Origin: a virus
Direction: 5' to 3' (one strand)
Length of the DNA: 57,091 nucleotides
Virus record (IMG/VR): IMGVR_UViG_3300018915_000004
Span: 1-57,091 of that record
Shown here: piece after piece, positions 1-57,091 of the stretch
Position numbering within the stretch: the stretch's first letter is position 1
Layout of the letters: each line of letters opens with the position of its first letter
The notes under the pieces: generated by a model
The model's input: only the letters and a program-made list of their open reading frames with translations
Databases searched by the model: none
What the model was told of the DNA's origin: nothing
Position numbers and translations under genes: made by a program

Positions 1-127
1 CTGAGGCGTTTGTTTCCATAGGGTTGATTACTACCGCCCTGGCTGCTGTAGCGGGTGCTACGCTGCCTATATCTGCAATCGTCGGCTTGGCTGTAGGCGC
101 TTGGTTGGTGGTCAAGAATTGGCGGCA
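1..127. repeat. terminal overlap, identical to 56965-57091
   Basis: CTGAGGCGTTTGTTTCCATAGGG...GGTCAAGAATTGGCGGCA is present at both window ends. This implies a circularly closed contig with a 56,964-bp unit. Confidence 0.9.
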
Positions 128-1637
128 GATTCCCGCCTTTTTCTCTAAAGTCTGGGCGCGTGTCTCAACTAGTGGCAAAGCGGCTTGGACAGCCACAGCA
201 AACGCGATCAAGCCTGTTTTGGCATCGGCTAAGAGGTTGACCCCATCAATCAAAAAAGGCGCTGTATCGGTTGCTAAGTTCGCTTACCAGGGTGCTGAGG
301 CTTTTGTATCTATTGGACTAATTGGCACCGCTCTAGCTGCTGTAGCGGGTGCTACGCTGCCTATATCTGCAATTGCTGGCTTGGCTGTCGGTGCTTGGTT
401 AGTGGTCAAGAATTGGCGGCAAATTCCCGCTTTCTTTTCTAAGGTTTGGGCGCGTGTCTCGACTAGTGGTAAGGCGGCTTGGTCTGGTCTAGTCGCCGGA
501 AGTCGATCCGCTGTAAGTGCGATCGCTCCCAAATTCCAGAAACTAGGAAGCAATGTTTCAACCTTTTTCTCACAATCATGGTCAAGTGTTGCAAATGGCG
601 GCAAAGCGGCTTGGGCATGGGTTGCAGCTAGCGGCAATAAAGCTTGGTCAGCGGTTGCAGCTAGTGGCAATAAAGCTTGGGCGTGGATCGCAACTACTAG
701 CAACAAGGTTTGGGTAGGAATTGCAAACAGCGGCAAGACTGCCTGGGCATGGGTTGCAACTAGCAGCAATAAGGCTTGGAATTGGATCGCAGCTATTAGT
801 AGCAATACTTGGGCATGGGTTGCAGCTAGCGGCAATAAAGCATGGTCAGCGGTTGCAAATGGCGGCAAGGCGGCTTGGGCGTGGATCGCGGCTAGTGGTG
901 GAAAAGCCTGGGCGTGGATCGCAACTAGCAGTAGCAATACTTGGGCATGGATCGCCGCTAGTGGCAATAAAGCATGGTCAGCGGTTGCGGCTAGTGGTGG
1001 TAAGGCTTGGGCGTGGATCTCAGCTAGTAGCAATAAGGCTTGGTCAGCAATTACAACGCCAATTGCTAATTTAGGATCACAGTTTTTCAATGCAGGAGCA
1101 AACCTGATCGGACAACTGATCCAAGGCATCAAAAGCGGGATAGGCGCTATTGTTGCAACGATCGCAAACATCACAGCTAGAATTAGAGCTTTCTTGCCTT
1201 TCAGCCCTGCCAAGCAAGGCGCTCTCTCTGATCTCGATAAAGTAAGCATACTTGGAACTGTTACCGCAAATGTTAGGCAGCAATCCGCGCCCTTAGCCAG
1301 TGCAGTAGGCGGCGCTATGCAAAGCGCTAGAACTGCGATCGCGCCTATTAGTGCAGTAGGCGGCGCTACTCAAGCCGCTGGAACTGCGATCGCTCCAAAC
1401 ACTACAACCACAGCAGACGGCGGTGGTAGTTTAATAGGCGGCGCTCCAAAATTGACCCCACCAACAAGCGGCGGCGGTATCACAATTAATTACAACCCGT
1501 CAATCACCCTACCAGGCGGCGGCACTCCCACGGAAGCGGATCGCGCTACATTCAGGGAAGAGTTAGCGCGTAACAGGGATGAAATTGCAAGGATTGTTGC
1601 AAGCCTTGATCGCAACAGGGCGCGAATTGCTTACTAA
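1..1637 (+). CDS. tail tape measure protein, C-terminal part (continues the ORF that starts at 54636, across the junction)
   Basis: Open from the window start to TAA 1635-1637 and in phase with 54636..57091 (56,964 is divisible by 3). Contains 14 tandem 11-aa W-repeats. Lies between the tail chaperone and the baseplate genes. Confidence 0.85.
   Translation, partial: EAFVSIGLITTALAAVAGATLPISAIVGLAVGAWLVVKNWRQIPAFFSKVWARVSTSGKAAWTATANAIKPVLASAKRLTPSIKKGAVSVAKFAYQGAEAFVSIGLIGTALAAVAGATLPISAIAGLAVGAWLVVKNWRQIPAFFSKVWARVSTSGKAAWSGLVAGSRSAVSAIAPKFQKLGSNVSTFFSQSWSSVANGGKAAWAWVAASGNKAWSAVAASGNKAWAWIATTSNKVWVGIANSGKTAWAWVATSSNKAWNWIAAISSNTWAWVAASGNKAWSAVANGGKAAWAWIAASGGKAWAWIATSSSNTWAWIAASGNKAWSAVAASGGKAWAWISASSNKAWSAITTPIANLGSQFFNAGANLIGQLIQGIKSGIGAIVATIANITARIRAFLPFSPAKQGALSDLDKVSILGTVTANVRQQSAPLASAVGGAMQSARTAIAPISAVGGATQAAGTAIAPNTTTTADGGGSLIGGAPKLTPPTSGGGITINYNPSITLPGGGTPTEADRATFREELARNRDEIARIVASLDRNRARIAY
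245..484 (+). repeat. second copy of a ~240-bp module inside the tape measure gene (first copy 56915..57091 plus 128..190)
   Basis: Near-identical stretches encode ..AKFAYQGAEAFVSIGLI..ALAAVAGATLPISAI.GLAVGAWLVVKNWRQIPAFFSKVWARVSTSGKAAW twice. Confidence 0.8.
588..1049 (+). repeat. 14 tandem 33-bp (11-aa) repeats in the tape measure protein
   Basis: Units VANGGKAAWAW / VAASGNKAWSA / IATTSNKVWVG ... ISASSNKAWSA, with Trp at a fixed 11-residue spacing. Confidence 0.9.
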
Positions 1638-1662
1638 TGTTAGACCAAATTTGAGACATCTT
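1637..1662. promoter_or_regulatory. 26-bp quasi-palindrome copy 1
   Basis: ATGTTAGACCAAATTTGAGACATCTT. Starts in the tape measure stop codon. ATG 1677 is 14 nt downstream. Confidence 0.85.
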
Positions 1663-1676
1663 TTAGAGGTTTTGCT

Positions 1677-2114
1677 ATGCCCTATTTATTGATCGGTGAT
1701 TTGGCGATCGTAGTTCAAGCGGTTCTAAATCTTTCCTACTCATTTAAGCAAGGTTTTGTGGAACAGGAAAAGATCGAAGCGCCGCCCACATTGCAGCAAG
1801 TAGGGCGCAATCTTTCAACGCTTAGCCTTGCTTGCCGTTTTCATTATGCCTACAGTAAGCCGGATCGAATGGTTGCCTCGCTGCTTGCTGCTTGTAACGC
1901 TGCCAAACCTCTTAGCTTGGTAGACGGGAGCGGCAATTATAAGGGTAAGTACGTCCTAGAATCCGTAGACGTTGCCCCCATTAAAACGGATAGCGACGGG
2001 CGATCATTTAGTGTAGATGTCAATCTAGCATTAAAGGAGTGGAGAACCGCCGCGCCTCCACAGGAACAAATGAGCGCGGCTGCTGTTTCACCCTTCAAGA
2101 AAGTTAAATCATGA
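1677..2114 (+). CDS. P2 gpU-like tail protein
   Basis: 145 aa. Sits directly after the tape measure gene. Pattern ..LVDGSGNYKGKYVLESVDV...F.V.L.L.EW resembles gpU. Confidence 0.6.
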   Translation: MPYLLIGDLAIVVQAVLNLSYSFKQGFVEQEKIEAPPTLQQVGRNLSTLSLACRFHYAYSKPDRMVASLLAACNAAKPLSLVDGSGNYKGKYVLESVDVAPIKTDSDGRSFSVDVNLALKEWRTAAPPQEQMSAAAVSPFKKVKS

Positions 2115-2341
2115 GTGAGTACACAGAATACATTACTAGGCAAGGCGATCGCGCCGATCTAATCGCTTTCTACTTCTACGGTAGCTTTTACAGTTATCCT
2201 CAACTCTTGCTTGATAATCCGATCCTTTTGCAAAAGCCGATTAGACCGATGTTACCCAGTGGGATTGTGCTAAAAATTGCCGTAGCAGATCCCGCGCCGC
2301 AACTGGTAGATCCGGCAATGCTGCCGCCCTGGAAAAGATAG
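2111..2341 (+). CDS. P2 gpX-like tail protein
   Basis: 76 aa with start overlapping the upstream stop (ATGA). YITRQGDRADLIAFYFYG...LP.G..L.I and a C-terminal PPW resemble gpX. Confidence 0.6.
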   Translation: MSEYTEYITRQGDRADLIAFYFYGSFYSYPQLLLDNPILLQKPIRPMLPSGIVLKIAVADPAPQLVDPAMLPPWKR

Positions 2342-2360
2342 ACCAAATTTGAGCGCTCTT
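2335..2360. promoter_or_regulatory. 26-bp quasi-palindrome copy 2
   Basis: AAGATAGACCAAATTTGAGCGCTCTT. Overlaps stop 2339-2341 and ends 4 nt before ATG 2365. Confidence 0.9.
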
Positions 2361-2364
2361 AATT

Positions 2365-3363
2365 ATGGTAAGAATACCTACTTTTACCCTTACTTGGGCG
2401 GCTAAAGATGTGACGGAGAACATCAAGCCTTATGTTCAAAGTATTGTTTATGACGATAAGATCGAAGGTCAAGAAAGTGACACTATTGAGATCACCTTAG
2501 ATAACCCGCGTTTAATTTGGGCTAATGAGTGGTTACCGGATATCGGGGATAAATTAGCTTTGACGCTTGGCTATGTAGGGGAGCCGAAGCTAGGCGTTGT
2601 TGAGTTCCAGATTGACAAGATCGTCAACCGCCCTTTGACTTGTTCCGTGAGTGGCTTGGCAACGCCTACCGATCAGACGTTGCGAGAAAAGAAAACCCAA
2701 GCGTATGAAAACACATCACTCAAGCAGATTGCGGAAGCGATCGCAAGCCGCAACAAATTAACTCTTGTGGGCAAAGTTAAGGATGTGCAGATTCAACGGG
2801 TAACACAGAATGAACAAACCGATCTTGAATTTTTGCGCCAAATCTCCAAAGATTACGGTCTAATATTCAAGGTTGAAAACACGACTAAGCTTGTATTTTA
2901 TGAGGAAAAAGATCTACAGGAGAGCGCGGCAACTTTAACCATAAAGTTTGAAGAGTTATCCAGTTTTGAGATAGAGGAAAGTCAGCAAGACACCTTTACA
3001 GGCGGCAAGCTTGCCTATCAAGATCCAACAACGGGAGATCTGATCAAGGCAGAAAAAAGCGCCAAGCCTAAGGCACCTACAAAAGCCGATAACCAAAATC
3101 AGGTTAAACAGGTAGAGAACGAGCAACAAGCAAGCTTGCAAGCTGAGGAGGCGCTTAGGCAAGCCAATCAGGGACAAATAAAAGGGCGGCTTGAATTGGA
3201 AGGAATAACCCAGCTAAGCGCCGGATCTAATTTCAACTTGGAAGGGGTAGGCAAGTACAGCGGCAAGTATCAAGCGCGATCGCTTGTCCATAATTTGAAC
3301 AGACAAGCAGGATACCGAGTGACAATAGACGTGATTAGACTTGAGCCAGTAGACAGAGGTTAG
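2365..3363 (+). CDS. P2 gpD-like late control / tail protein D
   Basis: 332 aa. ..DVTENIKPYVQSIVYDDKIEGQESDTIEITLDN..GDKLALTLGY..NEQTDLEFLRQISKDYG matches the gpD pattern, and gene order is U-X-D. Confidence 0.75.
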   Translation: MVRIPTFTLTWAAKDVTENIKPYVQSIVYDDKIEGQESDTIEITLDNPRLIWANEWLPDIGDKLALTLGYVGEPKLGVVEFQIDKIVNRPLTCSVSGLATPTDQTLREKKTQAYENTSLKQIAEAIASRNKLTLVGKVKDVQIQRVTQNEQTDLEFLRQISKDYGLIFKVENTTKLVFYEEKDLQESAATLTIKFEELSSFEIEESQQDTFTGGKLAYQDPTTGDLIKAEKSAKPKAPTKADNQNQVKQVENEQQASLQAEEALRQANQGQIKGRLELEGITQLSAGSNFNLEGVGKYSGKYQARSLVHNLNRQAGYRVTIDVIRLEPVDRG

Positions 3364-3366
3364 TAA

Positions 3367-3915
3367 ATGCAAGGATCTCTCAAATTACATAAAGGCACAA
3401 TCTCAGCAATCGATCCGGCAACACAACGAGCGCGTGCGTTTATCCCCGATCTGAACATCCCTACATGGTGGCTAGCTGTCCTCAACTTCCACAGTCTAGA
3501 CAGCGCCTCTTACTGGATGCCAGATCTACAGCAACCCGTCTGGGTGCTTACCGATCCACAGCTTAGAGACGGGGTAATCTTGGGTGGGTACTACCACGCT
3601 AAGAATAAGGCGATCGCATCTTCGGAAGATCTGATCCTCCACAAAAGCAAGGACGGATCGCAATTCAGCTTTGATCGCAAATCTCACGAGTTGAACGCTA
3701 GTGTCAAAGACGGCGCGATCAAGTTAAGTAACTCTGGTGGCGCGTCAATTTCGCTTAACCCAGACGGCAGCATTGAATTAAAATGTACAAATCTAACCAT
3801 TAACTCAGGCAAGGTTGCCTACAAGGGCGGCTCATACACTTTGAATGGAAAAGAGGCGGCAAGCCTCAACGCTTTAGATAATGGTGGATTCACGATAATC
3901 TCTAGAGGTTGGTAA
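3367..3915 (+). CDS. gpV-like baseplate spike/assembly protein
   Basis: 182 aa. The N-terminal OB-like segment GTISAIDPATQRARAF...VWVLTD..DGVILGGYY resembles baseplate protein V. Confidence 0.7.
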   Translation: MQGSLKLHKGTISAIDPATQRARAFIPDLNIPTWWLAVLNFHSLDSASYWMPDLQQPVWVLTDPQLRDGVILGGYYHAKNKAIASSEDLILHKSKDGSQFSFDRKSHELNASVKDGAIKLSNSGGASISLNPDGSIELKCTNLTINSGKVAYKGGSYTLNGKEAASLNALDNGGFTIISRGW

Positions 3916-3918
3916 CAG

Positions 3919-4140
3919 ATGACAGAGTTTACAGTAAACCAAGTTGGACAGGGCGCGATCATCTTTCGAGTATTAAGCAGCGCGGCAGCGGCGACTATTA
4001 CCGCTCTTAGAACCGGATCAACGGCTTGGCAACAGTTCAACACCGATGCAGCAGGGACGGCAGGAACGGCGATCAATTTGACACAACCGGGCGCGGCAGG
4101 GTCAACGATTGCTAACTTTAGCTGGCGAATCGTTGCATGA
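3919..4140 (+). CDS. hypothetical small baseplate-region protein
   Basis: 73-aa Ala/Thr-rich ORF packed between the gpV-like and gpW-like genes. Confidence 0.55.
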   Translation: MTEFTVNQVGQGAIIFRVLSSAAAATITALRTGSTAWQQFNTDAAGTAGTAINLTQPGAAGSTIANFSWRIVA

Positions 4141-4523
4141 CTTATTCAACTGACGAATGGTATTTGATAGAGGAAGTTTGGAAGCAAGGACAGATCGGAG
4201 CGCCGCAAGTTGTCTCAAATTTGGGCGATCTTAAGCAATGTATTGAGACGATCTTAAAAACCTATCCAGGTCAAGACAGTCTTAGACCTTTTGGATCGCG
4301 CATCCTTGACCACATCGACTTACCCATAGACATAGCCAGACCGTTGATCATCAGGGACGCTATAGACGCGATCGCCCTGTGGGAGCCAAGAGTAAATGTC
4401 CAAAGGGTTGTGGTAGAAGGCAACGTTGCCAAGGGTGAGTTGCTTTTGACTGTCTATTGGACGGTTAAAGATAGTACTACCTCAGGAGAGGCAGCGGTTG
4501 CATTTAGGAGCGCGATAGTATGA
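4137..4523 (+). CDS. gpW/gp25-like baseplate wedge protein
   Basis: 128 aa. ..CIETILKTYPGQDSLRPFGSRILDHID..IRDAIDAIALWEPRV matches the GPW/gp25 signature. Confidence 0.8.
   Translation: MTYSTDEWYLIEEVWKQGQIGAPQVVSNLGDLKQCIETILKTYPGQDSLRPFGSRILDHIDLPIDIARPLIIRDAIDAIALWEPRVNVQRVVVEGNVAKGELLLTVYWTVKDSTTSGEAAVAFRSAIV
4207..4232. promoter_or_regulatory. 26-bp quasi-palindrome copy 3 (inside coding sequence)
   Basis: AAGTTGTCTCAAATTTGGGCGATCTT, encoding QVVSNLGDLK of the gpW-like protein. Confidence 0.8.
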
Positions 4524-5848
4524 CATTTTCAGGCGCGGCTGAGAGAATACCGCCTAAACCCGTTTTTGTTGATATCGATCCGGCAAAAACACACACTGAG
4601 TTAGTCGCTAACTTCTCGCGGCTGCTGAGTAAGACCATCTACCCTGCACAGTATGAGTTCTTACTTGCAGATTTTGCTACTTATCTCTATACACTCGCTC
4701 AGATAGAGTTTCAATACACTGGCGAACAATCGTTAGTAAATTACGCAACAGGCGCAAACTTGGAGCAACTAGGCGCGTTGCTAGGGGTTGTGAGGTTGCC
4801 AGCGTCGGCAGCGCTTTCAACCTTGCGCTTTTTTATCGACGTTGCCCAAACCGTTGACATCTTCATACCAAAAGGCACCAGAGTCAGAACTGCTGACAGG
4901 AAGGTTGTTTTTGAAACAACAGAGGATGGTTTTATTCGTGGTACTCCAAGCGGCTCAACGGCGCGTAATACTGCTGTACTGATATTGGCGCGATCGCAGC
5001 AGACAGGCGATCTGACTAATCGCTATGTTGCTGACTCTATCAACGCAATTATCGATCCTCCTGCCTCTCCCATTGAGGTCAAAGTAACCAATACAACAAT
5101 CTCAAGCGGCGGTGTAGGGGATGAAACAGATGATCGTCTAAGGTCAAGAATTAAGTTAGCTCCTGCTGCATTTAGCGTTGCAGGGTCAATTGAGGCTTAC
5201 AGGTATTTCGCGCTGTCAGCGTCGCCGTTTATCCAAGATATCGGCGTTGTATCCCCTGATCCAAATTCAGTGATCAGTGAGCTACAGGCGCTAGTTTCAC
5301 AGGTAAGCGCGGCTGTCCAGGCAGCGACAACACTTGTAGACGCTAAAACCGTTGCCATGACAACGGCAAGTAGTAACGTTGCAAGAGTTCAAGCAACCGT
5401 TGCCCCACTAGCAAGAGTGAGGATCTACGTCTTGACTCAGGCAGGGTTGCCAACACCTGAGATCAGAGCGCTTGTAGCAAGTAGGTTAAATGCTGACAGG
5501 GTAAGACCGCTCACAGACTTGGTTGAGGTGTTAGATCCTTTGCCAGTAGACTACACAATCAATATTAGATTGACGCTCTACAATTACGCTGTTGCTGATA
5601 GTGCAATATCCCAGACAAGGGGAGAGATAAAGAAAATTACGGATAACTGGGCATCAAGGCTAGGCGCTGATATTGTGCCAGAGCAGTTAATTAGCGCGAT
5701 CGTGCCTATCGCTTCTCAGCAAGGCGGCGTTTATGGCGTGTTTAGGGTTGAAATTGTCTCGCCTACCTACCAGGCGCTAAACATTACACAGTGGGCAAGA
5801 TTGACCGAGCCGCCGACAATTACAGTTGTAGGAACAACAACGGGTTAA
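4520..5848 (+). CDS. gpJ-like baseplate protein
   Basis: 442 aa. Start overlaps the gpW stop (ATGA). Size and position match baseplate J. Confidence 0.7.
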   Translation: MTFSGAAERIPPKPVFVDIDPAKTHTELVANFSRLLSKTIYPAQYEFLLADFATYLYTLAQIEFQYTGEQSLVNYATGANLEQLGALLGVVRLPASAALSTLRFFIDVAQTVDIFIPKGTRVRTADRKVVFETTEDGFIRGTPSGSTARNTAVLILARSQQTGDLTNRYVADSINAIIDPPASPIEVKVTNTTISSGGVGDETDDRLRSRIKLAPAAFSVAGSIEAYRYFALSASPFIQDIGVVSPDPNSVISELQALVSQVSAAVQAATTLVDAKTVAMTTASSNVARVQATVAPLARVRIYVLTQAGLPTPEIRALVASRLNADRVRPLTDLVEVLDPLPVDYTINIRLTLYNYAVADSAISQTRGEIKKITDNWASRLGADIVPEQLISAIVPIASQQGGVYGVFRVEIVSPTYQALNITQWARLTEPPTITVVGTTTG

Positions 5849-5849
5849 T

Positions 5850-6512
5850 ATGCCTAGCGGTATCAGACCATATTTAGAAGGAGACGCGGATCGGCGCTTG
5901 ATTCCATCAAGTGTCAGGGATGAAAGGGCGATCGCTTTTCTACAGCTTGTTTGGGGTCTGTTGTATTTCGATACAGACAAACTTGAGTTGTACAACATTG
6001 ATACAGTGCAATCTGATGTAATACCACATTTATTGCAGCAGTTTAGGTTAGAGGGTTTTCTGCCTGACAACTTACCAGAGGATCGCCGCCGCGCCCTATT
6101 GAAACGAGCAATTGAGATCTGGCGCTACATTGGCACTAGGTACGGGATAGAGTTAGTTGTTGAAATCAGTCTCAATATCAAGATCGGCTTTGTTGAATGG
6201 TGGGAACTCAACACAACACCCCATACTTTTGTTGTAACTCTCTCGATTGACGATTCCCAACAAACCTACTTAGGTGATCTGGGTACAGCTTTACAGACTC
6301 GCGTAATCGCAATTATTAACGCGAGTAAACCACCGCGATCGCATCTATTGAGATTGGATCTATCATTGGATGCTGAAGCAAGGCAGAGGATCGCGGTTGT
6401 CCGTAACAATCATGAGTTGATAATGAATTTTGATGTTTGGCGCTCTGTTGATGGACGATCTAGACCAGCGATCGCTGCTGTCTCAGGTGGGTTTGAACTT
6501 ATAGCAAGGTAA
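5850..6512 (+). CDS. gpI-like tail protein
   Basis: 220 aa, directly after the gpJ-like gene. ..LIPSSVRDERAIAFLQL...IPHLLQQF resembles P2 tail protein I. Confidence 0.65.
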   Translation: MPSGIRPYLEGDADRRLIPSSVRDERAIAFLQLVWGLLYFDTDKLELYNIDTVQSDVIPHLLQQFRLEGFLPDNLPEDRRRALLKRAIEIWRYIGTRYGIELVVEISLNIKIGFVEWWELNTTPHTFVVTLSIDDSQQTYLGDLGTALQTRVIAIINASKPPRSHLLRLDLSLDAEARQRIAVVRNNHELIMNFDVWRSVDGRSRPAIAAVSGGFELIAR

Positions 6513-6517
6513 TAAAA

Positions 6518-7903
6518 ATGTTCGCTCTTAGAATTACAACAGCAGGAAGAAACGCGGCGATCGCGGCAAACAACGCGGGCGCAAGTATCACAATCAATCG
6601 GATTGCAATAGGGACGGCGCGGCGTGAGCCGCTAATTACTCACACAGCGTTAGGCGCGGAAGTTGCAAGAGTTCCTATTCTGCGATCGCAGCAGATAAGC
6701 ACAAACACGCGACAACTAGATTACGAGTTTCCTGGAAGCTCTAACAATCCAGGGGTAGCGTGTAACCCAGTGGGAGAAGTAGGCTTGTTTTTGACTGATG
6801 GGACGTTGTTCGCCTACTGGTCTGATACGGTGAGCGTCCCTGCTGCTAAATCAACTACAACAACCCTAAGAGGATCGCTTTTCCTAGTCCTGGATGACTT
6901 ACCCGCGTCGGCAATCACAATACAGGCAACCCGCTTTGAGCCACTAGTGGTTTCCTTTGCTGGCAGTGGTGGAGAGGGCGATCTAGTCCTGCCAACTGGA
7001 ACCACTAGAATGACTGGGCGGCGACGCTTAAGGAATTTTAGATTACCAAGCGGCGCAACATTGATTGTAGAAAAATTCCTTCAACTCGATTGCACAGGAG
7101 AAGCAATCTTTGAGCCGGGAAGTACAGTGAACATTCTTGAGGCTTCACCGGGCGGCGGTAACGTGATCTCTAGTGGGATGGCATCGGTAACTCTATTTGG
7201 CTTTGCTATGGGACAGAACTTTGGATCTCAGGGCGGTTATGGTACAAACGCTTTTAGATATCCCAATGATCTATCCCCTGTCGGGAGTGGTGGGCAAGCT
7301 GGCGCAATCAACAAGGGTGATAACGCCGTAACTAACACAATACAGACAGGCAAGGCAGGAGACGGAGCCGGATGTCTAATCGTTAAAGCTCAAGTTGGTT
7401 TTAGAGTAGGCGGTACAATTAACGCAAACGGCGGCAATGCAGTCAACCCAACAATTAGCCCAAACAACACCGGAACGGCTTCTACAGCCTCAGGGAGCGG
7501 CGGCGGCAGCGGTGGGGGTATCAGCTTACAATCTCCGGGCTATGCAATTTTTGATCCAACCTTTGTCGCTAACCTTAATGGCGGCAACGGTTCAGACGCG
7601 GTAAGGACAACCACAACAACTGCTAACGGCGGCGCACCCGGATCGGGAGGTACAGGCGGGATCTTTGAAGCGATATCGCCAAATTTACCCGCAACAATTG
7701 CAGGGACGATCAACGTTTTGGGCGGCTTGTCTGGATTATTCAATGCTGGCAATATTGCAACACAGCCGGGACTGTCCTCATTTTTCCCAGGCGGTACAGG
7801 CGGCGCTTTTGGTAACGATGCCGTCAATCTGTCTAGTTCATCCCCTGGAGGTCAATATAGACAAAATTCAGGTAGGATCGTCCTGTTGTCATTCTTACCT
7901 TAA
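6518..7903 (+). CDS. tail fibre protein (P2 gpH-like N-terminus, Gly-rich C-terminus)
   Basis: N-terminus ITTAGRNAAIAANNAG.SITINRIAIG...VGEVGLFLTDGTLFAYWS parallels the N-terminus of P2 gpH. Confidence 0.75.
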   Translation: MFALRITTAGRNAAIAANNAGASITINRIAIGTARREPLITHTALGAEVARVPILRSQQISTNTRQLDYEFPGSSNNPGVACNPVGEVGLFLTDGTLFAYWSDTVSVPAAKSTTTTLRGSLFLVLDDLPASAITIQATRFEPLVVSFAGSGGEGDLVLPTGTTRMTGRRRLRNFRLPSGATLIVEKFLQLDCTGEAIFEPGSTVNILEASPGGGNVISSGMASVTLFGFAMGQNFGSQGGYGTNAFRYPNDLSPVGSGGQAGAINKGDNAVTNTIQTGKAGDGAGCLIVKAQVGFRVGGTINANGGNAVNPTISPNNTGTASTASGSGGGSGGGISLQSPGYAIFDPTFVANLNGGNGSDAVRTTTTTANGGAPGSGGTGGIFEAISPNLPATIAGTINVLGGLSGLFNAGNIATQPGLSSFFPGGTGGAFGNDAVNLSSSSPGGQYRQNSGRIVLLSFLP

Positions 7904-7908
7904 TCCGT

Positions 7909-8493
7909 ATGCCTAGGCGCTTTTTTGTAGACATAGAACCGGATAGCGATCGCGGTCAAATAGTTGGAGAGTACAGAGGGATTGATATTGATCAGTATCA
8001 AACCATTGAAGCGATCGCCGCCGCCGATGACCTAGACCCAGACGATCTAGGGCGTTTGTACTACAAGAATGGAGAAGTTCGGGTTAAGCCAGAGCTACCA
8101 ACACCAGGGCGCTTTTACTGGGACATTGACGCGGAAGATTACCGCGAGATCCTAGACGTGTCAGGAATACCACGATCAGCCAACTACTCAGGCTTAAACG
8201 CCGATCTATCCCCTAATGGGAAACTAGGGCATTTACTCATAAAAGCAATGAACACAAAAGCGTCTCCTATGTTGCAAGGGATGCTCCCTACTGCGATCGC
8301 TTTTGGCAATCTTGACGCTCTTAAGACTTGCCTTGAGGCGATCGTTGGTCAGATGCCAGCAGACAGCCGTTTTACAGTGGAGGAAATGACGGCGCTTGCT
8401 AACTCGTTTAAAGCTAATAACATCCCTGCAAAGATTGTTGTAAAAGAAAAGTTATTGACCGCCGCCGTCTCAATCCAGGTCATTCCAACTTAA
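7909..8493 (+). CDS. hypothetical protein (possible tail fibre assembly or accessory protein)
   Basis: 194-aa ORF directly after the fibre gene and last in the + strand structural block. Confidence 0.55.
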   Translation: MPRRFFVDIEPDSDRGQIVGEYRGIDIDQYQTIEAIAAADDLDPDDLGRLYYKNGEVRVKPELPTPGRFYWDIDAEDYREILDVSGIPRSANYSGLNADLSPNGKLGHLLIKAMNTKASPMLQGMLPTAIAFGNLDALKTCLEAIVGQMPADSRFTVEEMTALANSFKANNIPAKIVVKEKLLTAAVSIQVIPT

Positions 8494-8500
8494 ACAAAAT

Positions 8501-8526
8501 AAGAGCGCCCAAATTTGAGACAACTT
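8501..8526. promoter_or_regulatory. 26-bp quasi-palindrome copy 4
   Basis: AAGAGCGCCCAAATTTGAGACAACTT, between the convergent genes ending at 8493 (+) and 8592 (-). Confidence 0.8.
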
Positions 8527-8533
8527 GGGCGCT
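8503..8533. terminator. hairpin at the convergent gene junction
   Basis: AGCGCCCAA (8503-8511) pairs with TTGGGCGCT (8525-8533). The loop contains half of motif copy 4 and the U-tract is weak. Confidence 0.4.
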
Positions 8534-8591
8534 TATTGGTTAGGGCATTACTCTGTCTGGCTGCTGTAAGTGAGTAGAGGGCGCGATCGCC

Positions 8592-8843
8592 TTAAAGGTT
8601 GTTTCTCAGTTGTTCGGCAACTTTCAGGTGAAATTGCAAGCGCTCATACTCTGGCGAGTCTTTATCTGTAAAATCCTCTTTACATTGCCTTAGAGCTTCC
8701 GCTTTAACCTGATCTAGATCGCTTTGATCATCGAGGTTGTCACGCCCATAGAGAGCGTCAATGTAGTCTAGTAGCGGCGATACCTCTGCTTGATCTTTCA
8801 CCCATTGATAAGCCTCATTGAAGCCTTGGTAGTACATACTCAT
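8592..8843 (-). CDS. hypothetical protein
   Basis: 83-aa ATG ORF with no recognisable motif. Confidence 0.6.
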   Translation of the reverse strand: MSMYYQGFNEAYQWVKDQAEVSPLLDYIDALYGRDNLDDQSDLDQVKAEALRQCKEDFTDKDSPEYERLQFHLKVAEQLRNNL

Positions 8844-8874
8844 TGGTTTCGTAGTTGTAGTTGAGAAGAGTGGA

Positions 8875-8894
8875 CAGGGCGCGATCGCGCCCTG
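8875..8894. repeat. 20-bp perfect palindrome centred on HIP1 (copy A)
   Basis: CAGGGCGCGATCGCGCCCTG in the spacer between two - strand genes. Identical to 9135-9154. Confidence 0.9.
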
Positions 8895-8906
8895 AGTTAA
8901 GAAGAT

Positions 8907-9107
8907 CTACCAGTAATTTGTGTATTTGACAGATCCATCCTTAGAGACAAACTTTTTCTCTAACACCTCTCTGTCTCCATCCGGTGTTCCTGCTTGCCAT
9001 CCTGCCGAACTTCCGTCATAGTTCCGCGCTTGATGCGCTTTGATTCTTGTCCAGTATTCAACACCATAAGCTGTTTTTACAACCTTGAAATGTTCTTGTT
9101 TTTGCAT
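8907..9107 (-). CDS. hypothetical protein
   Basis: 66-aa ATG ORF preceded by AGGAGA. Confidence 0.6.
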   Translation of the reverse strand: MQKQEHFKVVKTAYGVEYWTRIKAHQARNYDGSSAGWQAGTPDGDREVLEKKFVSKDGSVKYTNYW

Positions 9108-9134
9108 TGTTTTTAGTCTCCTGTTTTGATTTTG

Positions 9135-9154
9135 CAGGGCGCGATCGCGCCCTG
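9135..9154. repeat. 20-bp perfect palindrome centred on HIP1 (copy B)
   Basis: CAGGGCGCGATCGCGCCCTG in the next intergenic spacer. Confidence 0.9.
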
Positions 9155-9162
9155 TCTAATTT

Positions 9163-9522
9163 CTAGCGTTGCCCTGTTGCAGCGCGGCGGATCGTTGCTT
9201 GGCCGTTGATGGCTGTTACTGCCTGAGTAACAACGACAGCAACAACGCGGCAGATTGAATGGCGGCGCGCCCAGGCTTGCTCAGTAGAAATTGCTGCGAT
9301 AACCTCACGGCGAACCGATTCAACAACCGCCTTAAACTGCTCAGCATTAAAAGGGATGTGAGCAACCTTGCCGCCGTCTACAACAACTTTGACCGTTGCA
9401 ACCCCATCTAGCAAAAACACGCCTTTGATGCTGTCTAGTGTGTAATGAACTGTGAGGTCAGAGCAGGAGTTGAGAACTTTAGCTGTGACGCGCTTGATGT
9501 AATAAGAGAAGGAGGGTGTCAT
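9163..9522 (-). CDS. hypothetical protein
   Basis: 119-aa ATG ORF. Confidence 0.6.
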   Translation of the reverse strand: MTPSFSYYIKRVTAKVLNSCSDLTVHYTLDSIKGVFLLDGVATVKVVVDGGKVAHIPFNAEQFKAVVESVRREVIAAISTEQAWARRHSICRVVAVVVTQAVTAINGQATIRRAATGQR

Positions 9523-9548
9523 ATAATCGAGGTTGAACTTTAGTAAGG

Positions 9549-9570
9549 GAGGCGCGATCGCCTCTTTTTT
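9549..9570 (+). terminator. GC hairpin plus T6
   Basis: GAGGCG-CGAT-CGCCTC followed by TTTTTT. The orientation fits termination of + strand read-through. Confidence 0.45.
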
Positions 9571-9583
9571 CTTGTCTTCTAGA

Positions 9584-9593
9584 AGTATAACAC
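9584..9593 (-). promoter_or_regulatory. extended -10 decamer GTGTTATACT
   Basis: Exact decamer on the - strand, 9 nt downstream of motif copy 5 and upstream of gene 9163..9522. Confidence 0.7.
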
Positions 9594-9602
9594 CTTGCCT
9601 GG

Positions 9603-9628
9603 AAGATGCAACAAATTTGAGACATCTT
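9603..9628. promoter_or_regulatory. 26-bp quasi-palindrome copy 5
   Basis: AAGATGCAACAAATTTGAGACATCTT. Identical 26/26 to copy 21. Confidence 0.9.
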
Positions 9629-9671
9629 TTTAGGTGATAGAGTAAGCGGATCTTGCTTACTCTATTTAGTG

Positions 9672-10250
9672 CTAGCGGCGGTTAGAGTAATTGGGTTCCC
9701 AGTTAAACTCATCCTCCTCATCAGCATCAGGACTAAAACCACACTGAGGACATACAAACCCATTAGGCGGCGGCAGATAACCCTTGATTTCTTCCACTGC
9801 TTCATCGTTTCTTAGCAGCAACTCATACGCCTCATCAGACTTACCCGCAAGCCATCCCACAGCCGCGATCAAGGCTTGCTCTCGACCTCTATAGTACGTT
9901 TCTCCATCAGGAGGACTAAAGGGCGCAAAATCACCGCTAGAGGCAGCAAGGCAACCGTAAGTTAGATCCCAGTATCCACTAGAGCGATCGCCCTGCCTCT
10001 CATCTCTTGGATTAGGGTCTAAAACTTCGGTAATTGCCAACTGATTAGGGAAGTGCAGATCTGAAGCTGGCAGGGCGTTCAACAGGGCGGCAACTTGCTC
10101 TAAAGGCTGTCTTGCTATCCGGTTGCTCATTATCCGCGCCTTAACCTGCTTGCTAAACTCATCCCAGGCGCTAACGCGGCGCGATCGCTCATCTGCGATC
10201 GCCTGAATCTCTCGGAAGCCTAAAACAATCTCATCATTGCTCTCATTCAT
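9672..10250 (-). CDS. hypothetical protein
   Basis: 192-aa ATG ORF with a C-terminal CPQCG motif. Confidence 0.6.
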   Translation of the reverse strand: MNESNDEIVLGFREIQAIADERSRRVSAWDEFSKQVKARIMSNRIARQPLEQVAALLNALPASDLHFPNQLAITEVLDPNPRDERQGDRSSGYWDLTYGCLAASSGDFAPFSPPDGETYYRGREQALIAAVGWLAGKSDEAYELLLRNDEAVEEIKGYLPPPNGFVCPQCGFSPDADEEDEFNWEPNYSNRR

Positions 10251-10293
10251 TAGCGGCTCTATCCTAAAGTTAGGTTTCTACATTTTAAAAGCT

Positions 10294-11085
10294 ATGGTCA
10301 CCCTAGAACCGGATCTATATCCTTTACTCAGTCGGCTTGCAACAACGTTGAACGCATCAATGGAAGTTCAAACGTTGGATATTGCAATCGCCAAGGAAGT
10401 GCAACAGATCTTGCAGGTCTGTAAAAGCGGTAAATATTTACACGGTTACTATCAGGGCGGAATAGACGGCAAAATCGGCAACCAAACCCGCGCCGCGTTT
10501 GCCGCTTTCAAGGCAGATCACTGGCTAGAATTTCCTGATGAAATAGGGCGATCCACTATCGCCGCTCTATTGGAAGTCGGGCGCGGCGTTCATCCTGTCA
10601 GTGAACAAGCGGCTAATTTTAATCAAAAGCCTTTACCTGAGGCAGGACAAAAGACAGGCGCTAAAATGACGCTCCCAACGGGAGAGATCGTCTACAGCAA
10701 TCAATGGATCTATCCTGGGTGTTATTTAACATGGGGCGAGTTCACAGCGAACTGTACCCGCAAGCTAGAACATAAATATCTGGTGGCAAATGCGATCGCC
10801 TACGCTAAAGTTTTTGGTTGGGTGCGTGACAAGTACGGCAGCGCGATAATATTGACTTCAGGCTATAGACCTCCCGCGATAAATAGAGCAGTGGGAGGCG
10901 CTAGGCAGTCAATGCACCTACAAGCACTCGCGGGAGATAAGCGCCCTCTAGATGGCAATTTGCCGCGCCTCCTAGAGGTAATGAAGGCATCGGCATTTAC
11001 AGGAATAGGTCTGGGCGGCTGTAAAGGATTTCAACACGGAGACTTAAGACCAGGCGATCGGGTTGTGTTTGGGTATGGGTGCTAA
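10294..11085 (+). CDS. endolysin: peptidoglycan-binding domain plus peptidase M15 (M15_3-like)
   Basis: GGIDGKIGNQTRAAFAAFK (PG-binding) and SGYRPPAINRAVGGARQSMHLQALAGD...GIGLGG..FQHGDLR (M15 metal ligands). ATG 10294 preferred over the TTG at 10237 used by the ORF track. Confidence 0.8.
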   Translation: MVTLEPDLYPLLSRLATTLNASMEVQTLDIAIAKEVQQILQVCKSGKYLHGYYQGGIDGKIGNQTRAAFAAFKADHWLEFPDEIGRSTIAALLEVGRGVHPVSEQAANFNQKPLPEAGQKTGAKMTLPTGEIVYSNQWIYPGCYLTWGEFTANCTRKLEHKYLVANAIAYAKVFGWVRDKYGSAIILTSGYRPPAINRAVGGARQSMHLQALAGDKRPLDGNLPRLLEVMKASAFTGIGLGGCKGFQHGDLRPGDRVVFGYGC

Positions 11086-11086
11086 T

Positions 11087-11112
11087 TCGTTAGACCAAAT
11101 TTGAGACATCAT
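11087..11112. promoter_or_regulatory. 26-bp quasi-palindrome copy 6
   Basis: TCGTTAGACCAAATTTGAGACATCAT, 1 nt after the endolysin stop codon and abutting a 13-bp-stem hairpin. Confidence 0.85.
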
Positions 11113-11147
11113 GCAGGGGTAGCAACAACTAAGATTGCTACCCCTGC
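11113..11147. terminator. 13-bp perfect hairpin between convergent genes
   Basis: GCAGGGGTAGCAA-caactaaga-TTGCTACCCCTGC. No clear U-tract on either strand. Confidence 0.55.
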
Positions 11148-11151
11148 AACT

Positions 11152-11892
11152 TTAGAGCGCCGCGATTAATTCCTTAGCTAAATCGTTAATACTGCCAATC
11201 CCTCTAAGCGTCTTACGTTTGCCGCTCATCACTAAATCAATTCGTTGCTGCTTTTGACCTAAGAGGGCATCAATCATGATATCAATGTCGCTAAGCTGCA
11301 ACCATATCGCGTTAACTGTAGATTTTTGCCCGATTCTATGCGCTCTGTCCTCTGCTTGTTCCGCGTCGCCTGGTGTCCAGGGGCGATCGCACATAATCAC
11401 ATAGCTTGCCGCTGTCAGGGTTAAGCCTACGCCTCCCGCTCTTATTGTTCCTACAAATGCTTTAGACGTTCCTGCCTGGAAGCGCTCAACCATGTCTTGA
11501 CGCTTATCTGATTCAACGTCGCCTGTCAGCAACTCTACTGAGGTTGTCTCGCCTAACGTTGCCGCGATCGCTTTGGCTGATTCTAAAAACTCAGTAAAGA
11601 TGATCACTTGTTCGCCGCTTTCTAGTAGTTCCTGTACTGTCTCAATCGCTGCTGCTGCCTTGTACTTGCTCCCAATCCGGCGCAATGCTTGCAGGGTTAC
11701 TAAAACCTCAGCATCCGGATCAACCTCTCCCAGTTCGGCGCGGCGGCGGAAGTCAGCAACAGCGGCTTGTATTTCTGAGTTGTAAGCGGCTTCATCGGCG
11801 GCGCTTAAGTCAATTGGACGGAGCGATCGCAACTTCTCAGGCAAGTCTAAACAGTCATGCTTTTTACGCTGCAAGATCACGTCTTGTGTCAT
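11152..11892 (-). CDS. stand-alone SNF2-family helicase C-terminal lobe
   Basis: ..ILQRKKHD.LDLPEK.., FTEF......L, LTGDV....RQ..V.RFQ, GGVGLTLTAAS.VI..D..WTPG...QAEDRAHRIGQ (motifs IV-VI). No DEXH N-lobe nearby. Confidence 0.7.
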   Translation of the reverse strand: MTQDVILQRKKHDCLDLPEKLRSLRPIDLSAADEAAYNSEIQAAVADFRRRAELGEVDPDAEVLVTLQALRRIGSKYKAAAAIETVQELLESGEQVIIFTEFLESAKAIAATLGETTSVELLTGDVESDKRQDMVERFQAGTSKAFVGTIRAGGVGLTLTAASYVIMCDRPWTPGDAEQAEDRAHRIGQKSTVNAIWLQLSDIDIMIDALLGQKQQRIDLVMSGKRKTLRGIGSINDLAKELIAAL

Positions 11893-11906
11893 CTTGGCAA
11901 GGTCAT

Positions 11907-12335
11907 CTAGACAAGCCGCGCCCTGGTTATCCCAAACTTGCTTACCTGTCCTAGAGTTGACAACTTTATAACCTGCCTGACAATATCTTTTTTCATAGGC
12001 ACGGCAGTTTTTGCGGGAATCGCAGCAACACTGGTTGCCTTGCCGTTGCTGTTGTTTTCCTCAGTTGCCTTTAACCGCTCCTCAATGATCGATCTTGTTG
12101 TTCCTAGTTCTTCGGCATTCATTCGTTGCCCTAAGACAGCGATCGCAATTTGCCGCCCTATCGATCCTTGCTGCCTCTCTTGCGGGTTTAGTTGCGTTGC
12201 ATTGCGTTCTAGGGAGTCTAGAAAGCACTCAAAACCGATCCGCGCTTCTAAGAGAGAGGCGTTGTCACTAAACACACTGATCACCTGTTTAAAGGTTGTA
12301 GCAGGATCGATCATGTCTGGGTTGATTATCGCCAT
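11907..12335 (-). CDS. hypothetical protein
   Basis: 142-aa ATG ORF. Its start lies 4 nt from motif copy 7. Confidence 0.6.
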   Translation of the reverse strand: MAIINPDMIDPATTFKQVISVFSDNASLLEARIGFECFLDSLERNATQLNPQERQQGSIGRQIAIAVLGQRMNAEELGTTRSIIEERLKATEENNSNGKATSVAAIPAKTAVPMKKDIVRQVIKLSTLGQVSKFGITRARLV

Positions 12336-12339
12336 AATT

Positions 12340-12365
12340 AAGATCGCTCAAATTTGGTCTATCTT
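12340..12365. promoter_or_regulatory. 26-bp quasi-palindrome copy 7
   Basis: AAGATCGCTCAAATTTGGTCTATCTT. Identical 26/26 to copy 31. Lies between the -10 decamer and ATG 12335. Confidence 0.9.
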
Positions 12366-12370
12366 GCAAA

Positions 12371-12380
12371 AGTATAACAC
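12371..12380 (-). promoter_or_regulatory. extended -10 decamer GTGTTATACT
   Basis: Exact decamer on the - strand, 5 nt upstream of motif copy 7. The predicted TSS falls at the motif edge. Confidence 0.65.
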
Positions 12381-12392
12381 CAAGTAATAGCG

Positions 12393-12842
12393 CTAGATCA
12401 ATGAGTCGCGGATCTCTTGCTCTTGTAGTCGCTCCTCATCGAGTTGCCGCTCTAAGCGATCGCGCTCCTGCTTGGCTTTGTTGATAGAGACGTTGTTTAG
12501 CAGATGGAGCAACCTTGCTGAGTCTTGATCTCTGCCCATCTTTTTAAGGTTGTCGGCTGTCTCTACCACTAAACGGGCGCTCTGAAAGCTTGTGGCTCTC
12601 ATCCCAACTTTGACGGCGATCAAGCTTACACTACGACCGCGCTTACTGGTCACTGGCAAGCCGCCCTTGTTTTTGTTCCTGCTTGCGGCGCTTTTGCGCT
12701 GTCTCCCTAGCTCTGTTTCATGGCACCAGAAAAGATCCAACGCCATCCTTACACGCTCCTCTACAAGCAACTCTACCAAACAACTCTCATCTGGGTTATC
12801 GACATTTTCAATCGTTGCGATCGCTAAACTCTTCTTATTCAT
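12393..12842 (-). CDS. hypothetical protein
   Basis: 149-aa ATG ORF with a basic central region. Confidence 0.6.
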   Translation of the reverse strand: MNKKSLAIATIENVDNPDESCLVELLVEERVRMALDLFWCHETELGRQRKSAASRNKNKGGLPVTSKRGRSVSLIAVKVGMRATSFQSARLVVETADNLKKMGRDQDSARLLHLLNNVSINKAKQERDRLERQLDEERLQEQEIRDSLI

Positions 12843-12846
12843 GATT

Positions 12847-12872
12847 AAGTTGTCTCAAATTCAATACATCTT
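12847..12872. promoter_or_regulatory. 26-bp quasi-palindrome copy 8 (degenerate core)
   Basis: AAGTTGTCTCAAATTCAATACATCTT, 4 nt from ATG 12842. Confidence 0.65.
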
Positions 12873-12882
12873 AGTGTAGCAC
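12873..12882 (-). promoter_or_regulatory. -10 decamer variant GTGCTACACT
   Basis: 8/10 match to the decamer, directly abutting motif copy 8 on the - strand. Confidence 0.45.
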
Positions 12883-13944
12883 TTAGCCCAAATTCTTAAG
12901 GGCAAGCAATCTCACGAATTCAGGCGATACAGCATAGCCAAAACCAACACCCGCGATCGCGGGTACATCGGGATACTGAAACCAATCAGGGAAGCCACAG
13001 ATCCGGCGTATGTGAGAGAGGTTAAGCGTCTTCATCTCACCTCGGATCATTGCGTCCATGAAATACCAACGGTTAACCAAGACGTTATGATCGTTGGGTT
13101 TGCGGTCTGTAAACATCATTCTGATTATTGTTGGCGCTACCTCAAACGCTGTTCTGATCTTATGTTCGCCGCCGTGGTACGCTTTGCGCTCAATCAGTAA
13201 AGTGCTGCTATCCTCTCCAAAATGGTATTGATGAGCTTCAATTGCAACCTCTTGCCCTGGCAACAGGCGATCGCTTGGCAACTTGCGGAACGGCAGATCG
13301 CCGCAAGCCTCATACCATCCATAGCGGCGCGTAGGTGTTGGGAAGTACCACGGCTTAAGGTCTGCTTTCCAGGCTAGCAACCAATACCTGATCCGATCTT
13401 GTGCAATGCCGTAATCAGCCATGTTGACGATCCTATGCTGGTAAAGATAGCCGTTATCATCTAGTGTCCTGTAAAGGATCTTTGCTCCCTCGCTATAAAC
13501 AAACGCGGCAACCTGTTCAACCGTCACAACTTCAGGAGCGATCGCTTCTATGCCTGTTGAGAAGCTTTTTACATTACTCACATCTCCCTCAGTCTCACCT
13601 GTGCTGTGAGTATTGACGTTGCTCAAGTTCGAGCAAACAGGCGATCCGTGATACCAGTAAACTGAGCCACGTTCAACCATGTCGAAATTACGCGCCGCTG
13701 CTTCCTGAACTGTTATTAAATGCGATGTGTGACCGTAGCGCCCATAATTAAGCTCTTGAATCTTGCCAAACTCCTTAGAGAGGATCGGTTTTCTTGGATC
13801 AAATTCAATGCTACCTAGGGGAGTAACAAGATCACTCATTAACGCGCCTGTCTCAACGCCGCCTAGACCGCTAAAAGCAGTTAAAAGGGTGATAGGGCGT
13901 TTTATGTTTGCGGAAGGTCTAGAGGCTTTTAAGGAGGCAATCAT
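12883..13944 (-). CDS. DNA (cytosine-5) methyltransferase
   Basis: Motif I LLTAFSGLGG, motif IV GSPVCSNLS (catalytic Cys), motif VI TVEQV, motif VIII QDRIRYWLLA. Confidence 0.8.
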   Translation of the reverse strand: MIASLKASRPSANIKRPITLLTAFSGLGGVETGALMSDLVTPLGSIEFDPRKPILSKEFGKIQELNYGRYGHTSHLITVQEAAARNFDMVERGSVYWYHGSPVCSNLSNVNTHSTGETEGDVSNVKSFSTGIEAIAPEVVTVEQVAAFVYSEGAKILYRTLDDNGYLYQHRIVNMADYGIAQDRIRYWLLAWKADLKPWYFPTPTRRYGWYEACGDLPFRKLPSDRLLPGQEVAIEAHQYHFGEDSSTLLIERKAYHGGEHKIRTAFEVAPTIIRMMFTDRKPNDHNVLVNRWYFMDAMIRGEMKTLNLSHIRRICGFPDWFQYPDVPAIAGVGFGYAVSPEFVRLLALKNLG

Positions 13945-13969
13945 CTGTTAAATCAAATAGGGAAAAATG

Positions 13970-14012
13970 GGCAAGAAAAAGGGCGGCTGTGCATTATCTG
14001 CGATCGCCGCCC
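13970..14012 (-). terminator. rho-independent terminator
   Basis: On the - strand: GGGCGGC, an 18-nt loop, GCCGCCC, then TTTTTCTTG. It follows gene 14029..16095. Confidence 0.7.
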
Positions 14013-14020
14013 TGAATATT

Positions 14021-14046
14021 TTGATAGCTCAAATTTGAGACATCAT
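14021..14046. promoter_or_regulatory. 26-bp quasi-palindrome copy 9
   Basis: TTGATAGCTCAAATTTGAGACATCAT. Encodes the last residues (..MMSQI*) of the ParB-domain protein. Confidence 0.85.
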
Positions 14047-16095
14047 GGCAATTAATACGCGGCTCATCAGGTAAGCCTTGATCTCTTCATCCGTTGGGAG
14101 AGATTCGATCAACTCTTCTGCCGCCTCTCCCTGCCTCATGTAGCCGTTCCAAACCCCATCACTATCCAACTCAATCCGTAGGCTGTAGCCTTGCCATTGG
14201 CACTCAGTACCTACCCAAATAGGAAGCTTGATCACTTCCTTGGCATCAAGCGTGGAAGTTGCGATCATCTCCCGTTGGAAGGTTACAAGGCAATGTCCAG
14301 AGAAAACCCGCTCAAAATTTAGCTTATCCTCAGGATTCTTAGAGTAAAACAGGATCGTTGTGTCGTAGCGGTTTGTAGAGCTTCCGCTTTCTTTAGGCTC
14401 TCCCTCTTTAGGGAAGAGATTGTTGTAACGGAAGATCTCACCCTCCTCAAACTCCAAGCGACCACCCCACTGGGCAACAGTAAAACCATGCTTTTTAATG
14501 AGCGCCTGACACGTTGGCAGGTTTGTAATAGAGTTCTGGCTAATAATGAACATCCGATCAACTTGCCCCAATTCAATCCAGTAAGCGAGCGCTTGGAAGC
14601 ATTTAACCTGCTCTCCCCACAAGACATTGGCAAAAACATCTCCCTTAACCTCATTGACGTAGTTAGATCCTTCCTTCTTTAAGAAGTCATCAACAACCGT
14701 GTACTGATGGGTAGAGGGAATGTGATCCAAGTTGGTCAAGTCAGCGAAAGCATCATAATCAAACTCATTGCGCTTGATGGTTTCCAAGCACATATCGACT
14801 ACAAAGCGCTTAGTAAGGCGGTTGTCGCTTGGCTTATCGCCGTAGTCATCCCGCGCCTGTTTAGCTAGCCTCCATACGGCGCGTTGCTCATCAGATGCGT
14901 TGATCCAACGATCGCGGCAAGCTGGCTGTAACTCCTCAACCTCTTTCTCTAGCGCTTCTAGCTCCTCCTCTGGCATCTCATCAAGTGGGTTGCTTTCTAC
15001 TACAGCCGCCGCGCCCTTGCTTCCGTTGCTTGCAGCAGCGCCGCCGCTGTTGCCTCCTCCTCCTCCACTGCCAGCATTACCGCTGCCACTGTTTTTCTTG
15101 CCTTTACCCCTGGTAATCACGGCGTTACGTTCCGCGATCGCTCGTTTAGCATCTGCGATCGCCTTGGTTGCGTTGGTTCGGCTTTTGTCCGTACTTAAGA
15201 GGTTATGGCAAGCCGCGATCATAACTTCATCAGTCAGGTTTTCACGGTCTTTATCGCGTTGGTAGATTTGCTTGAGGGAGATTGCCGCGTGAGTTGATTT
15301 TGTTCTTACCTGCTTCCATAGGCTCACTAACTCCTCATTCTTAATCCCTTCTAAAAACTTGTCTACCGTTAACTGATTTTGTAGATCAGTTGGCTTCATT
15401 CCTAGCTTTTCCGCAACGATCCTGATTGCCTTGCCTTGCTCCTCCTTAGGAACTCCCGTTATTCTGGCTTGCGATCGCCGCTTATGTGCCTTGAGTTGCT
15501 CAATCTCGATCAACACTGCTGCCTCAGCAAGGATAGTATCGCGGCTCTTATTCTCACGATATTGATTCTCCTTGATGAGCGCTTCTAGCTCATCCTCTGG
15601 GCTGTCAAAGCGCTTAACGATTACTGGGACTAGGCTAATCTTTTTAGTGTTGTGTAACCGCTCTGACTCTTCATTGATCTGGTTTATGCAGAAATTGCGG
15701 CGGTGTCCTGAGATGATTAATCCCTCAGGAGTGATGATGTACTCCGATACATAAGGGGAGTCGCTGTTAAGAAGCTCATAAAGCTTTTGGGTTTCCTCAT
15801 CCCCTGCATAAATTACCTTGTTTTTGGGATGAGGAACTAAGAGGCTAGGATCGACTTTAATGATCTGCAATTCATCAGCGCTTAAATCACCTGAAACCTG
15901 GTGATACTTGCGGATCACGGCATGAATTGCGATCTCGCGATCGCTTGTCAAACTGCCAGACCAAACCAAGTTGCCATCATCTAGCAAACAGGGGTAGTAA
16001 TTGCCCTCAACTTCTTTAACTGAAAGTGTGTATTGACCTTCCTGCCGCTGAAAAGAAAGCTGATTTGCTGGGATTGCTTCAATTGTTGCTGTCAT
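14029..16095 (-). CDS. ParB-like nuclease domain protein fused to a Dam-like (phage N6-adenine methyltransferase fold) domain with an atypical catalytic motif
   Basis: ParB/Srx box ..PHPKNKVIY...IISGHRRNFC. Gly/Ser linker. The C-terminal block order FDYDAFAD / VFANVLWG / MFIISQNSIT / GGRLEFEEG follows Dam family blocks, but NVLW replaces (D/N)PPY. Start trimmed to ATG 16095 because the track GTG at 16143 lies in the -10 decamer. Confidence 0.65.
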   Translation of the reverse strand: MTATIEAIPANQLSFQRQEGQYTLSVKEVEGNYYPCLLDDGNLVWSGSLTSDREIAIHAVIRKYHQVSGDLSADELQIIKVDPSLLVPHPKNKVIYAGDEETQKLYELLNSDSPYVSEYIITPEGLIISGHRRNFCINQINEESERLHNTKKISLVPVIVKRFDSPEDELEALIKENQYRENKSRDTILAEAAVLIEIEQLKAHKRRSQARITGVPKEEQGKAIRIVAEKLGMKPTDLQNQLTVDKFLEGIKNEELVSLWKQVRTKSTHAAISLKQIYQRDKDRENLTDEVMIAACHNLLSTDKSRTNATKAIADAKRAIAERNAVITRGKGKKNSGSGNAGSGGGGGNSGGAAASNGSKGAAAVVESNPLDEMPEEELEALEKEVEELQPACRDRWINASDEQRAVWRLAKQARDDYGDKPSDNRLTKRFVVDMCLETIKRNEFDYDAFADLTNLDHIPSTHQYTVVDDFLKKEGSNYVNEVKGDVFANVLWGEQVKCFQALAYWIELGQVDRMFIISQNSITNLPTCQALIKKHGFTVAQWGGRLEFEEGEIFRYNNLFPKEGEPKESGSSTNRYDTTILFYSKNPEDKLNFERVFSGHCLVTFQREMIATSTLDAKEVIKLPIWVGTECQWQGYSLRIELDSDGVWNGYMRQGEAAEELIESLPTDEEIKAYLMSRVLIAMMSQI

Positions 16096-16133
16096 TTGTT
16101 TAAGTACCTGTGTGTTTTTCTCTGTCTCACCTG

Positions 16134-16143
16134 AGTATAACAC
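16134..16143 (-). promoter_or_regulatory. extended -10 decamer GTGTTATACT
   Basis: Exact decamer on the - strand, 39 nt upstream of ATG 16095. Overlaps the edge of motif copy 10. Confidence 0.7.
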
Positions 16144-16167
16144 CGTAATTCAAATTTGAGACATCTT
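16142..16167. promoter_or_regulatory. 26-bp quasi-palindrome copy 10 (one half degenerate)
   Basis: ACCGTAATTCAAATTTGAGACATCTT. Confidence 0.65.
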
Positions 16168-16181
16168 AAAACACTTTCTTC

Positions 16182-16207
16182 AAGATGTCTCAAATTTAGC
16201 CTATCTT
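16182..16207. promoter_or_regulatory. 26-bp quasi-palindrome copy 11
   Basis: AAGATGTCTCAAATTTAGCCTATCTT. Overlaps the helicase stop at 16196. Together with copy 10 it forms GAGACATCTT-N14-AAGATGTCTC. Confidence 0.75.
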
Positions 16208-17932
16208 GTCTATCGCCTTAATCGTTTGCTCTAGTTCAATCAAGCTGATGTTAACGCTAGTTGATCGGATGCGTTCAAGCTTGCCAGTTACATCCTTTAC
16301 CATCTCACCCGGATCAATCACAGGGCGATCAGATGGGATCTCAAACTTCTGGATAAGCGCCGGATCGAAAGCAGGGCGATCGCTGGAACGTCCTAGTTCT
16401 AGAGACAGTTGCTTATTTTGCCATCTATCCGGATCGTCTGATAGAAATGAATGGCGTTTAAAATACGCCTTTACTTCTGCCGCTTGCTCTGGCGTTGGGT
16501 TTGGGTAGATGGCGTTTAGCTTCCATCCGTCTAACGGATAAGTCCTGAATCGACTATAGAAGCGTCTATCGGCAAAGTCAGGCGGCTTATCTTTATCGAA
16601 AGCGTATCTTAACCAACGCCTATAAAAAGCGATCTTCTCTTGCTCCTCCCTGACTAATTGGATCATGTCGCCGCCTGGTGCAATCCTTGGGCGCTGATGA
16701 ATTGTAAACTCAAACCCACAGTCACAGAACCTTGCCCCCACTGGGACGTGTTTACCACAACCGCCTTGTGTAACAGGGCATTTTTTACGCGGCGCTTCGC
16801 CGGATACTTTTAGATCTGATTCATAGAGGCTTGCCTCGGTAATGTTGAGATCTTCAAAATAAGGATATTTGTTGCCAAACATCCCTACGCAATCCAGGGC
16901 GATCGCGTCTCGTTTCTTGCTCCCGTCTGGATAAGTGTGGCTACGGACTATACGCCCTATCATCTGGATTGCCAGCGCCGCGCTATTGGTATCCCGCGCA
17001 AAGATTCCACACCTAGCGTTAGTAGCATCAAACCCCTCAGTAAGTGCCATGCAGGAACAAAGGATCAAGATCGTGTTTGGGTTGTCACTCTTGAATGATT
17101 TAAATATCTTGTCCCTTTGCCCTGGTGATGTCTTACCATGCACCATTGCCGCCTTGACTCCTACAGCCTCAAACGCCTGGGTAAGCGCCCTAGCAAAAGC
17201 AACAGAAGGACAAAAGGCGATCGTTTTGCTGTCTTGTCCTATCTTGAGCCAATTGTCCACAATGTACGTGATCCTAACGTCAATCTTTCCCGCGCCCGCG
17301 TTGGGTACATCGTAGTAGATCGGCTGTACTAACACGCCATCTTCAATCAATTGGCGCGGCATCGGAGCGCACGTTATGAACTCATAAATATCACCTAATG
17401 ACTCACTCGATTTCAGGCGGTAGGGCGTTGCAGTCAACCCAATAGACAGCCAACGATCGCGGTGATCTGGGTTGAGTTTGCAATAAGTCAGAGTAGGCGT
17501 GAGAGTGAGGGCAACTCCCGAAAAATTGATAACGTGACATTCATCGTAGATTACTACGTCTGGCTGAAACCACGAGAGCAACCGCTCAAGATCGCGGCGG
17601 CTCTCTTGCTCCTCATCAGGGGTAAGCGTTTGAAAAGAGGCAATCTGCATTAAAGCGGATCGATCCTCTTTCCAGCCTCCCGCGACTACGCCGCTTTTGA
17701 TTCCCCAAGCACCCACAGCGTTGATCGTTTGTTCGATCAAAGGGTTGCGATGAACCACAAACAGAACGCGCTTACCAAGCCGCCTCACGTAGTCGTAGAC
17801 GATCATTGAGGCAATCATTGTCTTACCCGCGCCCGTTGGGGCAACGATCAACCCTCTGGTCTTACCCCTGGAAAATCCCTTGTAAATCTCTTGTTGGCAT
17901 TTAGTCTGATAATCCCTTGGCTGTGGTGTCAT
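16196..17932 (-). CDS. SF2 DEAD/DEAH-box (ResIII-type) DNA helicase with a C-terminal zinc-ribbon region
   Basis: Motif I APTGAGKT, motif II DECH, motif III LTATP, motif VI QMIGRIVR. Also CPVTQGGCGK..FCDCG. Confidence 0.9.
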   Translation of the reverse strand: MTPQPRDYQTKCQQEIYKGFSRGKTRGLIVAPTGAGKTMIASMIVYDYVRRLGKRVLFVVHRNPLIEQTINAVGAWGIKSGVVAGGWKEDRSALMQIASFQTLTPDEEQESRRDLERLLSWFQPDVVIYDECHVINFSGVALTLTPTLTYCKLNPDHRDRWLSIGLTATPYRLKSSESLGDIYEFITCAPMPRQLIEDGVLVQPIYYDVPNAGAGKIDVRITYIVDNWLKIGQDSKTIAFCPSVAFARALTQAFEAVGVKAAMVHGKTSPGQRDKIFKSFKSDNPNTILILCSCMALTEGFDATNARCGIFARDTNSAALAIQMIGRIVRSHTYPDGSKKRDAIALDCVGMFGNKYPYFEDLNITEASLYESDLKVSGEAPRKKCPVTQGGCGKHVPVGARFCDCGFEFTIHQRPRIAPGGDMIQLVREEQEKIAFYRRWLRYAFDKDKPPDFADRRFYSRFRTYPLDGWKLNAIYPNPTPEQAAEVKAYFKRHSFLSDDPDRWQNKQLSLELGRSSDRPAFDPALIQKFEIPSDRPVIDPGEMVKDVTGKLERIRSTSVNISLIELEQTIKAIDKIG

Positions 17933-18191
17933 TGTTGCTTATTGTGGTTTGACCGAAGCGATCGCCTAAAGATTCCCTCAAGTCTTTAACCGAGGTGTAA
18001 CCCTCAAGAGTTGCCAACTTAGACAGGGTAGAGTCTAGTAGTTTGTGACGCTCCAGTAATATCCAAAGCATCAAAACCGTATTTAGGAATGATGAAAAGC
18101 TTCTAAAATTCCAGCTATTTTGTGTCTCAGCGATCCAATCATATACCTGTGTCCAACTGTAAAAAGCAAGTTGAGCTTTGTTAGTCGCCAT
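17901..18191 (-). CDS. hypothetical protein
   Basis: 96 aa from ATG 18191 (MATNKAQ..). The track start at 18281 lies inside motif copy 12. Confidence 0.5.
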   Translation of the reverse strand: MATNKAQLAFYSWTQVYDWIAETQNSWNFRSFSSFLNTVLMLWILLERHKLLDSTLSKLATLEGYTSVKDLRESLGDRFGQTTISNNDTTAKGLSD

Positions 18192-18255
18192 TGTCAGTTT
18201 TAATAAAGTGCAATACCCTATCTTAGCTTGAAGGCACGTTAAGGCAATACACTCT

Positions 18256-18281
18256 AAGATGTCCCAAATTTGGGCGATCAT
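18256..18281. promoter_or_regulatory. 26-bp quasi-palindrome copy 12
   Basis: AAGATGTCCCAAATTTGGGCGATCAT. Overlaps stop 18278-18280. Confidence 0.85.
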
Positions 18282-19075
18282 CTTGGTGTTTCCTGCTCCT
18301 GTGATCGCTCTAGTTGTTGAACGTTCCGAGCAATTGAGGCGCTTAACTCAATCATGCCAACAAGCACCCAGATCCCAACAATTGCAGAAATTAGAATCTG
18401 AAACTTCCAGGGGATTTGTGGTAGCTTAATCCCTGCATTATTCCAGAAGTCACCCACCTTTGCCGCCGCGCTTTTTAGCCTAGCGCCTCTTGCAGGGCGA
18501 TCGCCGCCGCCCTTGCCGCCTTTATCTTCCCTGTCATCCTTGCCGCTCCTGCTGTCTTTATCGCCTCCCTTGGGCGGTATCCAGGTCTGATCCTCATTCA
18601 GGTAGCAGATGCCAACGCCGTTGTGATCCGCCAAGTTGGCAGCATTGCGCCCACCCCAGTAGATCTTGTCACTCCAAGGCGCAAGTCCGATCAGGATCGG
18701 CTGATGAATTGCGCCTAAAAGCTGAGTGTATGACCGTGCCTGGTTGGTTCCCATAATCACGCCGTTTCGGTCTAAAAGCTTTTTAACCTCTAAAACCTGC
18801 TGTGGCTTGCCGTCCTTATAAATGACAATATCCGCCTCAGCATTGCCGCCCTTGGGTAGCTGTATAGGGACGTTTTCTTTAACTGTATAGCCTGACTCTC
18901 TTAGCTTTTTGGCGATCAGTCTTTGAAGATCCAACTCTTTCCAGTCTTTAGGTAGTTTTGCTCTTTTTACCCACTCTCGCGGATCAATTCCAAGGCGGCT
19001 GCTTGAGTATTCATCTTTGGCACGGCGCTTGGTGATTTCTGCCGCTCTAGCTTGCCGAAGTTTAACCCGCTTCAT
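18278..19075 (-). CDS. PD-(D/E)xK-type nuclease-like protein with a C-terminal transmembrane helix
   Basis: ..LIAKKLRESGYTV...NAEADIVIYKDGKPQQVLEVKK resembles the HsdR-N/restriction-fold D...E.K motif. Hydrophobic ILISAIVGIWVLVGMI near the C-terminus. Confidence 0.45.
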   Translation of the reverse strand: MKRVKLRQARAAEITKRRAKDEYSSSRLGIDPREWVKRAKLPKDWKELDLQRLIAKKLRESGYTVKENVPIQLPKGGNAEADIVIYKDGKPQQVLEVKKLLDRNGVIMGTNQARSYTQLLGAIHQPILIGLAPWSDKIYWGGRNAANLADHNGVGICYLNEDQTWIPPKGGDKDSRSGKDDREDKGGKGGGDRPARGARLKSAAAKVGDFWNNAGIKLPQIPWKFQILISAIVGIWVLVGMIELSASIARNVQQLERSQEQETPR

Positions 19076-19436
19076 TTTGGCTTCTCTCCCTGTTTAATTG
19101 ACTTGCTAGATCATCAGCCTCTTGTGGTGTTAATCCTGCTTTCATTACATCAAACTCACAAAAGCGCTTCCCTACAAGGGAGCTACGCCGGATAATAGAG
19201 CAACGGCGCGGTGAAGTTTGACAAATATGATAAGCGCCGCGATCGCTAAGTAAGCGCGCTTCTTTGATAGTGCCAGCAAGAGAGCGGATCGTTGAATTGG
19301 TACTCATTTTATAAAGGAGCGTATCAGCGTTCTGGTAATCAATCACCGCTCCTCTCAATTCCTTGAGTCGCAATTCTAAAGCGGCAATTTCACTTTTAAC
19401 AACTTCTAAAGCTTCCGACTCTCGTTCTAGTGGCAT
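19062..19436 (-). CDS. hypothetical protein
   Basis: 124-aa ATG ORF. The ATG lies 9 nt after the -10 hexamer, giving a near-leaderless arrangement. Confidence 0.6.
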   Translation of the reverse strand: MPLERESEALEVVKSEIAALELRLKELRGAVIDYQNADTLLYKMSTNSTIRSLAGTIKEARLLSDRGAYHICQTSPRRCSIIRRSSLVGKRFCEFDVMKAGLTPQEADDLASQLNRERSQNEAG

Positions 19437-19445
19437 GGTCTTAAT

Positions 19446-19455
19446 GGTATAACAC
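19446..19455 (-). promoter_or_regulatory. -10 decamer variant GTGTTATACC
   Basis: 9/10 match, 14 nt downstream of motif copy 13. Confidence 0.6.
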
Positions 19456-19469
19456 TCTTACAGCTTAGC

Positions 19470-19495
19470 ATGATGTCTCAAATTTGGTCTAACTT
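19470..19495. promoter_or_regulatory. 26-bp quasi-palindrome copy 13
   Basis: ATGATGTCTCAAATTTGGTCTAACTT. Overlaps stop 19494-19496. Confidence 0.85.
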
Positions 19496-21359
19496 AGTTG
19501 TCATCTTCACTCACCCTAGACTCAATTTTTAAGAGGTGCATGATTCTATGTATCCGTTGCCTCAAAGATTCACCTGTGACGCGATCGCGGCTCTCGGTAG
19601 AGCTTCCGATACTCACGCCATAAACGGCTGTCAGAAGGCGGTTAACTTCTCTAATATTTGGTTCCGCTCCCTTGGTGGCAACGGATCGCCAATTAGTCCA
19701 CCAATCAACTGCCTTGAGTTCCTGAGGTGTAATTTCATAAGTGACAGGCTTGGGCAACTTCCCAGGCTTGTAAGCCATCATGAAGTCTATCTTTTCCTGG
19801 TAGCTTGCCTCAGTCATTGCGCGGCGGCGCGTCTCCTCCCTTAAGCCATCAAAGCTGATGGGGATCTGTAACTGCTGCTCAGTTTCAACCGGAACTCTTA
19901 GGGAGTTGAAAGGGAATCCGCCAAATTGCCTAAATTCTTGTTCTAGCGATCGCGTCTTGTTAGCTGCTGGCATCATTTTCAGAAACCAAGACTCAACCGT
20001 CTCTCCTAGTTGCGGTTTGGCAACCAGACCCCAATCAGAAATCATCCCATCAAAGCAACCCTCTATCGCTTTCTTCCCTTTTGCGCCTCCCTGCCAAGGC
20101 TTAAAGAACAGCGTAAAGTTGCCGTCCTCATCAATTGCAGAATTGTAGTAATTCAGCATAACGCCCTTGCTTTTAAACCACAGCAAGACGTTATACGCTT
20201 TGCTTTTGTGATCATGACTCCAGGGATTTTCAGGCAGCAAAATATCTTTTGATGATGCTAGCTCCTCCTCTGCACTCATATAGCGACTTTTCCAGTCTTC
20301 AATCTCCTCTTGAAGGCGGTTAACCTCGATTACATGAGGCAACAGCCATTGCTGGTAGGTTGCCTCATAATGCTCTTGTAAATTTGCCTTAGCCTCCTCT
20401 AGTTCTTGATTAGCCTGATCGATTAAATCGTTTAACTCTTGCTGTTTAGCTTCCAGTTGTTTGTTAAGTGCTTGCCGCTGCTTCTCTAGCTTTTCCTCAT
20501 TCTCTCTATTAAACTCATCCGAGATCAGATCTATCGCTTTTTGCTTTTCTTGCTCGAACTCTTCCTTAAGTACCTCTATCTCCTCCCTTGCCTTTTGTTT
20601 AGCCTCCTCAGCCTCCCGTAGAGCATTAGCAACCGTTTCTTGCGCCTGAGCGCGTTCTAGAGCCAATTCTCGATTAATGCGATCGCGTTCAATCTCCAGT
20701 TCTTTTCTGTCAGTCTTCAGGGCGCTCTCAAATTCTGCCCAAAGCAACTTGCCGCGCAATCTCCAATGCTGCCTTGCTCGTTTAATAGATTGCGCGGCGC
20801 GGCGGCGAACTTCCGCAACGTCTGCCCTTAGGGACTTCTCAACCAACTGGGCATTGTGCTGCAACTGCTCAGCTTTAAGTCTTGCCTCCTCAAGGATGCG
20901 ATCGCGCTCCGCCTCAGAATGGTTAATTGTTGCCAGTGCGATCGCTTTGGCGTTGCTCTCAATCGCCTGGACTTCTGACCACAGCGCCTCTACTTCTGCC
21001 TCTGCTTTTTGCTTAAGACGAATCGCCTCACTTTCAGCAATTGCCTTAATAGTTACCGCCTCCTGCAAATCTGCCTCAACTTGCCGCAATTGTTGCTCAA
21101 TCTCGGAACGGGTGATAAGAAGCGATCGCTCAGTGAGAGCGGCTTTTTCTTCTAGGGCGCGGTGCTCATTCTCTAAGCGCTCAGCCTCACTCTTTCTATC
21201 TTTGATTTTGCCTAGCTCACTAGCAGCAAGGGTAAGACCAGGGATGGACAAAACACCAGAGCTAATTAACTTAAACTGCCAATCAAAAGGCGTGAGAAGT
21301 AAGCCTATGCCTATCAGGGCGCTAGCTAGTGGAATAATCGGATCTTTGTCTTGCTTCAT
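19494..21359 (-). CDS. large coiled-coil membrane protein
   Basis: 621 aa. N-terminal hydrophobic helices, about 330 aa of heptad-like E/K/Q/A-rich sequence, and a globular C-terminus. Confidence 0.7.
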   Translation of the reverse strand: MKQDKDPIIPLASALIGIGLLLTPFDWQFKLISSGVLSIPGLTLAASELGKIKDRKSEAERLENEHRALEEKAALTERSLLITRSEIEQQLRQVEADLQEAVTIKAIAESEAIRLKQKAEAEVEALWSEVQAIESNAKAIALATINHSEAERDRILEEARLKAEQLQHNAQLVEKSLRADVAEVRRRAAQSIKRARQHWRLRGKLLWAEFESALKTDRKELEIERDRINRELALERAQAQETVANALREAEEAKQKAREEIEVLKEEFEQEKQKAIDLISDEFNRENEEKLEKQRQALNKQLEAKQQELNDLIDQANQELEEAKANLQEHYEATYQQWLLPHVIEVNRLQEEIEDWKSRYMSAEEELASSKDILLPENPWSHDHKSKAYNVLLWFKSKGVMLNYYNSAIDEDGNFTLFFKPWQGGAKGKKAIEGCFDGMISDWGLVAKPQLGETVESWFLKMMPAANKTRSLEQEFRQFGGFPFNSLRVPVETEQQLQIPISFDGLREETRRRAMTEASYQEKIDFMMAYKPGKLPKPVTYEITPQELKAVDWWTNWRSVATKGAEPNIREVNRLLTAVYGVSIGSSTESRDRVTGESLRQRIHRIMHLLKIESRVSEDDN

Positions 21360-21415
21360 CTCATACTCCTACAAAAAAGCTACCCTCACGCAGGGTAAGG
21401 GTAGCGAAATTTTCA

Positions 21416-21901
21416 TCACAAGACGGCAACGAGCAAGCATATCGCCGCTAATGCGATCGCTATAGTTGCCGTAGCCTGGGCGCGTGACAAATTGCCCTCT
21501 AAAGCTTTTTTCTCAACACGTATCTGATTAAAGTAGTATTTAGCTCCTTCTGCCTGAGACTGCCAGCTACTTGCCTCCTTCTTCCAGTAAGCCGCTGCAT
21601 CCTCTAGATTTGCGGCGCGTTGTTTCCAGGCGATCGCCTCAGCATACTCTAGTCGCGCCCTTTGCTCCCAAACATTAGGCGCGTTTTTGACACTCTCTAG
21701 AGCCGCCTCATAACGTGCCTTTAATCGTTCAACCTCATCAGCGCAATCTTTAAGCGCTGCCTCAATGCGCTGTTCGCAATCATTAACGCAATGTCCAATT
21801 ACCGATTCAAGGTGATCATTGCATTCTTGTGTAGACATTTTCCCACTATCGTTGTGAATCGAAGCGACAAGATCGCTTACCTCTAGTTGCTGTTGTGTCA
21901 T
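21416..21901 (-). CDS. coiled-coil protein with a C-terminal membrane anchor
   Basis: 161 aa from ATG 21901 (MTQQQLEV..). The track start at 21979 reads through motif copy 14. C-terminus IAIALAAICLLVAVL. Confidence 0.6.
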   Translation of the reverse strand: MTQQQLEVSDLVASIHNDSGKMSTQECNDHLESVIGHCVNDCEQRIEAALKDCADEVERLKARYEAALESVKNAPNVWEQRARLEYAEAIAWKQRAANLEDAAAYWKKEASSWQSQAEGAKYYFNQIRVEKKALEGNLSRAQATATIAIALAAICLLVAVL

Positions 21902-21929
21902 TGTTTTTATGAAGAAAATAAGAGCGCCC

Positions 21930-21955
21930 AAGATAGCCCAAATTTGAGCGCTCTT
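21930..21955. promoter_or_regulatory. 26-bp quasi-palindrome copy 14
   Basis: AAGATAGCCCAAATTTGAGCGCTCTT. Confidence 0.9.
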
Positions 21956-21959
21956 AAAT

Positions 21960-22124
21960 TTACTTGTTACTGGCAACAATCATCAAGGCTATTAATGCAA
22001 CTGTTGCCACGATCGCCGCTGTGGGTAGGGAGTAGATCCCAATCAGGACAACGCTACCTAACGCGGCATAAGTAAGCAGGATCGCCGCGAGGGCGATCGC
22101 TGCATGAATCAAGAACAGTTGCAT
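21960..22124 (-). CDS. small two-helix membrane protein (below the ORF track cutoff)
   Basis: Hand-translated as MQLFLIHAAIALAAILLTYAALGSVVLIGIYSLPTAAIVATVALIALMIVASNK. The ATG lies 4 nt after the upstream stop. Confidence 0.45.
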   Translation of the reverse strand: MQLFLIHAAIALAAILLTYAALGSVVLIGIYSLPTAAIVATVALIALMIVASNK

Positions 22125-22128
22125 TGAC

Positions 22129-22839
22129 TTAAACGATTACTCCTTTACGCGCTGACTCATTGTTACCTGTTGCCTTTTTTGCTAGGGTCGCCGTCAATAT
22201 CTGATTGCGCTTAGCAGTGCTTTTGTCGGCTTGATGAGTCTTGACGTAAAGATCCGATCCGGTTTTCCGCTCAACTTGGGCGCGGATCTTGCTCTTGAGA
22301 TCAAGCATCACTGAACTGTGACGCGCTTCATCAGCAGCGTTAGCAGTGTTGTTAACCTGTGTTGCCGTTCGGCTCTCTTGCTCTGCAATCTCGTATTCCT
22401 TGCGGCTATCGCGGATCGCTTCAATCTGTACGTTCTTCTTAGCAATCGAGATCTGGATAGAGTTGCGAAGCTGGGTGAGTTCAGTTAACTGCCGCTGTGC
22501 TGTAACGTCATCGGTTAAGCCGTAGCGAGTAATTAGATCCTCAACGCTTGCATCTCCATCCACCAATTTGATCAGCCATTCGTCAGCAGCCTCAGCCCTT
22601 GCGATCGCCTTGTTATTAAGCGTCTCGCTCAGTTGCTTAGCTTTGCTCAGTAACTTGGTTGTTAGTTCGCTTAAACCGCTGTCACTGGCGCTGACGGCAC
22701 CGTCGCCGCTGTTGCTGCCGCGATCATCATTGCGCCCAGTGTTGACAAGAGCGGAAGCATTAGAAGCGCTAGGGGTAATAGGCGCGGCGTTTTCGGTTGC
22801 TGCTTGGGCTGTCTCTTGGTTCTTTCTTGATTTAGGCAT
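22129..22839 (-). CDS. hypothetical protein
   Basis: 236-aa ATG ORF with a low-complexity N-terminus. Confidence 0.6.
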   Translation of the reverse strand: MPKSRKNQETAQAATENAAPITPSASNASALVNTGRNDDRGSNSGDGAVSASDSGLSELTTKLLSKAKQLSETLNNKAIARAEAADEWLIKLVDGDASVEDLITRYGLTDDVTAQRQLTELTQLRNSIQISIAKKNVQIEAIRDSRKEYEIAEQESRTATQVNNTANAADEARHSSVMLDLKSKIRAQVERKTGSDLYVKTHQADKSTAKRNQILTATLAKKATGNNESARKGVIV

Positions 22840-22924
22840 GGTGTCTCACTTGTCTGTTTTTTGTGTGTACATTGTGACCCCCAAAATGATCGCCACCCTT
22901 CCCTTAGTCACTAAGACGATCCCG

Positions 22925-23096
22925 TAGAACTCCGTAAAATCGAACTTTTTTAGAACTTTGGCTCAAAAATGGCGCTTCTCGGAACTAGAATTCTAGGAAC
23001 TCTAGCGGCTCAATTCTAGGCATAACACTGGAACTCAGCAGAATTCTAAATCGAATTAATCGGAACTTTTTAGAACTTAGAATCGGGTTGATTCTA
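22925..23096. repeat. cluster of short repeats (GAACT x8, TAGAACT, AGAATTCTA) in a 345-bp ORF-free spacer
   Basis: CGAACTTTTTTAGAACTT (22941) and CGGAACTTTTTAGAACTT (23061). 12-bp palindrome CTAGAATTCTAG (22985-22996). AGAATTCTA (23040). Confidence 0.8.
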
Positions 23097-23109
23097 ATTG
23101 GTGAGGTGG

Positions 23110-23141
23110 ATCGGATCGGAAGCACCGATCAGTGATCCGAT
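23110..23141. other. hairpin built from GATCGGATC-type words
   Basis: ATCGGATC (23110-23117) pairs with GATCCGAT (23134-23141). Confidence 0.5.
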
Positions 23142-23162
23142 GCCTGATCCGAGACTTGATTT

Positions 23163-23188
23163 GAGATAGACCAAATTTGAGCTATCAT
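23163..23188. promoter_or_regulatory. 26-bp quasi-palindrome copy 15
   Basis: GAGATAGACCAAATTTGAGCTATCAT. Overlaps stop 23185-23187. Confidence 0.85.
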
Positions 23189-23415
23189 GAATTCCCGTCC
23201 CTAGGGGTTTCCTTTTCCAATGCCTCTCTTAGTTCCCTGTTGTAATCCGCCGCCCAGTCATTACCCCTAGAATTAACGTAGAAAGTACTACTGAGAAAAG
23301 AAGCACCGAGGGCGACAACGATCACTACCTTGTTACCCTTAGTGGCGGTGGTTATCACAGCAACGCCAAGAGTAGCAATCACGCAAATAAACCAGAATCT
23401 ACTTGTCTTTGACAT
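23185..23415 (-). CDS. small membrane protein (two predicted helices; holin-like topology)
   Basis: 76 aa. Hydrophobic segments FWFICVIATLGVAVITTA and VVIVVALGASFLSSTF. Confidence 0.55.
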   Translation of the reverse strand: MSKTSRFWFICVIATLGVAVITTATKGNKVVIVVALGASFLSSTFYVNSRGNDWAADYNRELREALEKETPRDGNS

Positions 23416-23432
23416 GATGTGTCAGTGAATGT

Positions 23433-23825
23433 TTACCAGAGTTTGAGAGGCGTGTTGCTTGGTAACAGGTTCCCGTTGCGATCAATGTATGCAATGTTGC
23501 CGCCATCAAGTGCGATCGCCTCACAAATCAGTTGACCGTTGCAATCATACTCAGCTACGCCGTCCACCGCATCTATAAATAGTTGCCACTCCTGCTTAAT
23601 GGCGTTACCAAGCCGCGCCAAACCGCGCCGCGCTTTTTGCCAATTGTTACCCAGTGCCAAGCCTAAGATCCCGCGCTCCATCTTTTCTCTCTCCTGCTCT
23701 GATAGATGTCTGATTAATTCAAGTAATTCTGTTAAATGACGTTCATCAACTAGGATGCACGTCTCTTTAGTTTTGAGGTACGTTTTCCCCCTAGCTCGGA
23801 TAAATTTTGCCTCGCTGTTTCCCAA
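23433..23825 (-). CDS. hypothetical protein (start uncertain)
   Basis: 130-aa ORF overlapping the upstream gene by 76 nt. Alternative ATG at 23681. Confidence 0.5.
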   Translation of the reverse strand: MGNSEAKFIRARGKTYLKTKETCILVDERHLTELLELIRHLSEQEREKMERGILGLALGNNWQKARRGLARLGNAIKQEWQLFIDAVDGVAEYDCNGQLICEAIALDGGNIAYIDRNGNLLPSNTPLKLW

Positions 23826-24634
23826 GGGTCTATGAGCGCATCCTCCCCCAAGCGTTGATCCTCTGGGATCTCTTTTCCCTCAGCGATCGCCGCTTCTTGC
23901 TCTTGATGCTTTTTGAAATTGTCTTGCCACTCTTGCCGCGCCTCTACCCTGTCCTGCTCAGCATCGGCTTGAGCATCAATCACGGTCTGAAGATTCACCC
24001 CAAACAAGCGCTTGGATAGATCGGATGTTCGGCTAGTGTTTTCAGCTAGCTCTACCTCCATTGAGTCGAGTTCGTCATTTAAGCGATCGCTATGCTTAAG
24101 CCTTGCAATGAGCCGCCCTGCCGAATCTGCCTCGATCAGACGCTCCTCTCGCTGGTAGCCTCTCAGGGCGTGTAACTCCTCCTCCCTGGTAAAGCAAGAT
24201 AGGTCAAGATCCTTAACTAGCTGTTGCGTTACCCCTGCCGTCTTAGCAATGCCTCGAACTTCTGAGAGGGTTAAGCGGCGTGTCTCAGTTGCGATAATGT
24301 CGCCGCCCTTGGGTTGCTCTTGACTGTCCTGTGTTGCGGGTTGTGTTGCCTCTTGTTGTGGAGCAGCAGCGGCAAGCTTAAGGGTTGTGTCTCGCCCTTG
24401 CTTAGTTGCGAGTAGTGCGTCTACTTTGTCTTGAGCAATGATTGTTGTTGATGCGCTGTCAACGGCGATCGTAACTTTCATACGCTTGAGTAAAGGGATC
24501 GTCTCTTGCGTTGATAAGTTGAGTTGATCGGCTAACCATCCCAGCGAGTTGATCGGGTAAACTTCTTGTGTTGCGGTTTTTGGCGTTGTTACTTCTGTCA
24601 CGGTTTGAATCCCTCCAGTATTTCTTTTATCCAA
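23750..24634 (-). CDS. hypothetical protein
   Basis: 294-aa ATG ORF with acidic, coiled regions. Confidence 0.6.
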   Translation of the reverse strand: MDKRNTGGIQTVTEVTTPKTATQEVYPINSLGWLADQLNLSTQETIPLLKRMKVTIAVDSASTTIIAQDKVDALLATKQGRDTTLKLAAAAPQQEATQPATQDSQEQPKGGDIIATETRRLTLSEVRGIAKTAGVTQQLVKDLDLSCFTREEELHALRGYQREERLIEADSAGRLIARLKHSDRLNDELDSMEVELAENTSRTSDLSKRLFGVNLQTVIDAQADAEQDRVEARQEWQDNFKKHQEQEAAIAEGKEIPEDQRLGEDALIDPWETARQNLSELGGKRTSKLKRRAS

Positions 24635-25146
24635 TCGATCTGATCTATGGGTATATTTTTAGATTTTGCCCAAACGTAGGGATCAGAATGTTTTTTGCTT
24701 GTATTGCATTTAAGGCAAGCTGGAACAATGTTATACAGTGCGTGATCTCCACCTTTAACTAAAGGGATAAAATGGTCTATTGTTAGATTCCCTTTGCACC
24801 CACAATAGGCGCAGCAGTTAGCAAACCATTCAAGCAACTGATTCCATTGATGTTCGCTCCACTCTATTACAAATGCCTTCCTGACACGAGCGCGACGCTT
24901 ACAGGAATGTTGTCTGTTTTGTTCTCTGTGGGCAACCCTGTAGTTTTTGCTCCATACGCGCCTATACTCTTTTTCTTGTAAACAATAATCCTCCTTCTGC
25001 TTGAGTATTCTGATTCTATTTTTCTCGTAATAAAAGCGCTGCCTTTTTATGTGGCAGTTCACACAACGGTTATCGCTTAAATACCTCAAAGTCAACTCAC
25101 AGCGCTTACATGGCTTACCATTATGGGTTTTAACTTGGTTGCTCAT
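24598..25146 (-). CDS. HNH endonuclease (paralog 1 of 3)
   Basis: CAYCGCKGNLTIDHFIPLVKGGDHALYNIVPACLKCNTSK plus an N-terminal CKRC..CVNC. Start trimmed to ATG 25146. Confidence 0.85.
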   Translation of the reverse strand: MSNQVKTHNGKPCKRCELTLRYLSDNRCVNCHIKRQRFYYEKNRIRILKQKEDYCLQEKEYRRVWSKNYRVAHREQNRQHSCKRRARVRKAFVIEWSEHQWNQLLEWFANCCAYCGCKGNLTIDHFIPLVKGGDHALYNIVPACLKCNTSKKHSDPYVWAKSKNIPIDQIDWIKEILEGFKP

Positions 25147-25603
25147 AACGCTTGTTAAGTGCATCCCTGACAAATAAATGATCATTCCAATCACGCATTA
25201 AAAAGCCTATTTCTTGAAGTAATTCGGCTTGTCGTGTCATGAGTGGCAATTTATCAGGCTTTACTTTTTTCCTCACTGGGTACGGAATACCAGCTTTTTC
25301 AGCCGCGCTTATTGCGGCTATTTCCTCAGCCAGATCCGCCCAGTATCGCGGGTATCGTTCCAAACAGATGCTCTGATACTCTTTCAACTCTTCAAAAGCA
25401 ATCTCTCGATACCTCATCAGGGCGTGATCAGACGCGCCCAAGCCCAAAAGCTTAAAACGGCTTTTTAGAAAGTTAATAGTTACCCATCTTGGATAGGGTA
25501 AGTTCTTTAGTTCGTTATCCGCCGCGATCGCGCCTTGAGCCGCCTTGAGAGCGTCGTCAATCGAGAGGCGCGTCACGGTTGCTTCATACAGCGCGATTGT
25601 CAT
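25130..25603 (-). CDS. hypothetical protein
   Basis: 157-aa ATG ORF. Confidence 0.6.
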   Translation of the reverse strand: MTIALYEATVTRLSIDDALKAAQGAIAADNELKNLPYPRWVTINFLKSRFKLLGLGASDHALMRYREIAFEELKEYQSICLERYPRYWADLAEEIAAISAAEKAGIPYPVRKKVKPDKLPLMTRQAELLQEIGFLMRDWNDHLFVRDALNKRYEQPS

Positions 25604-25694
25604 TTCTTGAGTCTCCTGCTAAAAACTGCTTGCGATCCAAGCGATCGCTTCCCTTTAACGTCTACAGCTTCTTTACCCACCACTCGCGCGGCTT

Positions 25695-25704
25695 GTGCTA
25701 TACC
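25695..25704 (+). promoter_or_regulatory. -10 decamer variant GTGCTATACC on the strand opposite to the flanking genes
   Basis: TGnTATACC extended -10, an 8/10 match to the phage decamer. Confidence 0.4.
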
Positions 25705-25740
25705 TGCAAACTAGGATTTTTTTGTATTGACTTCGGATGA

Positions 25741-25778
25741 GGGATCGGATCTCACTTCGGTTGCCGTTGTCCGATCCC
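25741..25778. other. 9-bp perfect hairpin (GGGATCGGA family)
   Basis: GGGATCGGA, a 20-nt loop, then TCCGATCCC. Confidence 0.7.
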
Positions 25779-25815
25779 CTTGTAGTTTTCATAATGCACC
25801 GCAAGTTACTAAAAA

Positions 25816-25861
25816 GCAACCCTAAGTAACTGCATAGTTACCTATGGTTACTTAGGGTTGC
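25816..25861. other. 46-nt near-perfect palindrome
   Basis: GCAACCCTAAGTAAC-TG-CATAG-TTAC-CTATG-GTTACTTAGGGTTGC: a 15-bp stem plus a 5-bp stem. Confidence 0.85.
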
Positions 25862-25953
25862 ATTGGAATGTTTCAGTACTTGGTTAAATAGCGGCGATTA
25901 ACGGTATAATGCCAAGCCGCTACAATTAAGAAAGTAAATGCACCTATTTAGTT

Positions 25954-25980
25954 GCGCCGCTTAAGCAACGGCGCTTTCCT
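25954..25980 (+). terminator. hairpin plus T-rich tail
   Basis: GCGCCG-cttaagcaa-CGGCGC followed by TTTCCTT. Confidence 0.45.
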
Positions 25981-25985
25981 TATAC

Positions 25986-26011
25986 AAGATAGCTCAAATT
26001 TGAGACATCTT
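25986..26011. promoter_or_regulatory. 26-bp quasi-palindrome copy 16
   Basis: AAGATAGCTCAAATTTGAGACATCTT. Overlaps stop 25994-25996. On the - strand it is followed 1 nt later by TATAAG. Confidence 0.9.
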
Positions 26012-26311
26012 AGAATCAGGAGGCAAAGCGATCCAATCACGCGCCGCGATCGCCGCCGCCTCCTCATTTAGATAGATCACACGCCGCTGCTTGTTTTCCC
26101 CATACCTGTAAACTTGCCGCCCAGTTGCAGGGACAAAAAAATCAATCTTGCCCTCAATACCGTCCACAGTAAGTGAGGCTTGCACAAATAGCGCTCCCAG
26201 TACAAAAGTGCTGTTAATGTCTTGGACTAAAGCGAACTTGCCCAAAAGGTCTAAAAACTGGTCTAAGGCTTGCTGCTGTTTGTTACTGCTCATCAGGTTA
26301 GAATTAATCAA
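25994..26311 (-). CDS. hypothetical protein
   Basis: 105-aa ATG ORF. Confidence 0.6.
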   Translation of the reverse strand: MINSNLMSSNKQQQALDQFLDLLGKFALVQDINSTFVLGALFVQASLTVDGIEGKIDFFVPATGRQVYRYGENKQRRVIYLNEEAAAIAARDWIALPPDSKMSQI

Positions 26312-26402
26312 GATCAGTTGAAAAGCTGTCTGTTAAGCGCCGCTTTGACCCCTGAGAGAGAGATAGGCGGCGCTTCTCAATAGATACCTCAGTCAAAAGC
26401 CT

Positions 26403-26519
26403 ATGTTGCTAGACACGTTGATACTTACGGCGATCATGCTTACGATCGCCCTATCCCTTGCCGTTGGTGTTCTTGCTTTCTTTTTAGTTGTCATCATGGG
26501 GTTTAACCCCAAGGACTAG
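26403..26519 (+). CDS. possible 38-aa hydrophobic peptide, opposite in orientation to its neighbours
   Basis: Hand-translated as MLLDTLILTAIMLTIALSLAVGVLAFFLVVIMGFNPKD, a single predicted TM helix. Below the ORF track cutoff. Confidence 0.3.
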   Translation: MLLDTLILTAIMLTIALSLAVGVLAFFLVVIMGFNPKD

Positions 26520-26520
26520 A

Positions 26521-27168
26521 CTAAAAGCCTACGTCAATATCAGCTATTGAGATATTGCCCAAGCCATTAAAGCGGCTCCGCCCGTCAAGTGTCACCGCTT
26601 CACCTGTCTCTACAGTCCTAAGCTCAATAATGCCGCCTACCCCATGACTGAGCGCTGGCAGCGTAGAGGGTGCGATCGCTTGAGCCTCTTTGCCTCCTTT
26701 CTGCTGACACTGAATCGAGCGATACATTTTACAATGATCCAGAAACTCAGAGCGTTTCCATTCTAGGTTTGGTAAAAATGACATTTCTGCCAGTGTTCCC
26801 GTCCTGGATAATGCATGAGCGTGAACAGGAGCAAGCGAGGCTATGTAAGCCCTCCTCCGTTCTGTGTCCACCTTGTCCGTGGACTTTGCGATTTGTATCA
26901 ATACTTTGATTTGGTGCCAAACCTCGCTATCCTCATATTCCTCAAACAAGGCGCGATCGCCCTTGACTAGATTGACGAACTCGTCAGTGGGCGGAAGGAA
27001 AGAGGAACGCCGAATCGTCAATTCAAAAGCCTTGTCAAACTCCTCGTCAGTAAGCGCCTGATTGCAAACCAGAAACCACACATCCTTGATCTCTTCACTC
27101 AATGGCTTCTGAAAGTATGCCAGCAGCGCCGTAAGCTTCTTCGTAAAGTTATGCACGTTGTTGATCAT
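26521..27168 (-). CDS. hypothetical protein
   Basis: 215-aa ATG ORF in the replication-region operon. Confidence 0.6.
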   Translation of the reverse strand: MINNVHNFTKKLTALLAYFQKPLSEEIKDVWFLVCNQALTDEEFDKAFELTIRRSSFLPPTDEFVNLVKGDRALFEEYEDSEVWHQIKVLIQIAKSTDKVDTERRRAYIASLAPVHAHALSRTGTLAEMSFLPNLEWKRSEFLDHCKMYRSIQCQQKGGKEAQAIAPSTLPALSHGVGGIIELRTVETGEAVTLDGRSRFNGLGNISIADIDVGF

Positions 27169-27419
27169 GGGTTCTCCCTCTCGGTTGCTACACTGACATC
27201 AAGATTCCCTGTATTGCCAATCTCCTGAGATTGTTTGTAGTGCTGTCTCACAGCGACGCTAACAATCCCGCTCATTGCTCTATCCCAATCATAGCGATCG
27301 CACCCAATCAGGGCGCAAGCTTCCAGGGCGGTAAATTTACCCTCGAAATATCCGTTAATTGCAGGTAGCCAATCAGATTCTATCAATTGCTCTGTTCTGA
27401 AACTTAGTGTAACTTTCAT
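27165..27419 (-). CDS. hypothetical protein
   Basis: 84 aa from ATG 27419 (MKVTLSF..), preceded by AGGAGG. The track start at 27521 reads through motif copy 17. Confidence 0.6.
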   Translation of the reverse strand: MKVTLSFRTEQLIESDWLPAINGYFEGKFTALEACALIGCDRYDWDRAMSGIVSVAVRQHYKQSQEIGNTGNLDVSVATERENP

Positions 27420-27443
27420 TTGCCTCCTGTTAGTCCTGGGTGT

Positions 27444-27453
27444 AGTGTAACAC
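27444..27453 (-). promoter_or_regulatory. -10 decamer variant GTGTTACACT
   Basis: 9/10 match, 9 nt downstream of motif copy 17 and 24 nt (including AGGAGG) upstream of ATG 27419. Confidence 0.7.
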
Positions 27454-27462
27454 TCGTAAATT

Positions 27463-27488
27463 AAGATCGCCCAAATTTGAGCTATCTT
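27463..27488. promoter_or_regulatory. 26-bp quasi-palindrome copy 17
   Basis: AAGATCGCCCAAATTTGAGCTATCTT. Overlaps stop 27487-27489. Confidence 0.9.
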
Positions 27489-28350
27489 ACCCAAACCCGA
27501 TAGCCTTGCTCTTGTCCTCAAGCGCCGCGATCGCCCTCTCCCAGTCTGTAAGGACTAAAGAAGTAACCATCATGTTTGCAATCTGGCTTGAATGAATCGG
27601 CGGCGCAAACAGATCGAGGCAATCGAGCATTGCAACACAAACAAGCTTACTAAAGCTCTCCCGCGCCGTTGATGTCGGCAACCACGAGATCGCCTCGCCT
27701 AGTATCTTATGGCGCAATACTGAAAAGTTAAACTGTGTCAGACTTTCATAGCTATCTAAGACCAGATCCGGATCTGATTCAACAAACTCCTTAACCATCG
27801 GATGATTTATGAATTGGTCAAAGCTTTGTTGCGGATCGGTTGCCGCCGCAATTTGATCCGGCAATGATTTGAGAATTTCTACAACGTCCCAGCGATCGCG
27901 GCAATGCTTGATCATTTCATCCAAATCAAACTTACCTTTAAATTGGTATCTCTGGGCGATCGCAAAATTGACAACCTCGCAAGTTTTGCGCGGGTTTTTG
28001 GGGATATCTTTCTCAAAGCTGAATACCTCCCAAAAGCGACGATTAAACAGCTTAAGACGTTGCTGAGTTGCCTTAGGTTGTAGCTTCTCTAACGCTTGTT
28101 TCCCTTCCTTGGATAGGGAGCGGCGATCGCAATACTTAGTTTCAGTAGTGACGCGGTAATGTTTCCAGCAAGGGCGCAAAATCTCACCCTTAGCCAAAAA
28201 TACAGCCTCAGAACACAATGAGCAGACTAAACCCAGGCGCTTGTTGTCGCTGTGGTTGCAATCGGCGGCGTAGTAAAGTTTACCTCCCTGGTAGATGCTT
28301 GATGCCCAGTCTCGATCTAACGTCTCTTTCCCTGTGATTGGATGTTTCAT
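27487..28350 (-). CDS. hypothetical Cys-rich protein
   Basis: 287-aa ATG ORF preceded by GGAGG. The N-terminus carries CNH..C..C...C..H. Confidence 0.65.
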   Translation of the reverse strand: MKHPITGKETLDRDWASSIYQGGKLYYAADCNHSDNKRLGLVCSLCSEAVFLAKGEILRPCWKHYRVTTETKYCDRRSLSKEGKQALEKLQPKATQQRLKLFNRRFWEVFSFEKDIPKNPRKTCEVVNFAIAQRYQFKGKFDLDEMIKHCRDRWDVVEILKSLPDQIAAATDPQQSFDQFINHPMVKEFVESDPDLVLDSYESLTQFNFSVLRHKILGEAISWLPTSTARESFSKLVCVAMLDCLDLFAPPIHSSQIANMMVTSLVLTDWERAIAALEDKSKAIGFG

Positions 28351-28391
28351 TGTTTTACCTCCGTTGGTATGATACCACGCAACAATCAGAC

Positions 28392-28417
28392 AAGATAGCT
28401 CAAATTTGGGAGATCAT
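28392..28417. promoter_or_regulatory. 26-bp quasi-palindrome copy 18 (in a divergent promoter region)
   Basis: AAGATAGCTCAAATTTGGGAGATCAT, between the divergent genes 27487..28350 (-) and 28523..28810 (+). Confidence 0.85.
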
Positions 28418-28445
28418 AGACAACTTGCCCAATTCCTGAGAAGCC

Positions 28446-28455
28446 GTGTTATACT
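28446..28455 (+). promoter_or_regulatory. extended -10 decamer GTGTTATACT
   Basis: Exact decamer, 28 nt after motif copy 18 and 67 nt upstream of ATG 28523. Confidence 0.7.
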
Positions 28456-28522
28456 AATCTCAAGCGCGACAGCCGCGCCCAATGATTTGACCTAAGCATT
28501 TATTCTCAATAAGCGAGAATTA

Positions 28523-28810
28523 ATGAGAATGGCAAAACTCAAGGATTTTATGAAACCTCGCAATCAAGCAAGATACAAAGCAATTTTGAAGCTGGCAGCG
28601 CGGCAAGAGGGCGTTACTAGGCACGAAGCGATCGCCGCCTTAGGATCGCCTAACTCAACCGTTGATGCAATGCTTAAACGGCTGTTGGATGAGGACAGGG
28701 CACTTACTTACACGTTTGAAGCGCGATCACTCTCAGCTTGGCGCGGCGTTTCCTGCCAGAAAGAAGTCAGGGTTTATAGACTTGCTAAGATAGGAGCGCC
28801 GCTGCCATGA
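28523..28810 (+). CDS. small winged-helix-like DNA-binding protein (tentative)
   Basis: 95 aa. ..QEGVTRHEAIAALGSPNSTVDAMLKRLL..VYRLAK has a helix-turn-helix plus wing pattern. Confidence 0.45.
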   Translation: MRMAKLKDFMKPRNQARYKAILKLAARQEGVTRHEAIAALGSPNSTVDAMLKRLLDEDRALTYTFEARSLSAWRGVSCQKEVRVYRLAKIGAPLP

Positions 28811-28853
28811 TTTAACAATCGTTTCAGCTTGCTGTTTTCATGTCATTGTTTTA

Positions 28854-28889
28854 GCCCTCAATCCCTACAAGATAGAGGGCGTTTTTTTT
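28854..28889 (+). terminator. rho-independent terminator
   Basis: GCCCTC, a 15-nt loop, GAGGGC, then G followed by T8. Confidence 0.7.
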
Positions 28890-30387
28890 ATGCAGGTTTA
28901 GAGCGCTGTTGTTGCCTCATCTCTTCAAGCTGTTTTTTGAAATCTTCAGGCATAGGCGATCGCTCAACTGTACCCTTAGCCTGATTATTGCCTGAATCAG
29001 GGCTAGGCGCTCCCTGGACAGGCGAGGCAGTGTTTTGTGAGCAATCCACCACGGAGGCACTAGAGGCGGCTTGCTGCTGCTGTAATTTGCGGAAGCGATC
29101 CGCGTCCGTTTGGGCGGCTATCTCGTGATCCACCTGTGAGCCGCCGCCTTTTTTGTTCGCCCTTGCGATCGCTGCTTGCTTGAACTTCTCAGGGTTGCTC
29201 ATAAACTCTTGCCATTCATCAACGCTTAGACACAGGGATTGCCATTTTGTTGGATCTTTCTCGTAACTCCTGATCGTGTCTGCTGCTTTTTTGGTTGCTT
29301 GCTCATCGTTCCAATAGCGCCAAGCAAAAAACTTAAGGAAGCCACGATCAAGATCGTTGCAATGTTGCCCAAGGATTCTACGGGTTTTAGTCCTGTAAAG
29401 GTAGATACGATCGCACATCACGCGATCCGCAAGTGCTTGCAATTCCTCTTGGGTATATGTTCCCAGGTTGTCACCATTGCCGTATGCCTCCTCTAACTCA
29501 TCTATCCTCTGTTGCCCTACCAGGAACCGAGGCGCTTTAGTATTGTTATCACGCGCTGCCTCGGAACCTTGATCTAATGAATCAATAAGGCTGTTACAGA
29601 CAGTGTAAGTATTGTTATCAAGATCGCCCAAATTTGGGACGGCTTGAGAATTGCGATCGCTTGCTTCCGGTTGCTCCAACTCCAAAACTTCTACTTCAAC
29701 GGATTGGCTTTGTGTGTGTGTGTCTGACTCCTGCGCGCGCGCGTTAGTCTCACTCAAATGATCTAATTTAATTTGATCTTTTTTTGTTTCTTCTATATAG
29801 ATGAACGTGCCATTTTGTGTACCTTCGATAGTGCCATTTTGTGTACCTTCGATAGTGCCATTTTGTGTACCTTCGATAGTGCCATTTTGTGTACCTTCGG
29901 ATTTTTCCGATAGTGCCAATTCTGGTACTATCGGATTTTGCGTTGTTTCAGCCATTACAGCCTCTAAAATCAACTTTCCAATAGTCTCAGGATTGGGTCT
30001 GTAAAATTTTGTTCGATTCCAGCTTTTTACTACACATTGTGCTGAAATGACATAATTCGATTTTTCTAAGTCAAGCAATAAGCGTTGCAGCGATCGCTTG
30101 CTTCCGAGCGCTGGGTAAATTTGCGCCCACTGTTCGTACGTTGCTGCTGTCCACCATTCGCCATCCTGAAAATAATGTGTTTTGCCATGCAATGCGTTGT
30201 ATTGGCACCAGTCTTCTATGACCTCTACAAACAGAGCTTGATTAATCCCTATCTTGTTTGCGACCTGCCAGATTAACTTTGTGTACTTGAGTCGATGCAA
30301 TGTCTTGTACGCCGCGATCGCTGATGCTGTTGAAATAGTGTCTTGCGATGCTGACGTATTACGTGTTATACTTTTTCTCAATTCCAT
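28888..30387 (-). CDS. replication initiator-like protein (N-terminal HTH) containing in-frame iteron repeats
   Basis: N-terminus ..IGINQALFVEVIEDWCQYN...DGEWWTAATYEQWAQIYPALGSKRSLQRLLLDLEKSNYV resembles DnaD/replisome-organiser type HTH domains. EGTQNGTI occurs four times. Confidence 0.5.
   Translation of the reverse strand: MELRKSITRNTSASQDTISTASAIAAYKTLHRLKYTKLIWQVANKIGINQALFVEVIEDWCQYNALHGKTHYFQDGEWWTAATYEQWAQIYPALGSKRSLQRLLLDLEKSNYVISAQCVVKSWNRTKFYRPNPETIGKLILEAVMAETTQNPIVPELALSEKSEGTQNGTIEGTQNGTIEGTQNGTIEGTQNGTFIYIEETKKDQIKLDHLSETNARAQESDTHTQSQSVEVEVLELEQPEASDRNSQAVPNLGDLDNNTYTVCNSLIDSLDQGSEAARDNNTKAPRFLVGQQRIDELEEAYGNGDNLGTYTQEELQALADRVMCDRIYLYRTKTRRILGQHCNDLDRGFLKFFAWRYWNDEQATKKAADTIRSYEKDPTKWQSLCLSVDEWQEFMSNPEKFKQAAIARANKKGGGSQVDHEIAAQTDADRFRKLQQQQAASSASVVDCSQNTASPVQGAPSPDSGNNQAKGTVERSPMPEDFKKQLEEMRQQQRSKPA
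29620..29645. promoter_or_regulatory. 26-bp quasi-palindrome copy 19 (inside rep coding sequence)
   Basis: AAGATCGCCCAAATTTGGGACGGCTT, encoding AVPNLGDLD. On the - strand TACACT lies 12 nt downstream. Confidence 0.75.
29807..29930. repeat. four 24-bp direct repeats plus a degenerate fifth copy: candidate iterons / origin
   Basis: GTGCCATTTTGTGTACCTTCGATA at 29807, 29831, 29855 and 29879 (last copy diverges at its end). Flanked by an AT-rich tract at 29757-29800, (TG)6 at 29711-29723 and (GC)5 at 29733-29743. Confidence 0.75.
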
Positions 30388-30581
30388 TGCTTTGATTGTC
30401 TGTGATCCGCCGTAGCGGTAGGACTCACGGCGGTTGTGTACAATGCCCTCTCCTCTGATTTGCTACTCTGGGAGAGGGCGCAACTTTTTGCGGGATGCTT
30501 ACCTACCAGCAGCCCTCAAAAAACTTTAGATTAATTACCTAGCGGAAATATACAGGGAATGTACGGATCAAGGGTGTGATA

Positions 30582-30770
30582 TTAATCACCCTGGTTTTTG
30601 AGTTTTCTCAGTAGCTCATCTACCGCAAGTTGTAGCAGCCCTTGATTGTTGACTCCTAGTTGCTGTTTTAACGCCTCAACTTCTGATACTTGTTCTGCTG
30701 GAACTCTCCAGCCAAGGGTAGGGCGCTTTTCGTTAAATCGGTTGTGCTTGGTGTCACTGTAACTGTTCAT
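30582..30770 (-). CDS. ribbon-helix-helix (CopG/Arc-like) protein
   Basis: 62 aa. A beta-strand segment TLGWRVP is followed by two helices, AEQVSEVEALKQQLG and NQGLLQLAVDELLRKL. First gene of the operon containing rep. Confidence 0.55.
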   Translation of the reverse strand: MNSYSDTKHNRFNEKRPTLGWRVPAEQVSEVEALKQQLGVNNQGLLQLAVDELLRKLKNQGD

Positions 30771-30771
30771 G

Positions 30772-30783
30772 GTCGCTAGCGAC
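30772..30783. promoter_or_regulatory. 12-bp perfect palindrome next to the RHH start codon
   Basis: GTCGCTAGCGAC, 1 nt upstream of ATG 30770 on the - strand. Confidence 0.6.
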
Positions 30784-30815
30784 TTTAAGATATAAACAAT
30801 CTTCTATAGGGTATC

Positions 30816-30838
30816 CTGTCAAGTGTTATACTGTCAAG
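30816..30838 (+). promoter_or_regulatory. rightward early promoter: GTGTTATACT bracketed by the direct repeat CTGTCAAG x2
   Basis: CTGTCAAG-TGTTATA-CTGTCAAG. The decamer is at 30823-30832. On the - strand each repeat reads TTGACA. ATG 30861 lies 28 nt downstream and is preceded by AAGAGG. Confidence 0.7.
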
Positions 30839-30860
30839 CAGTTATTAAGAGGCGATCGCA

Positions 30861-31289
30861 ATGGCAAAACCATCAGGGCATTTAGGATCAGTAGTCAGTA
30901 TGAGCGCCGGACATTTTGGATCGACTATTAACGGATTAAATCAGCCGATCTTCATTCCTTGCTCTGTGTGCCAGCAGGGAGGTAAGCAGGTAGAGGCTTA
31001 TTGGCTGAATGAGGAGACAGGGGCGCGGCTATGTGAGCAACACTCGCAAGGCTATCTGAAAGTCAAAAACCATCCTGTCACCAAGTTTTGTTGCAATTCT
31101 TGCCCTGATTCCTTGCCTGACTGGGTAAAAGAGGAGATGAGGATCGGTGAGTTAATTTACTTTGTTGTTGACACTGGCAACCGCGATCTAGTGGAAACGC
31201 TAGAGGGCGAGTTTGATCCGCCTGTCAGTCTGCCTGACTTGCTCGACTCTTACGGGTTTAATTCGGTACATATTATTGAGGAGGGCTAA
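30861..31289 (+). CDS. hypothetical Cys-rich protein
   Basis: 142-aa ATG ORF with CSVC...CEQH...CCNSC. Confidence 0.65.
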   Translation: MAKPSGHLGSVVSMSAGHFGSTINGLNQPIFIPCSVCQQGGKQVEAYWLNEETGARLCEQHSQGYLKVKNHPVTKFCCNSCPDSLPDWVKEEMRIGELIYFVVDTGNRDLVETLEGEFDPPVSLPDLLDSYGFNSVHIIEEG

Positions 31290-31291
31290 AA

Positions 31292-31792
31292 ATGCAACAG
31301 CAATTGCTACTACCCAGCGAGACAGACCGATCGCGCCGCGCCAAGGAATACTTGAGATCCAAGCTTGTGTATCCCTTTGAGATCTTGAGGATTGAGCGCC
31401 GCGCTGCAACAATCACGCATCCCATCTACAAAAGGGCGGTGATTAGCTTGGTAGGTGAGAAAGAGTATCACGAGCAACGCGAGGCAAGATCGCTCAAATT
31501 TGAGACATCATTGACGCTCAAGGAATTGCCGGATACTGAAGAGTTTAAGGATGCGATCGCCTATTTTTGGGCGTGTTGTGCAAATGAGATTGATCTCCCT
31601 GAAATGTTGACACTAGAGCAAGAGTTAAGGGAGATACGCGATCGCTTTCGTGTCTACTGGTCTTTGTATGAGTGCAACTGGCAACAATGCCTCTTGTTGT
31701 TGCAGGACTATCCCGACGAATTATGCTTAGAGAATATCAACCGAGCCAAGCAGGAGTTAAAGCGCCGTGATAGAGCTAAAACAATTGCCTGA
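31292..31792 (+). CDS. hypothetical protein
   Basis: 166-aa ATG ORF, 2 nt after the upstream stop. Confidence 0.65.
   Translation: MQQQLLLPSETDRSRRAKEYLRSKLVYPFEILRIERRAATITHPIYKRAVISLVGEKEYHEQREARSLKFETSLTLKELPDTEEFKDAIAYFWACCANEIDLPEMLTLEQELREIRDRFRVYWSLYECNWQQCLLLLQDYPDELCLENINRAKQELKRRDRAKTIA
31486..31511. promoter_or_regulatory. 26-bp quasi-palindrome copy 20 (inside coding sequence)
   Basis: AAGATCGCTCAAATTTGAGACATCAT, encoding ARSLKFETSL. On the - strand GTGATACT follows after ~14 nt, so an antisense promoter is possible. Confidence 0.75.
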
Positions 31793-32111
31793 GGACGATC
31801 CGATATTTCAAGAACGGATTGAGCGCTTATATCAGTTGGCGCGTGAGTGGATCACGTTGCCAGCAGGAGAAGCGCCGCAACAGCTTACAGAAGTTAAACG
31901 GCGCTTTGCCCTCTATTGGACTCATGAGGCGCGGCACAATATGAACCCGGATGACTGGAGAGCGTATCTTCAAGAGTGCCTAGAGATGCCTGGATATTTG
32001 ACCACAAGCAACGCGGAAGCAATGGAGGCGGCGATCGCTAATGATTTAGATAATCTTGCTTTGGTCGTTCCTTCAGGTTATTACCTCGATCTTCCACCTT
32101 GGCTCAAGTAG
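31767..32111 (+). CDS. hypothetical protein
   Basis: 114 aa with a GTG start overlapping the upstream gene end. Confidence 0.5.
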   Translation: MIELKQLPEDDPIFQERIERLYQLAREWITLPAGEAPQQLTEVKRRFALYWTHEARHNMNPDDWRAYLQECLEMPGYLTTSNAEAMEAAIANDLDNLALVVPSGYYLDLPPWLK

Positions 32112-32133
32112 CGATCGCCGCCGCGTGTTTTGA

Positions 32134-32160
32134 GGGTGCTATTTGCGCCCTGTTTTTTTT
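32134..32160 (+). terminator. rho-independent terminator
   Basis: GGGTGC-tattt-GCGCCC followed by TG and T8. Confidence 0.65.
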
Positions 32161-32477
32161 GTGGGCTGTTTGTCGGCTTCTGTTTTCTTAGCTTTCTTTG
32201 CTTCCGCTTGTTTCTGCTTTTTAAGGAACTCTGCCCACTGCTCAGTGATGCGCGTACATACCTTTATGCAGGTTAAACAATTGACGTTTTCGGGGTTGCT
32301 GTTTGCTTTTAACAGCATCGACTTAAAACCGCCCTTGTTCTCAACGCCGCAAGGGTATCCAGTAAAGTGAACTTTGTTGCCTGATTTCATTTGACTTCTC
32401 AATAAATTACCTATCTCTATCTTGAAAGCAACAAAAGTTGCTTTTAGCTTAATCAGGCTTGTTTGATAATCTTTCAT
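32139..32477 (-). CDS. hypothetical basic protein (start uncertain)
   Basis: Lys-rich C-terminus. The track start at 32573 overlaps the DUF4031-like gene by 125 nt. ATG 32477 or 32390 is more plausible. Confidence 0.4.
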   Translation of the reverse strand: MKDYQTSLIKLKATFVAFKIEIGNLLRSQMKSGNKVHFTGYPCGVENKGGFKSMLLKANSNPENVNCLTCIKVCTRITEQWAEFLKKQKQAEAKKAKKTEADKQPTKKTGRK

Positions 32478-32811
32478 CTGTTGTTGCCTCTCTTGCTGCT
32501 TTAAGGGTTGATCGGTGTTCTTTAAGGTGTTTGAGCATCCCATAGGTTGAAATCTCTTGAGCGCCGTTAGCAACAGCTAGCGATCGCTTAGTGGGTACTA
32601 GGTCATAATGTGGTAAGCTCCCTTTTGCCTGAAACCAAGATCGCTTTAATCCTATTCGCCAAGCTAGATCATGCAACTCTTCTAAGTTTGCAATTGTGAC
32701 TGGGTAGGCGTAGAGGTGACACCACTGATGATTATGCCTCTCGCCTACTTGCCGCGCCGCCTCATTCTTTTCTATTCCTGCTTGAAAGAGTGGATCAACG
32801 TAGATTGTCAT
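32449..32811 (-). CDS. DUF4031-like protein
   Basis: MTIYVDP...WCHLYA....ELHDLAWRIGLKRSWFQ...PHYDL....R..A...GA matches my recollection of the DUF4031 pattern. Confidence 0.55.
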   Translation of the reverse strand: MTIYVDPLFQAGIEKNEAARQVGERHNHQWCHLYAYPVTIANLEELHDLAWRIGLKRSWFQAKGSLPHYDLVPTKRSLAVANGAQEISTYGMLKHLKEHRSTLKAAREATTDERLSNKPD

Positions 32812-32881
32812 TGTTTAGCCTCTTAAAAGTATTGCCGCCGCCCAGTTAAGGACAGCGGCGCGGATTGCTGCGATCGCGTTT

Positions 32882-33253
32882 TTAATCGACTTGCCATTCA
32901 ATGTAGACACCCCACCGCCGCGCTAGCTTAATCTGGACAGTGCTTATGATGTCCCAAGCGTTAGCGAGATAGTCGCAAGCCTCATCATTCCGGCGATCGC
33001 TCCATTTGTCATGTAGTTTTTGATATTCTCGGTTAAGTGTCATGTTGCAACCGGATCGGGCTACATTAAAAAGCTTTTGAACGTCGCTATCTACAGCCGC
33101 CTCAGTTTTCCAGTGCTTGAACTCAATCCCCTGCTGGTAGATCCGAGTTGTCCAGTTTGTGTCGTATTCGCCGCCGTCCCAGGCTTGCTGGAAAGCTTGC
33201 AGGTGATGAGATGTCCAGAATAACGCGATTGTGTCTTTTAGTGGTGGGTTCAT
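32882..33253 (-). CDS. hypothetical protein
   Basis: 123-aa ATG ORF. Confidence 0.6.
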   Translation of the reverse strand: MNPPLKDTIALFWTSHHLQAFQQAWDGGEYDTNWTTRIYQQGIEFKHWKTEAAVDSDVQKLFNVARSGCNMTLNREYQKLHDKWSDRRNDEACDYLANAWDIISTVQIKLARRWGVYIEWQVD

Positions 33254-33741
33254 TCGGGTTGCTCCTGTTGCTTTTGCTTCTCTTTAGATAGTATCGTACT
33301 TTCTCCTAAAGATGCAACAAATTTGAGACATCTTTCCTCTACCTCTTTTTGTTCCAGCGCTGATTGATATCTGGCAGTTAGTAAACGTTGCTGTAACTCT
33401 AGCCGCGCTGCTTCTTTTTCTTGGTTAATCCTGATGATTTCCAGATCTGCCGCTATCTTCTGCTTAATGTAAAAATCGTACTGCCAGAGCAAGAAGCGGA
33501 TTTTCCGCCGTGGGTGTTGGATAGCATCAAGTAATCGAGTATTAAAACGCCAGATTGCCAGATTGACTCTACCCATAGGCGATCGCCAGAATTCTTTTAC
33601 ATCTTTGCAATTGGTTGCTTGGATCTGTGTCTTGCCTGGATGTGTTTCTATCCAAGCTTTGAGCGATCTTTCCTCATCTAATTGCCCAGACCATGTTAGA
33701 GCGTCGATCAGTCTCCATTTAGTTTGTACATTCTGATCCAT
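33250..33741 (-). CDS. hypothetical protein
   Basis: 163-aa ATG ORF. Contains motif copy 21 near its 3' end. Confidence 0.6.
   Translation of the reverse strand: MDQNVQTKWRLIDALTWSGQLDEERSLKAWIETHPGKTQIQATNCKDVKEFWRSPMGRVNLAIWRFNTRLLDAIQHPRRKIRFLLWQYDFYIKQKIAADLEIIRINQEKEAARLELQQRLLTARYQSALEQKEVEERCLKFVASLGESTILSKEKQKQQEQPE
33290..33299 (-). promoter_or_regulatory. -10-like GTACGATACT
   Basis: The GATACT hexamer lies 13 nt downstream of motif copy 21 and 36 nt upstream of ATG 33253. Confidence 0.5.
33309..33334. promoter_or_regulatory. 26-bp quasi-palindrome copy 21 (inside coding sequence)
   Basis: AAGATGCAACAAATTTGAGACATCTT. Identical to copy 5. Encodes RCLKFVASL. Confidence 0.85.
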
Positions 33742-34367
33742 CTTTCTATTCCTTTTGTTACTGCAATAAAGGCAATTTGTTCAATAGAGAAAAAGTCTTG
33801 ATTTTCATACCATGCTAAAGGATGTAAATCGTTCTTTGAACTATTGCAGCGAACACAGGCAGGGACTAAGTTAGATAAAGCGTGATCGCCTCCTCTACTG
33901 ATTGGGTAGATGTGATCTAGTGTTAGCTTTTGACTTGATCCGCAGTAGGCGCAAGTATTGCCAAATTCAGCAAATAACCTGTCTATGTCTTCTTTTAAAA
34001 TTGTTTCTAACTTTACTTTTCTTGTCCGCGATCGCCTTGCTTGAGAATTTAGCCGCCCTTGTTTTCTCGATTTTTCTAAATCTTTTTGGTATTGCCGTTT
34101 CTTTTCTTGTTTTTGCCGAACCGGATCGCTTTTTCGCCTAGCTCTCATTTGCTCTGTTTTTCTGGCTCTTATCTCTGGCTGAGATTCGTATGCTTTCTGC
34201 TGTACCTTTAGCCGTTCTATGTTTGCGTAGTAATAGTTAATTGAGCGCTCTCTGTTGCAGTCTATACAGCCGTCGTTGTCACTTCGTCTTAATCCCTGAT
34301 GCCCTCTTTTGCAAGGATTCCCTAAATACCATAAACCTGAAACAATGTTGGGGTGATCTGCGTCCAT
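33708..34367 (-). CDS. HNH endonuclease (paralog 2 of 3)
   Basis: CAYCGSSQKLTLDHIYPISRGGDHALSNLVPACVRCNSSKND plus an N-terminal CKRGH..CIDC. Confidence 0.85.
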   Translation of the reverse strand: MDADHPNIVSGLWYLGNPCKRGHQGLRRSDNDGCIDCNRERSINYYYANIERLKVQQKAYESQPEIRARKTEQMRARRKSDPVRQKQEKKRQYQKDLEKSRKQGRLNSQARRSRTRKVKLETILKEDIDRLFAEFGNTCAYCGSSQKLTLDHIYPISRGGDHALSNLVPACVRCNSSKNDLHPLAWYENQDFFSIEQIAFIAVTKGIERWIRMYKLNGD

Positions 34368-34490
34368 AACTGCAAGTGATTTATATGGACTCTAAGAATA
34401 CTTAGAGTTCTTTTTTGTTCCTAAAAATACTATACAACGCCTCGTTCTCTTAGCTAATATTGGGTGATGCACTGAAAACAGGTTTTTATT

Positions 34491-34856
34491 ATGCCTAATG
34501 GTTATTTAAGGGACGATGAGATTGAGGGAACCAAGCCCATAAAAGTCACGCCTTCTCCTCTTGGTTTTGAGTCTCAAAGAAGTGTTTTGTTGATGAGGGC
34601 TAATGGTCAAAGCTTGGCTACCTACTTGTGGAATTCTGTTGTAGCCGGATCTGGTAGCGACAACAATCAGCGAGTTATAGAGCGCGCCATTGCTGAGGAA
34701 ATGAAAGTTCTTGAGTTCATGGGATTACCCTGCGATTATGTAAGCGCGGCGCGATCGCTCTTAGTTGATTCTGGCGTTTACGAGTTAACCGATAGCGGAT
34801 TGCTTATTCCCAGTTCTGGAAGGAAAGCTAACGACGATACGATCTTGGAGGACTAA
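34491..34856 (+). CDS. hypothetical protein
   Basis: 121-aa ATG ORF. TAATAT lies upstream at ~34456. Confidence 0.6.
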   Translation: MPNGYLRDDEIEGTKPIKVTPSPLGFESQRSVLLMRANGQSLATYLWNSVVAGSGSDNNQRVIERAIAEEMKVLEFMGLPCDYVSAARSLLVDSGVYELTDSGLLIPSSGRKANDDTILED

Positions 34857-34862
34857 GATCGG

Positions 34863-34908
34863 ATCAGGGATCGGATCAGTAGGCGGATACTCCGATCCGA
34901 TCCCTGAT
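34863..34908. terminator. 15-bp perfect inverted repeat (GGGATCGGATC family)
   Basis: ATCAGGGATCGGATC, a 16-nt loop, then GATCCGATCCCTGAT, directly after stop 34856. Confidence 0.6.
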
Positions 34909-34909
34909 T

Positions 34910-34935
34910 GAGATGTCTCAAATTTGAGCTATCTT
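34910..34935. promoter_or_regulatory. 26-bp quasi-palindrome copy 22
   Basis: GAGATGTCTCAAATTTGAGCTATCTT, followed after 10 nt by GTATCATACT. Confidence 0.9.
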
Positions 34936-34945
34936 AATCAACAAA

Positions 34946-34955
34946 GTATCATACT
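34946..34955 (+). promoter_or_regulatory. -10 decamer variant GTATCATACT
   Basis: 8/10 match at the usual distance from the motif. Confidence 0.5.
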
Positions 34956-34974
34956 CGGTTGTCAGCAGCCTTGG

Positions 34975-34988
34975 AAGTATGGCACTAT
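34975..34988 (+). promoter_or_regulatory. 14-nt element AAGTATGGCACTAT (copy 1 of 2)
   Basis: Identical to 36730-36743. Lies 29 nt upstream of ATG 35018. The predicted TSS is at the edge of motif copy 23. Confidence 0.5.
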
Positions 34989-34993
34989 TAGAG

Positions 34994-35019
34994 AAGACGT
35001 ATCAAACTTGAGACATCAT
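34994..35019. promoter_or_regulatory. 26-bp quasi-palindrome copy 23 (degenerate)
   Basis: AAGACGTATCAAACTTGAGACATCAT. Its last two bases are the AT of ATG 35018. Confidence 0.65.
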
Positions 35020-36097
35020 GGACTTTAACCAACGCCGCCAACTGAGAAACGAGTTACGGGAGATTCAACGGGAATTAAGACAACCTTTGCCGCCTGAGGC
35101 ACACTTGATCCGTGAGATTAAGGGCGGCGATCTTTACATCTACCTCAATTGGGAGGCTGTCAGGGATTGCTTAGATGAGTTTGTACCAGATTATGAGCTA
35201 ACACTTCAACAGCCTGTAATTGATTATCAAGCTAACCTTTGCATCGGCGTAGGACGGTTGACAATTTGCGGCGTGTCAAAGGAGGCATTAGGCAGCGTCC
35301 CAATTAGCGAGAAAAGCAGTAAAGGTAATGAGATGCTACGCGGCAATTGTGTTGATAGGTGTCACGCGGAAGTTTTCAAAAATTGCGCGGAAGCTTGGGG
35401 TATTGGTCGATACATAGGCGATCAACTGTTTTGTCTTCAATATCTCAAAGCTAATTTATCAGCCCTGCCTCAAGAGTATCGAAATAAGCTCAATGTCATT
35501 ACAAGCCAGTTACAGCAGAAGCTTAGGAAGGGAGAAAATGTGTCTATGTATGGCACCTCTCAAACGGCGCGGCGTGTTGCTCCATCTGAAAGCACCGATC
35601 TACTGGGCGCGATGAATGGAGATTTAAAACCCAAGTCAAAAGCGATCGCCTCAACGCCGCGCCCAAGCAAGCCGCGCCAGATCGAGCAAGCCGCGCCCAT
35701 TGCCGATCCTCCACAGCAACCCGCGCCGCAACAACAGCAAGATTCGTTGCCGCCTGAGTTGTATCCACAGCACAACACAATAATTAACCAAGCGGCAAGT
35801 ACTGCCAATGTCTCTAAGGGTTGGATCAGGGACTATTTAGGCAAGAGTCGAGAGGGATTAAAGCCAGGACATCTCAACCCTGATGATATGCTGATCCTGC
35901 TGGAAGCGATCGCCGTTCAAGGCTTCACTGCAAAGTATCAGGATGCAAAAGCTTGCCGCGCCGCCTACCGCGCTAAGCTGGCAGTTTTAGCGCCAGAGGG
36001 ATCGGGTTTAACTCAAGCTGTGAAAGCTTTTGAGTTGTTTTGTGAACAGTCACAACAACTGAAAGCACCCGTGTTGTCAGGCGGCAGGAGTAACTGA
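35018..36097 (+). CDS. Rad52/Sak-like single-strand annealing protein (tentative)
   Basis: ..IKGGDLYIYLNWEAVRDCLDEFVP.YEL......NLCIGVGRLTICG... resembles the N-terminal annealing domain. The C-terminus is Pro/Gln-rich. Confidence 0.5.
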   Translation: MDFNQRRQLRNELREIQRELRQPLPPEAHLIREIKGGDLYIYLNWEAVRDCLDEFVPDYELTLQQPVIDYQANLCIGVGRLTICGVSKEALGSVPISEKSSKGNEMLRGNCVDRCHAEVFKNCAEAWGIGRYIGDQLFCLQYLKANLSALPQEYRNKLNVITSQLQQKLRKGENVSMYGTSQTARRVAPSESTDLLGAMNGDLKPKSKAIASTPRPSKPRQIEQAAPIADPPQQPAPQQQQDSLPPELYPQHNTIINQAASTANVSKGWIRDYLGKSREGLKPGHLNPDDMLILLEAIAVQGFTAKYQDAKACRAAYRAKLAVLAPEGSGLTQAVKAFELFCEQSQQLKAPVLSGGRSN

Positions 36098-36099
36098 TC

Positions 36100-36717
36100 A
36101 TGGTAGAGGCGGCTGTAAAAGCCTCTAGAGTTGCCGTCAATGTCTCCAAGGCAGGATATACAACTTGGGTTGATAAATGCAGCAACACCACGATTCTAGA
36201 GCTAGTAGACATTGAGATTGTTTGGGGCGTAAAACCTGCTGATCGCTGGCAAGGGCAACTTGTAAAAGATCCTGATGTCCTCAGGATCTTAGACAAGATA
36301 AAAAGATCGTCCACATTAGGCGCTAAATCTTACGCCGCTAAGTTAGATAAGCTCAGCTTCCTAGATTATCGTTTTGGCGCTTGCCAGCAATTACTTACAA
36401 CTGAGGACGGCAAGAAGCATCCTTGCAATGCGCCGATCGCCATTCCTGGTTTGGATGGCTGGAAGTGTTGCCGCTGTAACTGGGTACACAAAACAGACCT
36501 AACAGCCATTACAACCCAGACACGCAAGGCAACGCGGAAGCCTAGAAAGATCGAGCAAGTACCGTTGCCTGAATTGCCATCAAGTCAGTTGGCGCTATTT
36601 GAGGAAACAACACCAACGCCAGTAGAGGCAGAAGTTGCCGCCGTCTGGTCACTCCCCACGGAGGAGGATCAGGAGGCGGCAAGTTTAGAACTGATCGAGC
36701 AATACGCCGATGATTGA
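36100..36717 (+). CDS. hypothetical protein
   Basis: 205-aa ATG ORF with C..P......WKCCRC and an acidic tail. Confidence 0.6.
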   Translation: MVEAAVKASRVAVNVSKAGYTTWVDKCSNTTILELVDIEIVWGVKPADRWQGQLVKDPDVLRILDKIKRSSTLGAKSYAAKLDKLSFLDYRFGACQQLLTTEDGKKHPCNAPIAIPGLDGWKCCRCNWVHKTDLTAITTQTRKATRKPRKIEQVPLPELPSSQLALFEETTPTPVEAEVAAVWSLPTEEDQEAASLELIEQYADD

Positions 36718-36729
36718 CGCTATAGGGTC

Positions 36730-36743
36730 AAGTATGGCACTAT
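36730..36743 (+). promoter_or_regulatory. 14-nt element AAGTATGGCACTAT (copy 2 of 2)
   Basis: 27 nt upstream of ATG 36771. Confidence 0.5.
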
Positions 36744-36770
36744 CGAGGATCATTCGTTGCACTTGACCCT

Positions 36771-37301
36771 ATGACTTACAACAAGTATTCAACAGCCCTG
36801 GCAACGCCTATTTATCAGGCGTTGCTAGCATTAGAAACCCTGACACCCAAGCAGGAGTTGACTCAGGTAATAGAGTTTGATTTCTTGCCGCCGACGCTCA
36901 ATGACCTGTTACGCGCTGGTAAGGGTGAAAATGGGCGATATATGCTCTCAGAGTGTAAGCGGGTTGCCCAGGCGAGGGCGATCGCCTGTATTAAGCAGCA
37001 AGGGATTAAACCTTACTCAGGTAGAGTCTGGCTAGAGTGTTGTTGGTTTACAAGCTTTCAGCATGACCATGACAACCTTGTAGCAGCCCTTAAAGCGATC
37101 CTTGATGCTTTGAGTGACCTCAACATTATTATTAATGACAACCTTCAAGCGATCGCCGCGCCGCCTCTCCACTGGCATGAAAAGCTAGGCAAAGGAGAGG
37201 AGGATCATGTAACCCTTGTTTTGAGCAACACGCCGCGACACAACATAGAGCGCTATAAGCTTTATTTAGATGCGCTAACTGATGCTCTAGACTCTTTCTA
37301 A
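36771..37301 (+). CDS. RusA-like Holliday junction resolvase (tentative)
   Basis: LPPTLNDLLR...HDHDNLVAALKAILDALSDLNIIINDN parallels the RusA PPS.N and D.DN..K...DAL....DD blocks. Confidence 0.5.
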   Translation: MTYNKYSTALATPIYQALLALETLTPKQELTQVIEFDFLPPTLNDLLRAGKGENGRYMLSECKRVAQARAIACIKQQGIKPYSGRVWLECCWFTSFQHDHDNLVAALKAILDALSDLNIIINDNLQAIAAPPLHWHEKLGKGEEDHVTLVLSNTPRHNIERYKLYLDALTDALDSF

Positions 37302-37302
37302 A

Positions 37303-37342
37303 ATGATGTCTCAAATTTGGGCGATCATTCTTGAGACATCTT
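37303..37342. promoter_or_regulatory. 26-bp quasi-palindrome copy 24 plus an extra half-site
   Basis: ATGATGTCTCAAATTTGGGCGATCAT (37303-37328) followed by TCTTGAGACATCTT. Confidence 0.85.
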
Positions 37343-37349
37343 GAGAGCG

Positions 37350-37359
37350 GTGTGATACT
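37350..37359 (+). promoter_or_regulatory. -10 decamer variant GTGTGATACT
   Basis: 9/10 match, 7 nt after the extra half-site and 30 nt upstream of ATG 37390. Confidence 0.6.
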
Positions 37360-37389
37360 ATTAAATCAATTAACCACGAGGATCGATAA

Positions 37390-38349
37390 ATGCCTAGGAC
37401 ATCAAAAGCGGCGGCGGCAGTAAAGTCAGCAACTCCAAAAACCCCAAAAACAAGAACGGCTACCAAACCAACGGCAAAAGCAGCGGCAGTCTCAGCCGCT
37501 CAAAAGAAAATTGACGATCTAGCTGAGCGTATTAAGGTTGAAGGGTTTGTGATTGCCAAGACAGAGGGCGGCAAGTATGCGATTAAGAAAAAAGGTGGAC
37601 GCAAGCCAATCCAGGACGGCTTAACGATTGCTGGCGTTGAGGCTTGGGTTGTTGGGTATTTTGCCAAAAGCAAGGAAACAACGGAACAAACGGCAGCAAA
37701 GCAGGAGGCGATCGCGCTTGAGGAAGATGAGGAGGTTGAGGATCACGAGTGGGAAGAAACAAAAAGCGGCAATTTAAAAGTCTATCTTCTCCAATATCGA
37801 GGACAGTTTTTAAAACTTGTAGAGGCTAATTACGATCCCGATCTTTGGGCTGTTTACCTCGGTAAAGTCCTTAAAGCAAATGCTGTTAAAGGTCTAGACA
37901 ATGCCAAGAAAGCAGCAACTGACGCGGCAGATAAAGAACACTCACAACAGCTTGTAGAGGCAACGGCAGACGCGATCACGGCGGCAACAACGGCAGAGGA
38001 TGAGGAGGAACAAGAATTTCTTGCTAACTTACCAAGCCGCAACCCAAACACGAAGCCAGAACTAGCAGCGGCGCTTAAGGCTGTCTTTGATTTTCCAGCA
38101 GAGGGCGAATTTATCGGAACGGCGGCAACGCCTACTGAGGAGATTAATAAGCAACTCAGCAAGCTTGCGGAAAAGCAATCTAAGGGAGAGTTAACCGTTG
38201 CCGATGTGTGCAAGGTCATAGGGGTAAATGAAACTAGCAACCGTTTAGAAATTGCTCTAAAACTTGCTATCAATGGGATTGAAGTTTTATTTCTGAGTGA
38301 TAATCGCGTTGAGCTAACAACCGCCGCGCCTGAGGTGATACCCTTTTAG
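37390..38349 (+). CDS. hypothetical protein with a histone-H1-like basic N-terminus and an acidic core
   Basis: KAAAAVKSATPKTPKTRTATKPTAKAAAVSAAQKK at the N-terminus. Confidence 0.6.
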   Translation: MPRTSKAAAAVKSATPKTPKTRTATKPTAKAAAVSAAQKKIDDLAERIKVEGFVIAKTEGGKYAIKKKGGRKPIQDGLTIAGVEAWVVGYFAKSKETTEQTAAKQEAIALEEDEEVEDHEWEETKSGNLKVYLLQYRGQFLKLVEANYDPDLWAVYLGKVLKANAVKGLDNAKKAATDAADKEHSQQLVEATADAITAATTAEDEEEQEFLANLPSRNPNTKPELAAALKAVFDFPAEGEFIGTAATPTEEINKQLSKLAEKQSKGELTVADVCKVIGVNETSNRLEIALKLAINGIEVLFLSDNRVELTTAAPEVIPF

Positions 38350-38409
38350 TAGTTTGTGAGCATAGGTAAGCAAGGGAGGACGGCAACGCCTCTCTTTTTT
38401 TGTGCCTAT

Positions 38410-38435
38410 AAGAACGCTCAAATTTGGGACAACAA
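38410..38435. promoter_or_regulatory. 26-bp quasi-palindrome copy 25 (one arm degenerate)
   Basis: AAGAACGCTCAAATTTGGGACAACAA, after a T7 run and 27 nt upstream of ATG 38463. Confidence 0.7.
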
Positions 38436-38462
38436 GGATAATGAAATTTTAGCTTCTCTCTC

Positions 38463-39083
38463 ATGCTTAAACTCTCCAAGGCAGCAGTAAACCTCCTTAG
38501 GCAAGCCTCAGGTGATAAGCCTGTGATGTCTAAAGATACGCGGCGCAATTACCGCGATCTTGAATCAGCCTATGGGCGCTTGGCTCAAGTTTTTCTCTAT
38601 GTAAATCAGGATGCGATCGCTGATCTTCCTGGTGAGAGCATTGACGATATACACTCGGTAATCAGCCGGATCTATGAGTCGCTATACTGGGCGCGGCGGT
38701 CACTTACCGCGCCGCCTAACGATGGTTACTCGCGGATCACTTGGTCTGTGGTTGATGAGAAAAAGAACGGCGTGATTGCTGAGTGCTACAGGCTAGTGAG
38801 CGATCGCCTAGTTCGCTACTGTCCTCCTAATTTGTTTTTAGAAAACAGCTTGATCCGCCTAAGCAACTCCTATGCAATCGCGGCAGATGTAACCGCAATC
38901 TCAACCAGTATCCTTAGATCGCGCCGACATCGGCAGCAAGATCCAAAGCATAAAGAACAAGGGCAGATTAGTGATCTTGCAGGATGTAAGCTTGCTGATG
39001 GATCTTGCATTACTGATTGTAAGATTGCTGATAGTTCGTGTCCTGCGTTTCATGCTCTAAAGGCGGCGTTACTACCTCGCTAG
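38463..39083 (+). CDS. hypothetical protein
   Basis: 206-aa ATG ORF. C-terminal CK(L/I)AD.SC occurs twice. Overlaps the convergent gene by 74 nt. Confidence 0.55.
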   Translation: MLKLSKAAVNLLRQASGDKPVMSKDTRRNYRDLESAYGRLAQVFLYVNQDAIADLPGESIDDIHSVISRIYESLYWARRSLTAPPNDGYSRITWSVVDEKKNGVIAECYRLVSDRLVRYCPPNLFLENSLIRLSNSYAIAADVTAISTSILRSRRHRQQDPKHKEQGQISDLAGCKLADGSCITDCKIADSSCPAFHALKAALLPR

Positions 39084-39765
39084 TCTCCTCCATTGCTTTT
39101 ACTTTGTTTTCAACGCCCTTGAGCGCTTGCTGTAGCCGCTTTAAAGATTCAGTCTGCGAGATTGCGTCTTTCTGTCCTTTTAGGTAGTTCACTTGACCGT
39201 GTATTGAGCGGATCTCATCATAAAAACTTTTGAGTAGGGCGAAGCGCTCCTGCAATACCTCATACCTGTAGTTGTCTATTTTTTCATCTAAGAGGCGATC
39301 GCTTTTTTCCAGCGCTTTGATAATCTCGCCATGTTCGGCAAAGCTTCCCCTTAAACTCGCCTGTTGCAGCATTAGCGAATCAATCCTTCCCTCAAGGCGT
39401 TTTACCATAGCTTCAAAGGATTCTGAGACAGTCTTGATCGTCGCGGCGTTTGCTGTTGCCCTCTCCCGCGCCTGTTCTAGCTTGTCTTTCTCGCGCTCGC
39501 TGTACCACTGCCAGTAGGTTGTAGCAGCAGTGACCACAATGCCGATCCAAACCTCCGTCCCAACTTTGCTGACTTTTTCCCCTACTTTGTAGCGCCGATC
39601 TGCCCACTGAAAAACAATCAAGCCGATTGCAACGATTAAACCAATCCTGACAAAAGCAATTATGGTTGAGGTCGCCTCTTTCCGCCGCCCTCTGGGAGGC
39701 GTTACTATTGGCGGCGGCGTTTCATTCGTCGGCGGCGTAGAGTTCGGGGGGAATGTAGGTGTCAT
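39010..39765 (-). CDS. membrane coiled-coil protein
   Basis: 251 aa. Pro/Thr-rich N-terminus, two hydrophobic helices, then a coiled coil. Confidence 0.6.
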   Translation of the reverse strand: MTPTFPPNSTPPTNETPPPIVTPPRGRRKEATSTIIAFVRIGLIVAIGLIVFQWADRRYKVGEKVSKVGTEVWIGIVVTAATTYWQWYSEREKDKLEQARERATANAATIKTVSESFEAMVKRLEGRIDSLMLQQASLRGSFAEHGEIIKALEKSDRLLDEKIDNYRYEVLQERFALLKSFYDEIRSIHGQVNYLKGQKDAISQTESLKRLQQALKGVENKVKAMEETSEVVTPPLEHETQDTNYQQSYNQ

Positions 39766-40204
39766 CGCTTAGGGGTAAATTGTCGCTGACTTTATTGTGT
39801 GGGCGTAAGTATATAAATTTTACGCTGCCTTTTAGTAGTGACACCTCATCTCTATCTTTTAGTAGAACTTTTTCCCCTACTTCCAGTTTTCGGCTGTTTA
39901 CCCAGGTTCCTATCTGGCTTGAGAGGATAGGGGCGTTAGGATTGGCGATCGTAGCCTCGCCTGGTCTGCCGTCCATGATTTCAAAATCATTTTGCTCATC
40001 CCATTTAAACATCGTGGCATGATAGCGGCTGATCGCTGCTCCTGCTGCGCCCTTAGCATAATCTATCCGCAACTCACAATCTTTTGCCCTGCCAACGCGG
40101 ATTGTAGGGAATGTTAAGTGTTTACGGCGGATCTCTATCCAGTCAGAGCGATCGCCTGGATAGGGTTTATACAATAAGATTACCGTTGCTATGATCTGGC
40201 TCAT
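39722..40204 (-). CDS. FHA domain protein
   Basis: ..IRVGRAKDCELRID....ISRYHATM......FEIMDG.......GTWVNSRKLEVGEKVLLKDRDEVSL follows the G-R...S-x-x-H...N pattern. Confidence 0.65.
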   Translation of the reverse strand: MSQIIATVILLYKPYPGDRSDWIEIRRKHLTFPTIRVGRAKDCELRIDYAKGAAGAAISRYHATMFKWDEQNDFEIMDGRPGEATIANPNAPILSSQIGTWVNSRKLEVGEKVLLKDRDEVSLLKGSVKFIYLRPHNKVSDNLPLSDDTYIPPELYAADE

Positions 40205-40218
40205 ACCTAGGGGTTTAT

Positions 40219-40476
40219 ATGAATTCTACCGATAAACGAACTGCAACGCCTGTTGCTGAAATCTTGCAAGCCTCGACACCACATTGTCTTGCTATTTGCG
40301 CGGCGCTGATCTCGATTGCCGCAATTCTCAGCAACTCAACTGATTCTGTAAAGATTGCTTTTGCAGGAGCGGCGGCGACGGGTTTGGGCGCGGCGGCAGG
40401 TTTAGCACGATCGCCAGATAGTAAGGCAGGAGTAAAACAGATCAGCAACGCTGAAAACGTAGACGTAAATTTATGA
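40219..40476 (+). CDS. hypothetical small protein with one hydrophobic segment
   Basis: 85-aa ATG ORF preceded by AGGGG. Preferred over the overlapping TTG-start - strand ORF. Confidence 0.4.
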   Translation: MNSTDKRTATPVAEILQASTPHCLAICAALISIAAILSNSTDSVKIAFAGAAATGLGAAAGLARSPDSKAGVKQISNAENVDVNL

Positions 40477-40478
40477 TG

Positions 40479-40504
40479 AAGATAGACCAAATTTGAGCTA
40501 TCTT
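40479..40504. promoter_or_regulatory. 26-bp quasi-palindrome copy 26
   Basis: AAGATAGACCAAATTTGAGCTATCTT, 2 nt after stop 40476. Confidence 0.9.
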
Positions 40505-40513
40505 TTAAGACTG

Positions 40514-40523
40514 GTGTTATATT
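40514..40523 (+). promoter_or_regulatory. -10 decamer variant GTGTTATATT
   Basis: 9/10 match, 9 nt downstream of motif copy 26. Confidence 0.65.
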
Positions 40524-40529
40524 AAATAA

Positions 40530-40870
40530 AGAGGTGACTCACTCGCACCCGGATCGCTACAGACCGTGAGTGAAGTTAGAGAGAGGGCAAGACGCGGCGC
40601 TTAACGTCCCAAGGACGCTCTAAGATGAAGCCAAGCTTAAAAATCCCCTGCTCATTGTCAAACCTTGATCGGCGGTTCAGCCCTGGTGGTAAGTCCCTTG
40701 ACGGCAATAAACCCAGGCATTACCCAAGGCAAGAGGGAGACTCTAGGCGGCAGACAAGGATCTCTGATGGACAGATCAAGCCAATGATCAGAACAAAGCA
40801 GAGTTGAGTGAGTGAGGCGATCGCAACCTTGCCCCAAAACCAAACAGTAAAACCAAGCAAAAGTAAATTA
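40530..40870 (+). ncRNA. candidate ~340-nt structured leader or ncRNA
   Basis: No convincing ORF between the predicted TSS and ATG 40871. Local hairpin 40539-40546/40566-40573. Possible long-range pairings CTCACTC (40538)/GAGTGAG (40806) and CTTGATC (40664-40670)/GATCAAG (40774-40780). Confidence 0.25.
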
Positions 40871-41077
40871 ATGAGCGTTTTCTATTCCCATAAAGACTTA
40901 AATGAAATCAATTGCCGTCAAAGTGTTCTTAATATAATTTGTGCTACCGATCAAGTGAGGCTTGTTTCTTTCGGTAAAGAAAGACGCTTCCAAGCTATTG
41001 ATCTACGCTGTGAAAATGGTAGATGGCAAGTTCAGGACAGTGATCAAAAATGGTATTCTACTTTTTTCTGCGAGTAA
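40871..41077 (+). CDS. hypothetical protein
   Basis: 68 aa from ATG 40871 (MSVFYSH..). The track uses an upstream GTG. Confidence 0.5.
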   Translation: MSVFYSHKDLNEINCRQSVLNIICATDQVRLVSFGKERRFQAIDLRCENGRWQVQDSDQKWYSTFFCE

Positions 41078-41081
41078 AGCT

Positions 41082-41312
41082 ATGGATGAATCTACAAGCC
41101 TGGAACGGCAAATTGTTGATGTATTTAACGCCAGAGGTTTTATCTCTCGCCCTTTTGTTGTTTGTCCTCTTTCCTTGGCTGAATCTTATTTGAATCAGAC
41201 ACCTAATCTATCCGCCTTAGATGTTCTTGTTGTTAGAGACGAAGATTTCGCAGAAGTTTTGGAGTTAGCGAGGCGCTCTAATCGGGTTGTATCCTTTGTT
41301 GAATTGGCTTGA
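41082..41312 (+). CDS. hypothetical protein
   Basis: 76 aa from ATG 41082 (MDESTSLE..). Confidence 0.5.
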   Translation: MDESTSLERQIVDVFNARGFISRPFVVCPLSLAESYLNQTPNLSALDVLVVRDEDFAEVLELARRSNRVVSFVELA

Positions 41313-41347
41313 GGCGATCGCAGCCTTGCTCCCAAAATTAAATAAAA

Positions 41348-41373
41348 AAGATGTCTCAAGTTTGTTGCATCTT
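41348..41373. promoter_or_regulatory. 26-bp quasi-palindrome copy 27
   Basis: AAGATGTCTCAAGTTTGTTGCATCTT. This is the reverse complement of copies 5 and 21 with one core change. Confidence 0.85.
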
Positions 41374-41384
41374 CCAGGGCAAAA

Positions 41385-41394
41385 GTATTACACT
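41385..41394 (+). promoter_or_regulatory. -10 decamer variant GTATTACACT
   Basis: 8/10 match, 11 nt after motif copy 27 and 25 nt upstream of ATG 41420. Confidence 0.55.
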
Positions 41395-41419
41395 CAAGGA
41401 ACAACAACAGGTAAGCGCA

Positions 41420-41782
41420 ATGTTAGATCAAAAAGTTACTTGGTTAGGATCGGAAGTTAAGCCAGTCAAAAGCGGCAATTTAATCTCTTTTAGGTTGTTT
41501 ACAAAAAAAGGCAGTCAGTACAACGGAGAGAGAGGCGCGGCTCACATACCCGCTAAATTGTTTGGTTGCTCCCTGATTAACCTGCCTGATATGTTCTACT
41601 CTGTCAGGGTTATGGAAGGGCGGCAAGTAGAGGTGAGTGTTCTTGCTTGGAGAAACGGAGAATACAAGATCTCGTATTGTGGGCATAAATACTGGGCGGC
41701 TGATCATTGCGTTGCTGTTGATCCCCCCTACGCTGAGGCGATCGCTTCTTGGATTAACCTGAGTCAGCGGCAAGCAATATAA
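41420..41782 (+). CDS. hypothetical protein
   Basis: 120 aa from ATG 41420 (MLDQKV..). The track start at 41351 lies inside motif copy 27. Confidence 0.55.
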   Translation: MLDQKVTWLGSEVKPVKSGNLISFRLFTKKGSQYNGERGAAHIPAKLFGCSLINLPDMFYSVRVMEGRQVEVSVLAWRNGEYKISYCGHKYWAADHCVAVDPPYAEAIASWINLSQRQAI

Positions 41783-41786
41783 GAAA

Positions 41787-41835
41787 CAGGGCAAGGTATT
41801 TAAAAGAGGTTGCCGCCCTTGCCCTGGTTTGTCTT
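41787..41835 (+). terminator. rho-independent terminator
   Basis: CAGGGCAAGG, a 20-nt loop, CCTTGCCCTG, then GTTTGTCTT. Confidence 0.65.
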
Positions 41836-41865
41836 CGGATCTCATTATCCTCCTTATCCGCCTTG

Positions 41866-41891
41866 ATGATGTCTCAAGTTTGAGCGATCAT
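41866..41891. promoter_or_regulatory. 26-bp quasi-palindrome copy 28
   Basis: ATGATGTCTCAAGTTTGAGCGATCAT. TATGTA lies 11 nt downstream. Sits at the head of the packaging/structural operon. Confidence 0.85.
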
Positions 41892-41916
41892 TAAGGCGGT
41901 AGTATGTAAAAGGATA

Positions 41917-42483
41917 TTGCTTTGTGAGGTTGCAAGGTTGGTTAGGAAACAGAGGAAAATTCAGCAGCAGGAAGAGACACCAGAACAAGCGAGGCAGCAG
42001 CTAGAGGAGGCAGCAGAGGGCAAGCCAGAGATAGAGATTCTAGAGACAAAGCAGCATTTGATCGCGCCGGATCTCGATTTTATTGGTGATTTCTCACCCT
42101 GGCAAATCCAAGCGCTTATCCCTCTTGCTAGAGGAGACAACGCGCCTAAGGTTGCCGCAAAGATAGGGAAAGATGTTAAAACCTTATACCGGATCATGGA
42201 CGATCCGGATTATCGGAAAGCTTTGGAGGCTACAACCTCTTATCTGTACACTTACGGTTTAAGAAATTGCGCGATCGCAACCGTTGAGGCGACAGACTTC
42301 TTGCGGAAAACCTTAAGAGATGAGGACGCAAAAACAGCCGATAGACTTAAGGCGGCTCAGATAATTATTGACCAGGGCGATCGCTGGCAAAATCAGCGCT
42401 TAGAGGTGAAACTAGCCGAACTAGAGAAGCAGCTAAAGGCGCGGCTAGAGAATGAGGCAAAGCTAACTGAGGAGGAGGAGTGA
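41917..42483 (+). CDS. terminase small subunit (tentative)
   Basis: 188 aa with a TTG start. HTH-like ..ARGDNAPKVAAKIGKDVKTLYRIMDDPDYRKAL. Lies directly upstream of the large terminase, with start/stop overlap. Confidence 0.55.
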   Translation: MLCEVARLVRKQRKIQQQEETPEQARQQLEEAAEGKPEIEILETKQHLIAPDLDFIGDFSPWQIQALIPLARGDNAPKVAAKIGKDVKTLYRIMDDPDYRKALEATTSYLYTYGLRNCAIATVEATDFLRKTLRDEDAKTADRLKAAQIIIDQGDRWQNQRLEVKLAELEKQLKARLENEAKLTEEEE

Positions 42484-44030
42484 CGGCAACCAAGCGCCAA
42501 TTGCAACGCCGCCTAACTGCAATTGAGAAGCAATCAGCGCTTGTAGAAATCAAACCATTAACCAAAAGGCAGCGATCGCAACGTCGCTGCCTTCATTTGT
42601 TCCTTAAGGGCGCTTGGGACGTTTTAGAGCCTAGGCGAACTTTGGAGGACAACTGGCACCTGGAATTGATTGCAGAGTACCTGGAAGCAATCAGCGCGGG
42701 AGAGTTGCAAAAAGTACTGATCAACATTGCGCCGCGCTCTCTTAAATCGGTTGAATGTTCCGTTTGCTTTCCCTGCTGGGATTGGTTGCATAACCCTTGG
42801 CGGCGGTTCTTGTGTATGTCCTACAGCGGCTTGCTAGCGAATGATCACAACGACCTGAGGCGATCGCTCATCAAGTCTAGTTGGTATCAGACCCTATGCC
42901 AGGGAAAAATTGTATTGTCATCAGGAGCAACACGCGGAACATCGCAGCAGGTTAAAAACCGGATCTCTGAATTTGCCAACAACTACCGAGGGCAAATGGT
43001 CAGCCGTGGTTTAGAAGGATCGGTCACAGGCGTAGGCGGCGACATTTTACTTTTTGATGACCCTAACAACCCTGAGAAGTCGGAAAGTAAAAGCGATCGC
43101 CAAGGCACAGAGAAAAAGTTTAGAGATTACGCTTTTGGGCGGCGTAACAATGCTAAAACGGCGGCGATCTTGGTTATTCAGCAACGCACCCACAAGAAAG
43201 ATGTTAGCGGCGTTGTAATTGATGATCTCAATGAGGGTGACTGGGAGATCATCAAGCTACCTACCCACTGTAGAAGCTATACAGAGGTAAAGTTTCCTAG
43301 AAGTGGGAAAACCATCATTAGAGAGCCTGGTAGCTTTCTACAGGCTTCTAGGCATGGGGAAAAAGAAGACAAGGAAGCTAAAAAGATCCTGGGTAGCTTG
43401 ATGTACTCAGGCAGACACGATCAGTCGCCAATTGATGAGGAGGGCGGCATATTCCCGCGTAAATGGTACAGAATACCTCTGGCTAAGTTGCCGCCGCGCC
43501 GCGCCCTTGCAATGTCAGTTGATGCAAGCTTTGGATCGACATCGGCAACAGCAAGCTTTGTTGTTGTGGGTATGTGGGCGATCGCCTACCCTAACTTTAT
43601 TCTTTTGGATGTTTGGCGCAAGCGTTGCGGCTTTTCTGAGACTAAAAAAGCGATCCGCGATATGCGCTCAAAATGGCAACCCTACGGCGCAATCTTGACA
43701 ACGCTGATTGAGAAAAAAGCAAACGGCGCGAGCGTCTTAGAAGATCTACAGCTAGAATTCCCTGGTTTGATTCCCTATGACCCTAAGCAAGACTCAAAGC
43801 AAGCTAGGGCAAATTTTGCCGCGCCGTTTTATGAATCTGGCAACGTTCTTGTATTGGATGACCCGGACGCGCCTTGGTTTGTTGATTACCAATTAGAGTT
43901 AGAGGGTTTCCCTAATGGGGAGGACGATGATCAAGTTGATATGTCGGCTCAGATCATTGCCTATTTTATCCACAAGTGGAGGAGACAGCAGCAGGAGCAA
44001 GAAGGAACCACGGCAACAATGAACGGCTGA
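42480..44030 (+). CDS. terL: terminase large subunit
   Basis: 516 aa. ATPase blocks INIAPRSLKS and LLFDDPNNPE. C-terminal nuclease block ..SVDASFG...EKKANGASV..L......P....K..RA...AP..ESG.V......W......E...FPNGEDDDQVDM. Confidence 0.85.
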   Translation: MTATKRQLQRRLTAIEKQSALVEIKPLTKRQRSQRRCLHLFLKGAWDVLEPRRTLEDNWHLELIAEYLEAISAGELQKVLINIAPRSLKSVECSVCFPCWDWLHNPWRRFLCMSYSGLLANDHNDLRRSLIKSSWYQTLCQGKIVLSSGATRGTSQQVKNRISEFANNYRGQMVSRGLEGSVTGVGGDILLFDDPNNPEKSESKSDRQGTEKKFRDYAFGRRNNAKTAAILVIQQRTHKKDVSGVVIDDLNEGDWEIIKLPTHCRSYTEVKFPRSGKTIIREPGSFLQASRHGEKEDKEAKKILGSLMYSGRHDQSPIDEEGGIFPRKWYRIPLAKLPPRRALAMSVDASFGSTSATASFVVVGMWAIAYPNFILLDVWRKRCGFSETKKAIRDMRSKWQPYGAILTTLIEKKANGASVLEDLQLEFPGLIPYDPKQDSKQARANFAAPFYESGNVLVLDDPDAPWFVDYQLELEGFPNGEDDDQVDMSAQIIAYFIHKWRRQQQEQEGTTATMNG

Positions 44031-44065
44031 TATATACTTGGAGTGATGTACTTCTGATTAGTAAA

Positions 44066-44299
44066 ATGACAGATAAAACGATTCAAGATTTTGTTGATTT
44101 TGTGAATCGGGAATGTATTGGCAAAGTCATTCAAAAAGCTTACACTCTCCCTAATTTTGTCCCTGCTGTAAAAATTGAGTTTAATGACGGATCATCTGTC
44201 GAAATTTTCGGGGAACATGATGAAGGCTTTTGTATTGACTGGGCAGAAGAAACCACAACAGCAGATAACAATCATTTAGATGTCTCAAATTTGAGCTAA
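44066..44299 (+). CDS. hypothetical protein
   Basis: 77 aa from ATG 44066. The C-terminus ..DVSNLS* is encoded by motif copy 29. Confidence 0.5.
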   Translation: MTDKTIQDFVDFVNRECIGKVIQKAYTLPNFVPAVKIEFNDGSSVEIFGEHDEGFCIDWAEETTTADNNHLDVSNLS

Positions 44300-44302
44300 C
44301 TT
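44277..44302. promoter_or_regulatory. 26-bp quasi-palindrome copy 29
   Basis: TAGATGTCTCAAATTTGAGCTAACTT. Ends 4 nt before the portal ATG 44307. Confidence 0.85.
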
Positions 44303-44306
44303 AATT

Positions 44307-45827
44307 ATGGTCTATGGTAAAGAACCGACAACGCGATCGCAGCAAAAGCGCGATCTTTTGGGGATTGAAGAAAAGTGGAGCTACTACCGAGGTGATCATG
44401 TCGATCATTGGATCGGCATCAAGCCTGACATCTCAACCGAAATAGGGAAGAAAAACGCCGATGCAATTACCCGACTATTTCAATCGGTTAATATACTTCA
44501 AAAAGTAACCGATTTTCATGTTGATGCACTGATCGGAAACGATCCGGCGCTTACCTTTGAGGGAGCGAATAAGGCAATCTTAGACGATCTTGGGCGGCAA
44601 CTTTGGAAGCAATGGACATCTAGCCGGATCGGAGATGACTTTATACACCCAATCAGCAAAGCTGTTACCAGTGCCAAGGCAACGGGTTATGGTTACTTAA
44701 GAATATGGACACCGCCGCAATTTTTAAGCAGCCCTATCTTGTCGCGGCGCGTTGCTCTCCACTCTCCCGATCCTGAAAATGTAGAAGTGATCAAGGATAA
44801 TGACGGGTTCATAAAAGATATCCGGTATCATTTCTACGATCAAGATAGCCGCAAGACTGAAAGACAATATATCAACGCCCAAGGTTTAACCGTGTTTGAG
44901 TATCTAGACTCAGCGGGAAACCTTGAGCCGCTTTTGTTTGAGGATGGTTCGCCTATCCTGAGTGAAACTGGTGATCCTCAATACCGAACATTTACGATTA
45001 ATTTAGGCGGCAACTATACGATCTATGAGTTGCGGCTTGAGTCGCTTATCAATGAATCAACCAAGCGCAATCAGAACGCGATCAATCATGCCTTGACTAT
45101 GATTCCTCGCGGGAATGAGCTTTCAGGCTTCCTTGCTCGATTTTTTACAAATGCCAGACCGCCCGGTAATTGGGTTTTGAAAGATGATGGAACATCCGAA
45201 TTCCAAGCCGATGAAAACGGTTTGGTAATTGGCGCGGGTATCGTTAACTTTGTCTCAGGGTTGCCAATACGTGACCAGGCGGGAGAGATTACGGATTATA
45301 CAGATGTAGGTGTTCACTCCGATCCGCCGCTGCCTATTACAAGCTTTCGTGAATCGTTTGAGCTATTTAACGCCGTGATTCATCTTCAATGCAATCAAGG
45401 GCATTTACTCAGCTATTCACTTACTCTTTCAGGGCGATCAAGAGAGGAATTAAAAGCTGAATTTATTACAGGGTTGACCAAAGATCAATCCCCAATTGAG
45501 GCGATTTTTTCTGAGTTGCTAACAGCCGCGATCATGATGATTCTGCCCAACGGCGGCGCGTTCACAACAACAGTGCAATTACGCCTAAGCTTGGGCAAGC
45601 CTTCACCGGAAGAGAGGAAAGGGATCATTGAAGCTTACAAGGAAGGATTGATCTCTAGGGAATCAGCGATCGCACAATTAGGGATGGTAGATGATCCTTT
45701 AGCTGAAATAGATAAGATTGAAAAGGAAAAAGCAGCGGAAGCGCCGCCGCCTCCCGCTCCAACAACGCCGCCTTTAATCATTACAGGGAATGGAAACAAT
45801 GGAGGAAACAACGCAGGAAGCCAGTAA
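44307..45827 (+). CDS. portal protein
   Basis: 506 aa. The position after the terminase genes and the size fit a portal. No specific family recognised. Confidence 0.7.
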   Translation: MVYGKEPTTRSQQKRDLLGIEEKWSYYRGDHVDHWIGIKPDISTEIGKKNADAITRLFQSVNILQKVTDFHVDALIGNDPALTFEGANKAILDDLGRQLWKQWTSSRIGDDFIHPISKAVTSAKATGYGYLRIWTPPQFLSSPILSRRVALHSPDPENVEVIKDNDGFIKDIRYHFYDQDSRKTERQYINAQGLTVFEYLDSAGNLEPLLFEDGSPILSETGDPQYRTFTINLGGNYTIYELRLESLINESTKRNQNAINHALTMIPRGNELSGFLARFFTNARPPGNWVLKDDGTSEFQADENGLVIGAGIVNFVSGLPIRDQAGEITDYTDVGVHSDPPLPITSFRESFELFNAVIHLQCNQGHLLSYSLTLSGRSREELKAEFITGLTKDQSPIEAIFSELLTAAIMMILPNGGAFTTTVQLRLSLGKPSPEERKGIIEAYKEGLISRESAIAQLGMVDDPLAEIDKIEKEKAAEAPPPPAPTTPPLIITGNGNNGGNNAGSQ

Positions 45828-46035
45828 GAGCGCCCTAGACAGTATCACGGCTAACCCTAACGTCTTTGACGGTCAATTATGGGCGATCGCCCTCACAGAG
45901 CTAATAGAGCGCAATAAAGACAATCCTCACTTCAAGTTAGATAGGGATCTACTTACGGTATGGTTTAGCAATGCAATCATGGCAGGTTATGACCATGCAA
46001 AAAAGGAACTAAGAGAAGACACTTACAACGGTTGA
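45790..46035 (+). CDS. hypothetical protein
   Basis: 81-aa ORF overlapping the portal gene end. Confidence 0.5.
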   Translation: METMEETTQEASKSALDSITANPNVFDGQLWAIALTELIERNKDNPHFKLDRDLLTVWFSNAIMAGYDHAKKELREDTYNG

Positions 46036-46121
46036 CATTGGGAACATTCAGCGCGTTGGTAGCGTCTAAGAAAGCACCCGCCTCGGTCTATTTGGGCGGG
46101 TGTAGTCTTAACGTTAGATCA

Positions 46122-46742
46122 ATGGACGTAATTCTTAATCCTGAAGTTCCCTGTGGTTTCTACTTGGGAAAACTTTGTAAGTTAGAGCATAGATGGCAAG
46201 GACTGCCACAATCCCTTAGATATTCCAGCACTAGGCAGTGTAAAGAATGTAAAAGTAATTGGCGGCAAGCTTCAATTGCACCTAGTGCTGGTATTGAATA
46301 TTTCAGAAATTACAAAGCAGTGAACAGAGCAACAATAAGGCGGCAACAGCGAGAAAGGCTTTTAGATCCTGTCAAGGCGGCTAAAGATCTCCAACAAAAA
46401 AACGCTTACAAGAAAACAGTTAAAGGGAAACTTTCAGACAAGCGGTATAAATACAAACGTCGAGCATTAGAGTCTACGGCTTACAATGCTCAAGAACTTA
46501 GCGATCGCTTTGCTATGTTTAACAATATTTGTGCCTACTGTGGCACTCTTGATGTACTTACCGTAGATCACTTTGTTGCACTTTCACGCGGCGGCAAAGA
46601 TGAAATCTTTAACATTGTTCCCGCTTGTAGGCGCTGCAATTGCTCAAAGAACGATAGGGAGGCTTGGGACTGGTATAGCAATCAATCGTTTTTTGACTGG
46701 TATGCTTGGAATGTGATAATGGAAGTTCTAGAAATAAGTTGA
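46122..46742 (+). CDS. HNH endonuclease (paralog 3 of 3)
   Basis: CAYCGTLDVLTVDHFVALSRGGKDEIFNIVPACRRCNCSKND plus an N-terminal CKLEH..CKEC. ATG 46122 preferred over the TTG at 46032. Confidence 0.8.
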   Translation: MDVILNPEVPCGFYLGKLCKLEHRWQGLPQSLRYSSTRQCKECKSNWRQASIAPSAGIEYFRNYKAVNRATIRRQQRERLLDPVKAAKDLQQKNAYKKTVKGKLSDKRYKYKRRALESTAYNAQELSDRFAMFNNICAYCGTLDVLTVDHFVALSRGGKDEIFNIVPACRRCNCSKNDREAWDWYSNQSFFDWYAWNVIMEVLEIS

Positions 46743-46743
46743 C

Positions 46744-46769
46744 AAGATAGCCCAAATTTGAGACATCAA
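46744..46769. promoter_or_regulatory. 26-bp quasi-palindrome copy 30
   Basis: AAGATAGCCCAAATTTGAGACATCAA. Starts 1 nt after the HNH stop and ends 4 nt before ATG 46774. Confidence 0.85.
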
Positions 46770-46773
46770 AATT

Positions 46774-47475
46774 ATGAACATAGAGCAGTTACTAGCATTG
46801 CTTGGGACGATTGAGGCAGTAAGTAAAGACACAATCGCGGGTATCCGTTCCGCTTATGAAGCAGCAACACGGGAAAGTGAGACGTGGAAAAAGAGGGCAG
46901 ATAAGGCAGAAGCCTCAGTTACCCGACTTAATGAGTTGATCGGCGGTTCTGATAAAGATGCTAAGACAGCATTAGAAGATCTGCAAAAGAAAATTACAGA
47001 CTTGACGGCTGAGCGCGATCAGTTCAAAACTAAGAGCGAGTCTTTGGAAGCGGATATCAAACGCGCCCAAAAGCTTGATCAACTGGGTGCGATCGCTGCC
47101 AAGGCAGGAATTGATCGAGAGGGATTAGCAACAGCGATCAAGGCAGGGTTGCTCCCAGAGGATAAAACGGTTGTTGTGGGAGAGGGCGACGCGGCAAAAA
47201 TTCAGGTAGACGGCAAAGATATTAAGGAATTTTTGAAAACTCAGCCGTTTCTTGAGAGGGCGCTGATCGTCCCTCCTGCCAATGGTAGTGATCAAGGCAA
47301 CCCAGACGCTAACACCAACAATGGACAACTACAGCCTCAAAATCAACAGCAAACGCCTACGGGAGGGCAACAGCAACAAACACCCACAGCAGGAACAAGC
47401 GGCGGCAATGCTGGCAAAAATCCAATTCTAGGGGCGATCGCTGAACTAGGGTTCAAAGTTCCAGGGGTGAAGTAG
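46774..47475 (+). CDS. scaffolding protein (GP20-like)
   Basis: 233 aa. Coiled-coil N-terminus, ..GIDREGLATAIKAGLLPED..IQVDGKDIKEFLKTQPFL.., and a Q/G-rich tail. Positioned before the capsid genes. Confidence 0.6.
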   Translation: MNIEQLLALLGTIEAVSKDTIAGIRSAYEAATRESETWKKRADKAEASVTRLNELIGGSDKDAKTALEDLQKKITDLTAERDQFKTKSESLEADIKRAQKLDQLGAIAAKAGIDREGLATAIKAGLLPEDKTVVVGEGDAAKIQVDGKDIKEFLKTQPFLERALIVPPANGSDQGNPDANTNNGQLQPQNQQQTPTGGQQQQTPTAGTSGGNAGKNPILGAIAELGFKVPGVK

Positions 47476-47545
47476 ACTGTAAAAAGCTAACCTCACAAGT
47501 CTAAACACTTTGGGTAATTGCGCGATACAAGCGAACGGTAAAAGT

Positions 47546-47582
47546 AAAAAGGGATCAACGCTGCCTGTTGATCCCTTTTTTT
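47546..47582. terminator. bidirectional rho-independent terminator
   Basis: AAAAA-GGGATCAAC-gctgcct-GTTGATCCC-TTTTTTT. Confidence 0.8.
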
Positions 47583-47637
47583 ATCCTAAGAAAGGAGCTT
47601 TTCTCATGGTGTCTTCATCTTAACCCACCGTGAAAAA
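47546..47637 (-). ncRNA. candidate ~90-nt sRNA
   Basis: Bounded by a consensus promoter (TTGACT-17-TATACT with a TGT extension, 47644-47672) and the strong terminator. Has no ORF and contains CUCCUUUCU. Confidence 0.45.
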
Positions 47638-47643
47638 TTAAAT

Positions 47644-47672
47644 AGTATAACACTTATTAGGTTGAGAGTCAA
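47644..47672 (-). promoter_or_regulatory. strong sigma70-type promoter: TTGACT - 17 nt - (GTGT)TATACT
   Basis: Exact decamer at 47644-47653 on the - strand and a -35 TTGACT at 47667-47672. It points away from all neighbouring genes. Confidence 0.7.
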
Positions 47673-47698
47673 TTAAGATTAGCTGAAGCAGGGTGATC

Positions 47699-47710
47699 TT
47701 GTGATATAAG
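47699..47710 (+). promoter_or_regulatory. -10-like TTGTGATATAAG upstream of the capsid genes
   Basis: TGTGATATA extended -10, ~32 nt upstream of ATG 47742. Confidence 0.45.
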
Positions 47711-47741
47711 AGACTAAGACTCTCTAGGGTTTTAAAACCTT

Positions 47742-48200
47742 ATGCCGACACCTAAGCAAGTGATTTTTGGCGAGTTCGACAAGACCGATCCGAACTGGCT
47801 ACAAAGTAAAATCACAGATCCTAAGATCACTATCCCAGGCGGCGTTAGACTTGCGATCGCCTCTTTTAACGTCGCTCCCTATTTGCAGGAGGACGGGCGC
47901 GTGTTTGTTCCAGGCGGTACGGCGATCGCTAGGTCTTACGTGGATCGAGCAAATAACACAGGCTATCAGCTTTTAACTGATGCCTTGGCTGTTGCTGTCC
48001 TTGCAGACCCTACAGCCTATGAAGTTGCTGTAACCCTACATGATCGTTGGGACATTAAGGACGAAAACCACGCTGATGGGGTACAACCGAGGGCAGGAAA
48101 TCTCATTCTTGAGAACTTCTTGCCCAACTACCCAACACTTACCGCAAATCAGCTAAAAGTGCTGAGAAGCAACTATCAACTAATTTTGGGGCGCGAATAA
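47742..48200 (+). CDS. hypothetical head protein (in the position of a decoration protein)
   Basis: 152-aa ATG ORF between the scaffold and major capsid genes. Confidence 0.5.
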   Translation: MPTPKQVIFGEFDKTDPNWLQSKITDPKITIPGGVRLAIASFNVAPYLQEDGRVFVPGGTAIARSYVDRANNTGYQLLTDALAVAVLADPTAYEVAVTLHDRWDIKDENHADGVQPRAGNLILENFLPNYPTLTANQLKVLRSNYQLILGRE

Positions 48201-48206
48201 GCAAAC

Positions 48207-49355
48207 ATGGATCTAACAAGTATCTTTGAATTTATCGCCGCGTTTATTAAAGGCGGTTTTATCAGGACGATCGCCCAAGATCCGCGCATCCAGTTTGGGA
48301 CGGAGCGCCGCCCTTTGCTTTTGGCTCAATATCTCCCTGTCGTCAGGACTGATACAAACGTACTAGTCGATCAGATCCTCCGGTTTGGAGAACTGATCGC
48401 AGATGACGGATCGCCTATGGCACCGCCGCAAATTAAGCGCCCTCCTGCTGCTGCCTTGCCAATGACCACAAGGTTAGGACATTTAGACATAGCGGTTCAG
48501 ATGTCGGGAGAAGATATGCAACGCCTTGGTAATCTGCTTACTGGAACGGATCGAAGCGCCGCCCAAGGTTTTGTTGCAAGATGGCTCACAACTAACGTAA
48601 GACTCGCGCTTGAATCCAAGGCAGAATTGCAACGCGCCCAAGCGATCGCAGATGCCAGGGTTTCAATTGTGAATAAAGACGGTGACACCCTCCAAGTCAA
48701 TATCCCAAACCCAGCAGGACATAGGGTACTTGTTCCCTCTGGAACTCTTGCCGCTCCTGCTGGCTGGTATGCCGATGGGTACGATCCGCTGATTAACGAT
48801 ATTTTGCCTATGAAGCAGCTATTAGCTTCTAAAGGCTATGTCATCCGAGCGATTATCTATTCAACTCGGATTCAGGGCGTGTTGCTCTCGAATGACACGA
48901 TCATCCGTAGATCAGGCGGCGGCGGCATCGTTGTCACCTCAACGGGGCAACTTCAACCGATCCTTGGATCGACCAACGACGCGGCGCTAGGCGCTTTGTT
49001 TGCCGCCAATGGCTTGCCTATCCCTACGATTTATGATCGCTTCTACAACACGCAGGTAGGAAGCTATCGCTACATCAGTGATGACAAGATGATCTTTATC
49101 TGTTCAACTGGACAGGATAGAGAAATAGAATTTTTGACCGAGCAAGGCTTAAAACGGGAATTACTGGGCGATGTCTTAGGCTACTACGGAGAGGGTATCT
49201 CAGCAGGGCAGATCACCTCAGGGACGGTGATCACCCTCAAGACAAGTGACGTTAAGCCAGTTGGTATTTACTGCGAAGGATACCGCGAGGGCTTCCCAGT
49301 AATCCAACACCCCGAAGCGATCGGGGTGATCACGATTCCAGCGCCCACAGCATAA
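48207..49355 (+). CDS. major capsid protein (lambda gpE-like, tentative family)
   Basis: 382 aa. Position, size and C-terminal ..GYREGFPVIQHPEAIGVITI are reminiscent of the gpE family. Confidence 0.7.
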   Translation: MDLTSIFEFIAAFIKGGFIRTIAQDPRIQFGTERRPLLLAQYLPVVRTDTNVLVDQILRFGELIADDGSPMAPPQIKRPPAAALPMTTRLGHLDIAVQMSGEDMQRLGNLLTGTDRSAAQGFVARWLTTNVRLALESKAELQRAQAIADARVSIVNKDGDTLQVNIPNPAGHRVLVPSGTLAAPAGWYADGYDPLINDILPMKQLLASKGYVIRAIIYSTRIQGVLLSNDTIIRRSGGGGIVVTSTGQLQPILGSTNDAALGALFAANGLPIPTIYDRFYNTQVGSYRYISDDKMIFICSTGQDREIEFLTEQGLKRELLGDVLGYYGEGISAGQITSGTVITLKTSDVKPVGIYCEGYREGFPVIQHPEAIGVITIPAPTA

Positions 49356-49368
49356 AAGAGGTTAAAAG

Positions 49369-49821
49369 ATGGCAACCAAAAAACCAGTTAAAAACCTGAC
49401 AGGTAGCGCAATAAGCTACAGAGGGAAAACTTACCCGATAGGCGCGGAAATTCCAGGCGATCTTGCGGCTGAGATGGGTTTAGAGTCGTTACCCGCTCAA
49501 ATTGCAGGGCAACAATCACAACAGCAACAACTGCCAATAACAATCAATGAGCGCGATCCTTTTGCGATCGCCGCCGCTCAATTCATTGCCCCTCCTCCCG
49601 CTCCTGCTAGCAGGGAGATCCCGGCAACATTGCAAAATGAGCCGTTAACGCCTTCAAGCAATGTTATTGATCTTGAGGATCAAGAATTGCCTGAGAACTT
49701 AGAAGGACTGGAGGAGCAACCGCCGCAAGAAGGGAAACAGGCAATTGATGAGCAAGGGGAACAACCGCCGCCGCCTCCTGAGACTGAAGTTAAAAAGAGT
49801 AGAAGATCTACCAACTCTTGA
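49369..49821 (+). CDS. hypothetical Pro/Gln-rich protein
   Basis: 150-aa ATG ORF preceded by AAGAGG. Confidence 0.6.
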   Translation: MATKKPVKNLTGSAISYRGKTYPIGAEIPGDLAAEMGLESLPAQIAGQQSQQQQLPITINERDPFAIAAAQFIAPPPAPASREIPATLQNEPLTPSSNVIDLEDQELPENLEGLEEQPPQEGKQAIDEQGEQPPPPPETEVKKSRRSTNS

Positions 49822-50207
49822 CAATGATTAACTCTGAACAGGCGATCGCTTTTATCCGCGCAATTCCTGCCGTTGCCGTTGTTTACAACAGTAACCATGA
49901 TCCGTTTATTCATAGTCTACTAGAGGCAACCAAGGGACAATTGCCCGTTGAGGAGGGCAAGCCACATCAATATTATTACCGTGTGTGGTTCGCCGCTTAC
50001 AGGTATTTACAACAATCTCCTGAACTCTTCCGAGTCAAAAAGCATGATCGGACGGAATTAGGTAGTTATGAATCTCCTCTCACGATGCTTTTGGAGCAAC
50101 AGGCGGCAGAGGATAGGCGGCTAGGGTTGCTCATCCCCGTAGGTCAATCAACGCTTGCACCAGTAGATCACTACACTGTCTCAATCAGGACAACAACCGA
50201 ATTTTAA
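49818..50207 (+). CDS. hypothetical head-tail region protein
   Basis: 129 aa with start overlapping the upstream stop. Confidence 0.6.
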   Translation: MTMINSEQAIAFIRAIPAVAVVYNSNHDPFIHSLLEATKGQLPVEEGKPHQYYYRVWFAAYRYLQQSPELFRVKKHDRTELGSYESPLTMLLEQQAAEDRRLGLLIPVGQSTLAPVDHYTVSIRTTTEF

Positions 50208-50231
50208 GATCGCTCAAATTTGGTCTATCTT
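50206..50231. promoter_or_regulatory. 26-bp quasi-palindrome copy 31
   Basis: AAGATCGCTCAAATTTGGTCTATCTT. Identical to copy 7. Overlaps stop 50205-50207 and ends 3 nt before ATG 50235. Confidence 0.9.
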
Positions 50232-50234
50232 CTC

Positions 50235-50645
50235 ATGGTTAATGTTTACAACTTGCAACTCTTCCAAAAAAGTACATTGCACTTTGACGGGGCAACTCAA
50301 CAGGCAGGGTATGACAAGCTAGGCAACCCGATTGTTTTACGCGATCGCAGGATCACCGTGGTTGCTCAGTTGGATCTTGACATAGGAGCGCAAAACGAGA
50401 GAAGGCAAGACATCGATCCAACGGAAGATAAAAGCGTTATTTACACGGGTCATATAATCTCAATCGAGGGCGGCAACGGTAGCTTGCCCGCGATCGGTAC
50501 ATCTGGCGCGGGAACGATTAACGGACAGGATGGAGCGGTTGAGCTATTACCTATTGGGCAAAGCTCAATAGGATTCACTAATGATCTTTTTGGAAAGCGG
50601 ATCAAGGTGAAATTTACCACGGTCACTGAGTACGGAAGGATCTAG
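50235..50645 (+). CDS. hypothetical head-tail region protein
   Basis: 136 aa from ATG 50235. The track TTG at 50220 lies in motif copy 31. Confidence 0.6.
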   Translation: MVNVYNLQLFQKSTLHFDGATQQAGYDKLGNPIVLRDRRITVVAQLDLDIGAQNERRQDIDPTEDKSVIYTGHIISIEGGNGSLPAIGTSGAGTINGQDGAVELLPIGQSSIGFTNDLFGKRIKVKFTTVTEYGRI

Positions 50646-50648
50646 CCG

Positions 50649-51074
50649 ATGCCAGCAAGGGTAATCAAATTCTCAACAACCGTTGATAAGGCTGAATTAG
50701 AGGTATTTTTTAGGCGCTCTGAAAAGCTTAAATATCAAGATCGCCCTGCAAAAAAATACATTGCCTACTTACTAGAGCAAACTCAACAACAATTTGAAGA
50801 TGAGGTTGATCCAACGGGTAAACCCTGGAAAAAGTTGAAACCCTCAACCCTAGCAAACAAGCGAACCGACAAGATCGGAACTGAAACCAGGGCAATGAGG
50901 CGATCAGTCTATGGGCGGCTTACTAAAGCAGGGAGAGGAGAAATAGCCTTTAAAGTGCCTTACGCGCCGTTTTTTGATAAAGAGAGGAGATTGCTAGGGA
51001 CAACACCAGAGCGGGAAAGAGAGGGTCAAAGGATCTTTGAGGAGCATTACCAGAAGTACTTGGGAGGCGTTTAG
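50649..51074 (+). CDS. virion morphogenesis / tail completion protein (Mu gpG / P2 gpS-like)
   Basis: ..QFEDEVDPTGKPWKKLKPSTLANKR..KIG..T.AMRRSV resembles the phage virion morphogenesis family. Confidence 0.6.
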   Translation: MPARVIKFSTTVDKAELEVFFRRSEKLKYQDRPAKKYIAYLLEQTQQQFEDEVDPTGKPWKKLKPSTLANKRTDKIGTETRAMRRSVYGRLTKAGRGEIAFKVPYAPFFDKERRLLGTTPEREREGQRIFEEHYQKYLGGV

Positions 51075-51077
51075 AGC

Positions 51078-51611
51078 GTGGTTGACTTCCTGAAGGTTTA
51101 TGAGGCGGTTGCGGCAAGATTGCAACCCTTGAGAGAGGAGGTAGAGGCAGCAGGGCTATTAGTCAGAGCGATCGCCGGGGATGAGAGCATAGGTAGGGAG
51201 GGCGGCGACAATAAAGGGAGCGTCTATTTTTTTGTAGCAACTGGGCGATCGCAACAATCCGAGGTTATTGGCGTTGTCATTCAAACGGCGGTTTTTGTTC
51301 TTAAGGTTGTCGTTGAAACCCCTAGTCATTATGGGGAGCAAGGAAGCCTTTATTTAACCCAGCGTTGCCTTGAGTTGCTAGTGGGTTTTAAAGTCCCACA
51401 GGGTAAGCGCGGCTTGTACTTCCTAGAGATGAAGACTTTTCGCGATCGCGCTACCTGGATAATAGAGTTAGACTTTGCGCTTGAGGTAGTTTTACAGGAG
51501 GCATTAGAGGAACAATATGAGCCGTTGTTAAAAACAATTATTTACACACAGGACGATCAGGAATTTGTAAGAGTGGAAGCGGGAGACTTGCCGCCAATAC
51601 CAGAACCCTGA
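51078..51611 (+). CDS. hypothetical structural protein
   Basis: 177 aa with a GTG start, in the head-tail joining region. Confidence 0.55.
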   Translation: MVDFLKVYEAVAARLQPLREEVEAAGLLVRAIAGDESIGREGGDNKGSVYFFVATGRSQQSEVIGVVIQTAVFVLKVVVETPSHYGEQGSLYLTQRCLELLVGFKVPQGKRGLYFLEMKTFRDRATWIIELDFALEVVLQEALEEQYEPLLKTIIYTQDDQEFVRVEAGDLPPIPEP

Positions 51612-51674
51612 TATTGAGTTCTACGGTTATTGAGTGCTTGACATATAATCAAAGCAATCCAAACAAAAAACAGA

Positions 51675-51956
51675 ATGACTAAATTCTCAAGGTTCATCTA
51701 CGGGGGTCATTTACCCGTTAGCGGCTTAACTTTTCCTGCTACTGCTGAAAGTGGCTCAACTGAAGTAGAAGTGATCCTGAATCCAGGTAAAGAGGTTGAA
51801 ATCCCCTCAGGATTTGTTGCTTCTCCCAATGTTCAAAGCTTGATTGAGAATGGACATTTAACACCAGTAGAGGAGGAACCGACTAAAGAACAGGAGTTAG
51901 AGCAACCTCCTGCAACAACAAGCCGCGCTAAAAATACAACACCAGAGGGTAAATAA
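51675..51956 (+). CDS. hypothetical protein
   Basis: 93-aa ATG ORF whose stop overlaps the sheath start. Confidence 0.6.
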   Translation: MTKFSRFIYGGHLPVSGLTFPATAESGSTEVEVILNPGKEVEIPSGFVASPNVQSLIENGHLTPVEEEPTKEQELEQPPATTSRAKNTTPEGK

Positions 51957-53383
51957 TGACAGCCTTTTTGCATGGTATTGAGACACAATACCTCAACGCT
52001 GGCGGTGTCCCAATTTTTGACACGCCAACAACAATCATAGGGATTGTAGGGACGGCACCAAAAGGAGCGGTTAATGAGGTGACTTTGATCACTTCAGACA
52101 CTCAAGCCGCTGAGGTGTTTGGTATAAGAAAATCTGGCTATACGCTAGCTTATGCGTTTGATGCCATTTATGATCACGGCGGCGCGTTGATGCTTGTTGT
52201 CAATGTCGCTGATAAAGTCGCCGTTGTTGCTCCCGCCGATCGCACGTTTAACAATGAGACTGAACGCGCAATGATCGGGAGGCAATATGTAAGCGCTGTC
52301 ACTGTTACGAACGCGGCGGCTACAACAACCTATAGCCCTGTTACTGATTACACGCTAGACAGCGATCAGGGAATTATCACGCGCCTCTCAACTGGCACGA
52401 TTCCCAAGGGCGGAACTGTAAGAGTTGGTTACAGTTTTATAGATCCTTCCTTAGTTGTTCCTGCTGACATTGTGGGCGGCGTATCGGTAACAGGGAAGAG
52501 GACAGGCTTACACGCCCTACTCAATGCCTCAGCTAAATATGGTCTATCTCCAACGTTAGTAATAGCGCCTGGGTTTAGCCCTCTAAGTTCAGTTAGTTCT
52601 GAAATGAACGCGATCGCGGATCGTCTTCAGGCTGAGCGCTACATAGATGCTTCTATTGGCGCAACATTTGATCAAGTACTGGCAGGGCGCGCAAGCGGCG
52701 CGGCACCTGTTAGCAATTTCAATACGGCTAATTTAAGGGCGTTGCTGTGTTACCCACATTTAAAGCGCTTTGATGTGGATACAGGCGCGGAAGCCTTAGA
52801 ACCTTATAGCCAGAGAGCGGCAGGTTTACGCGCCCAAACCGATAGAAGGTTTGGTTTCTGGTATTCTCTCTCTAATAAAGAGATCCAAGGGGTTGTCGGG
52901 GTAGAGAGAGAGCTTACAACCTCTTTTGATGATCCTCTTTCTCAGAATCAAATTTTGAACTCTAGAGGGATCTTTACATACCTGCAAGTAGAGGGCGGCG
53001 GCTTGCGTAGTTGGGGCAACAGATCCGCCGCTTTTCCCAGTATCACAACTCCTGATAACTTTCTAGTTATTCAACGGGTAAGAGACATTATTGCCAAGGG
53101 TATTCGCCGCGCTAGTTTGCAGTTTATCGATCTACCTATAAACGGTGGCTTGATTGATGCGATCCGGGTTTCCATTCTTGCCTACTTCCAAGAGAAAACC
53201 GTACAAGGAGCATTACTGCCAGGTTCACAATGCTTGTTCCTTCCAGGGGATAACCCTGCTTCAGCGATCGCTAAAGGGCAACTCATATTTACCACGGTCG
53301 TTTTCCCTCCTCCTCCCTTAGAGAAAATCGTTGATAAGCAGGTTTTAGATATCAGCCTTGCAGCAAGCCTAATAAGAGCATAG
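51956..53383 (+). CDS. contractile tail sheath protein
   Basis: 475 aa. N-terminus FLHGIETQY......TIIGIVGTAPKGAVNEVTLITS..QAAEVFG is typical of sheath proteins. Confidence 0.8.
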   Translation: MTAFLHGIETQYLNAGGVPIFDTPTTIIGIVGTAPKGAVNEVTLITSDTQAAEVFGIRKSGYTLAYAFDAIYDHGGALMLVVNVADKVAVVAPADRTFNNETERAMIGRQYVSAVTVTNAAATTTYSPVTDYTLDSDQGIITRLSTGTIPKGGTVRVGYSFIDPSLVVPADIVGGVSVTGKRTGLHALLNASAKYGLSPTLVIAPGFSPLSSVSSEMNAIADRLQAERYIDASIGATFDQVLAGRASGAAPVSNFNTANLRALLCYPHLKRFDVDTGAEALEPYSQRAAGLRAQTDRRFGFWYSLSNKEIQGVVGVERELTTSFDDPLSQNQILNSRGIFTYLQVEGGGLRSWGNRSAAFPSITTPDNFLVIQRVRDIIAKGIRRASLQFIDLPINGGLIDAIRVSILAYFQEKTVQGALLPGSQCLFLPGDNPASAIAKGQLIFTTVVFPPPPLEKIVDKQVLDISLAASLIRA

Positions 53384-53393
53384 GAACAAAAAA

Positions 53394-53909
53394 ATGACTC
53401 AGATAATCAGAAATCTGAATACTAGCGTAATTTGGATCGCTGGGACGGACTTTCAAGGACTCGTTAAGGATGTCGAGCTTCCAGAGCTAGAAAGCGAAAT
53501 AGACGACGATGGGAGATCAGGCTTAGTAGGTATTAGCCCAAGCTTTGTAGGGATACAAAAGCCTGAGGCAACATTTACCTTTGCGTCTTGGTCAATCCGT
53601 TGGGCGCATGAATTCACAGACCTAACCAAATTAATCTATGTAACATTTCGGGGCGCTCTAGCTGATTCCCGCGATGCTACAAATGTACAACCCTATGTTG
53701 TGACAGTGGCAGGATTGAGCATGAAAGCGCCTATGGGCGGCGCGTCTCCTCAAGAAAATACAGAATGGGAGTGTGGTTTGCACGTAACTGCCATCCGGCA
53801 AACAGTTGATGGTACGGAAATACTTAATTACAACGCTGAAACCAACGAATATAGTGTACTTGGAAAAGATATCCTGAAGAGTACACGCCAAGCGCTAGGA
53901 CTTGTTTAG
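53394..53909 (+). CDS. tail tube protein
   Basis: 171 aa. ..NLNTSVIWIAGTDFQGLVKDVELPELESE..D.....G resembles major tail tube proteins. Follows the sheath gene. Confidence 0.75.
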   Translation: MTQIIRNLNTSVIWIAGTDFQGLVKDVELPELESEIDDDGRSGLVGISPSFVGIQKPEATFTFASWSIRWAHEFTDLTKLIYVTFRGALADSRDATNVQPYVVTVAGLSMKAPMGGASPQENTEWECGLHVTAIRQTVDGTEILNYNAETNEYSVLGKDILKSTRQALGLV

Positions 53910-54453
53910 TATGACTAAGACCGTAAAACTGAAAGGAGACAGGATCGCAGAAGTCAAACCATTGACAGCGAGAGATTTTTTTGAATTCAACGAACAAGCG
54001 CAAAAATTAGGGGCATCGGCGGCTAGCTTAGGTCTGTTTTTGAAGGCGGTCACAGTAAACGGTGAACCCGTCACACCCGAAAATATTAATCAGCTTCTAA
54101 GGTTTCGCGATCGCCTTAAGGTTGATGCTTTTGTTTTTAAGGTGGACGGTGAACCGAAGATCAACGACGGCGCGGATCAGTTTTTTGACTCGGAAGATTT
54201 CACCCTGCCAGACGGCAGACGGATCGAGGTGCTTGATCCTGATGGGTCACTGTATGATTCTTATGTTGCAACTCAAGGCAAGAGTTACAGCAAAGCGCTC
54301 GCCCTTGCATTTAAAGGGTTGTTTACGATTGACGGTAAGCCGTTGGACGATCAAGCGCTAGACACTCTTTACCCTGAGGGACTAGGCTTTGAGGCGGCGG
54401 CGCTTTTACTCCCCTACTTAGTGAGTTTTTTTCAACCCTCCCAAGCCCCCTAG
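53902..54453 (+). CDS. tail assembly chaperone (P2 gpE / lambda gpG analogue)
   Basis: 183 aa, between the tube and tape measure genes. Carries a slippery heptamer near its 3' end. Confidence 0.7.
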   Translation: MFSMTKTVKLKGDRIAEVKPLTARDFFEFNEQAQKLGASAASLGLFLKAVTVNGEPVTPENINQLLRFRDRLKVDAFVFKVDGEPKINDGADQFFDSEDFTLPDGRRIEVLDPDGSLYDSYVATQGKSYSKALALAFKGLFTIDGKPLDDQALDTLYPEGLGFEAAALLLPYLVSFFQPSQAP

Positions 54454-54602
54454 ACCTGATCGCCCTTTGTAAAGTAACGGGTTGGAGTTTAAGCGATTTT
54501 GAAAAAAAAAGCTTTTCTTCAATCCGTTTTTGGTTGAAACAAGCAATTGAGTATCAACGCTTGGAGGTAAAAGCAACAAAAGAAGCAAGCAAGGGCAAGT
54601 AA
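53902..54602 (+). CDS. predicted -1 frameshift extension of the tail chaperone (gpE+E' / gpGT analogue)
   Basis: Slippery T TTT TTT at 54426-54432 in the zero frame. The -1 frame stays open for 56 more codons (..WSLSDFEKKSFSSIRFWLKQAIEYQRLEVKA..) to TAA 54600-54602. Confidence 0.6.
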
Positions 54603-54604
54603 AA

Positions 54605-54630
54605 GTGATGTCCCAAATTTGAGCTATCTT
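54605..54630. promoter_or_regulatory. 26-bp quasi-palindrome copy 32
   Basis: GTGATGTCCCAAATTTGAGCTATCTT. Ends 5 nt before the tape measure ATG 54636. Confidence 0.85.
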
Positions 54631-54635
54631 AATCT

Positions 54636-57091
54636 ATGGCTGTTGATGTAAGAATTCAGGTACAGTTACAGGATTTGACCGCCGCCGGATTTCAGGCAAT
54701 GGCGGCAAACTCCCGCGCCGCTTTTAACTCAATGCAAGGCGGTATTGCAAGGATGCAAGGGGCATCAGGGAGAATAACCGCAACAGGACAGGATCTTGCC
54801 CAAACAGGGTTGATGATTGCCGCGCCTATTGTTGGCGTTGGTGTTGCAGCGGCGCGGGAGGCGATCGCCGTTGAGTCAGCTATGGCAGATGTTAACAAGG
54901 TTTTGGGGCGATCTGAGTCGCAAATGGCAGGAGTAGAGCAAGGGATTATAAACCTATCAACCCGTGCCAAGGATGCTCTGCCCCTGCCTGTTGTCGGCTT
55001 GGCTGATATTGCGGCGGCAGGTGGATCGCTTGGGATTTCCGCCAAGGAGATTTTAGGGTTTACAGAAGTTACGGCAAAAATGGCGACCGCTTTTGACATG
55101 ACTGCTGAGCAAGCAGGAAGCGCGATCGCAAATATGCGGAACGTCTACAGCCTTGATTCTAAAGGCGGTGTAACTGAGGTCACTCAATTAGGGGATACGG
55201 TCAACACGCTTAGCAACAACATGGCGGCGCGAGCGGGTGACATCGTTGAGGCGATGACCAGGATCGGCGGTACTACTCGCAACTTTGGATTAGCCAAGGA
55301 ACAATCAGCCGCGCTTGCTGCTTCAATGATTGCGCTGGGTAACGCGCCTGAATTGGCGGCAACAGCCATTAACAATATTTTGCCAGCGCTTCAAGGCGCT
55401 ACAGGTCAAACCAAGCGCTTTAAAGAGGGTTTGGCAATGGCAGGTATTAGCGCCGAGGGTATGTCCTCAATGGTTCGGAAAGACGGCGTAGCTGCAATTA
55501 ATACTCTACTCATTTCCCTTAACAAGCTAGAGCCACAGTCAAGGACGCTAGCCATACAAAAAATGTTCGGCGCGGGTATTGATGCTCGTGTACTGGCAAC
55601 GCTAAGCAACGACGCTGGACAGTTTGCCAGAGCGCTAGGACTTGTTAGCGATCGTGGCAAGATGGCAGGGTCAATGCAGCGAGAATTCGAGATCCGGGCA
55701 GCGACAACTGGCAACAGCCTGATCATCATGAAAAACAACCTAACGGCAATGGCGATCACGTTAGGCAAGATACTTCTACCGACGATTAATCAGCTAGTAA
55801 GAATTATCAATCCTATCCTTTCAGGAATAGCGGCATTTGCTGAAGCTAACCCAGGCTTAACACGCTTGATTGTCACTGGGCTAGCTGTAACAGCCGCTTT
55901 TGGTGGGTTGCTCGTGATTGCTGGCAGTTTGGTGTTTTTTGCAGGGCAAGCCATTGGAGCAATCGCAGGTATCGCGGGCGCAATTGGTTTTGTTGCTACA
56001 GCCGCGACAGGTGGAACGGTTGCGGTTGGCGGTTTGGTTGCCTCAACAGGGGTAGGAGCGGCGGCGGTTGCTGGCGGCGCTGGTGTTGCTTTTTCCGCTC
56101 TGGCAGCGGTTGCTCTCCCTCTTGGCGTGTTGGCGTTGGGCGCTTTCTTGTTAATCAGGAATTGGCGCAAAATTCCCGCCTTTTTCTCTGGGCTATGGTC
56201 TGCGATCGCAAATAGTAGTAAGGCGCTGTGGGCTGGCTTAATTTTAGGATGGCGAACTGTTACAAGCGAGATTGCCAGATCAAGAAATGTTGTTGTTTTT
56301 GATACTGAAACAGCAACAGGACAAACCAAGCAATTTAGGCAAGGTCTGGCAATGGCAGGTATCAGCGCCGATCAAATGTCCTCAATGGTTCAAAAGGACG
56401 GCGTAGGCGCGATTGATCGCTTGATTGATTCTCTTGATGACTTGGATCAAGCGTCTCGCAGAGTAGCAATAAAAAAGATCTTTTTTTCTGGCAATGATAC
56501 TCAAGCCGTCTCATCGCTAGGAAGTAGCGCGGCTCATCTTTCTACAGCGTTTAAATCAGTTGGCGATCAAGGAAAAGTTGCCGGATCAGTGCAACAAAAA
56601 TTTGCTATCAGTGCATCAACAACAGCGATCGCAACCGCAAGACTAGAGAGCAATCTCGCGTCAATCTCTCTTATTCTGTCAAAAGGTATAATTCCTGCAC
56701 TCAATCAACTGGTAGCAATGATTGATCCGGCTGCTGCTAAGTTGTCAGCATTTGCCGAAGCTAACCCAGAGGTAACAAAACTAGCTATAGGCGCTTTAGC
56801 TGCTGTCGGCGCTTTTGGTAGCTTGTTTGTTATTGCTGATAAAGTTGCTTCTCGCGTTGCGGGAATGTTTGCGCCCATTGAACCCGCTAAGGCAGCAATT
56901 GACAAAGCAACAGCCTCAGCATCAAAGGGCGCTGTGTCGGCTGCTAAGTTCGCCTACCAGGGCGCTGAGGCGTTTGTTTCCATAGGGTTGATTACTACCG
57001 CCCTGGCTGCTGTAGCGGGTGCTACGCTGCCTATATCTGCAATCGTCGGCTTGGCTGTAGGCGCTTGGTTGGTGGTCAAGAATTGGCGGCA
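54636..57091 (+). CDS. tail tape measure protein, N-terminal part (runs off the window end and continues at base 128)
   Basis: Hand-translated from ATG 54636 with no stop through 57091 (MAVDVRIQVQLQDL...AMADVNKVLG...). Absent from the ORF track because it has no stop inside the window. The - strand ORFs across this span are shadows. Confidence 0.85.
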   Translation, partial: MAVDVRIQVQLQDLTAAGFQAMAANSRAAFNSMQGGIARMQGASGRITATGQDLAQTGLMIAAPIVGVGVAAAREAIAVESAMADVNKVLGRSESQMAGVEQGIINLSTRAKDALPLPVVGLADIAAAGGSLGISAKEILGFTEVTAKMATAFDMTAEQAGSAIANMRNVYSLDSKGGVTEVTQLGDTVNTLSNNMAARAGDIVEAMTRIGGTTRNFGLAKEQSAALAASMIALGNAPELAATAINNILPALQGATGQTKRFKEGLAMAGISAEGMSSMVRKDGVAAINTLLISLNKLEPQSRTLAIQKMFGAGIDARVLATLSNDAGQFARALGLVSDRGKMAGSMQREFEIRAATTGNSLIIMKNNLTAMAITLGKILLPTINQLVRIINPILSGIAAFAEANPGLTRLIVTGLAVTAAFGGLLVIAGSLVFFAGQAIGAIAGIAGAIGFVATAATGGTVAVGGLVASTGVGAAAVAGGAGVAFSALAAVALPLGVLALGAFLLIRNWRKIPAFFSGLWSAIANSSKALWAGLILGWRTVTSEIARSRNVVVFDTETATGQTKQFRQGLAMAGISADQMSSMVQKDGVGAIDRLIDSLDDLDQASRRVAIKKIFFSGNDTQAVSSLGSSAAHLSTAFKSVGDQGKVAGSVQQKFAISASTTAIATARLESNLASISLILSKGIIPALNQLVAMIDPAAAKLSAFAEANPEVTKLAIGALAAVGAFGSLFVIADKVASRVAGMFAPIEPAKAAIDKATASASKGAVSAAKFAYQGAEAFVSIGLITTALAAVAGATLPISAIVGLAVGAWLVVKNWR
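56965..57091. repeat. terminal overlap, identical to 1-127
   Basis: See feature 1-127. Confidence 0.9.

What the first reader, a model, noticed from the sequence alone, without database searches (positions are those of the whole stretch)
1637..54630. 32 copies of a 26-bp quasi-palindrome (AAGATnnnnCAAATTTGnnnnATCTT) mark nearly every gene-block boundary
What I saw:
- Copies start at 1637, 2335, 4207, 8501, 9603, 11087, 12340, 12847, 14021, 16142, 16182, 18256, 19470, 21930, 23163, 25986, 27463, 28392, 29620, 31486, 33309, 34910, 34994, 37303, 38410, 40479, 41348, 41866, 44277, 46744, 50206 and 54605.
- The core CAAATTTG is exact in 27 copies. The other five carry one or two core changes (CAAGTTTG twice, CAAACTTG, CAAATTTA, CAAATTCA).
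- The arms AAGAT and ATCTT sit at fixed distance from the core.
- A palindromic 8-mer is expected about once in 57 kb, and core plus arms essentially never.
- 28 of the 32 copies lie in short spacers or straddle a stop or start codon. They occur in both transcription directions and in the structural, replication and accessory modules alike.

What I infer: this is a multi-site operator or control element for one sequence-specific dimeric factor, giving genome-wide coordination.

Known parallels, as analogy only and not homology:
- The KorB OB operators spread over IncP plasmids. KorB is a ParB-family protein, and this genome encodes a ParB-domain protein at 14029..16095.
- The stoperators of cluster A mycobacteriophages.
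- The start-associated sequences of cluster K mycobacteriophages.

I do not recall an equivalent described for a cyanophage, but I cannot search.
Basis: partly seen in the sequence, partly recalled or inferred. Interest (0 to 1): 0.9.

Follow-up and report, generated by a model that had tools for sequence, protein, structure and literature searches.

The report
Dispersed 26-bp protein-binding palindrome in cyanophage
An uncultured cyanobacterial virus carries 32 copies of a 26-base near-palindrome wedged between its genes; it is most likely the docking site of a virus-encoded ParB-type DNA-binding protein that controls the whole genome, an arrangement known from plasmids and mycobacterial viruses but not described for cyanophages.

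Summary
All 32 copies are at the stated coordinates. A position weight matrix separates them cleanly (16.6 bits or more, 31 of them 26 or more) from the next-best site (6.7 bits) and from shuffles (maximum 13.7).

The element is not an RNA or DNA hairpin. The inner 4-mers are never complementary within a copy (0 observed, 5 expected), the arms show no compensation, and folds are weak (mean -3.7 kcal/mol).

It is not a host repeat in the genomes scanned. It is found only in this uncultured, HIP1-rich myovirus clade.

In relatives the copies sit at the same gene junctions, but the consensus has changed in all copies of a lineage together (core CAAGCTTG, CAGATTTG, CGAATTYG or CAACCTTG; arms AAGTT or AAGGT). 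This fits co-evolution with a factor acting in trans.

About a quarter of the copies overlap the core of extended -10 promoters (GTGTTATACT) at a preferred spacing. About a third end 0-6 nt before a start codon.

The 704-aa protein at 14029-16143(-) has a ParB/Noc-like N-terminal and HTH fold. Its gene is preceded by a double site plus promoter in three of four phages (one clear site in the fourth).

Best reading: operator or loading sites for this ParB-family protein, working like KorB. This is inferred, not shown. I rate it a new variant of a known kind.

The parts
1637..1662 (.). motif copy 1 (ATGTT AGAC CAAATTTG AGAC ATCTT)
   Evidence: Its first base is the last base of the tape-measure stop codon. 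It ends 14 nt before ATG 1677.
2335..2360 (.). motif copy 2, start-adjacent
   Evidence: It contains the TAG stop of 2111..2341. It ends 4 nt (AATT) before ATG 2365.
4207..4232 (.). motif copy 3, intragenic
   Evidence: It lies inside ORF 4137..4523.
8501..8526 (.). motif copy 4, convergent junction
   Evidence: It starts 7 nt after the stop of 7909..8493. It is embedded in the only terminator-like hairpin that involves a copy (8504-8533).
9603..9628 (.). motif copy 5, promoter class
   Evidence: TGTTATACT follows 10 nt downstream on the minus strand (box 9585-9593).
11087..11112 (.). motif copy 6 (exact core, degenerate arms)
   Evidence: 26.8 bits. It starts 1 nt after the stop of 10237..11085(+), which faces 11152..11892(-).
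12340..12365 (.). motif copy 7, start-adjacent, with a promoter box upstream
   Evidence: On the minus strand the order is TGTTATACT, 5 nt, motif, AATT, ATG 12335.
12847..12872 (.). motif copy 8 (core CAAATTCA), start-adjacent
   Evidence: It ends 4 nt before ATG 12842 (minus strand). TGCTACACT abuts it on the upstream side.
14021..14046 (.). motif copy 9
   Evidence: It contains the stop of the ParB-like gene. A copy sits at the same junction in L092, L094 and L095.
16142..16167 (.). motif copy 10, proximal site of the tandem pair upstream of the ParB-like gene
   Evidence: Its promoter-proximal arm is replaced by GTGTTATACT (16135-16143). The same layout is seen in L095.
16182..16207 (.). 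motif copy 11 (core CAAATTTA), distal site of the tandem pair
   Evidence: It lies 14 nt from copy 10 and contains the stop of the helicase gene.
18256..18281 (.). motif copy 12
   Evidence: It lies next to the stop of 18278..19075(-). A copy sits at the same junction in L092 and L094.
19470..19495 (.). motif copy 13, promoter class
   Evidence: GTGTTATAC (19447-19455, minus strand) follows 14 nt downstream. It overlaps the stop of 19494..21359(-). A copy sits at the same junction in L092 and L094.
21930..21955 (.). motif copy 14
   Evidence: It lies between the called genes 21960..22124(-) and 21416..21901(-).
23163..23188 (.). motif copy 15
   Evidence: It overlaps the stop of 23185..23415(-).
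25986..26011 (.). motif copy 16
   Evidence: It contains the stop of 25994..26293(-).
27463..27488 (.). motif copy 17, promoter class
   Evidence: TGTTACACT follows 10 nt downstream (minus strand). The called gene 27165..27419(-) comes next.
28392..28417 (.). motif copy 18, divergent region
   Evidence: It lies between the start of 27487..28350(-) and 28523..28810(+). TGTTATACT lies 29 nt to its right.
29620..29645 (.). motif copy 19, intragenic
   Evidence: It lies inside 28888..30387(-).
31486..31511 (.). motif copy 20, intragenic
   Evidence: It lies inside 31292..31792(+).
33309..33334 (.). motif copy 21, in the 3' end of a gene
   Evidence: It lies inside 33250..33741(-), 55 nt upstream of ATG 33253.
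34910..34935 (.). motif copy 22
   Evidence: It starts 53 nt after the stop of 34491..34856(+), and lies 84 nt before copy 23 (start to start).
34994..35019 (.). motif copy 23 (core CAAACTTG), overlaps a start codon
   Evidence: Its last two bases are the AT of ATG 35018.
37303..37328 (.). motif copy 24
   Evidence: It starts 1 nt after the stop of 36771..37301. A copy sits at the same junction in L087.
37331..37343 (+). extra half-site TTGAGACATCTT beside copy 24
   Evidence: It is part of the best unlisted PWM hit (6.7 bits).
38410..38435 (.). motif copy 25 (exact core, degenerate arms)
   Evidence: 27.3 bits. It ends 27 nt before ATG 38463.
40479..40504 (.). motif copy 26, promoter class
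   Evidence: TGTTATATT follows 10 nt downstream (plus strand). A copy sits at the same junction in L087.
41348..41373 (.). motif copy 27 (core CAAGTTTG)
41866..41891 (.). motif copy 28 (core CAAGTTTG), upstream of the small terminase gene
   Evidence: A copy sits at the same junction in L087 (9393) and L089 (4021).
44277..44302 (.). motif copy 29, start-adjacent (portal)
   Evidence: It ends 4 nt (AATT) before ATG 44307. A copy sits at the same junction in L087 (13075) and L089 (6309).
46744..46769 (.). motif copy 30, start-adjacent (scaffold)
   Evidence: It ends 4 nt (AATT) before ATG 46774. A copy sits at the same junction in L089 (7821).
50206..50231 (.). motif copy 31, start-adjacent
   Evidence: It overlaps the stop of 49818..50207 and ends 3 nt before an ATG. 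A copy sits at the same junction in L087 (20362) and L089 (11609).
54605..54630 (.). motif copy 32, start-adjacent (tape measure)
   Evidence: It ends 5 nt before ATG 54636 of the 1,321-codon tape-measure ORF.
14029..16143 (-). ParB/Noc-like protein gene (704 aa from GTG 16143; probable ATG start at 16095, 688 aa). Candidate binder of the motif.
   Evidence: Alignment A1 shows invariant LLVPHPKN, SGHRRN and ENQYRENKS boxes and an HTH. The domain model (residues 85-345) has pLDDT 82, and the top 15 Foldseek PDB hits are all ParB, Noc or pNOB8 ParB (E 2e-5 to 1.4e-3). Pfam, PHROGs and PDB sequence searches find nothing.
16135..16143 (-). extended -10 box GTGTTATAC(T) of the ParB-like gene promoter
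   Evidence: It is conserved in L092, L094 and L095.
9585..9593 (-). extended -10 box beside copy 5
12372..12380 (-). extended -10 box upstream of copy 7
19447..19455 (-). extended -10 box beside copy 13
27445..27453 (-). extended -10 box (GTGTTACAC) beside copy 17
28446..28454 (+). extended -10 box 28-29 nt from copy 18
40514..40522 (+). extended -10 box (GTGTTATAT) beside copy 26

Best explanation
The 26-bp element is a site on double-stranded DNA for a phage-encoded, sequence-specific protein that binds as a symmetric dimer. The most likely protein is the ParB/Noc/KorB-family protein encoded at 14029-16143(-).

Proposed mechanism:
- The protein recognises AAGAT(G) arms two helical turns apart, plus the CAA..TTG core.
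- At about a quarter of the sites it sits on the core of host-type extended -10 promoters and represses them. These sites cover the -35 region, the spacer or the transcription start. The promoter of its own gene, which has two sites, is among them.
- The remaining sites lie in the short gaps between gene blocks. They act either as roadblocks or as distal loading sites from which the protein reaches promoters, as KorB does from distal OB sites.

Shown here:
- The sites exist and the list is complete.
- The element is specific to this phage clade.
- The copies keep their positions across relatives.
- The consensus changes in a whole lineage at once.
- Hairpin-forming versions are avoided.
- Copies have a preferred spacing to the -10 boxes.
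- The candidate protein has a ParB-like fold.

Inferred, not shown:
- That this protein binds these sites.
- That it binds CTP.
- That binding represses transcription.
For: 1. The element is not a hairpin.
- Left and right N4 are complementary in 0 of 32 copies, against 5.0 expected from permutation (P=0.002). Across all phages the count is 1 against 8.1 expected (P=0.0006).
- The arms pair no better than in permutations.
- Mean RNA folding energy is -3.7 kcal/mol. Perfect palindromes built from the same half-sites give -14 to -18.

2. The consensus changes lineage by lineage while positions are kept.
- L087, L089 and L094 have core CAAGCTTG; L095 CARATYTG; L092 CAGWTTTG; L177 CGAATTYG.
- L175 has AAGGT..CAACCTTG..AACTT, and L090 has arms AAGTT..AACTT.
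- Within a lineage the change is seen in all copies.
- The copies nonetheless sit at the same gene junctions: helicase|ParB, ParB|methylase, methylase|next gene, before the portal gene, before the small terminase gene, and others.

3. Link to promoters.
- GTGTTATAC, an extended -10 box, occurs 8 times exactly, against about 0.4 expected.
- The distance from motif end to the TG of the box peaks at 9-11 nt, in 12 of about 93 copies across the phages.
- Other copies overlap the box or lie just downstream of it.
- All these placements overlap the core promoter, which is where repressors sit.

4. The candidate protein.
- Residues 85-345 fold like the ParB/Noc N-terminal domain plus HTH.
- Homologues are present in all four phages where both it and the motif could be examined.
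- Its gene is preceded by a tandem pair of sites plus the -10 box in the window, L095 and L092, and by one site plus a decayed one in L094.
- The predicted recognition helix DLQNQL is shared by the phages with AAGAT arms. L175 has ELRSKI and AAGGT arms.

5. Known ParB-family regulators use many dispersed palindromes. KorB operators lie 4-10 bp, or 45 to more than 1,000 bp, upstream of promoters (PMC11790492).
Against: - No binding or expression data exist.
- The site is 26 bp and has three parts, whereas ParB, KorB and Noc sites are 13-16 bp.
- The Pfam ParB model does not detect any of the 8 homologues, even at E=1.
- No ParA or KorA partner, integrase or repressor was found among the proteins scanned. 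A role in lysogenic or plasmid-like silencing therefore has no independent support.
- Nine or ten copies end -2 to +6 nt from a start codon, often with the same AATT spacer. A DNA operator has no need for that.
- In L092 the element is asymmetric, and its orientation follows transcription in 9 of 10 cases (P=0.02). This is unexpected for a symmetric dimer.
- The match between protein and site rests on seven related lineages and is not statistically independent.
Confidence: 0.45

Rival explanations
1. The sites are operators for a different phage-encoded dimeric regulator, for example a small HTH or RHH protein with no detectable family. The ParB-like protein is only one of the genes it regulates.
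For: - All the evidence for a double-stranded DNA site applies equally here.
- Most proteins of this phage have no family assignment, so an unrecognised regulator could be present.
- The protein at 28523-28810 has a weak HTH_23 hit (E=0.0099). It sits in a divergent region that holds a site and a -10 box.
Against: - The 95-aa protein has only one detectable homologue, whereas the motif is conserved over far more distant relatives.
- No other conserved DNA-binding protein was found in the regions that could be compared.
- The tandem site upstream of the ParB-like gene is the arrangement expected of a self-regulated binding protein.
Confidence: 0.25
2. The element is itself part of a promoter: a -35 or upstream element (TTGAGA, or TTGACA in L092) read by host RNA polymerase, possibly with a phage activator or sigma factor. 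Nearly every gene block would then have its own promoter.
For: - The downstream half reads TTGAGA or TTGACA.
- A -10 box follows at a preferred distance in a subset of copies.
- In L092 the orientation follows transcription.
Against: - Only about 10-15% of flanks carry a TAnnnT hexamer at the right distance.
- The spacer from TTG to the -10 hexamer would be 19 nt.
- Start-adjacent copies leave no room for a -10 box and a leader.
- Other copies lie downstream of the -10 box, or at convergent junctions.
- In the window the element is symmetric and shows no orientation bias.
- Overall, sigma-70-like promoter matches are at chance level.
Confidence: 0.1
3. The element works in the mRNA. It is a translation-initiation or processing signal like the start-associated sequences of Cluster K mycobacteriophages, or an RNase site between gene blocks.
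For: - Nine or ten of the 32 copies end -2 to +6 nt from a start codon, five of them with an AATT or AATC spacer.
- The same is seen in relatives.
- In some relatives the right N4 becomes GGAG, a ribosome-binding sequence.
- Many copies overlap stop codons.
Against: - A single-stranded RNA signal has no need for dyad symmetry.
- The hairpin is counter-selected and weak.
- The promoter-class copies lie upstream of the predicted transcription start, so they would not be in that gene's mRNA.
- Some copies lie at convergent junctions or inside genes.
- No Rfam family matches.
Confidence: 0.08
4. The copies are boundary sequences for recombination. Short shared repeats or recombinase sites would let gene cassettes be swapped between related phages.
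For: - A PAPS-reductase gene inserted in L087 is flanked by two copies (11696, 13075), where the window has only one.
- The homologue of 27487-28350 sits at a different place in L094, and it is flanked by copies in both genomes.
- A non-homologous block upstream of the small terminase gene is bounded by copies in both genomes.
Against: - About 40% of all junctions carry a copy, so most insertions or deletions would touch one by chance. No enrichment test was possible.
- No recombinase was found in the window.
- Thirty-two active, symmetric recombination sites would scramble the genome.
- This model does not explain the preferred spacing to promoters.
Confidence: 0.07
5. The element is a repeat family of the host chromosome that the phage merely shares.
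For: The phage shares the host-type HIP1 octamer at very high density. Shared oligonucleotide biases therefore do exist.
Against: - Exact-pattern scans of 185,579 species-representative genomes, of JGI metagenomes and of IMG/VR returned only isolated single hits.
- None of these was clustered, and none shares a protein with the window.
Confidence: 0.02

Closest known systems
KorB-OB system of IncP-1 plasmids (ParB-family CTPase acting as global repressor; PMC11790492); also Noc and its dispersed binding sites
   Same: - A ParB-fold protein with an HTH is encoded by the element.
- Many palindromic sites are spread over the whole replicon.
- Some sites lie directly at the -35 region of promoters and others far from any promoter.
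- The regulator's own promoter carries sites.
   Different: - The site is 26 bp and has three parts, against 13-16 bp.
- There are 32 sites in 57 kb, against 12 in 60 kb (the RK2 count is from my own knowledge).
- No KorA or ParA partner was found.
- The protein carries an extra N-terminal beta domain and a roughly 290-aa C-terminal domain with weak methyltransferase-like matches.
- CTP binding is untested.
- The replicon is a tailed phage.
17-bp dyad-symmetric repeats of Cluster O mycobacteriophages (PMC4351075)
   Same: - More than 30 copies per genome.
- Dyad symmetry.
- Mostly at gene junctions, on both strands.
- No consistent orientation.
- Mostly not at predicted promoters.
- Those phages also encode ParB-like domain proteins and have no integrase.
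- The function is unknown there, and the authors predicted that a dimeric protein binds the repeats.
   Different: - The sequence is unrelated (TGTTCGGNNNCCGAACA).
- Those repeats are perfect inverted repeats, whereas here perfect symmetry is avoided.
- The authors report no close link to start codons, whereas a third of the copies here are start-adjacent.
Stoperators of Cluster A mycobacteriophages (PMC6550527, PMC9283540)
   Same: - Dozens of sites for one phage protein, at gene junctions across the genome, plus operator sites at an early promoter.
- The site consensus and the protein specificity diverge together between lineages.
   Different: - Stoperators are 13-14 bp, asymmetric and bound by a monomer.
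- They are oriented with transcription. Here only the L092 variant shows such a bias.
- Those phages are temperate and have an identified immunity repressor.
Start-associated sequences of Cluster K mycobacteriophages
   Same: A repeated motif lies a few bases upstream of start codons in a subset of genes.
   Different: - The start-associated sequence is asymmetric and includes the ribosome-binding site.
- Only about 30% of the copies here are start-adjacent.
- This comparison rests on the description in PMC4351075 and on my own knowledge.

Membership tests
ParB/KorB/Noc protein with cognate palindromic sites | The element encodes a protein with a ParB/Srx N-terminal domain followed by an HTH DNA-binding domain. 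| tested here: met
   The AF2 model of residues 85-345 has pLDDT 82. The top 15 Foldseek PDB hits are Noc, ParB and pNOB8 ParB, covering 231-281 aligned columns, with E from 2e-5 to 1.4e-3 and probability 1.0. The full-length model also has pNOB8 ParB as its top hit.
ParB/KorB/Noc protein with cognate palindromic sites | Sequence signature of the CTP-binding ParB N-domain (GxxRxxA box, ENxxR box), detectable by the family profile. | tested here: inconclusive
   SGHRRN and ENQYRENKS are invariant in 8 homologues and resemble the ParB boxes. However, the Pfam ParB_N model does not match any homologue, even at E=1, and PDB sequence searches find nothing.
ParB/KorB/Noc protein with cognate palindromic sites | The site is a 13-16 bp palindrome. 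| tested here: not met
   The site has dyad symmetry, but it is 26 bp long, with conserved arms 8-13 bp from the centre and semi-conserved N4 blocks.
ParB/KorB/Noc protein with cognate palindromic sites | The protein binds the sites, and CTP closes it into a sliding clamp. | not testable with these tools
   Biochemistry is needed. The only indirect support is the tandem site at the protein's own promoter and the protein/site comparison across lineages.
ParB/KorB/Noc protein with cognate palindromic sites | A partner protein (ParA ATPase or KorA-type co-repressor). | tested here: not met
   None was found among about 60 window proteins scanned with Pfam or PHROGs. Not every small ORF was scanned.
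Cluster A stoperators | A short asymmetric site whose orientation follows transcription. | tested here: not met
   In the window, the upstream and downstream halves have the same base frequencies once copies are oriented by transcription. Only the relative L092 shows a bias (9 of 10, P=0.02).
Cluster A stoperators | A temperate phage with an immunity repressor and an integrase. | tested here: not met
   No integrase or repressor family was found in the window. A distant relative, L176, does have an integrase.
Cluster K start-associated sequences | The motif lies at a fixed short distance upstream of start codons in essentially all copies. | tested here: not met
   Only 9-10 of 32 copies end -2 to +6 nt from a start codon. 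The others are 14-76 nt away, at convergent junctions or inside genes.
Cluster O 17-bp dyad repeats | More than 30 dispersed dyad-symmetric copies, mostly at gene junctions, without orientation. | tested here: met
   compared with PMC4351075. The resemblance is one of kind only, as the sequences are unrelated.
Intrinsic terminator or structured RNA repeat | A stable stem kept by compensatory changes. For terminators, also a run of T. | tested here: not met
   No compensation was found, and there is a deficit of pairing in N4. Mean folding energy is -3.7 kcal/mol. Only copy 8501 lies within a terminator-like site. No Rfam family matches.
Host genomic repeat (HIP1-like or REP-like) | Comparable density in bacterial chromosomes. 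| tested here: not met
   Scans of genomes, metagenomes and viral contigs gave only isolated, unrelated hits.

The most novel reading that the evidence does not exclude
The ParB-like protein is a CTP-gated clamp that loads at the 32 sites and spreads over the whole phage chromosome.

- In this reading the protein, which carries a methyltransferase-like C-terminal domain and is always encoded next to a C5 DNA methylase gene, acts as a phage-made chromatin.
- That chromatin silences host-type promoters and marks or protects the phage's own DNA.
- The fast joint drift of site and protein (AAATTT, AAGCTT, GAATTC and CC/GG cores) then defines incompatibility groups, so that related phages infecting the same cell do not cross-regulate each other.
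Probability: 0.12. Interest if true: 0.85.

Novelty: new variant of a known kind. Interest (0 to 1): 0.6.

Why it matters
**The open question.** Genome-wide sets of identical protein-binding palindromes are known from a few plasmids and actinobacteriophages. In the closest published case (Cluster O mycobacteriophages, PMC4351075) their function is still unknown.

**What this case adds.** This clade gives a second, independent example, in an uncultured group of cyanophages. It has features that make the question testable:
- The site set is clean and complete.
- The sites sit at a preferred distance from recognisable promoters.
- There is a single conserved candidate binding protein, with a ParB/Noc fold.
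- There is a natural series of lineages in which the site has changed, which suits specificity-swap experiments.

**If the ParB link holds.** It would extend KorB-type global regulation by a ParB-family protein from plasmids to a tailed phage. It would also show how such a system diversifies.

**A further point.** Hairpin-forming versions of the site are avoided. This is a small but clear example of selection acting on a binding site because it is transcribed.

Tried and rejected
- **Known phage?** A megablast of 25 kb against INPHARED found no match. The large terminase is less than 32% identical to that of any isolated phage.
- **Motif in IMG/VR.** Three patterns gave only isolated, unrelated hits. 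The clade is absent from that collection.
- **Motif in reference genomes and JGI metagenomes.** All hits were single and none shares a protein with the window. One cyanobacterial MAG hit (L011) looked similar in type but was isolated.
- **Hairpin, terminator or RNA family.** Rejected by the pairing statistics, the folding energies, the terminator scan and Rfam.
- **Orientation in the window.** There is none. My first impression that exactly one GTCT-type half per copy gives the element a polarity did not correlate with the direction of transcription.
- **Sigma-70 promoter scan.** Matches are at chance level. Only the extended -10 box stands out.
The protein at 28523-28810 has a sub-threshold HTH_23 hit and one homologue only. 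The protein at 30582-30770 has no hit.
- **Sequence-level identification of the ParB-like protein.** Pfam, PHROGs, and PDB searches with phmmer and with a profile all failed. Only the fold comparison worked.
- **Other large proteins.** The 621-aa and 499-aa proteins remain unidentified.
- **Cassette-boundary idea.** The examples were noted, but no enrichment test was possible with partial genomes.

Full report
**1.

- The pattern AAGATN4CAAATTTGN4ATCTT with up to three mismatches gives 30 hits, against 0.06 expected.
- The octamer CAAATTTG occurs 27 times, against 2.2 expected. Every occurrence lies inside one of the listed copies.
- I read all 32 copies in the sequence.
- A symmetrised weight matrix built from the 32 copies holds 34 bits.
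  - The listed copies score 16.6 bits or more, and 31 of them score 26 or more.
  - The best other position in the window scores 6.7 bits. It is a spare half-site beside copy 37303.
  - Shuffled sequence reaches 13.7 bits at most.
  - The family is therefore complete and has no borderline members.

**2. What the window is**

- The window is a metagenome contig, JGI 3300018839 Ga0193606_1000090. Nearly the same genome was assembled independently from ENA and Logan data, with different end points.
- The two ends of the window share a 127-bp direct repeat, which is the overlap of a circular assembly.
  - With the overlap removed the genome is 56,964 bp.
  - A single 1,321-codon tape-measure gene then runs from 54636 across the junction to 1637.
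- The genome encodes a large terminase, portal, major head protein, tail sheath and baseplate. It also encodes two helicase-type proteins, a C5 DNA methylase and HNH endonucleases.
- Most proteins match no known family.
- No isolated phage is close.
- The cyanobacterial octamer HIP1 (GCGATCGC) occurs 124 times, against 1.1 expected. The host is therefore a HIP1-rich cyanobacterium.

**3. Anatomy of the element**

- The four bases on each side of the core are not free. Read outward-in, a half-site is AAGAT, then GT, AG or CG, then C (sometimes A), then T or C, then CAAA. The two halves have mirror-image base frequencies.
- Within a single copy, however, the left and right 4-mers are never complementary.
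  - In the window, 0 of 32 copies are complementary, against 5.0 expected when the halves are re-paired at random (P=0.002).
  - Only 44 base pairs form, against 61 expected (P=0.003).
  - Over all the related phages the count is 1 against 8.1 expected (P=0.0006).
- Variants in the arms are not compensated.
- As RNA, the copies fold at -3.7 kcal/mol on average, and only 13 of 32 pair their arms. Perfect palindromes made from the same half-sites would fold at -14 to -18 kcal/mol.
- No Rfam family matches. Only copy 8501 lies within a terminator-like hairpin.
- Conclusion: the element is a symmetric site on double-stranded DNA, and versions that would form a hairpin are selected against. This makes sense because most copies are transcribed and lie on or beside stop and start codons.

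**4. The element belongs to a phage clade, not to a host**

- Exact-pattern scans of IMG/VR, of one genome for each of 185,579 species, and of JGI metagenomes returned only isolated single matches. None shares a protein with the window.
- Caveats: these outputs are capped at about 80 loci, and the host is unknown.

**5. Relatives**

I found relatives through the large terminase and through the 704-aa protein. They carry the same architecture with a different consensus:

| Locus | Basis and identity | Consensus |
|---|---|---|
| L087, L089, L094 | terminase 71-74% (L087, L089); 704-aa protein 51% (L094) | AAGAT GTNN CAAGCTTG NNAC ATCTT |
| L095 | 704-aa protein 81% | core CARATYTG |
| L177 | 704-aa protein 53% | core CGAATTYG |
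| L092 | 704-aa protein 49% | AAGAC CTCT CAGWTTTG AYAC ATCTT |
| L175 | 704-aa protein 45% | AAGGT AGGG CAACCTTG CCCC AACTT |
| L090 | terminase 65% | arms AAGTT..AACTT |

- L088 (terminase 70%) has only two copies, with core CAAGTTTG. A more distant phage (L091, terminase 45%) and a Symploca contig (L176) lack the element.
- Within each lineage, all copies and both halves carry the change.
- The copies nonetheless occupy the same gene junctions in genomes whose proteins are only 45-70% identical. These junctions include:
  - after the 621-aa gene;
  - between the helicase gene and the 704-aa gene;
  - between the 704-aa gene and the methylase gene;
  - after the methylase gene;
  - before the small terminase gene;
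  - directly before the portal gene;
  - before the scaffold gene;
  - after the homologue of 49818-50207.
- Kept positions combined with a consensus that shifts as a whole are what co-evolution with one factor acting in trans would produce. A structure-based element would instead show independent compensated changes in single copies.

**6. Relation to promoters and genes**

- A second over-represented word is GTGTTATAC(T), a near-consensus extended -10 box (TGnTATACT). It has 8 exact copies, against about 0.4 expected.
- Across all the phages, the distance from the end of the motif to the TG of such a box peaks at 9-11 nt, in 12 of about 93 copies. A TAnnnT hexamer is enriched at exactly the matching offset.
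  - With the usual geometry this puts the centre of the motif near -38.5, so that its proximal half covers the -35 region.
- Other placements also occur:
  - the box replaces the proximal arm (16142, and two copies in relatives);
  - the box abuts the motif upstream (12847);
  - the box lies 5 nt upstream, so that the motif covers the transcription start (12340).
- All these placements overlap the core promoter. A repressor would sit there, whereas an activator would be expected at one fixed upstream position.
- A second class of 9-10 copies ends -2 to +6 nt from a start codon, five of them with an AATT or AATC spacer. These copies usually begin on or right after the preceding stop codon. In this class the element essentially is the intergenic spacer.
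- In the window the element shows no orientation relative to transcription. In L092 the asymmetric core follows transcription in 9 of 10 co-directional contexts (P=0.02).

**7. The candidate binding protein**

- An alignment of eight homologues shows invariant LLVPHPKN, SGHRRN and ENQYRENKS boxes, followed by a helix-turn-helix (IRIVAEKLGMKPTDLQNQL).
- A domain model of residues 85-345 has pLDDT 82. Its top 15 Foldseek PDB matches are all Noc, ParB or pNOB8 ParB, each covering both the N-terminal and the DNA-binding domain (E from 2e-5 to 1.4e-3).
- The C-terminal 290 residues give only weak methyltransferase-like matches.
- The gene is conserved next to the C5 methylase gene in every relative examined.
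- Its upstream region holds the only conserved tandem arrangement of the motif, followed by GTGYTATACT. There are two sites in the window, L095 and L092, and one site plus a decayed one in L094. This is the usual mark of a self-regulated DNA-binding protein.
- The predicted recognition helix is DLQNQL in the three lineages with AAGAT arms, DLSQKL in L092 and ELRSKI in L175, which has AAGGT arms. This is suggestive only, because there are seven lineages and they are not independent.

**8. Interpretation**

- I think the element is the operator or loading site of a phage-encoded symmetric DNA-binding protein, most likely this ParB-family protein.
- It would act much as KorB does on IncP-1 plasmids, where operators lie either directly upstream of the -35 region or far from promoters (PMC11790492). 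Here it would repress host-type promoters, and it would either block transcription or load at the junctions between gene blocks.
- The site properties, the clade specificity, the kept positions, the lineage-wide change, the avoidance of hairpins, the spacing to promoters and the ParB fold are shown.
- Binding, CTP dependence and repression are inferred.
- Points against:
  - the site is 26 bp long and has three parts;
  - no ParA, KorA, integrase or repressor was found;
  - the start-adjacent class and the polarity in L092 are not explained by a plain operator model.
- Rivals are another unrecognised regulator, a promoter element, an mRNA-level signal and recombination boundaries.
  - For the last of these I noted three cases where inserted or moved genes are flanked by copies.
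  - With about 40% of junctions occupied, this is not more than chance would give.

**9. Comparison with known systems, and novelty**

- The closest published analogue in kind is the 17-bp dyad repeat of Cluster O mycobacteriophages (PMC4351075).
  - It has more than 30 copies, mostly at junctions, and no orientation.
  - Its function is unknown, and the authors predicted that a dimeric protein binds it.
  - Those phages also encode ParB-like domain proteins.
- Stoperators share the genome-wide spread and the joint divergence of site and protein. They differ in being asymmetric, oriented and bound by a monomeric immunity repressor (PMC6550527, PMC9283540).
- My full-text searches found no equivalent described for cyanophages.
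- I rate this a new variant of a known kind. It is of moderate to high interest because the system is unusually clean and directly testable.

Noticed in passing
window 1-127 and 56965-57091: The two ends of the window are an identical 127-bp direct repeat, the overlap left by a circular assembly. The real genome is 56,964 bp. With the overlap removed, one 1,321-codon tape-measure ORF runs 54636..56964 plus 1..1637. The minus-strand ORFs listed between 54692 and 56905 are therefore spurious.
   Followed up: yes
whole window: The cyanobacterial HIP1 octamer GCGATCGC occurs 124 times (1.1 expected), about once per 460 bp. GATC occurs 644 times against 196 expected. All relatives are also HIP1-rich. 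Some motif half-sites (AAGATCGCC) contain six bases of HIP1.
   Followed up: partly
window 9585, 12372, 16135, 19447, 28446, 30363, 30823, 47645 (GTGTTATAC): A near-consensus extended -10 promoter box has eight exact copies (about 0.4 expected). It is conserved upstream of the same genes in relatives. The copies at 30363, 30823 and 47645 have no intact motif nearby. The site at 47675 has perfect arms but a destroyed core, and may be a decayed copy.
   Followed up: partly
window 14029-16143(-) and 12883-13944(-); L091 4723-6285: The ParB-like gene is followed directly by a C5 cytosine methylase gene in every relative. Even the distant phage L091 has a short ParB_N protein next to a C5 methylase. 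The ParB-like protein's own C-terminal domain gives weak methyltransferase-like (MT-A70/MTA1) fold matches and appears to lack the catalytic motif.
   Followed up: partly
L092 (ENA ERZ27229718 k119_115189), 14 copies: In this relative the element is asymmetric (AAGAC CTCT CAGWTTTG AYAC ATCTT). The orientation of its core follows the direction of transcription in 9 of 10 co-directional contexts (P=0.02).
   Followed up: partly
window 24598-25194(-), 33708-34367(-), 46032-46742(+): There are three HNH endonuclease paralogues. The one at 46032-46742 is inserted between the portal gene and motif copy 46744, at a place where relatives L089 and L090 have no gene.
   Followed up: no
L087 11696-13100; L094 8973-9922: Genes gained or moved between relatives are flanked by motif copies on both sides. 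One is a PAPS-reductase gene between the terminase and portal genes in L087. The other is the homologue of window 27487-28350, relocated between the helicase and ParB-like genes in L094.
   Followed up: partly
L176 77-105 and 9346-9374 (Symploca sp. MAG contig JAAHGL010000269.1): This distant relative has a tyrosine integrase gene and lacks the 26-bp motif. It carries the 29-bp near-palindrome AAGGTTTGCGTAAATATTACGCAAACCTT, in opposite orientations, near both contig ends.
   Followed up: no
window 19494-21359(-), 28888-30387(-): Two large conserved proteins of the replication region (621 and 499 aa) have no match in Pfam, PHROGs or PDB sequences.
   Followed up: partly
window 39722-40204(-), 39010-39765(-): An FHA-domain protein (E=3e-11) lies next to a protein with a weak match to the holin family of cyanophage Pam3 gp28.
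   Followed up: no

Follow-up and report, generated by a model that had tools for sequence, protein, structure and literature searches.

Several kinds of short element offer comparisons for the repeated motif described here. Its closest analogues are the stoperators of mycobacteriophages and the ESAS repeats. At the RNA level, RegA of T4 is a single protein that binds unstructured RNA at initiation regions, and the RNase III sites of T7 are a model for RNA processing; PeSLs are junctions of cassette exchange, and REPs are small mobile palindromes. The window, i.e., the whole 57,091-nt stretch of DNA analyzed (IMG/VR IMGVR_UViG_3300018915_000004), corresponds to the complete, circular 56,964-bp genome of a myovirus; HIP1 (GCGATCGC) is abundant in it, which suggests that the uncultivated virus is probably a cyanophage. 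We propose, with moderate confidence, that a dyad repeated throughout this genome represents an array of operators to which a dimeric regulator encoded by the phage would bind. Eight copies end at start codons; they resemble binding sites packed into very small gaps rather than an RNA signal.

Distribution of the Motif

The motif is a 26-bp two-fold-symmetric dyad, AAGAT-N4-CAAATTTG-N4-ATCTT, with exactly 31 full copies in the genome (Table 1). In a weight-matrix scan these copies score 26.6-41.4, compared with 11.1 for the best non-copy and a maximum of 14.7 in shuffled sequence. The genome is 91% coding, and 24 of the 31 copies lie mostly in non-coding DNA (P about 5e-20); four are intragenic. 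About a third of the gene boundaries carry the motif, and among the 24 co-directional copies, 15 directly adjoin the stop codon upstream or overlap with it (P = 1e-4 to 0.02). The arms are conserved, and the N4 blocks vary independently, without compensation. Flipped sites are equally frequent with respect to transcription, the GATGTCTC-type half lying 5' in 13 copies and 3' in eight (manual count).

Table 1. Motif copies, motif-free promoter blocks and candidate regulator gene in the window
Feature	Position	Strand	Context
Copy 1	1637..1662		Overlaps tape-measure stop codon by 1 nt; 14 nt to gpU ATG 1677, gap with GAGG Shine-Dalgarno sequence
Copy 2	2335..2360		Start-adjacent; AATT linker, gpD-like ATG 2365; left arm contains TAG stop of tail-X gene
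Copy 3	4207..4232		Intragenic, in frame; gp25/W baseplate gene 4137-4523
Copy 4	8501..8526		Convergent-operon junction; within terminator-like hairpin 8504-8533
Copy 5	9603..9628		Promoter class; GTGTTATACT 9 nt downstream (9584-9593, minus strand)
Copy 6	11087..11112		Between convergent endolysin (+) and helicase-C (-); separate G+C-rich hairpin adjoins
Copy 7	12340..12365	-	Start-adjacent; AATT, ATG 12335; forms 5' leader; GTGTTATACT 5 nt upstream (12371-12380)
Copy 8	12847..12872	-	Degenerate, start-adjacent; AATC, ATG 12842; abutted by GTGCTACACT 12873-12882; predicted transcription start inside motif
Copy 9	14021..14046		18-nt overlap with 704-aa gene stop; then canonical hairpin and T-run
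Orphan half-site (AAGATGTCTCAAA)	16142..16167	-	GTGTTATACT at 16134-16143; -10 hexamer TATACT 2 nt past site end
Copy 10	16182..16207		12-nt overlap with helicase stop codon
Copy 11	18256..18281		Overlaps stop codon of gene 18278-19075
Copy 12	19470..19495		Overlaps 621-aa gene stop; GTGTTATACC 14 nt downstream (19446-19455, minus strand)
Copy 13	21930..21955		4 nt past stop of ORF 21960-22124; GAGCGC half-site belongs to larger hairpin
Copy 14	23163..23188		Overlaps stop codon of gene 23185-23415
Copy 15	25986..26011		Overlaps stop of gene 25994-26311; TATAAG 1 nt downstream, minus strand
Copy 16	27463..27488		Promoter class; overlaps upstream stop; GTGTTACACT 9 nt downstream (27444-27453, minus strand)
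Copy 17	28392..28417		Divergent control region, gene 27487-28350 (-) / candidate helix-turn-helix gene 28523-28810 (+)
Promoter block, motif-free	28446-28455	+	
Candidate motif-binding protein (weak)	28523..28810	+	95 aa; possible helix-turn-helix, residues 12-55
Copy 18	29620..29645		Intragenic, replication-initiator gene
Promoter block, no nearby motif	30363..30372	+	Exact GTGTTATACT
Promoter block, motif-free	30823-30832	+	
Copy 19	31486..31511		Intragenic, ORF 31292-31792
Copy 20	33309..33334		Promoter class; GTACGATACT 9 nt downstream, minus strand
Copy 21	34910..34935		Promoter class; GTATCATACT 10 nt downstream (34946-34955, plus strand)
Copy 22	34994..35019	+	Start-adjacent; final 2 nt are AT of ATG 35018; on minus strand, 8 nt upstream of GTGCCATACT 34976-34985
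Copy 23	37303..37328		1 nt past stop codon; then half-site 37331-37342, then GTGTGATACT 37350-37359
Copy 24	38410..38435		Canonical terminator before; ATG 38463 27 nt on
Copy 25	40479..40504		Promoter class; 2 nt past stop; GTGTTATATT 9 nt downstream (40514-40523)
Copy 26	41348..41373		Promoter class; GTATTACACT 11 nt downstream (41385-41394)
Copy 27	41866..41891		Upstream of small-terminase gene, late-operon head; TAGTAT 8 nt downstream
Copy 28	44277..44302	+	Start-adjacent; AATT, portal ATG 44307
Copy 29	46744..46769	+	Start-adjacent; 1 nt past HNH gene stop; AATT, scaffold ATG 46774
Promoter block, motif-free	47644-47653	-	
Copy 30	50206..50231	+	Start-adjacent; 2-nt stop-codon overlap; CTC, ATG 50235
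Copy 31	54605..54630	+	Start-adjacent; AATCT, tape-measure ATG 54636; 69-codon open frame ends 2 nt upstream

Association with Predicted Promoters

All promoter calls were made from sequence, and a generic sigma-70 scan was uninformative. The predicted extended -10 block of the phage, GTGTTATACT, has seven exact occurrences (about 0.1 expected); within two mismatches, it lies 6-16 nt away in at least seven motif flanks, against 0.27 expected (P about 2e-8). When eight sequence stretches (the window and seven loci) were pooled, 14 flanks had the hexamer of a strict TGnTAnnnT element starting at a distance of 12-14 nt from the motif end, compared with about 0.5 expected. About 10 copies form a promoter class at this distance upstream of the -10, which places the motif centre near -38.5, over the -35 region, a position that would also suit an activator. 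A few copies are separated from the -10 by 1-3 nt, about one helical turn closer (centre near -27.5), and two closely follow the -10 and span the predicted transcription start.

Copies Adjacent to Start Codons

An earlier note on this DNA listed eight copies as ending beside start codons. Its coordinates are all correct, with a genuine ATG at -2 to +5 nt from each motif end, and the linkers AATT, AATC, AATCT, and CTC were confirmed at the listed copies. The distances to the next start are -2, 3, 4 (five copies), and 5 nt, followed by 14 and then at least 25 nt, with none of 6-13 nt. As regards the extended consensus given for these copies, the exact 12-mer ATCTTAATTATG occurs once, one-base variants three times (one of them not beside a motif), and two-base variants twice. 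A -10-like element was likewise claimed upstream of 12340, 12847, and 34994; it is present at the first two (exact GTGTTATACT and GTGCTACACT, respectively), whereas the third has a weak TATTAG and the credible promoter nearby is the GTATCATACT block of copy 21. Since 5 nt separate the -10 from the motif downstream at 12340 and none do at 12847, the predicted transcripts would start at or inside the motif and consist of the motif plus 4 nt before the ATG, in agreement with the suggestion that the motif is the entire 5' leader. The order of extended -10, 0-8 nt, motif, 2-6 nt, and ATG is kept in three further lineages. As for the genes concerned, that at ATG 2365 matches Phage_GPD (E 6.6e-6, below the Pfam cut-off), that at ATG 46774 is scaffold-like by a weak Pfam match, and the name "annealing protein" for 35018-36097 found no support in Pfam or PHROG.

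When copies were placed randomly within their own spacers, 4.3-6.7 start-adjacent copies were expected against the eight seen (P = 0.03-0.30); within the genome, start-adjacency is barely above chance because the intergenic spacers are so short, and four of the eight copies nearly fill their spacers. Where a spacer does leave room, as in a few cases (e.g., at 8993 and 18589 in relative L123 and at 21070 in L125), the copy is on the start side, a placement that a DNA-only role does not explain.

Conservation in Related Lineages

In at least four related lineages, orthologous genes again have a start-adjacent copy, despite drift of the motif sequence. Linkers of 0-6 nt are found in relatives before the portal gene, the scaffold gene, the 136-aa gene, the gene that follows the tube gene, and the two genes downstream of the methylase. 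The portal-start position (copy 28) is occupied in L123 and L125, and the scaffold-start position (copy 29) in these two and L126; the L126 ortholog of copy 30 has a 0-nt linker. A DNA-only role does not by itself predict such conserved linkers. All copies within one genome change together, and their positions remain orthologous. The motif centre is AAATTT in the window, AAATCT in L126, and AAGCTT in L125 and L128; in L131 the arms read AAGTT, in L130 the same positions are taken by an unrelated palindrome, and both centre orientations are present on one strand in L123. In L132, copy 18 is identical at 26 of 26 bases, with flanks 87% identical, and copy 17 is conserved together with its arrangement between divergent promoters beside the possible helix-turn-helix gene.

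Alternative Explanations

The dyad might be a -35 or upstream promoter part recognized by RNA polymerase, for example via a phage sigma-like or appropriating factor, in which case the copies lacking a -10 would be either weak internal promoters or relics. The fixed 12-14 nt spacing, the -35-like TTGAGA or TTGACA of the inner arm, and the presence of the motif at 14 of about 20 predicted promoters (manual count from the promoter alignment) are consistent with this idea. We nevertheless consider it unlikely: the same -10 block occurs in motif-free contexts (12371, 30363, 30823, and 47644), the TTGAGA hexamer is 19-20 nt from the -10, the 1-3 nt and downstream classes fit no single promoter geometry, late-operon copies lack any -10, and dyad symmetry is unexpected for polymerase contact. 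About as improbable is a translational operator or enhancer 5' of starts without Shine-Dalgarno sequences; a phage protein or the ribosome would bind it, and it could operate alongside a DNA-level role. The earlier note proposed an RNA-level role of this kind, or a processing site, with RegA as precedent. The recurrence of -2 to 6 nt linkers despite motif drift and the leaders at 12340 and 12847 speak for it, as does the arm beside the start in L123 and L125, which carries GAGG or GGAGG at a Shine-Dalgarno-suitable distance from the ATG. The start-adjacent genes do lack a Shine-Dalgarno sequence, as the note stated, but this is not distinctive, a clear one being found in only ~42% of the other genes. 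The folding evidence does not support the proposal. The arms pair in 71.2% of cells compared with 75.0% with shuffled arms, an anti-covariation (score below 498 of 500 shuffles), and identical N4 blocks in both halves, the avoidance of which is not required for dimer binding, number zero against 4.6 expected (P = 0.003). Sense-strand hairpins are weakest in the start-adjacent copies (mean -1.7 vs. -6.4 kcal/mol, P = 0.002), in which no sense/antisense or G.U/A.C bias was found. Moreover, the orientation of the copies does not follow that of transcription, adjacency in the window hardly exceeds chance when spacer lengths are taken into account, and most copies lie away from starts, about 10 of them upstream of the transcription start. 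In three lineages, copies of the 12847 type directly adjoin the -10, and the predicted RNA would therefore lack about the first six motif bases. Searches including Pfam and PHROG found no RegA-like protein in the genome.

An intercistronic hairpin serving as a terminator, 3' stabilizer, or RNase processing site, on the T7 model, would account for the contact with upstream stop codons and for copies 8513 and 21942, which lie within terminator-like hairpins. However, no T-run follows the motif, whose hairpins are weak (0 to -9 kcal/mol), contain mismatches in every case, and comprise at most 13 pairs; canonical terminators are separate beside copies 14033, 38422, and 11099, and no Rfam family matches; together with the arm anti-covariation, these features make such a role very unlikely. 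We give equally little weight to the repeats being junctions for gene-cassette exchange, like PeSLs, or small mobile palindromes, like REPs. The homology of the window to close relatives does end no more than 4 nt from a motif edge at 28393, 44306, and 46746, copies bracket extra genes in L125 and L130, and the group contains HNH genes and an IS200/605 element. Yet copy positions are orthologous across 49-81% amino-acid divergence, indicating that the copies are not recently mobile; gene boundaries, about a third of which carry a motif, are where breakpoints fall in any event, target-site duplications were not observed, and the fixed -10 spacing would be left unexplained.

A Proposed Genome-wide Operator Array

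In the operator explanation, a single sequence-specific regulator, most likely a phage product, would bind the dyad as a dimer on double-stranded DNA. The conserved arms, the independently varying N4 blocks, and the equal frequency of flipped sites would suit such a complex. Because the same -10 block also occurs without the motif, promoters can probably be active in its absence, and as an operator at -27 or across the start would be well placed to block RNA polymerase, a repressor or temporal modulator is the most likely kind of regulator. Most other copies are wedged at the gene boundaries of long operons, where they may act as roadblocks or have no function beyond binding. Start-adjacent operators would fill the whole gap between the upstream stop codon (or -10) and the next ATG; as the genome often does without Shine-Dalgarno sequences, nothing but the operator would be needed there. 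The arms of transcribed start-adjacent operators may be kept poorly complementary so that the initiation region stays unstructured, and these copies are the least self-complementary. The candidate regulator beside copy 17 has a weak Pfam HTH_23 match (E = 0.0099); its closest PDB sequence is an XRE-family protein (weak, E = 0.33), and its unconvincing AlphaFold2 model (pLDDT 66) gave no significant fold match. Neither an integrase nor a recognizable repressor was found in the genome by searches including Pfam and PHROG, and an immunity-type role is therefore without support. Among known systems, it is the mycobacteriophage stoperators and the ESAS repeats that this putative operator array resembles most closely.

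Distribution of the dyad motif

The window carries a repeated dyad that lies in non-coding DNA at gene boundaries and keeps to three set geometries with respect to a recurring extended -10 element; among relatives its positions are conserved alongside concerted sequence drift, and no RNA-structure signal accompanies it. The core CAAATTTGAG occurs 50 times at no more than one mismatch (7.4 expected), and alignment of the flanks extends it to a 26-bp dyad, AAGAT-N4-CAAATTTG-N4-ATCTT, frequently with a TT/AA extension. Its layout of 13 + 13 bp does not vary, both arms are conserved, and the N4 blocks are of few types (GTCT, AGCT, CGCY, AGAC, and GCAA). A weight-matrix scan returned exactly 31 full copies, named here by their first coordinates, with scores of 26.6–41.4; the runner-up, at 11.1, is an orphan half-site, and the top score in shuffled sequence was 14.7. 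Coding sequence takes up 91% of the genome, yet 24 of the 31 copies fall mostly outside it (P about 5e-20); four are intragenic (Table). By our own count, 13 copies have the GATGTCTC-type half 5′ and 8 have it 3′, and flipped sites are equally frequent on the sense strand. An iteron or origin cluster was dropped as an explanation, because just about four orphan half-sites are present.

Positions of motif copies, promoter blocks, and neighboring features in the window and its relatives
Feature	Genome	Position	Remark
Start-adjacent copies	window	2335, 12340, 12847, 34994, 44277, 46744, 50206, 54605
Copy within gp25/W gene	window	4207-4232	high-scoring, in frame within host gene
Copy within initiator gene	window	29620-29645	high-scoring, in frame within host gene; 26/26 identical in L132, flanks 87%
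Further intragenic copies	window	31486, 33309
Exact GTGTTATACT	window	9584, 12371, 16134, 28446, 30363, 30823, 47644	47644: antisense, within 266-nt gap between scaffold gene and next head gene
GTGTTATACT-type promoters without overlapping motif	window	12371, 28446, 30363, 30823, 47644
Copies upstream of 10-mer	window	9603, 19470, 27463, 29620, 33309, 34910, 37303, 40479, 41348	37303 reaches the 10-mer through an extra half-site
Hexamer 1-3 nt from motif	window	16142, 25986	16142: half-site; 25986: possible
-10 upstream of motif	window	12340-12365	exact GTGTTATACT at 5 nt
-10 upstream of motif	window	12847-12872	GTGCTACACT abuts
Late-operon internal copies without nearby -10	window	44277, 46744, 50206, 54605, 1637, 2335, 4207
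Two copies flanking face-to-face blocks	window	34910-35019	GTATCATACT 34946 (+), GTGCCATACT 34976 (-)
Copies beside separate terminators	window	14021, 38410, 11087	canonical hairpin and T-run
Stretch without ORF of at least 50 aa	window	25604-25993	390 nt; downstream of copy 25986; HIP1-type hairpin inside
Motif-bracketed HNH gene	window
Motif-bracketed PAPS reductase gene	L125	8596-10000
Four motif-bracketed ORFs	L130	7975-9992
IS200/IS605 insertion	L123	582-2386	Y1 transposase and OrfB/TnpB; related 59-kb phage contig
Motif centre AAATCT or AGATTT	L126, L129
Motif centre A[A/G]AT[T/C]T	L123, L127		new half-type GACCTCTC
Motif centre AAGCTT	L125, L128
Arms AAGTT...AACTT	L131
Unrelated 24-26-bp palindrome CCGTTACTAAAATATTTTAGTAACGG	L130	e.g. 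1654-1671, 4168-4185, 7975-7992, 9975-9992	marine TARA contig, 36% portal identity; 9 copies in 21 kb

Predicted promoter block and motif geometries

The block GTGTTATACT is an extended -10 element of the form TGnTATACT, which occurs exactly seven times (about 0.1 expected) and several more times at one mismatch. Since five promoters of this type have no overlapping motif, the block is probably sufficient for the predicted promoter activity. About ten motif copies lie 9–14 nt upstream of the 10-mer on the transcribed side, and copy 28392 has promoters facing away on either side of it. Motif/10-mer pairings number at least seven, against 0.27 expected (P about 2e-8). In the first of the three geometries, a hexamer placed at -12 to -7 puts the motif centre near -38.5. 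In the second, the hexamer is 1–3 nt from the motif and the centre falls near -27.5, and in the third the -10 element is upstream of the motif. The earlier note had proposed that the motif constitutes the leader at copies 12340 and 12847, and this is borne out by the -10 block directly upstream of both. In three lineages the -10 directly adjoins the 12847-type copy, and the predicted RNA would therefore lack about six motif bases. Overall, about ten copies are coupled to an extended -10, and a promoter is absent at 21.

The predicted transcription starts within 34910–35019 cross, in an arrangement that resembles a switch between a leftward and a rightward operon. A generic sigma-70 scan was uninformative (22 sites versus 21.9 expected), and the TTGAGA arm was rejected as a true -35 on account of its 19–20-nt spacer to the -10.

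Adjacency to start and stop codons

Eight copies abut a start codon, and their coordinates, linkers, and start codons are all as first read from the sequence. The linkers measure -2, 3, 4 (five times), and 5 nt; the next distance is 14 nt, followed by values of at least 25. Uniform placement of each copy within its own spacer would give 4.3–6.7 start-adjacent copies against the eight seen (P = 0.03–0.30), and at four of the eight the spacer is essentially the motif alone. The association with upstream stop codons is stronger: 15 of 24 co-directional copies are adjacent to one, versus 7.5–10.5 expected (P = 1e-4 to 0.02). The motif itself holds stop codons in more than one frame, and upstream genes often terminate within it. 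A single copy overlaps an ATG, and the other 23 of the 31 copies are away from starts. It is true, as had been claimed, that the start-adjacent genes lack a Shine-Dalgarno sequence, yet a clear one precedes just about 42% of the other genes; the start-adjacent copies contain no AGGAG core, and GAG alone is found, 11 nt upstream.

The TATGGT that follows the start-adjacent copies was considered as a hidden -10 and dropped, because the ATG is preceded by T or C instead of a constant TA, and because transcription would begin within the gene. A 69-codon open frame at 54400–54603 stops 2 nt short of copy 54605 and is probably a -1 frameshift extension of the tail chaperone (53902–54453).

Duplex DNA or RNA as the functional form

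The start-abutting copies had been read in the earlier note as fitting an RNA-level role. When the 31 copies were oriented by transcription and their arms shuffled among copies, the putative hairpin paired in 71.2% of cells, against 75.0 +/- 1.6% in the shuffled sets, and the covariation score (0.093 versus 0.143 shuffled) fell below that of 498 of 500 shuffles. Identical N4 blocks in both halves were never seen, versus 4.6 expected (P = 0.003), sense-strand mismatches show no bias (22 G.U versus 16 A.C), and folding energy shows no difference between sense and antisense; Rfam gave no match. Covariation, folding energy, and strand symmetry thus all led to rejection of an RNA hairpin. Moreover, folding is weakest in the start-adjacent copies, whose transcription is certain: their mean is -1.7 kcal/mol versus -6.4 for the copies upstream of the extended -10 block (P = 0.002, and likewise P = 0.002 when pooled with relatives); the same trend is visible in the distant marine relative L130. 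These results fit a dimer bound to duplex DNA, as well as selection to avoid self-complementarity at sites that are transcribed beside an AUG. The motif hairpins, at 0 to -9 kcal/mol, have an A/T-rich centre, and a terminator function was rejected because the motif has no T-run and separate canonical terminators are present beside three of the copies.

An RNA-level function therefore received no positive support, and covariation, folding, and strand symmetry all speak against a structured RNA element. It seems unlikely that the 26-bp element is both the operator of a duplex-DNA regulator and, in about a quarter of its copies, a translational control site. Such a control site could be the entire 5′ leader or intercistronic spacer, read by the regulator or by the ribosome, and its targets could be genes without a Shine-Dalgarno sequence, such as those for the portal, scaffold, and tape measure. 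If this were true, one repeated sequence would couple transcriptional and translational timing, in an arrangement kept across an uncultivated cyanophage family despite complete sequence turnover.

Conserved positions and concerted drift in relatives

When the portal and the 704-aa protein served as queries, related contigs were found at 36–81% amino-acid identity, whose motif variants are listed in the Table; the centre in the window is AAATTT. Orthologous copies follow the helicase gene and the 704-aa gene, and others precede the two genes downstream of the methylase, the portal gene, the scaffold gene, a 136-aa gene, and the gene after the tube. The start-adjacent linkers of the relatives are 0–6 nt, and a tblastn alignment of the scaffold protein with the L125 contig starts at the ATG directly 3′ of the motif. 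The arrangement [extended -10]-(0–8 nt)-[motif]-(2–6 nt)-ATG is kept at the methylase-proximal genes in four lineages, and among 93 pooled copies the strict TGnTAnnnT hexamer starts 12–14 nt from the motif end in 14 flanks, versus about 0.5 expected. Even the unrelated palindrome of L130 occupies the same kinds of position as the window motif. Orthologous positions and retained geometry thus indicate that the architecture is conserved, and that the sequence shifts jointly in all copies of a genome.

The start-adjacent copies of L130 have mismatched arms, and the remaining copies are near-perfect. An orientation rule suggested by L126, in which all six centres point in one direction, was contradicted by the mixed centre orientations of L129 and L123. 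A profile search of metagenome contigs with the portal gave no match, and scanning genome contigs with a degenerate motif yielded single chance matches only, including an unrelated actinobacterial palindrome. This perfect palindrome, cTGAGATAACACAAATTTGTGTTATCTCAG, recurs in many Actinomycetota MAGs (L090, L096, L104, L113–L117, and others), and looks like an unrelated operator that the degenerate motif happened to match.

At 28393, 44306, and 46746, the homology shared with close relatives stops no more than 4 nt from a motif edge, and three of about six internal breakpoints are at motif edges; as about a third of gene boundaries carry the motif, this coincidence is not beyond chance.

Genome context and candidate regulator

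A 127-bp direct overlap between 1–127 and 56965–57091 indicates that the assembly is circular and complete at 56,964 bp. An ENA metagenome contig is identical to it across 21.5 kb, and strain comparison is uninformative because the L121 contig is 100% identical; near-identical or related DNA was not found among deposited phages and IMG/VR. The window encodes a myovirus. Its large terminase has tblastn matches to annotated phage terminases, and the structural genes include those for portal, scaffold-like protein, sheath, and tube, as well as gpU, tail X, a gpD-like hub, gp25/W, and baseplate J; the tape-measure ORF (approximately 1321 aa) reads in frame over the window end, from 54636 to 1637. 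The window also codes for helicases, a C5-methylase, an M15 endolysin, and a DnaD-like replication initiator. The cyanobacterial HIP1 octamer is abundant, and the cellular homologs of the initiator are from Nostoc. Approximately 90% of the window proteins have no family match, and Rfam and tRNA scans gave no match. The late operon extends from 41938 across the window end to 8493. The GTG at 16143, given as the start of the 704-aa ORF, overlaps the GTGTTATACT promoter block (window 16095–16143); the true start is probably ATG 16095, giving 688 aa.

Pfam and PHROG scans of about 70 proteins for a motif binder returned almost nothing, with no integrase or repressor family among them; the RegA family had no match among the window proteins scanned, and comparison of five small proteins with PDB sequences was negative or marginal. 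The best lead, a weak one, is gp28523-28810, a candidate helix-turn-helix protein of 95 aa with weak matches to Pfam HTH_23 (E = 0.0099) and to an XRE-family PDB sequence (E = 0.33). Its AlphaFold2 model has a pLDDT of 66 and no significant fold match. The gene is a lone plus-strand gene adjoining the divergently placed copy 28392–28417, and both gene and motif copy are conserved in L132.

Proposed mechanism and implications

The dyad is probably the operator of one phage-encoded regulator. The -10 block appears to work alone, and the positions near -27 and at the start site suit occlusion; hence, a repressor or temporal modulator would be likelier than an obligate activator. Copies within operons may act as stoperator-like roadblocks, and the start-adjacent copies would be operators that occupy a whole leader or spacer.

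To our knowledge, genome-wide operator arrays have so far been described mainly from actinobacteriophages. If the dyad is an operator, such arrays would also be present in cyanobacterial myoviruses, with positions that are kept while the sequence and the specificity of the regulator drift. For an uncultivated cyanophage lineage whose genes can hardly be annotated, the window would then yield an almost full regulatory map, comprising about 20 promoters, 31 operator sites, and three operator–promoter geometries. In metagenomic contigs, the motif and GTGTTATACT may help to locate gene starts and operon boundaries and to assign contigs to lineage or “immunity” groups. A start-abutting repeat is not necessarily an RNA signal: where genes are tightly packed and often lack a Shine-Dalgarno sequence, an operator can occupy the whole leader.

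Comparison with known systems

The closest known system is that of the SAS and ESAS elements of Cluster K mycobacteriophages, followed by the Cluster A stoperators. SAS/ESAS are present in many copies per genome, typically 3–7 nt upstream of starts, and sometimes include the stop codon of the upstream gene; SAS is an asymmetric 13-bp element whose core is AGGAG, occurring in a single orientation and at non-structural genes only (PMC3203893; PMC12699233). ESAS are imperfect inverted repeats with 17-bp arms and a variable 4–13-bp spacer, the consensus of which differs by subcluster, and the right repeat of K4 phages sometimes shares its last base with the start codon (PMC3203893; PMC12699233). 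Because the departures in the ESAS arms do not support RNA pairing, the authors favored a DNA-binding protein (PMC3203893; PMC12699233). The window motif shares with ESAS the imperfect inverted repeats near starts, the lineage-specific consensus, and arm departures unfit for RNA pairing, but it is fixed at 13 + 13 bp and is not coupled to SAS. Only 8 of the 31 copies take up the SAS position of 3–7 bp, and the site is symmetric and has no AGGAG core. In addition, the motif is found in early and structural regions, most copies are tied to promoters or stops rather than starts, and the host and phage group differ.

Cluster A stoperators (L5, Bxb1) comprise more than 20 sites for one regulator at promoters and in short intergenic spaces; their consensus co-evolves with the regulator, which is proposed to act on transcription initiation and elongation (PMC9283540; PMC6550527). 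They are asymmetric 13-bp sites, bound by a monomer, whose orientation must match transcription, and the phages are temperate, the binding protein being the immunity repressor (PMC9283540; PMC6550527). Similarly, the window motif has many copies (31) at promoters and in short spacers, some touching codons (15 stop, 8 start). However, it is a 26-bp dyad of free orientation, and no lysogeny genes were found among the roughly 70 proteins scanned. The PeSLs of T4-like phages are conserved intergenic composites of a palindrome and a sigma-70-type promoter, repeated at gene boundaries and in hyperplastic regions; they coincide with indel junctions between related phages, and the stem-loop is read as a terminator (PMC2839356; PMC4122927). 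About ten window copies likewise combine a palindrome with a predicted promoter, and the homology breaks at some motif edges recall the indel junctions of PeSLs, whereas the window palindrome is a poor hairpin without a T-run, keeps a fixed distance to the -10, and also occurs without a promoter.

In T4, the precedent named in the earlier note, RegA is one factor acting on many translation initiation regions, and its sites are unstructured, asymmetric RNA overlapping the AUG; we know of no dyad symmetry, promoter link, or copies away from starts among them. By contrast, one window copy overlaps an ATG, 23 of 31 are not at starts, and no RegA-like protein was detected. The P1 C1 operators and the conserved inverted repeats of phiC31 number about 17–18 or more sites genome-wide, only some of which are at promoters; both phages are temperate, and the operator sequences, their lengths, and the phage groups are unlike those of the window. 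Since the asymmetry, orientation dependence, Shine-Dalgarno core, and variable spacer of these mycobacteriophage systems are absent here, the window motif is an analogue of ESAS/SAS and stoperators rather than a member of either. It is best filed among the genome-wide operator arrays of phages, as a new form with dyad symmetry in a previously unstudied cyanophage group.

Follow-up and report, generated by a model that had tools for sequence, protein, structure and literature searches.

Probable host-type extended −10 promoters and a recurrent palindrome in the genome of an uncultured cyanophage

Results

The window, a stretch of 57,091 nt, is the closed 56,964-bp genome of an uncultured contractile-tailed (myovirus-like) cyanophage, in which 10.3% of the sequence is non-coding; the window contains 124 HIP1 sites. 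Two short elements recur in it, a decamer and a 26-bp palindrome, and their coordinates are collected in Table 1.

The decamer GTGTTATACT is present in seven exact copies, where 0.06 would be expected from dinucleotide shuffles, and sites with at most one mismatch number 12 against an expected 2.15. The initial annotation had listed six of the exact copies with correct coordinates and strands, overlooking the seventh at 30363–30372 (+). Its four nine-of-ten variants, at 19446 (−), 27444 (−), 37350 (+) and 40514 (+), were all verified, and an additional one-mismatch site at 41384 (−), GTGTAATACT, is the reverse-strand reading of the site at 41385 (+). When two mismatches are allowed, 46 sites are found genome-wide against 32.9 expected, a surplus supplied by the 12 good sites alone, so that two-mismatch decamers as a class are at chance level. 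The two eight-of-ten variants put forward previously, 34946 (+) and 41385 (+), do exist, but belong to this class and are credible only because a palindrome lies 14–15 nt upstream of each in intergenic DNA.

The placement of the good decamers is far from random. At least nine of the 12 lie in non-coding DNA (P = 2e-7 for nine), a number that rises to 11 after correction of two start codons. A same-strand start codon follows ten of them at a distance of 9–101 nt (nine on the curated gene map, the tenth being 41385 (+) if the gene starts at 41430), and those with no start codon nearby head a short, terminator-ended unit. In an alignment of the sites the decamer positions carry 0.7–2.0 bits, values that are inflated by the alignment having been chosen on the decamer, while the flanks carry 0–0.5 bit; the decamer is therefore a discrete element and no part of a longer repeat. 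Its uniformity exceeds what recognition by a host sigma-70 factor strictly needs, which counts against reading by such a factor; position −8 in particular is a C in nearly every copy.

Table 1. Decamer promoters (P), palindromes and associated features. Distances are in nt; classes A and B are described in the text.
Feature	Position	Strand	Arrangement and neighbourhood	Relatives
P9584, GTGTTATACT exact	9584–9593	−	class A, palindrome 13 upstream; 61 from ATG of 9163–9522 (−)	syntenic promoter in L165, L166, L167, L170
P12371, exact	12371–12380	−	class B, palindrome 5 downstream, then AATT-ATG	same arrangement, L165 15558, L166 15689
P12873, GTGCTACACT	12873–12882	−	class B, adjoins degenerate palindrome, then AATC-ATG	L165 15057, L167 16169, L170 14994
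P16134, exact	16134–16143	−	two palindromes before it, one overlapping	L165 11788, L166 11803, L167 12731, L168 8513
P19446, GTGTTATACC	19446–19455	−	palindrome 18 upstream; ATG 9 downstream, nearly leaderless	
P27444, GTGTTACACT	27444–27453	−	class A, 13; gene 27165–27419 (−), start taken from L169 call	L165 328
P28446, exact	28446–28455	+	palindrome 32 upstream, divergent regulatory gap; 67 before gene 28523–28810 (95-aa protein, weak HTH_23 match)	
P30363, exact	30363–30372	+	−35 TTGCGA 30343–30348, 18-nt spacer; no palindrome	
P30823, exact	30823–30832	+	only 17-bp mini-palindrome AAGATATAAACAATCTT (30787–30803) upstream; 28 before ATG of 30861–31289	
P33290, GTACGATACT	33290–33299	−	class A, 13	
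P34946, GTATCATACT	34946–34955	+	class A, 14; no TG	
P37350, GTGTGATACT	37350–37359	+	full palindrome 25 upstream; lone half-site TTGAGACATCTT (37331–37342) 11 upstream, giving TTGAGA-17-GATACT	
P40514, GTGTTATATT	40514–40523	+	class A, 13; heads rightward block toward structural genes	
P41385, GTATTACACT	41385–41394	+	class A, 15; no TG	
P47644, exact	47644–47653	−	−35 TTGACT 47667–47672, 17-nt spacer; no palindrome	TTGACA-18-TATACT, L162 17728 (−), L164 8982 (−)
Candidate small RNA	30379–30490	+	from P30363; ends at hairpin 30445–30479 and T run	
Candidate small RNA	47545–47637	−	from P47644; ends at terminator hairpin 47551–47575 and T run	
Palindrome	1637–1662		no −10; between late genes, 14 before ATG	
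Palindrome	2335–2360		no −10; 4 before ATG of tail gene 2365–3363	
Palindrome	4207–4232		no −10; 5 before in-frame ATG 4238	
Palindrome	8501–8526		inside terminator-like hairpin at convergent end of late operon	
Palindrome, weak	11087–11112		past endolysin gene	
Palindrome	9603–9628		upstream of P9584; promoter-proximal half TTGTTGCATCTT	
Palindrome	12340–12365		over +1 of P12371, 4 before ATG	
Palindrome, degenerate	12847–12872		adjoins −10 at 12873, 4 before ATG	
Palindrome	14021–14046		across stop codon of 14029–16095, hairpin next	
Palindrome, half-degenerate	16142–16167		2-nt overlap with P16134 decamer	
Palindrome	16182–16207		upstream partner at P16134	
Palindrome	18256–18281		includes ATG of 17901–18281 (−)	
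Palindrome	19470–19495		upstream of P19446	
Palindrome	21930–21955		28 upstream of 21416–21901 (−)	
Palindrome	23163–23188		gene junction	
Palindrome	25986–26011		closest to consensus (2 mismatches); 3′ end of 25994–26293 (−)	
Palindrome	27463–27488		P27444	
Palindrome	28392–28417		divergent gap 28351–28522	
Palindrome	29620–29645		within rep gene	
Palindrome	31486–31511		within 31292–31792	
Palindrome	33309–33334		P33290; identical to 9603 copy	
Palindrome	34910–34935		P34946	
Palindrome	34994–35019		final bases overlap ATG of 35018–36097	
Palindrome	37303–37328		upstream of P37350	
Palindrome, weak	38410–38435		past terminator-like hairpin	
Palindrome	40479–40504		P40514	
Palindrome	41348–41373		P41385	
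Palindrome	41866–41891		upstream of small-terminase gene; TAGTAT 8 downstream	similar layout in L162, L164
Palindrome	44277–44302		4 before portal ATG, far end of 276-nt gap	position kept in L162, L163, L164
Palindrome	46744–46769		4 before scaffold ATG	
Palindrome	50206–50231		3 before ATG of 50235–50645	
Palindrome	54605–54630		5 before tape-measure ATG	
Tape-measure gene	ATG 54636		spans circular junction	

Strong hairpins with a T run lie ~90–115 nt past P30363 and P47644 with no ORF between, and delimit two candidate small RNAs. The RNA from P30363 would be complementary to the leader and beginning of the replication-initiator gene rep, 28888–30387 (−), and folds at −44.2 kcal/mol (z = −3.1); it has no ORF of at least 60 aa and no Rfam match. 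The RNA from P47644 folds at −33.9 kcal/mol (z = −5.05).

The 26-bp palindrome (consensus AAGATnnnnCAAATTTGnnnnATCTT) has 32 copies in the window, about 20 of them without any −10 box and many 0–7 nt ahead of a start codon. The possibility that it acts as an RNA hairpin was considered and rejected, as there is no covariation in the variable positions: these pair in 72.7% of cases compared with 76.7 ± 1.6% after shuffling, 499 of 500 shuffles being higher, and none of 27 palindromes carries an identical variable tetramer in both halves, against 4.3 expected.

Across the phage family, the end of the palindrome lies 11–15 nt from the −10 hexamer in 18 of 30 pairs, where ~0.3 would be expected; the spacing is 13 nt in ten pairs, 14 in four and 12 in two, with a single pair at 11 and another at 15. 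The individual spacings given in the initial annotation were reproduced at 9603, 27463, 33309 and 40479 (13 nt), 34910 (14 nt) and 41348 (15 nt). Its two remaining examples are weak: the 12-nt distance at 29620 is correct, but the hexamer, TACACT, has no TG and lies inside the rep coding region, and the 11-nt hexamer at 41866, TATGTA, lacks the final T, TAGTAT at 8 nt being the better candidate. The statement that the palindrome is typically ~13 nt away is too strong for the window, where 9584 alone among the exact copies, seven in all, has this geometry. Among the others the palindrome is downstream at 12371, at 2 and 42 nt at 16134 and at 32 nt at 28446, and the copies at 30363, 30823 and 47644 have no full palindrome. 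The fixed upstream spacing (class A) is thus significant across the family, yet is one arrangement among several. A second conserved class (class B), in which the palindrome is downstream of the −10 element, over +1 and adjoining the ATG, precedes a pair of neighbouring genes both in the window and in L165, L166, L167 and L170. The initial annotation had recognised neither this class nor the palindromes lacking a −10 box.

Comparison was made with six related uncultured phages (L162, L163/L170, L164, L165, L166, L167, L168), at 64–95% identity in the helicase or 70–74% in the terminase (60–95% in either); they were examined as stretches of ~10–22 kb, and site counts per genome are partial. The sequence GTG[T/C]TATACT is kept upstream of the same genes at syntenic positions in all six, with diverged flanks and spacers. 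The centre of their palindrome has changed from AAATTT to AAATCT/AGATTT, AAGCTT or AAACTT.

Discussion

The decamer has the form TGnTAnnnT and is very probably a sigma-70-type −10 element, in which GTG[T/C]TATACT would comprise the −10 extension (T−15, G−14, n−13) and then the hexamer TATACT, spanning −12 to −7. The proposal that it is a host sigma70-type promoter is well supported by form, placement, orientation, −35 elements, terminated units and synteny. In particular, palindrome-free copies have a canonical −35 at 17–18 nt (TTGACT-17 at 47644, TTGCGA-18 at 30363 and TTGACA-18 in L162 and L164), as is characteristic of promoters read by a sigma-70-family holoenzyme. TATACT −10 hexamers have been mapped by 5′-RACE at the sxt promoters PsxtD and PsxtP of a filamentous cyanobacterium (PMC7027233). 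No RNA polymerase or sigma factor was detected among the phage proteins by Pfam or PHROGs (each covering part of the ~70 ORFs) or by PDB-sequence scans of seven early proteins. We infer that the host RNA polymerase is the reader, and that transcription starts ~7 nt downstream of the hexamer. Some 15 promoters would be used by a host sigma-70-family holoenzyme, most likely with the primary sigma factor SigA, and would drive the non-structural genes located from 8.6 to 42 kb as well as the two small non-coding RNAs.

It had also been suggested that the promoter-proximal half-site supplies a −35-like TTGAGC/TTGGGC with a 19-nt spacer. The arithmetic is right, as is that placing the palindrome centre near −38 (~−38.5). 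However, −35 and −10 elements are usually separated by 16–18 nt; a 19-nt spacer falls outside this range, and a working −35 is therefore unsupported. Only the half-site variant TTGTTGCATCTT yields a −35-like hexamer, TTGCAT, at 16–18 nt. Most of the promoters lack a usable −35 and would draw nearly all of their binding energy from the extended −10, which would account for its near-invariance.

The palindrome is a separate element, and its features make it a probable protein operator, bound by a putative phage-encoded dimeric DNA-binding protein. Of two candidates for such a regulator, a conserved 149-aa protein gave a poor single-sequence AlphaFold model (pLDDT 51), and the model of the 95-aa protein had no significant structural match. 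The sign of control is harder to read. In class A the palindrome would cover ~−51 to −26, ending 13 ± 1 nt before the hexamer and overlapping the −35 region, a position typical of a class II activator or of a repressor. The very tight spacing, preserved despite drift in the palindrome itself, would be expected of a stereospecific contact between activator and polymerase and is not required for simple repression.

The class B sites and the −10-less palindromes shift the balance toward negative control, which we put forward tentatively, at somewhat short of even confidence. A repressor would occlude RNA polymerase in class A. In class B, with the palindrome 0–8 nt downstream of the hexamer, it would block initiation or early elongation. 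At the promoterless palindromes 0–7 nt ahead of start codons, mostly of late genes, it would act as a roadblock. The consensus promoters with no palindrome, those of the rep-antisense RNA, of the 47644 RNA and at 30823, would stay on. A repressor acting also at late-gene starts implies a silent state, lysogenic or plasmid-like; against this, the phage yielded no integrase, no partition genes and no recognisable repressor.

Taken as a whole, the arrangement is read, with a slight preference, as a set of extended −10 promoters used by the host polymerase and combined with the operator of a phage regulator, most likely a negative one. A decamer and a palindrome at a fixed distance would then represent a tidy yet ordinary kind of phage gene control.

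The decamer as a probable -10 promoter element

The decamer GTGTTATACT, of the general form GTG[T/C]TATACT, is present in seven exact copies in the window, against 0.06 expected. The six copies listed in the initial annotation were all confirmed, and a seventh, at 30363 (+), had been overlooked. Allowing one mismatch gives 12 sites (2.15 expected) and allowing two gives 46 (32.9 expected), the two-mismatch class alone being at chance level; the enrichment of the decamer is real and far beyond chance. On the curated gene map the window is 89.7% coding and 10.3% non-coding, and at least nine of the 12 good decamers are intergenic (P = 2e-7, for nine), a count that rises to 11 with corrected start codons of 27165-27419 and 41430-41782. 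Ten of the 12 face a start codon on the same strand at a distance of 9-101 nt: nine of these are on the curated map, and the tenth is 41385 (+), given a gene start at 41430. The word at 41384 (-), which overlaps 41385 (+) on the opposite strand, has no gene downstream.

Written as G-T-G-Y-T-A-T-A-C-T, the decamer corresponds to T at -15, G at -14 and any base at -13, followed by the hexamer TATACT. The TG and the TAnnnT pattern are kept in all seven exact copies and in most of the 9/10 copies; the TG is missing from the variants at 33290, 34946 and 41385. Experimentally mapped -10 boxes of sequence TATACT are known from the filamentous cyanobacterium Dolichospermum (PMC7027233). Most decamer sites have no hexamer matching the -35 element at 16-18 nt; one is present at 47644, 30363 and 37350. 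The palindrome-free copies have a canonical -35, with TTGACT-17-TATACT at 47644 (-) and TTGCGA-18-TATACT at 30363 (+), and the syntenic counterparts of 47644 in two related phages (L162 and L164) have TTGACA-18-TATACT. A generic sigma-70 scan for paired -35 and -10 elements gave no excess (22 against 21.9 and 30 against 25.8 expected) and recovered three decamers only, the palindrome-free copies at 47644 and 30363 and that at 37350. Apart from these three, the scan is evidence neither way, and the absent excess would be consistent with a genome relying on -10-only promoters.

In an alignment of about 40 sites, drawn from the window and the related phages (8 genome pieces), the decamer positions carry 0.7-2.0 bits and the flanks 0-0.5 bit; the sites were chosen on the decamer, which inflates its information content and apparent uniformity. 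The flanks being random in this alignment, the idea that the decamer belongs to some longer repeat or mobile element was rejected. Overall, the proposal of extended -10 promoters for a host-type polymerase is well supported by the placement of the decamers, the co-occurring -35 elements, terminator-bounded units and conservation. Two decamer-like words, 34946 (+) (GTATCATACT) and 34976 (-) (GTGCCATACT), face each other 20 nt apart (34946-34985), each at 12-14 nt from a palindrome of its own (34910 and 34994); the pair could be convergent promoters or could have arisen by chance.

Candidate short transcription units and leader structure

Downstream of P30363 and P47644 (promoters are named by the coordinate of their decamer), a strong hairpin followed by a T run is found at about 90-115 nt, with no intervening ORF. 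A short unit bracketed in this way by promoter and terminator would be difficult to account for if the promoter were inactive. The candidate RNA from P30363 runs antisense to the leader and opening codons of the replication gene rep and has no match in Rfam; the layout resembles the antisense control of copy number in plasmids. The candidate RNA from P47644 is located between the scaffold and head-decoration genes, and in L162 and L164 its promoter's counterpart instead drives genes for proteins of 116-119 aa.

About 20 nt downstream of the -10 box of P9584, a GC-rich hairpin is kept in five genomes with a stem sequence that is different in each, every sequence having been folded separately. 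It looks like a conserved 5'-leader structure, which may act as a stabiliser or an attenuator.

Features of the window and of the related stretches. Positions refer to the window unless a stretch from a related uncultured phage (L number) is named.
Feature	Position	Strand	Details
Candidate small RNA	30379-30490	+	P30363 to terminator 30445-30479; -44.2 kcal/mol, z = -3.1
Candidate small RNA	47545-47637	-	near-consensus TTGACT-17-TGTTATACT; 14-bp terminator stem; -33.9 kcal/mol, z = -5.05
P9584-type leader hairpin	window 9545-9568; L165 ~19575-19600; L166 ~19745-19770; L167 ~18840-18875; L170 ~15360-15385
TTGTTGCATCTT half-sites	window 9603, 33309, 41348; L167 17887; L170 15307
Small-terminase upstream layout	window 41866-41905; L162 9393-9430; L164 4021-4055
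Syntenic promoter, 688-aa gene			5 genomes
Syntenic promoter, 9163-9522 homologue			5 genomes
Syntenic promoter, 27165-27419			2 genomes
Palindrome centre AAATTT			window, L168
Palindrome centre AAATCT / AGATTT			L165, L166
Palindrome centre AAGCTT			L162, L164, L167
Palindrome centre AAACTT			L163, L170
Terminase large subunit (TerL)	42480-44030		PHROGs/Pfam
Tail sheath	51956-53383		PHROGs/Pfam
Tape measure	across circular junction		PHROGs/Pfam
Baseplate and fibre genes	1-8.5 kb		PHROGs/Pfam
Portal; major head protein			PHROGs/Pfam
DEAD-box helicase; DNA methyltransferase; M15 endolysin; FHA protein			PHROGs/Pfam
DnaD-like replication initiator (rep)	28888-30387	-	PHROGs/Pfam
HNH endonucleases (three)	24598-25185, 33708-34367, 46122-46742
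Candidate binder	12393-12842		basic 149-aa protein behind class B promoter
Candidate binder	28523-28810		95 aa; sub-threshold HTH_23 match (Pfam/PHROGs); divergent regulatory gap
Candidate binder	30582-30770	-	62-aa ORF; ribbon-helix-helix pattern by eye (RPTLGWRVPAEQVSEVEALKQQLG...)

Arrangement of palindromes and promoters

The 26-bp palindrome has 32 copies in the window (named by start coordinate), of which 28 score at least 12/14, against 0.1 in shuffles. They are dispersed over the gaps between genes in early as well as late operons. The decamer had been described as typically lying some 13 nt downstream of the palindrome. This link is real, but it is only one of four arrangements, and it accounts for one of the seven exact decamers in the window. 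In class A the palindrome is upstream of the -10 box, at about -51 to -26, with its centre at -38.5, a figure that rests on an assumed start site. In class B the order is -10 box, 0-8 nt, palindrome, 2-5 nt, ATG; this arrangement is kept ahead of the adjacent genes 12393-12842 and 11907-12335 and of their homologues in L165, L166, L167 and L170. Class C, comprising about 20 of the 32 window palindromes, has no -10 box, and class D has a decamer with a canonical -35 and no palindrome.

Between the end of the palindrome and the hexamer, the distance in the window and relatives together is 13 nt in ten cases, 14 nt in four, 12 nt in two, and 11 and 15 nt in one each; thus 18 of 30 pairs fall within 11-15 nt, against about 0.3 expected from the background rate of decamer-like words. 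Of the individual spacings first reported, those of 13 nt (9603, 27463, 33309 and 40479), 14 nt (34910) and 15 nt (41348) stand, while those assigned to 29620 and 41866 lead to weak hexamers lacking the TG.

The distance from the palindrome to the ATG of the next long ORF is bimodal: 18 sites form a sharp mode at 0-7 nt, and the promoter-bearing palindromes fall in a second, broad mode at 28-100 nt. Palindromes hug the ATG despite a long gap at the portal gene (four genomes) and the tape-measure gene. Upstream of the small-terminase gene in three genomes, the palindrome is followed after 5-8 nt by TAGTAT, TACGAT or TAGGAT, with no TG; this layout may be the late-operon promoter. At the convergent end of the late operon (8501-8533), a palindrome lies inside a 12-bp terminator-like hairpin (AGCGCCCAAG...TTGGGCGCT and a T-rich tail).

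The palindrome as a probable protein site on duplex DNA

The palindrome was rejected as a hairpin, in the absence of covariation and with pairing below that of shuffled sequences. Pairing at variable positions is 72.7%, compared with 76.7 ± 1.6% in column shuffles, 499 of 500 of which score higher; the covariation score is 0.082, against 0.133 in shuffles; and complementarity at variable positions (37, with 51 ± 5.8 expected) is below random. In none of 27 strong copies do the two halves share their variable tetramer, against an expectation of 4.3 (P = 0.009). The variable tetramers form a small set (GTCT, AGCT, AGAC, CGCT, CGCC, GCAA and a few others) that includes reverse-complement pairs. 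From these counts, perfect dyads seem to be avoided. The motif is dyad-symmetric as a whole, and L165 has copies with the asymmetric centre CAAATCTG as well as copies with CAGATTTG in a single direction of transcription. Its three conserved blocks are about one helical turn apart, a spacing that suggests a dimeric protein bound along a single face of the duplex. One variant half-site, TTGTTGCATCTT, is restricted to the promoter-proximal side of class A palindromes (5/5 cases), and in four of the five it provides, at 16-18 nt, a TTGCAT hexamer resembling a -35. Part of the HIP1 octamer is present within several palindrome half-sites (AAGATCGC...).

An RNA-level role, in which the palindrome would be a hairpin or linear leader element (a terminator, processing site or translational operator) and the decamer simply a neighbouring promoter, is suggested by contexts B and C, where the palindrome would occupy the 26-30 nt directly 5' of the AUG, by the sharp peak of the palindrome-ATG distance at 3-5 nt (18 sites within -5 to +8), and by a likeness to the start-associated sequences of Cluster K mycobacteriophages (PMC3203893). 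Besides the pairing statistics, however, the centre CAAATTTG leaves no space for a loop, the palindrome of context A is upstream of the start site and hence outside the transcript, and the asymmetric-centre copies of L165 are found in both orientations relative to transcription. We regard this role as very unlikely.

The phage genome and its relatives

The window is circular, with a unique length of 56,964 bp, the first 127 nt (1-127) being identical to the last 127 (56965-57091). It contains 124 copies of the cyanobacterial HIP1 octamer GCGATCGC, where 0.87 are expected. Genes were identified with PHROGs and Pfam, each run on part of the approximately 70 ORFs, and the window is an uncultured contractile-tailed cyanophage. 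The early genes covered by these searches mostly have no family match. Among the scanned ORFs, many of whose products are orphans, none was recognised as encoding a sigma factor, an RNA polymerase or an integrase, and partition and repressor families likewise gave no match; no tRNA genes or Rfam families were found in the window. The only hints of a temperate life style are the plasmid-like Rep protein and its candidate antisense RNA. The N-terminus of Rep is similar to the 'Replication protein' of Nostoc strains.

Known phages proved distant: a megablast search with 25 kb of the window against 50,697 phage records gave no match, the best tblastn hit of TerL among phages was at most 32% identical, and a TerL search of IMG/VR found nothing. 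One further contig (L169; ENA ERZ27286113 k141_619673, 57,057 bp) is the same phage, 100% identical over 21 kb; its sole difference is a 48-nt change, near 29852 in the rep gene, in the number of copies of the GTQNGTIE tandem repeat. This contig, retrieved by way of the Rep protein, therefore offered nothing for footprinting the regulatory region at 28-34 kb. Seven relatives were obtained as contigs from Logan, ENA and JGI assemblies through protein searches with TerL and the helicase, with helicase identities of 64-95% or TerL identities of 70-74% and a conserved gene order. Related contigs include Logan SRR33118843_973662 (60.4 kb), SRR27231848_437, SRR17841885_156176 and _213041, and SRR19019150_2502, and ENA ERZ27229718 k119_115189 (59.1 kb). 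One of the HNH genes of the window lies between the portal and scaffold genes, and some relatives have no HNH gene at the corresponding places. A SNF2-family helicase is a single gene of 763-775 aa in L165 and L166; in the window its remnants (11152-12335, -) are an N-terminal ORF at 11907-12335 and a C-terminal ORF at 11152-11892, and the middle of the gene, about 1.2 kb, has apparently been deleted.

In all seven relatives GTG[T/C]TATACT stands ahead of the same genes as in the window, and all seven have the 26-bp palindrome, at 2-15 copies in each 10-22 kb piece, with the same arms (AAGATGT...ACATCTT) and a lineage-specific centre. Within the clade the -10 word is constant while the palindrome drifts, the pattern predicted for a -10 recognised by a conserved enzyme of the host and a palindrome whose reader is a phage protein evolving along with it. 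A more distant contig (L171, from a Symploca metagenome-assembled genome, 42% helicase identity) has neither the decamer architecture nor the palindrome. When IMG/VR, GTDB genomes and JGI metagenomes were searched for the palindrome pattern, the matches were single-copy and at chance level, with no multi-copy locus, and cyanobacterial genome contigs gave single matches only, consistent with chance, as did the composite ACATCTT-N9-GTGYTATACT in IMG/VR. With both elements missing from L171 and the DNA-pattern scans at chance level, the grammar of decamer and palindrome is, as far as these sequence comparisons reach, confined to a small clade.

Candidate binding proteins

Three proteins are candidates for binding the palindrome. 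The 149-aa protein is conserved in the four relatives whose fetched stretch covers the region, with the invariant pattern GGLPxTSKRGxS...KVG...TSF; a profile of four homologues found nothing. The 62-aa ORF lies between the exact decamers at 30363 and 30823, beside a 17-bp mini-palindrome, AAGATATAAACAATCTT (30787-30803), and has no family match. In the Pfam and PHROGs searches, run on part of the approximately 70 ORFs, the sub-threshold HTH_23 match of the 95-aa protein was the only indication of a binder. PDB sequence searches gave nothing useful, and AlphaFold single-sequence models of the 149-aa and 95-aa proteins reached pLDDT values of 51 and 66, with no significant Foldseek match for the better of the two.

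Sign of control and alternative readings

On the sequence evidence we tentatively favour net negative control, as a plausible rather than a probable reading, and rank it above activation. The -10 is already at consensus, the class B site covers +1, and at class C sites there is no promoter on which an activator could work. The promoter-proximal TTGTTGCATCTT with its TTGCAT resembles an operator overlapping a true -35, a classic repression design. In addition, the palindrome-free consensus promoters cluster around the plasmid-type Rep gene with its candidate antisense RNA, which is what would be expected to stay on in a silent carried state. Alternatively, the same -10 may be served by a class II-type activator that binds at -38.5 and switches on middle or late promoters, and that represses where its site covers +1; it would then be a position-dependent dual regulator, as are NtcA, CRP/FNR, lambda CI and phi29 p4. 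The tight spacing of 13 ± 1 nt, conserved in lineages with a diverged palindrome, the missing canonical -35 (and generic scan without excess) and a layout like that of the cyanobacterial 'type 2' or NtcA-type promoter would suit such a protein, and the weakest -10 boxes, which would be the most activator-dependent, are nearest the structural operon (40514, 41385 and the terS-proximal TAGTAT). We nevertheless consider activation unlikely, though a serious candidate: a consensus extended -10 should work unaided, the centre is at -38.5 and not at -41.5, about 20 of the 32 palindromes offer an activator no -10 to act on, the scanned ORFs revealed no activator domain of the CRP/FNR or any other kind, although the host may provide a factor, and the half-site next to the promoter has the look of an operator over the -35.

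Two further readings depart from a host-type promoter under an operator. Were the decamer a phage-specific element, read by a phage sigma-like factor or a phage-modified polymerase, its uniformity at all ten positions, even at the usually variable -8, over about 40 sites in 8 genome pieces would be accounted for, as would its absence from L171 and IMG/VR, and the early proteins, mostly without a family, could hide a divergent sigma factor. Yet the sequence is a textbook sigma-70 extended -10, a TTGACA-type -35 is found at 17-18 nt wherever the palindrome is absent, the first genes need transcription before any phage protein exists, and no sigma or polymerase domain was detected in the scanned ORFs; the uniformity is itself inflated by selecting the alignment on the decamer; such a factor is very improbable. 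No more credit is given to the palindrome, with or without the promoter, as chiefly a recombination or cassette boundary that shuffles modules, its nearness to -10 boxes and start codons being a by-product. Sites do fall at gene boundaries and hug start codons despite long gaps (44277 and 54605; L162 13075 and L164 6309), and the gene content beside them varies among relatives (an extra gene at L167 11836-12699, the HNH genes, the SNF2 deletion). A fixed 13-nt spacing to the -10 is, however, not obtainable by cassette joining alone, five genomes retain context B ahead of the same pair of genes, and perfect dyads, the best substrates for recombination or cruciform extrusion, are avoided.

A bolder scheme can also be drawn, which we hold to be speculative and rather improbable. 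One phage factor would read the 26-bp dyad in three registers (at about -38.5, at +1, and 0-7 nt before late start codons), timing or silencing the genome through a 'gene-start mark'; drift of the dyad centre would create immunity-like groups and, with the antisense RNA, the clade would consist of cyanobacterial phage-plasmids under a symmetric, stoperator-like network.

Relation to known systems

Extended -10 promoters (TGnTATAAT) are used by sigma-70-type polymerases in the middle and late promoters of Thermus phage P23-45, and the 'TRTG' -16 region of Gram-positive promoters is their kin. The decamer sites share with them the TG one base upstream of TAnnnT, a strong constraint on the -10, a -35 that is usually absent or poor, and a position 9-101 nt upstream of genes. 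They differ in the hexamer TATACT, whose C at -8 hardly varies, and in an invariant G at -16, and the window has no sign of a phage factor disabling -35 recognition, unlike these extended -10 phage systems. In class II promoters CRP/FNR binds at -41.5, and the cyanobacterial NtcA-type ('type 2') promoter combines GTA-N8-TAC with a -10 box and no -35. A dyad over the -35 region at a fixed distance from the -10, with no canonical -35, is common to these and to class A; the window site, in contrast, is 26 bp long, about 3 bp closer (-38.5) and unrelated in sequence, its -10 is already consensus, no CRP-family protein was found encoded among the scanned ORFs, and most palindromes are away from promoters. 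The PeSL cassettes of T4-type phages join a true hairpin or terminator stem-loop to a strong sigma-70 early promoter; here too a repeated palindrome and a strong sigma-70 promoter form a module between small early genes, but the window palindrome has no hairpin covariation and is present in the late operon as well.

Many-site operator networks offer parallels for the palindrome. The stoperators of Cluster A mycobacteriophages, bound by the L5 gp71-type immunity repressor, are asymmetric sites of 13-14 bp, oriented with transcription and bound by a monomer (PMC9283540, PMC6550527). As with stoperators, about 30 sites are scattered genome-wide through the short gaps between genes, in early and late operons alike, one class lies over the early promoter, and the sites diverge between related phages as do immunity groups; unlike them, the window site is 26 bp, dyad-symmetric and orientation-free, and no repressor or integrase was found among the scanned ORFs. 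Cluster O mycobacteriophages have a 17-bp dyad repeat, TGTTCGGNNNCCGAACA, in more than 30 copies, together with 8-9 SigA-like promoters (PMC4351075). The window palindromes resemble these symmetric motifs and the start-adjacent motifs of Cluster K in occurring by the dozen at gene boundaries (PMC4351075, PMC3203893) and in having a variable centre without an orientation signal. They are distinguished by non-identical half-sites and by a subset in precise, conserved phase with a -10, and host phylum and sequences are unrelated. The system thus falls within known kinds, extended -10 promoters on the one hand and many-site operator networks such as stoperators and Cluster O dyads on the other (PMC9283540, PMC4351075).

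Significance

A promoter grammar that can be read from sequence gives an operon map for a phage whose genes mostly have no family. To our knowledge, almost nothing is known of the organisation of transcription in freshwater and benthic cyanophages beyond the T4- and T7-like groups. The promoters, which are very probably strong and compact in cyanobacteria (TTGACT-17-TGTTATACT), could serve as genetic parts; two candidate regulatory RNAs are a further yield, as is the 26-mer, a handle for fishing out the regulator. The seven related contigs, with their diverged operator centres, are a natural series for the co-evolution of regulator and site. Phage promoters with an operator are an expected kind of finding, and their main value is as an entry into an uncharacterised clade of cyanophages.
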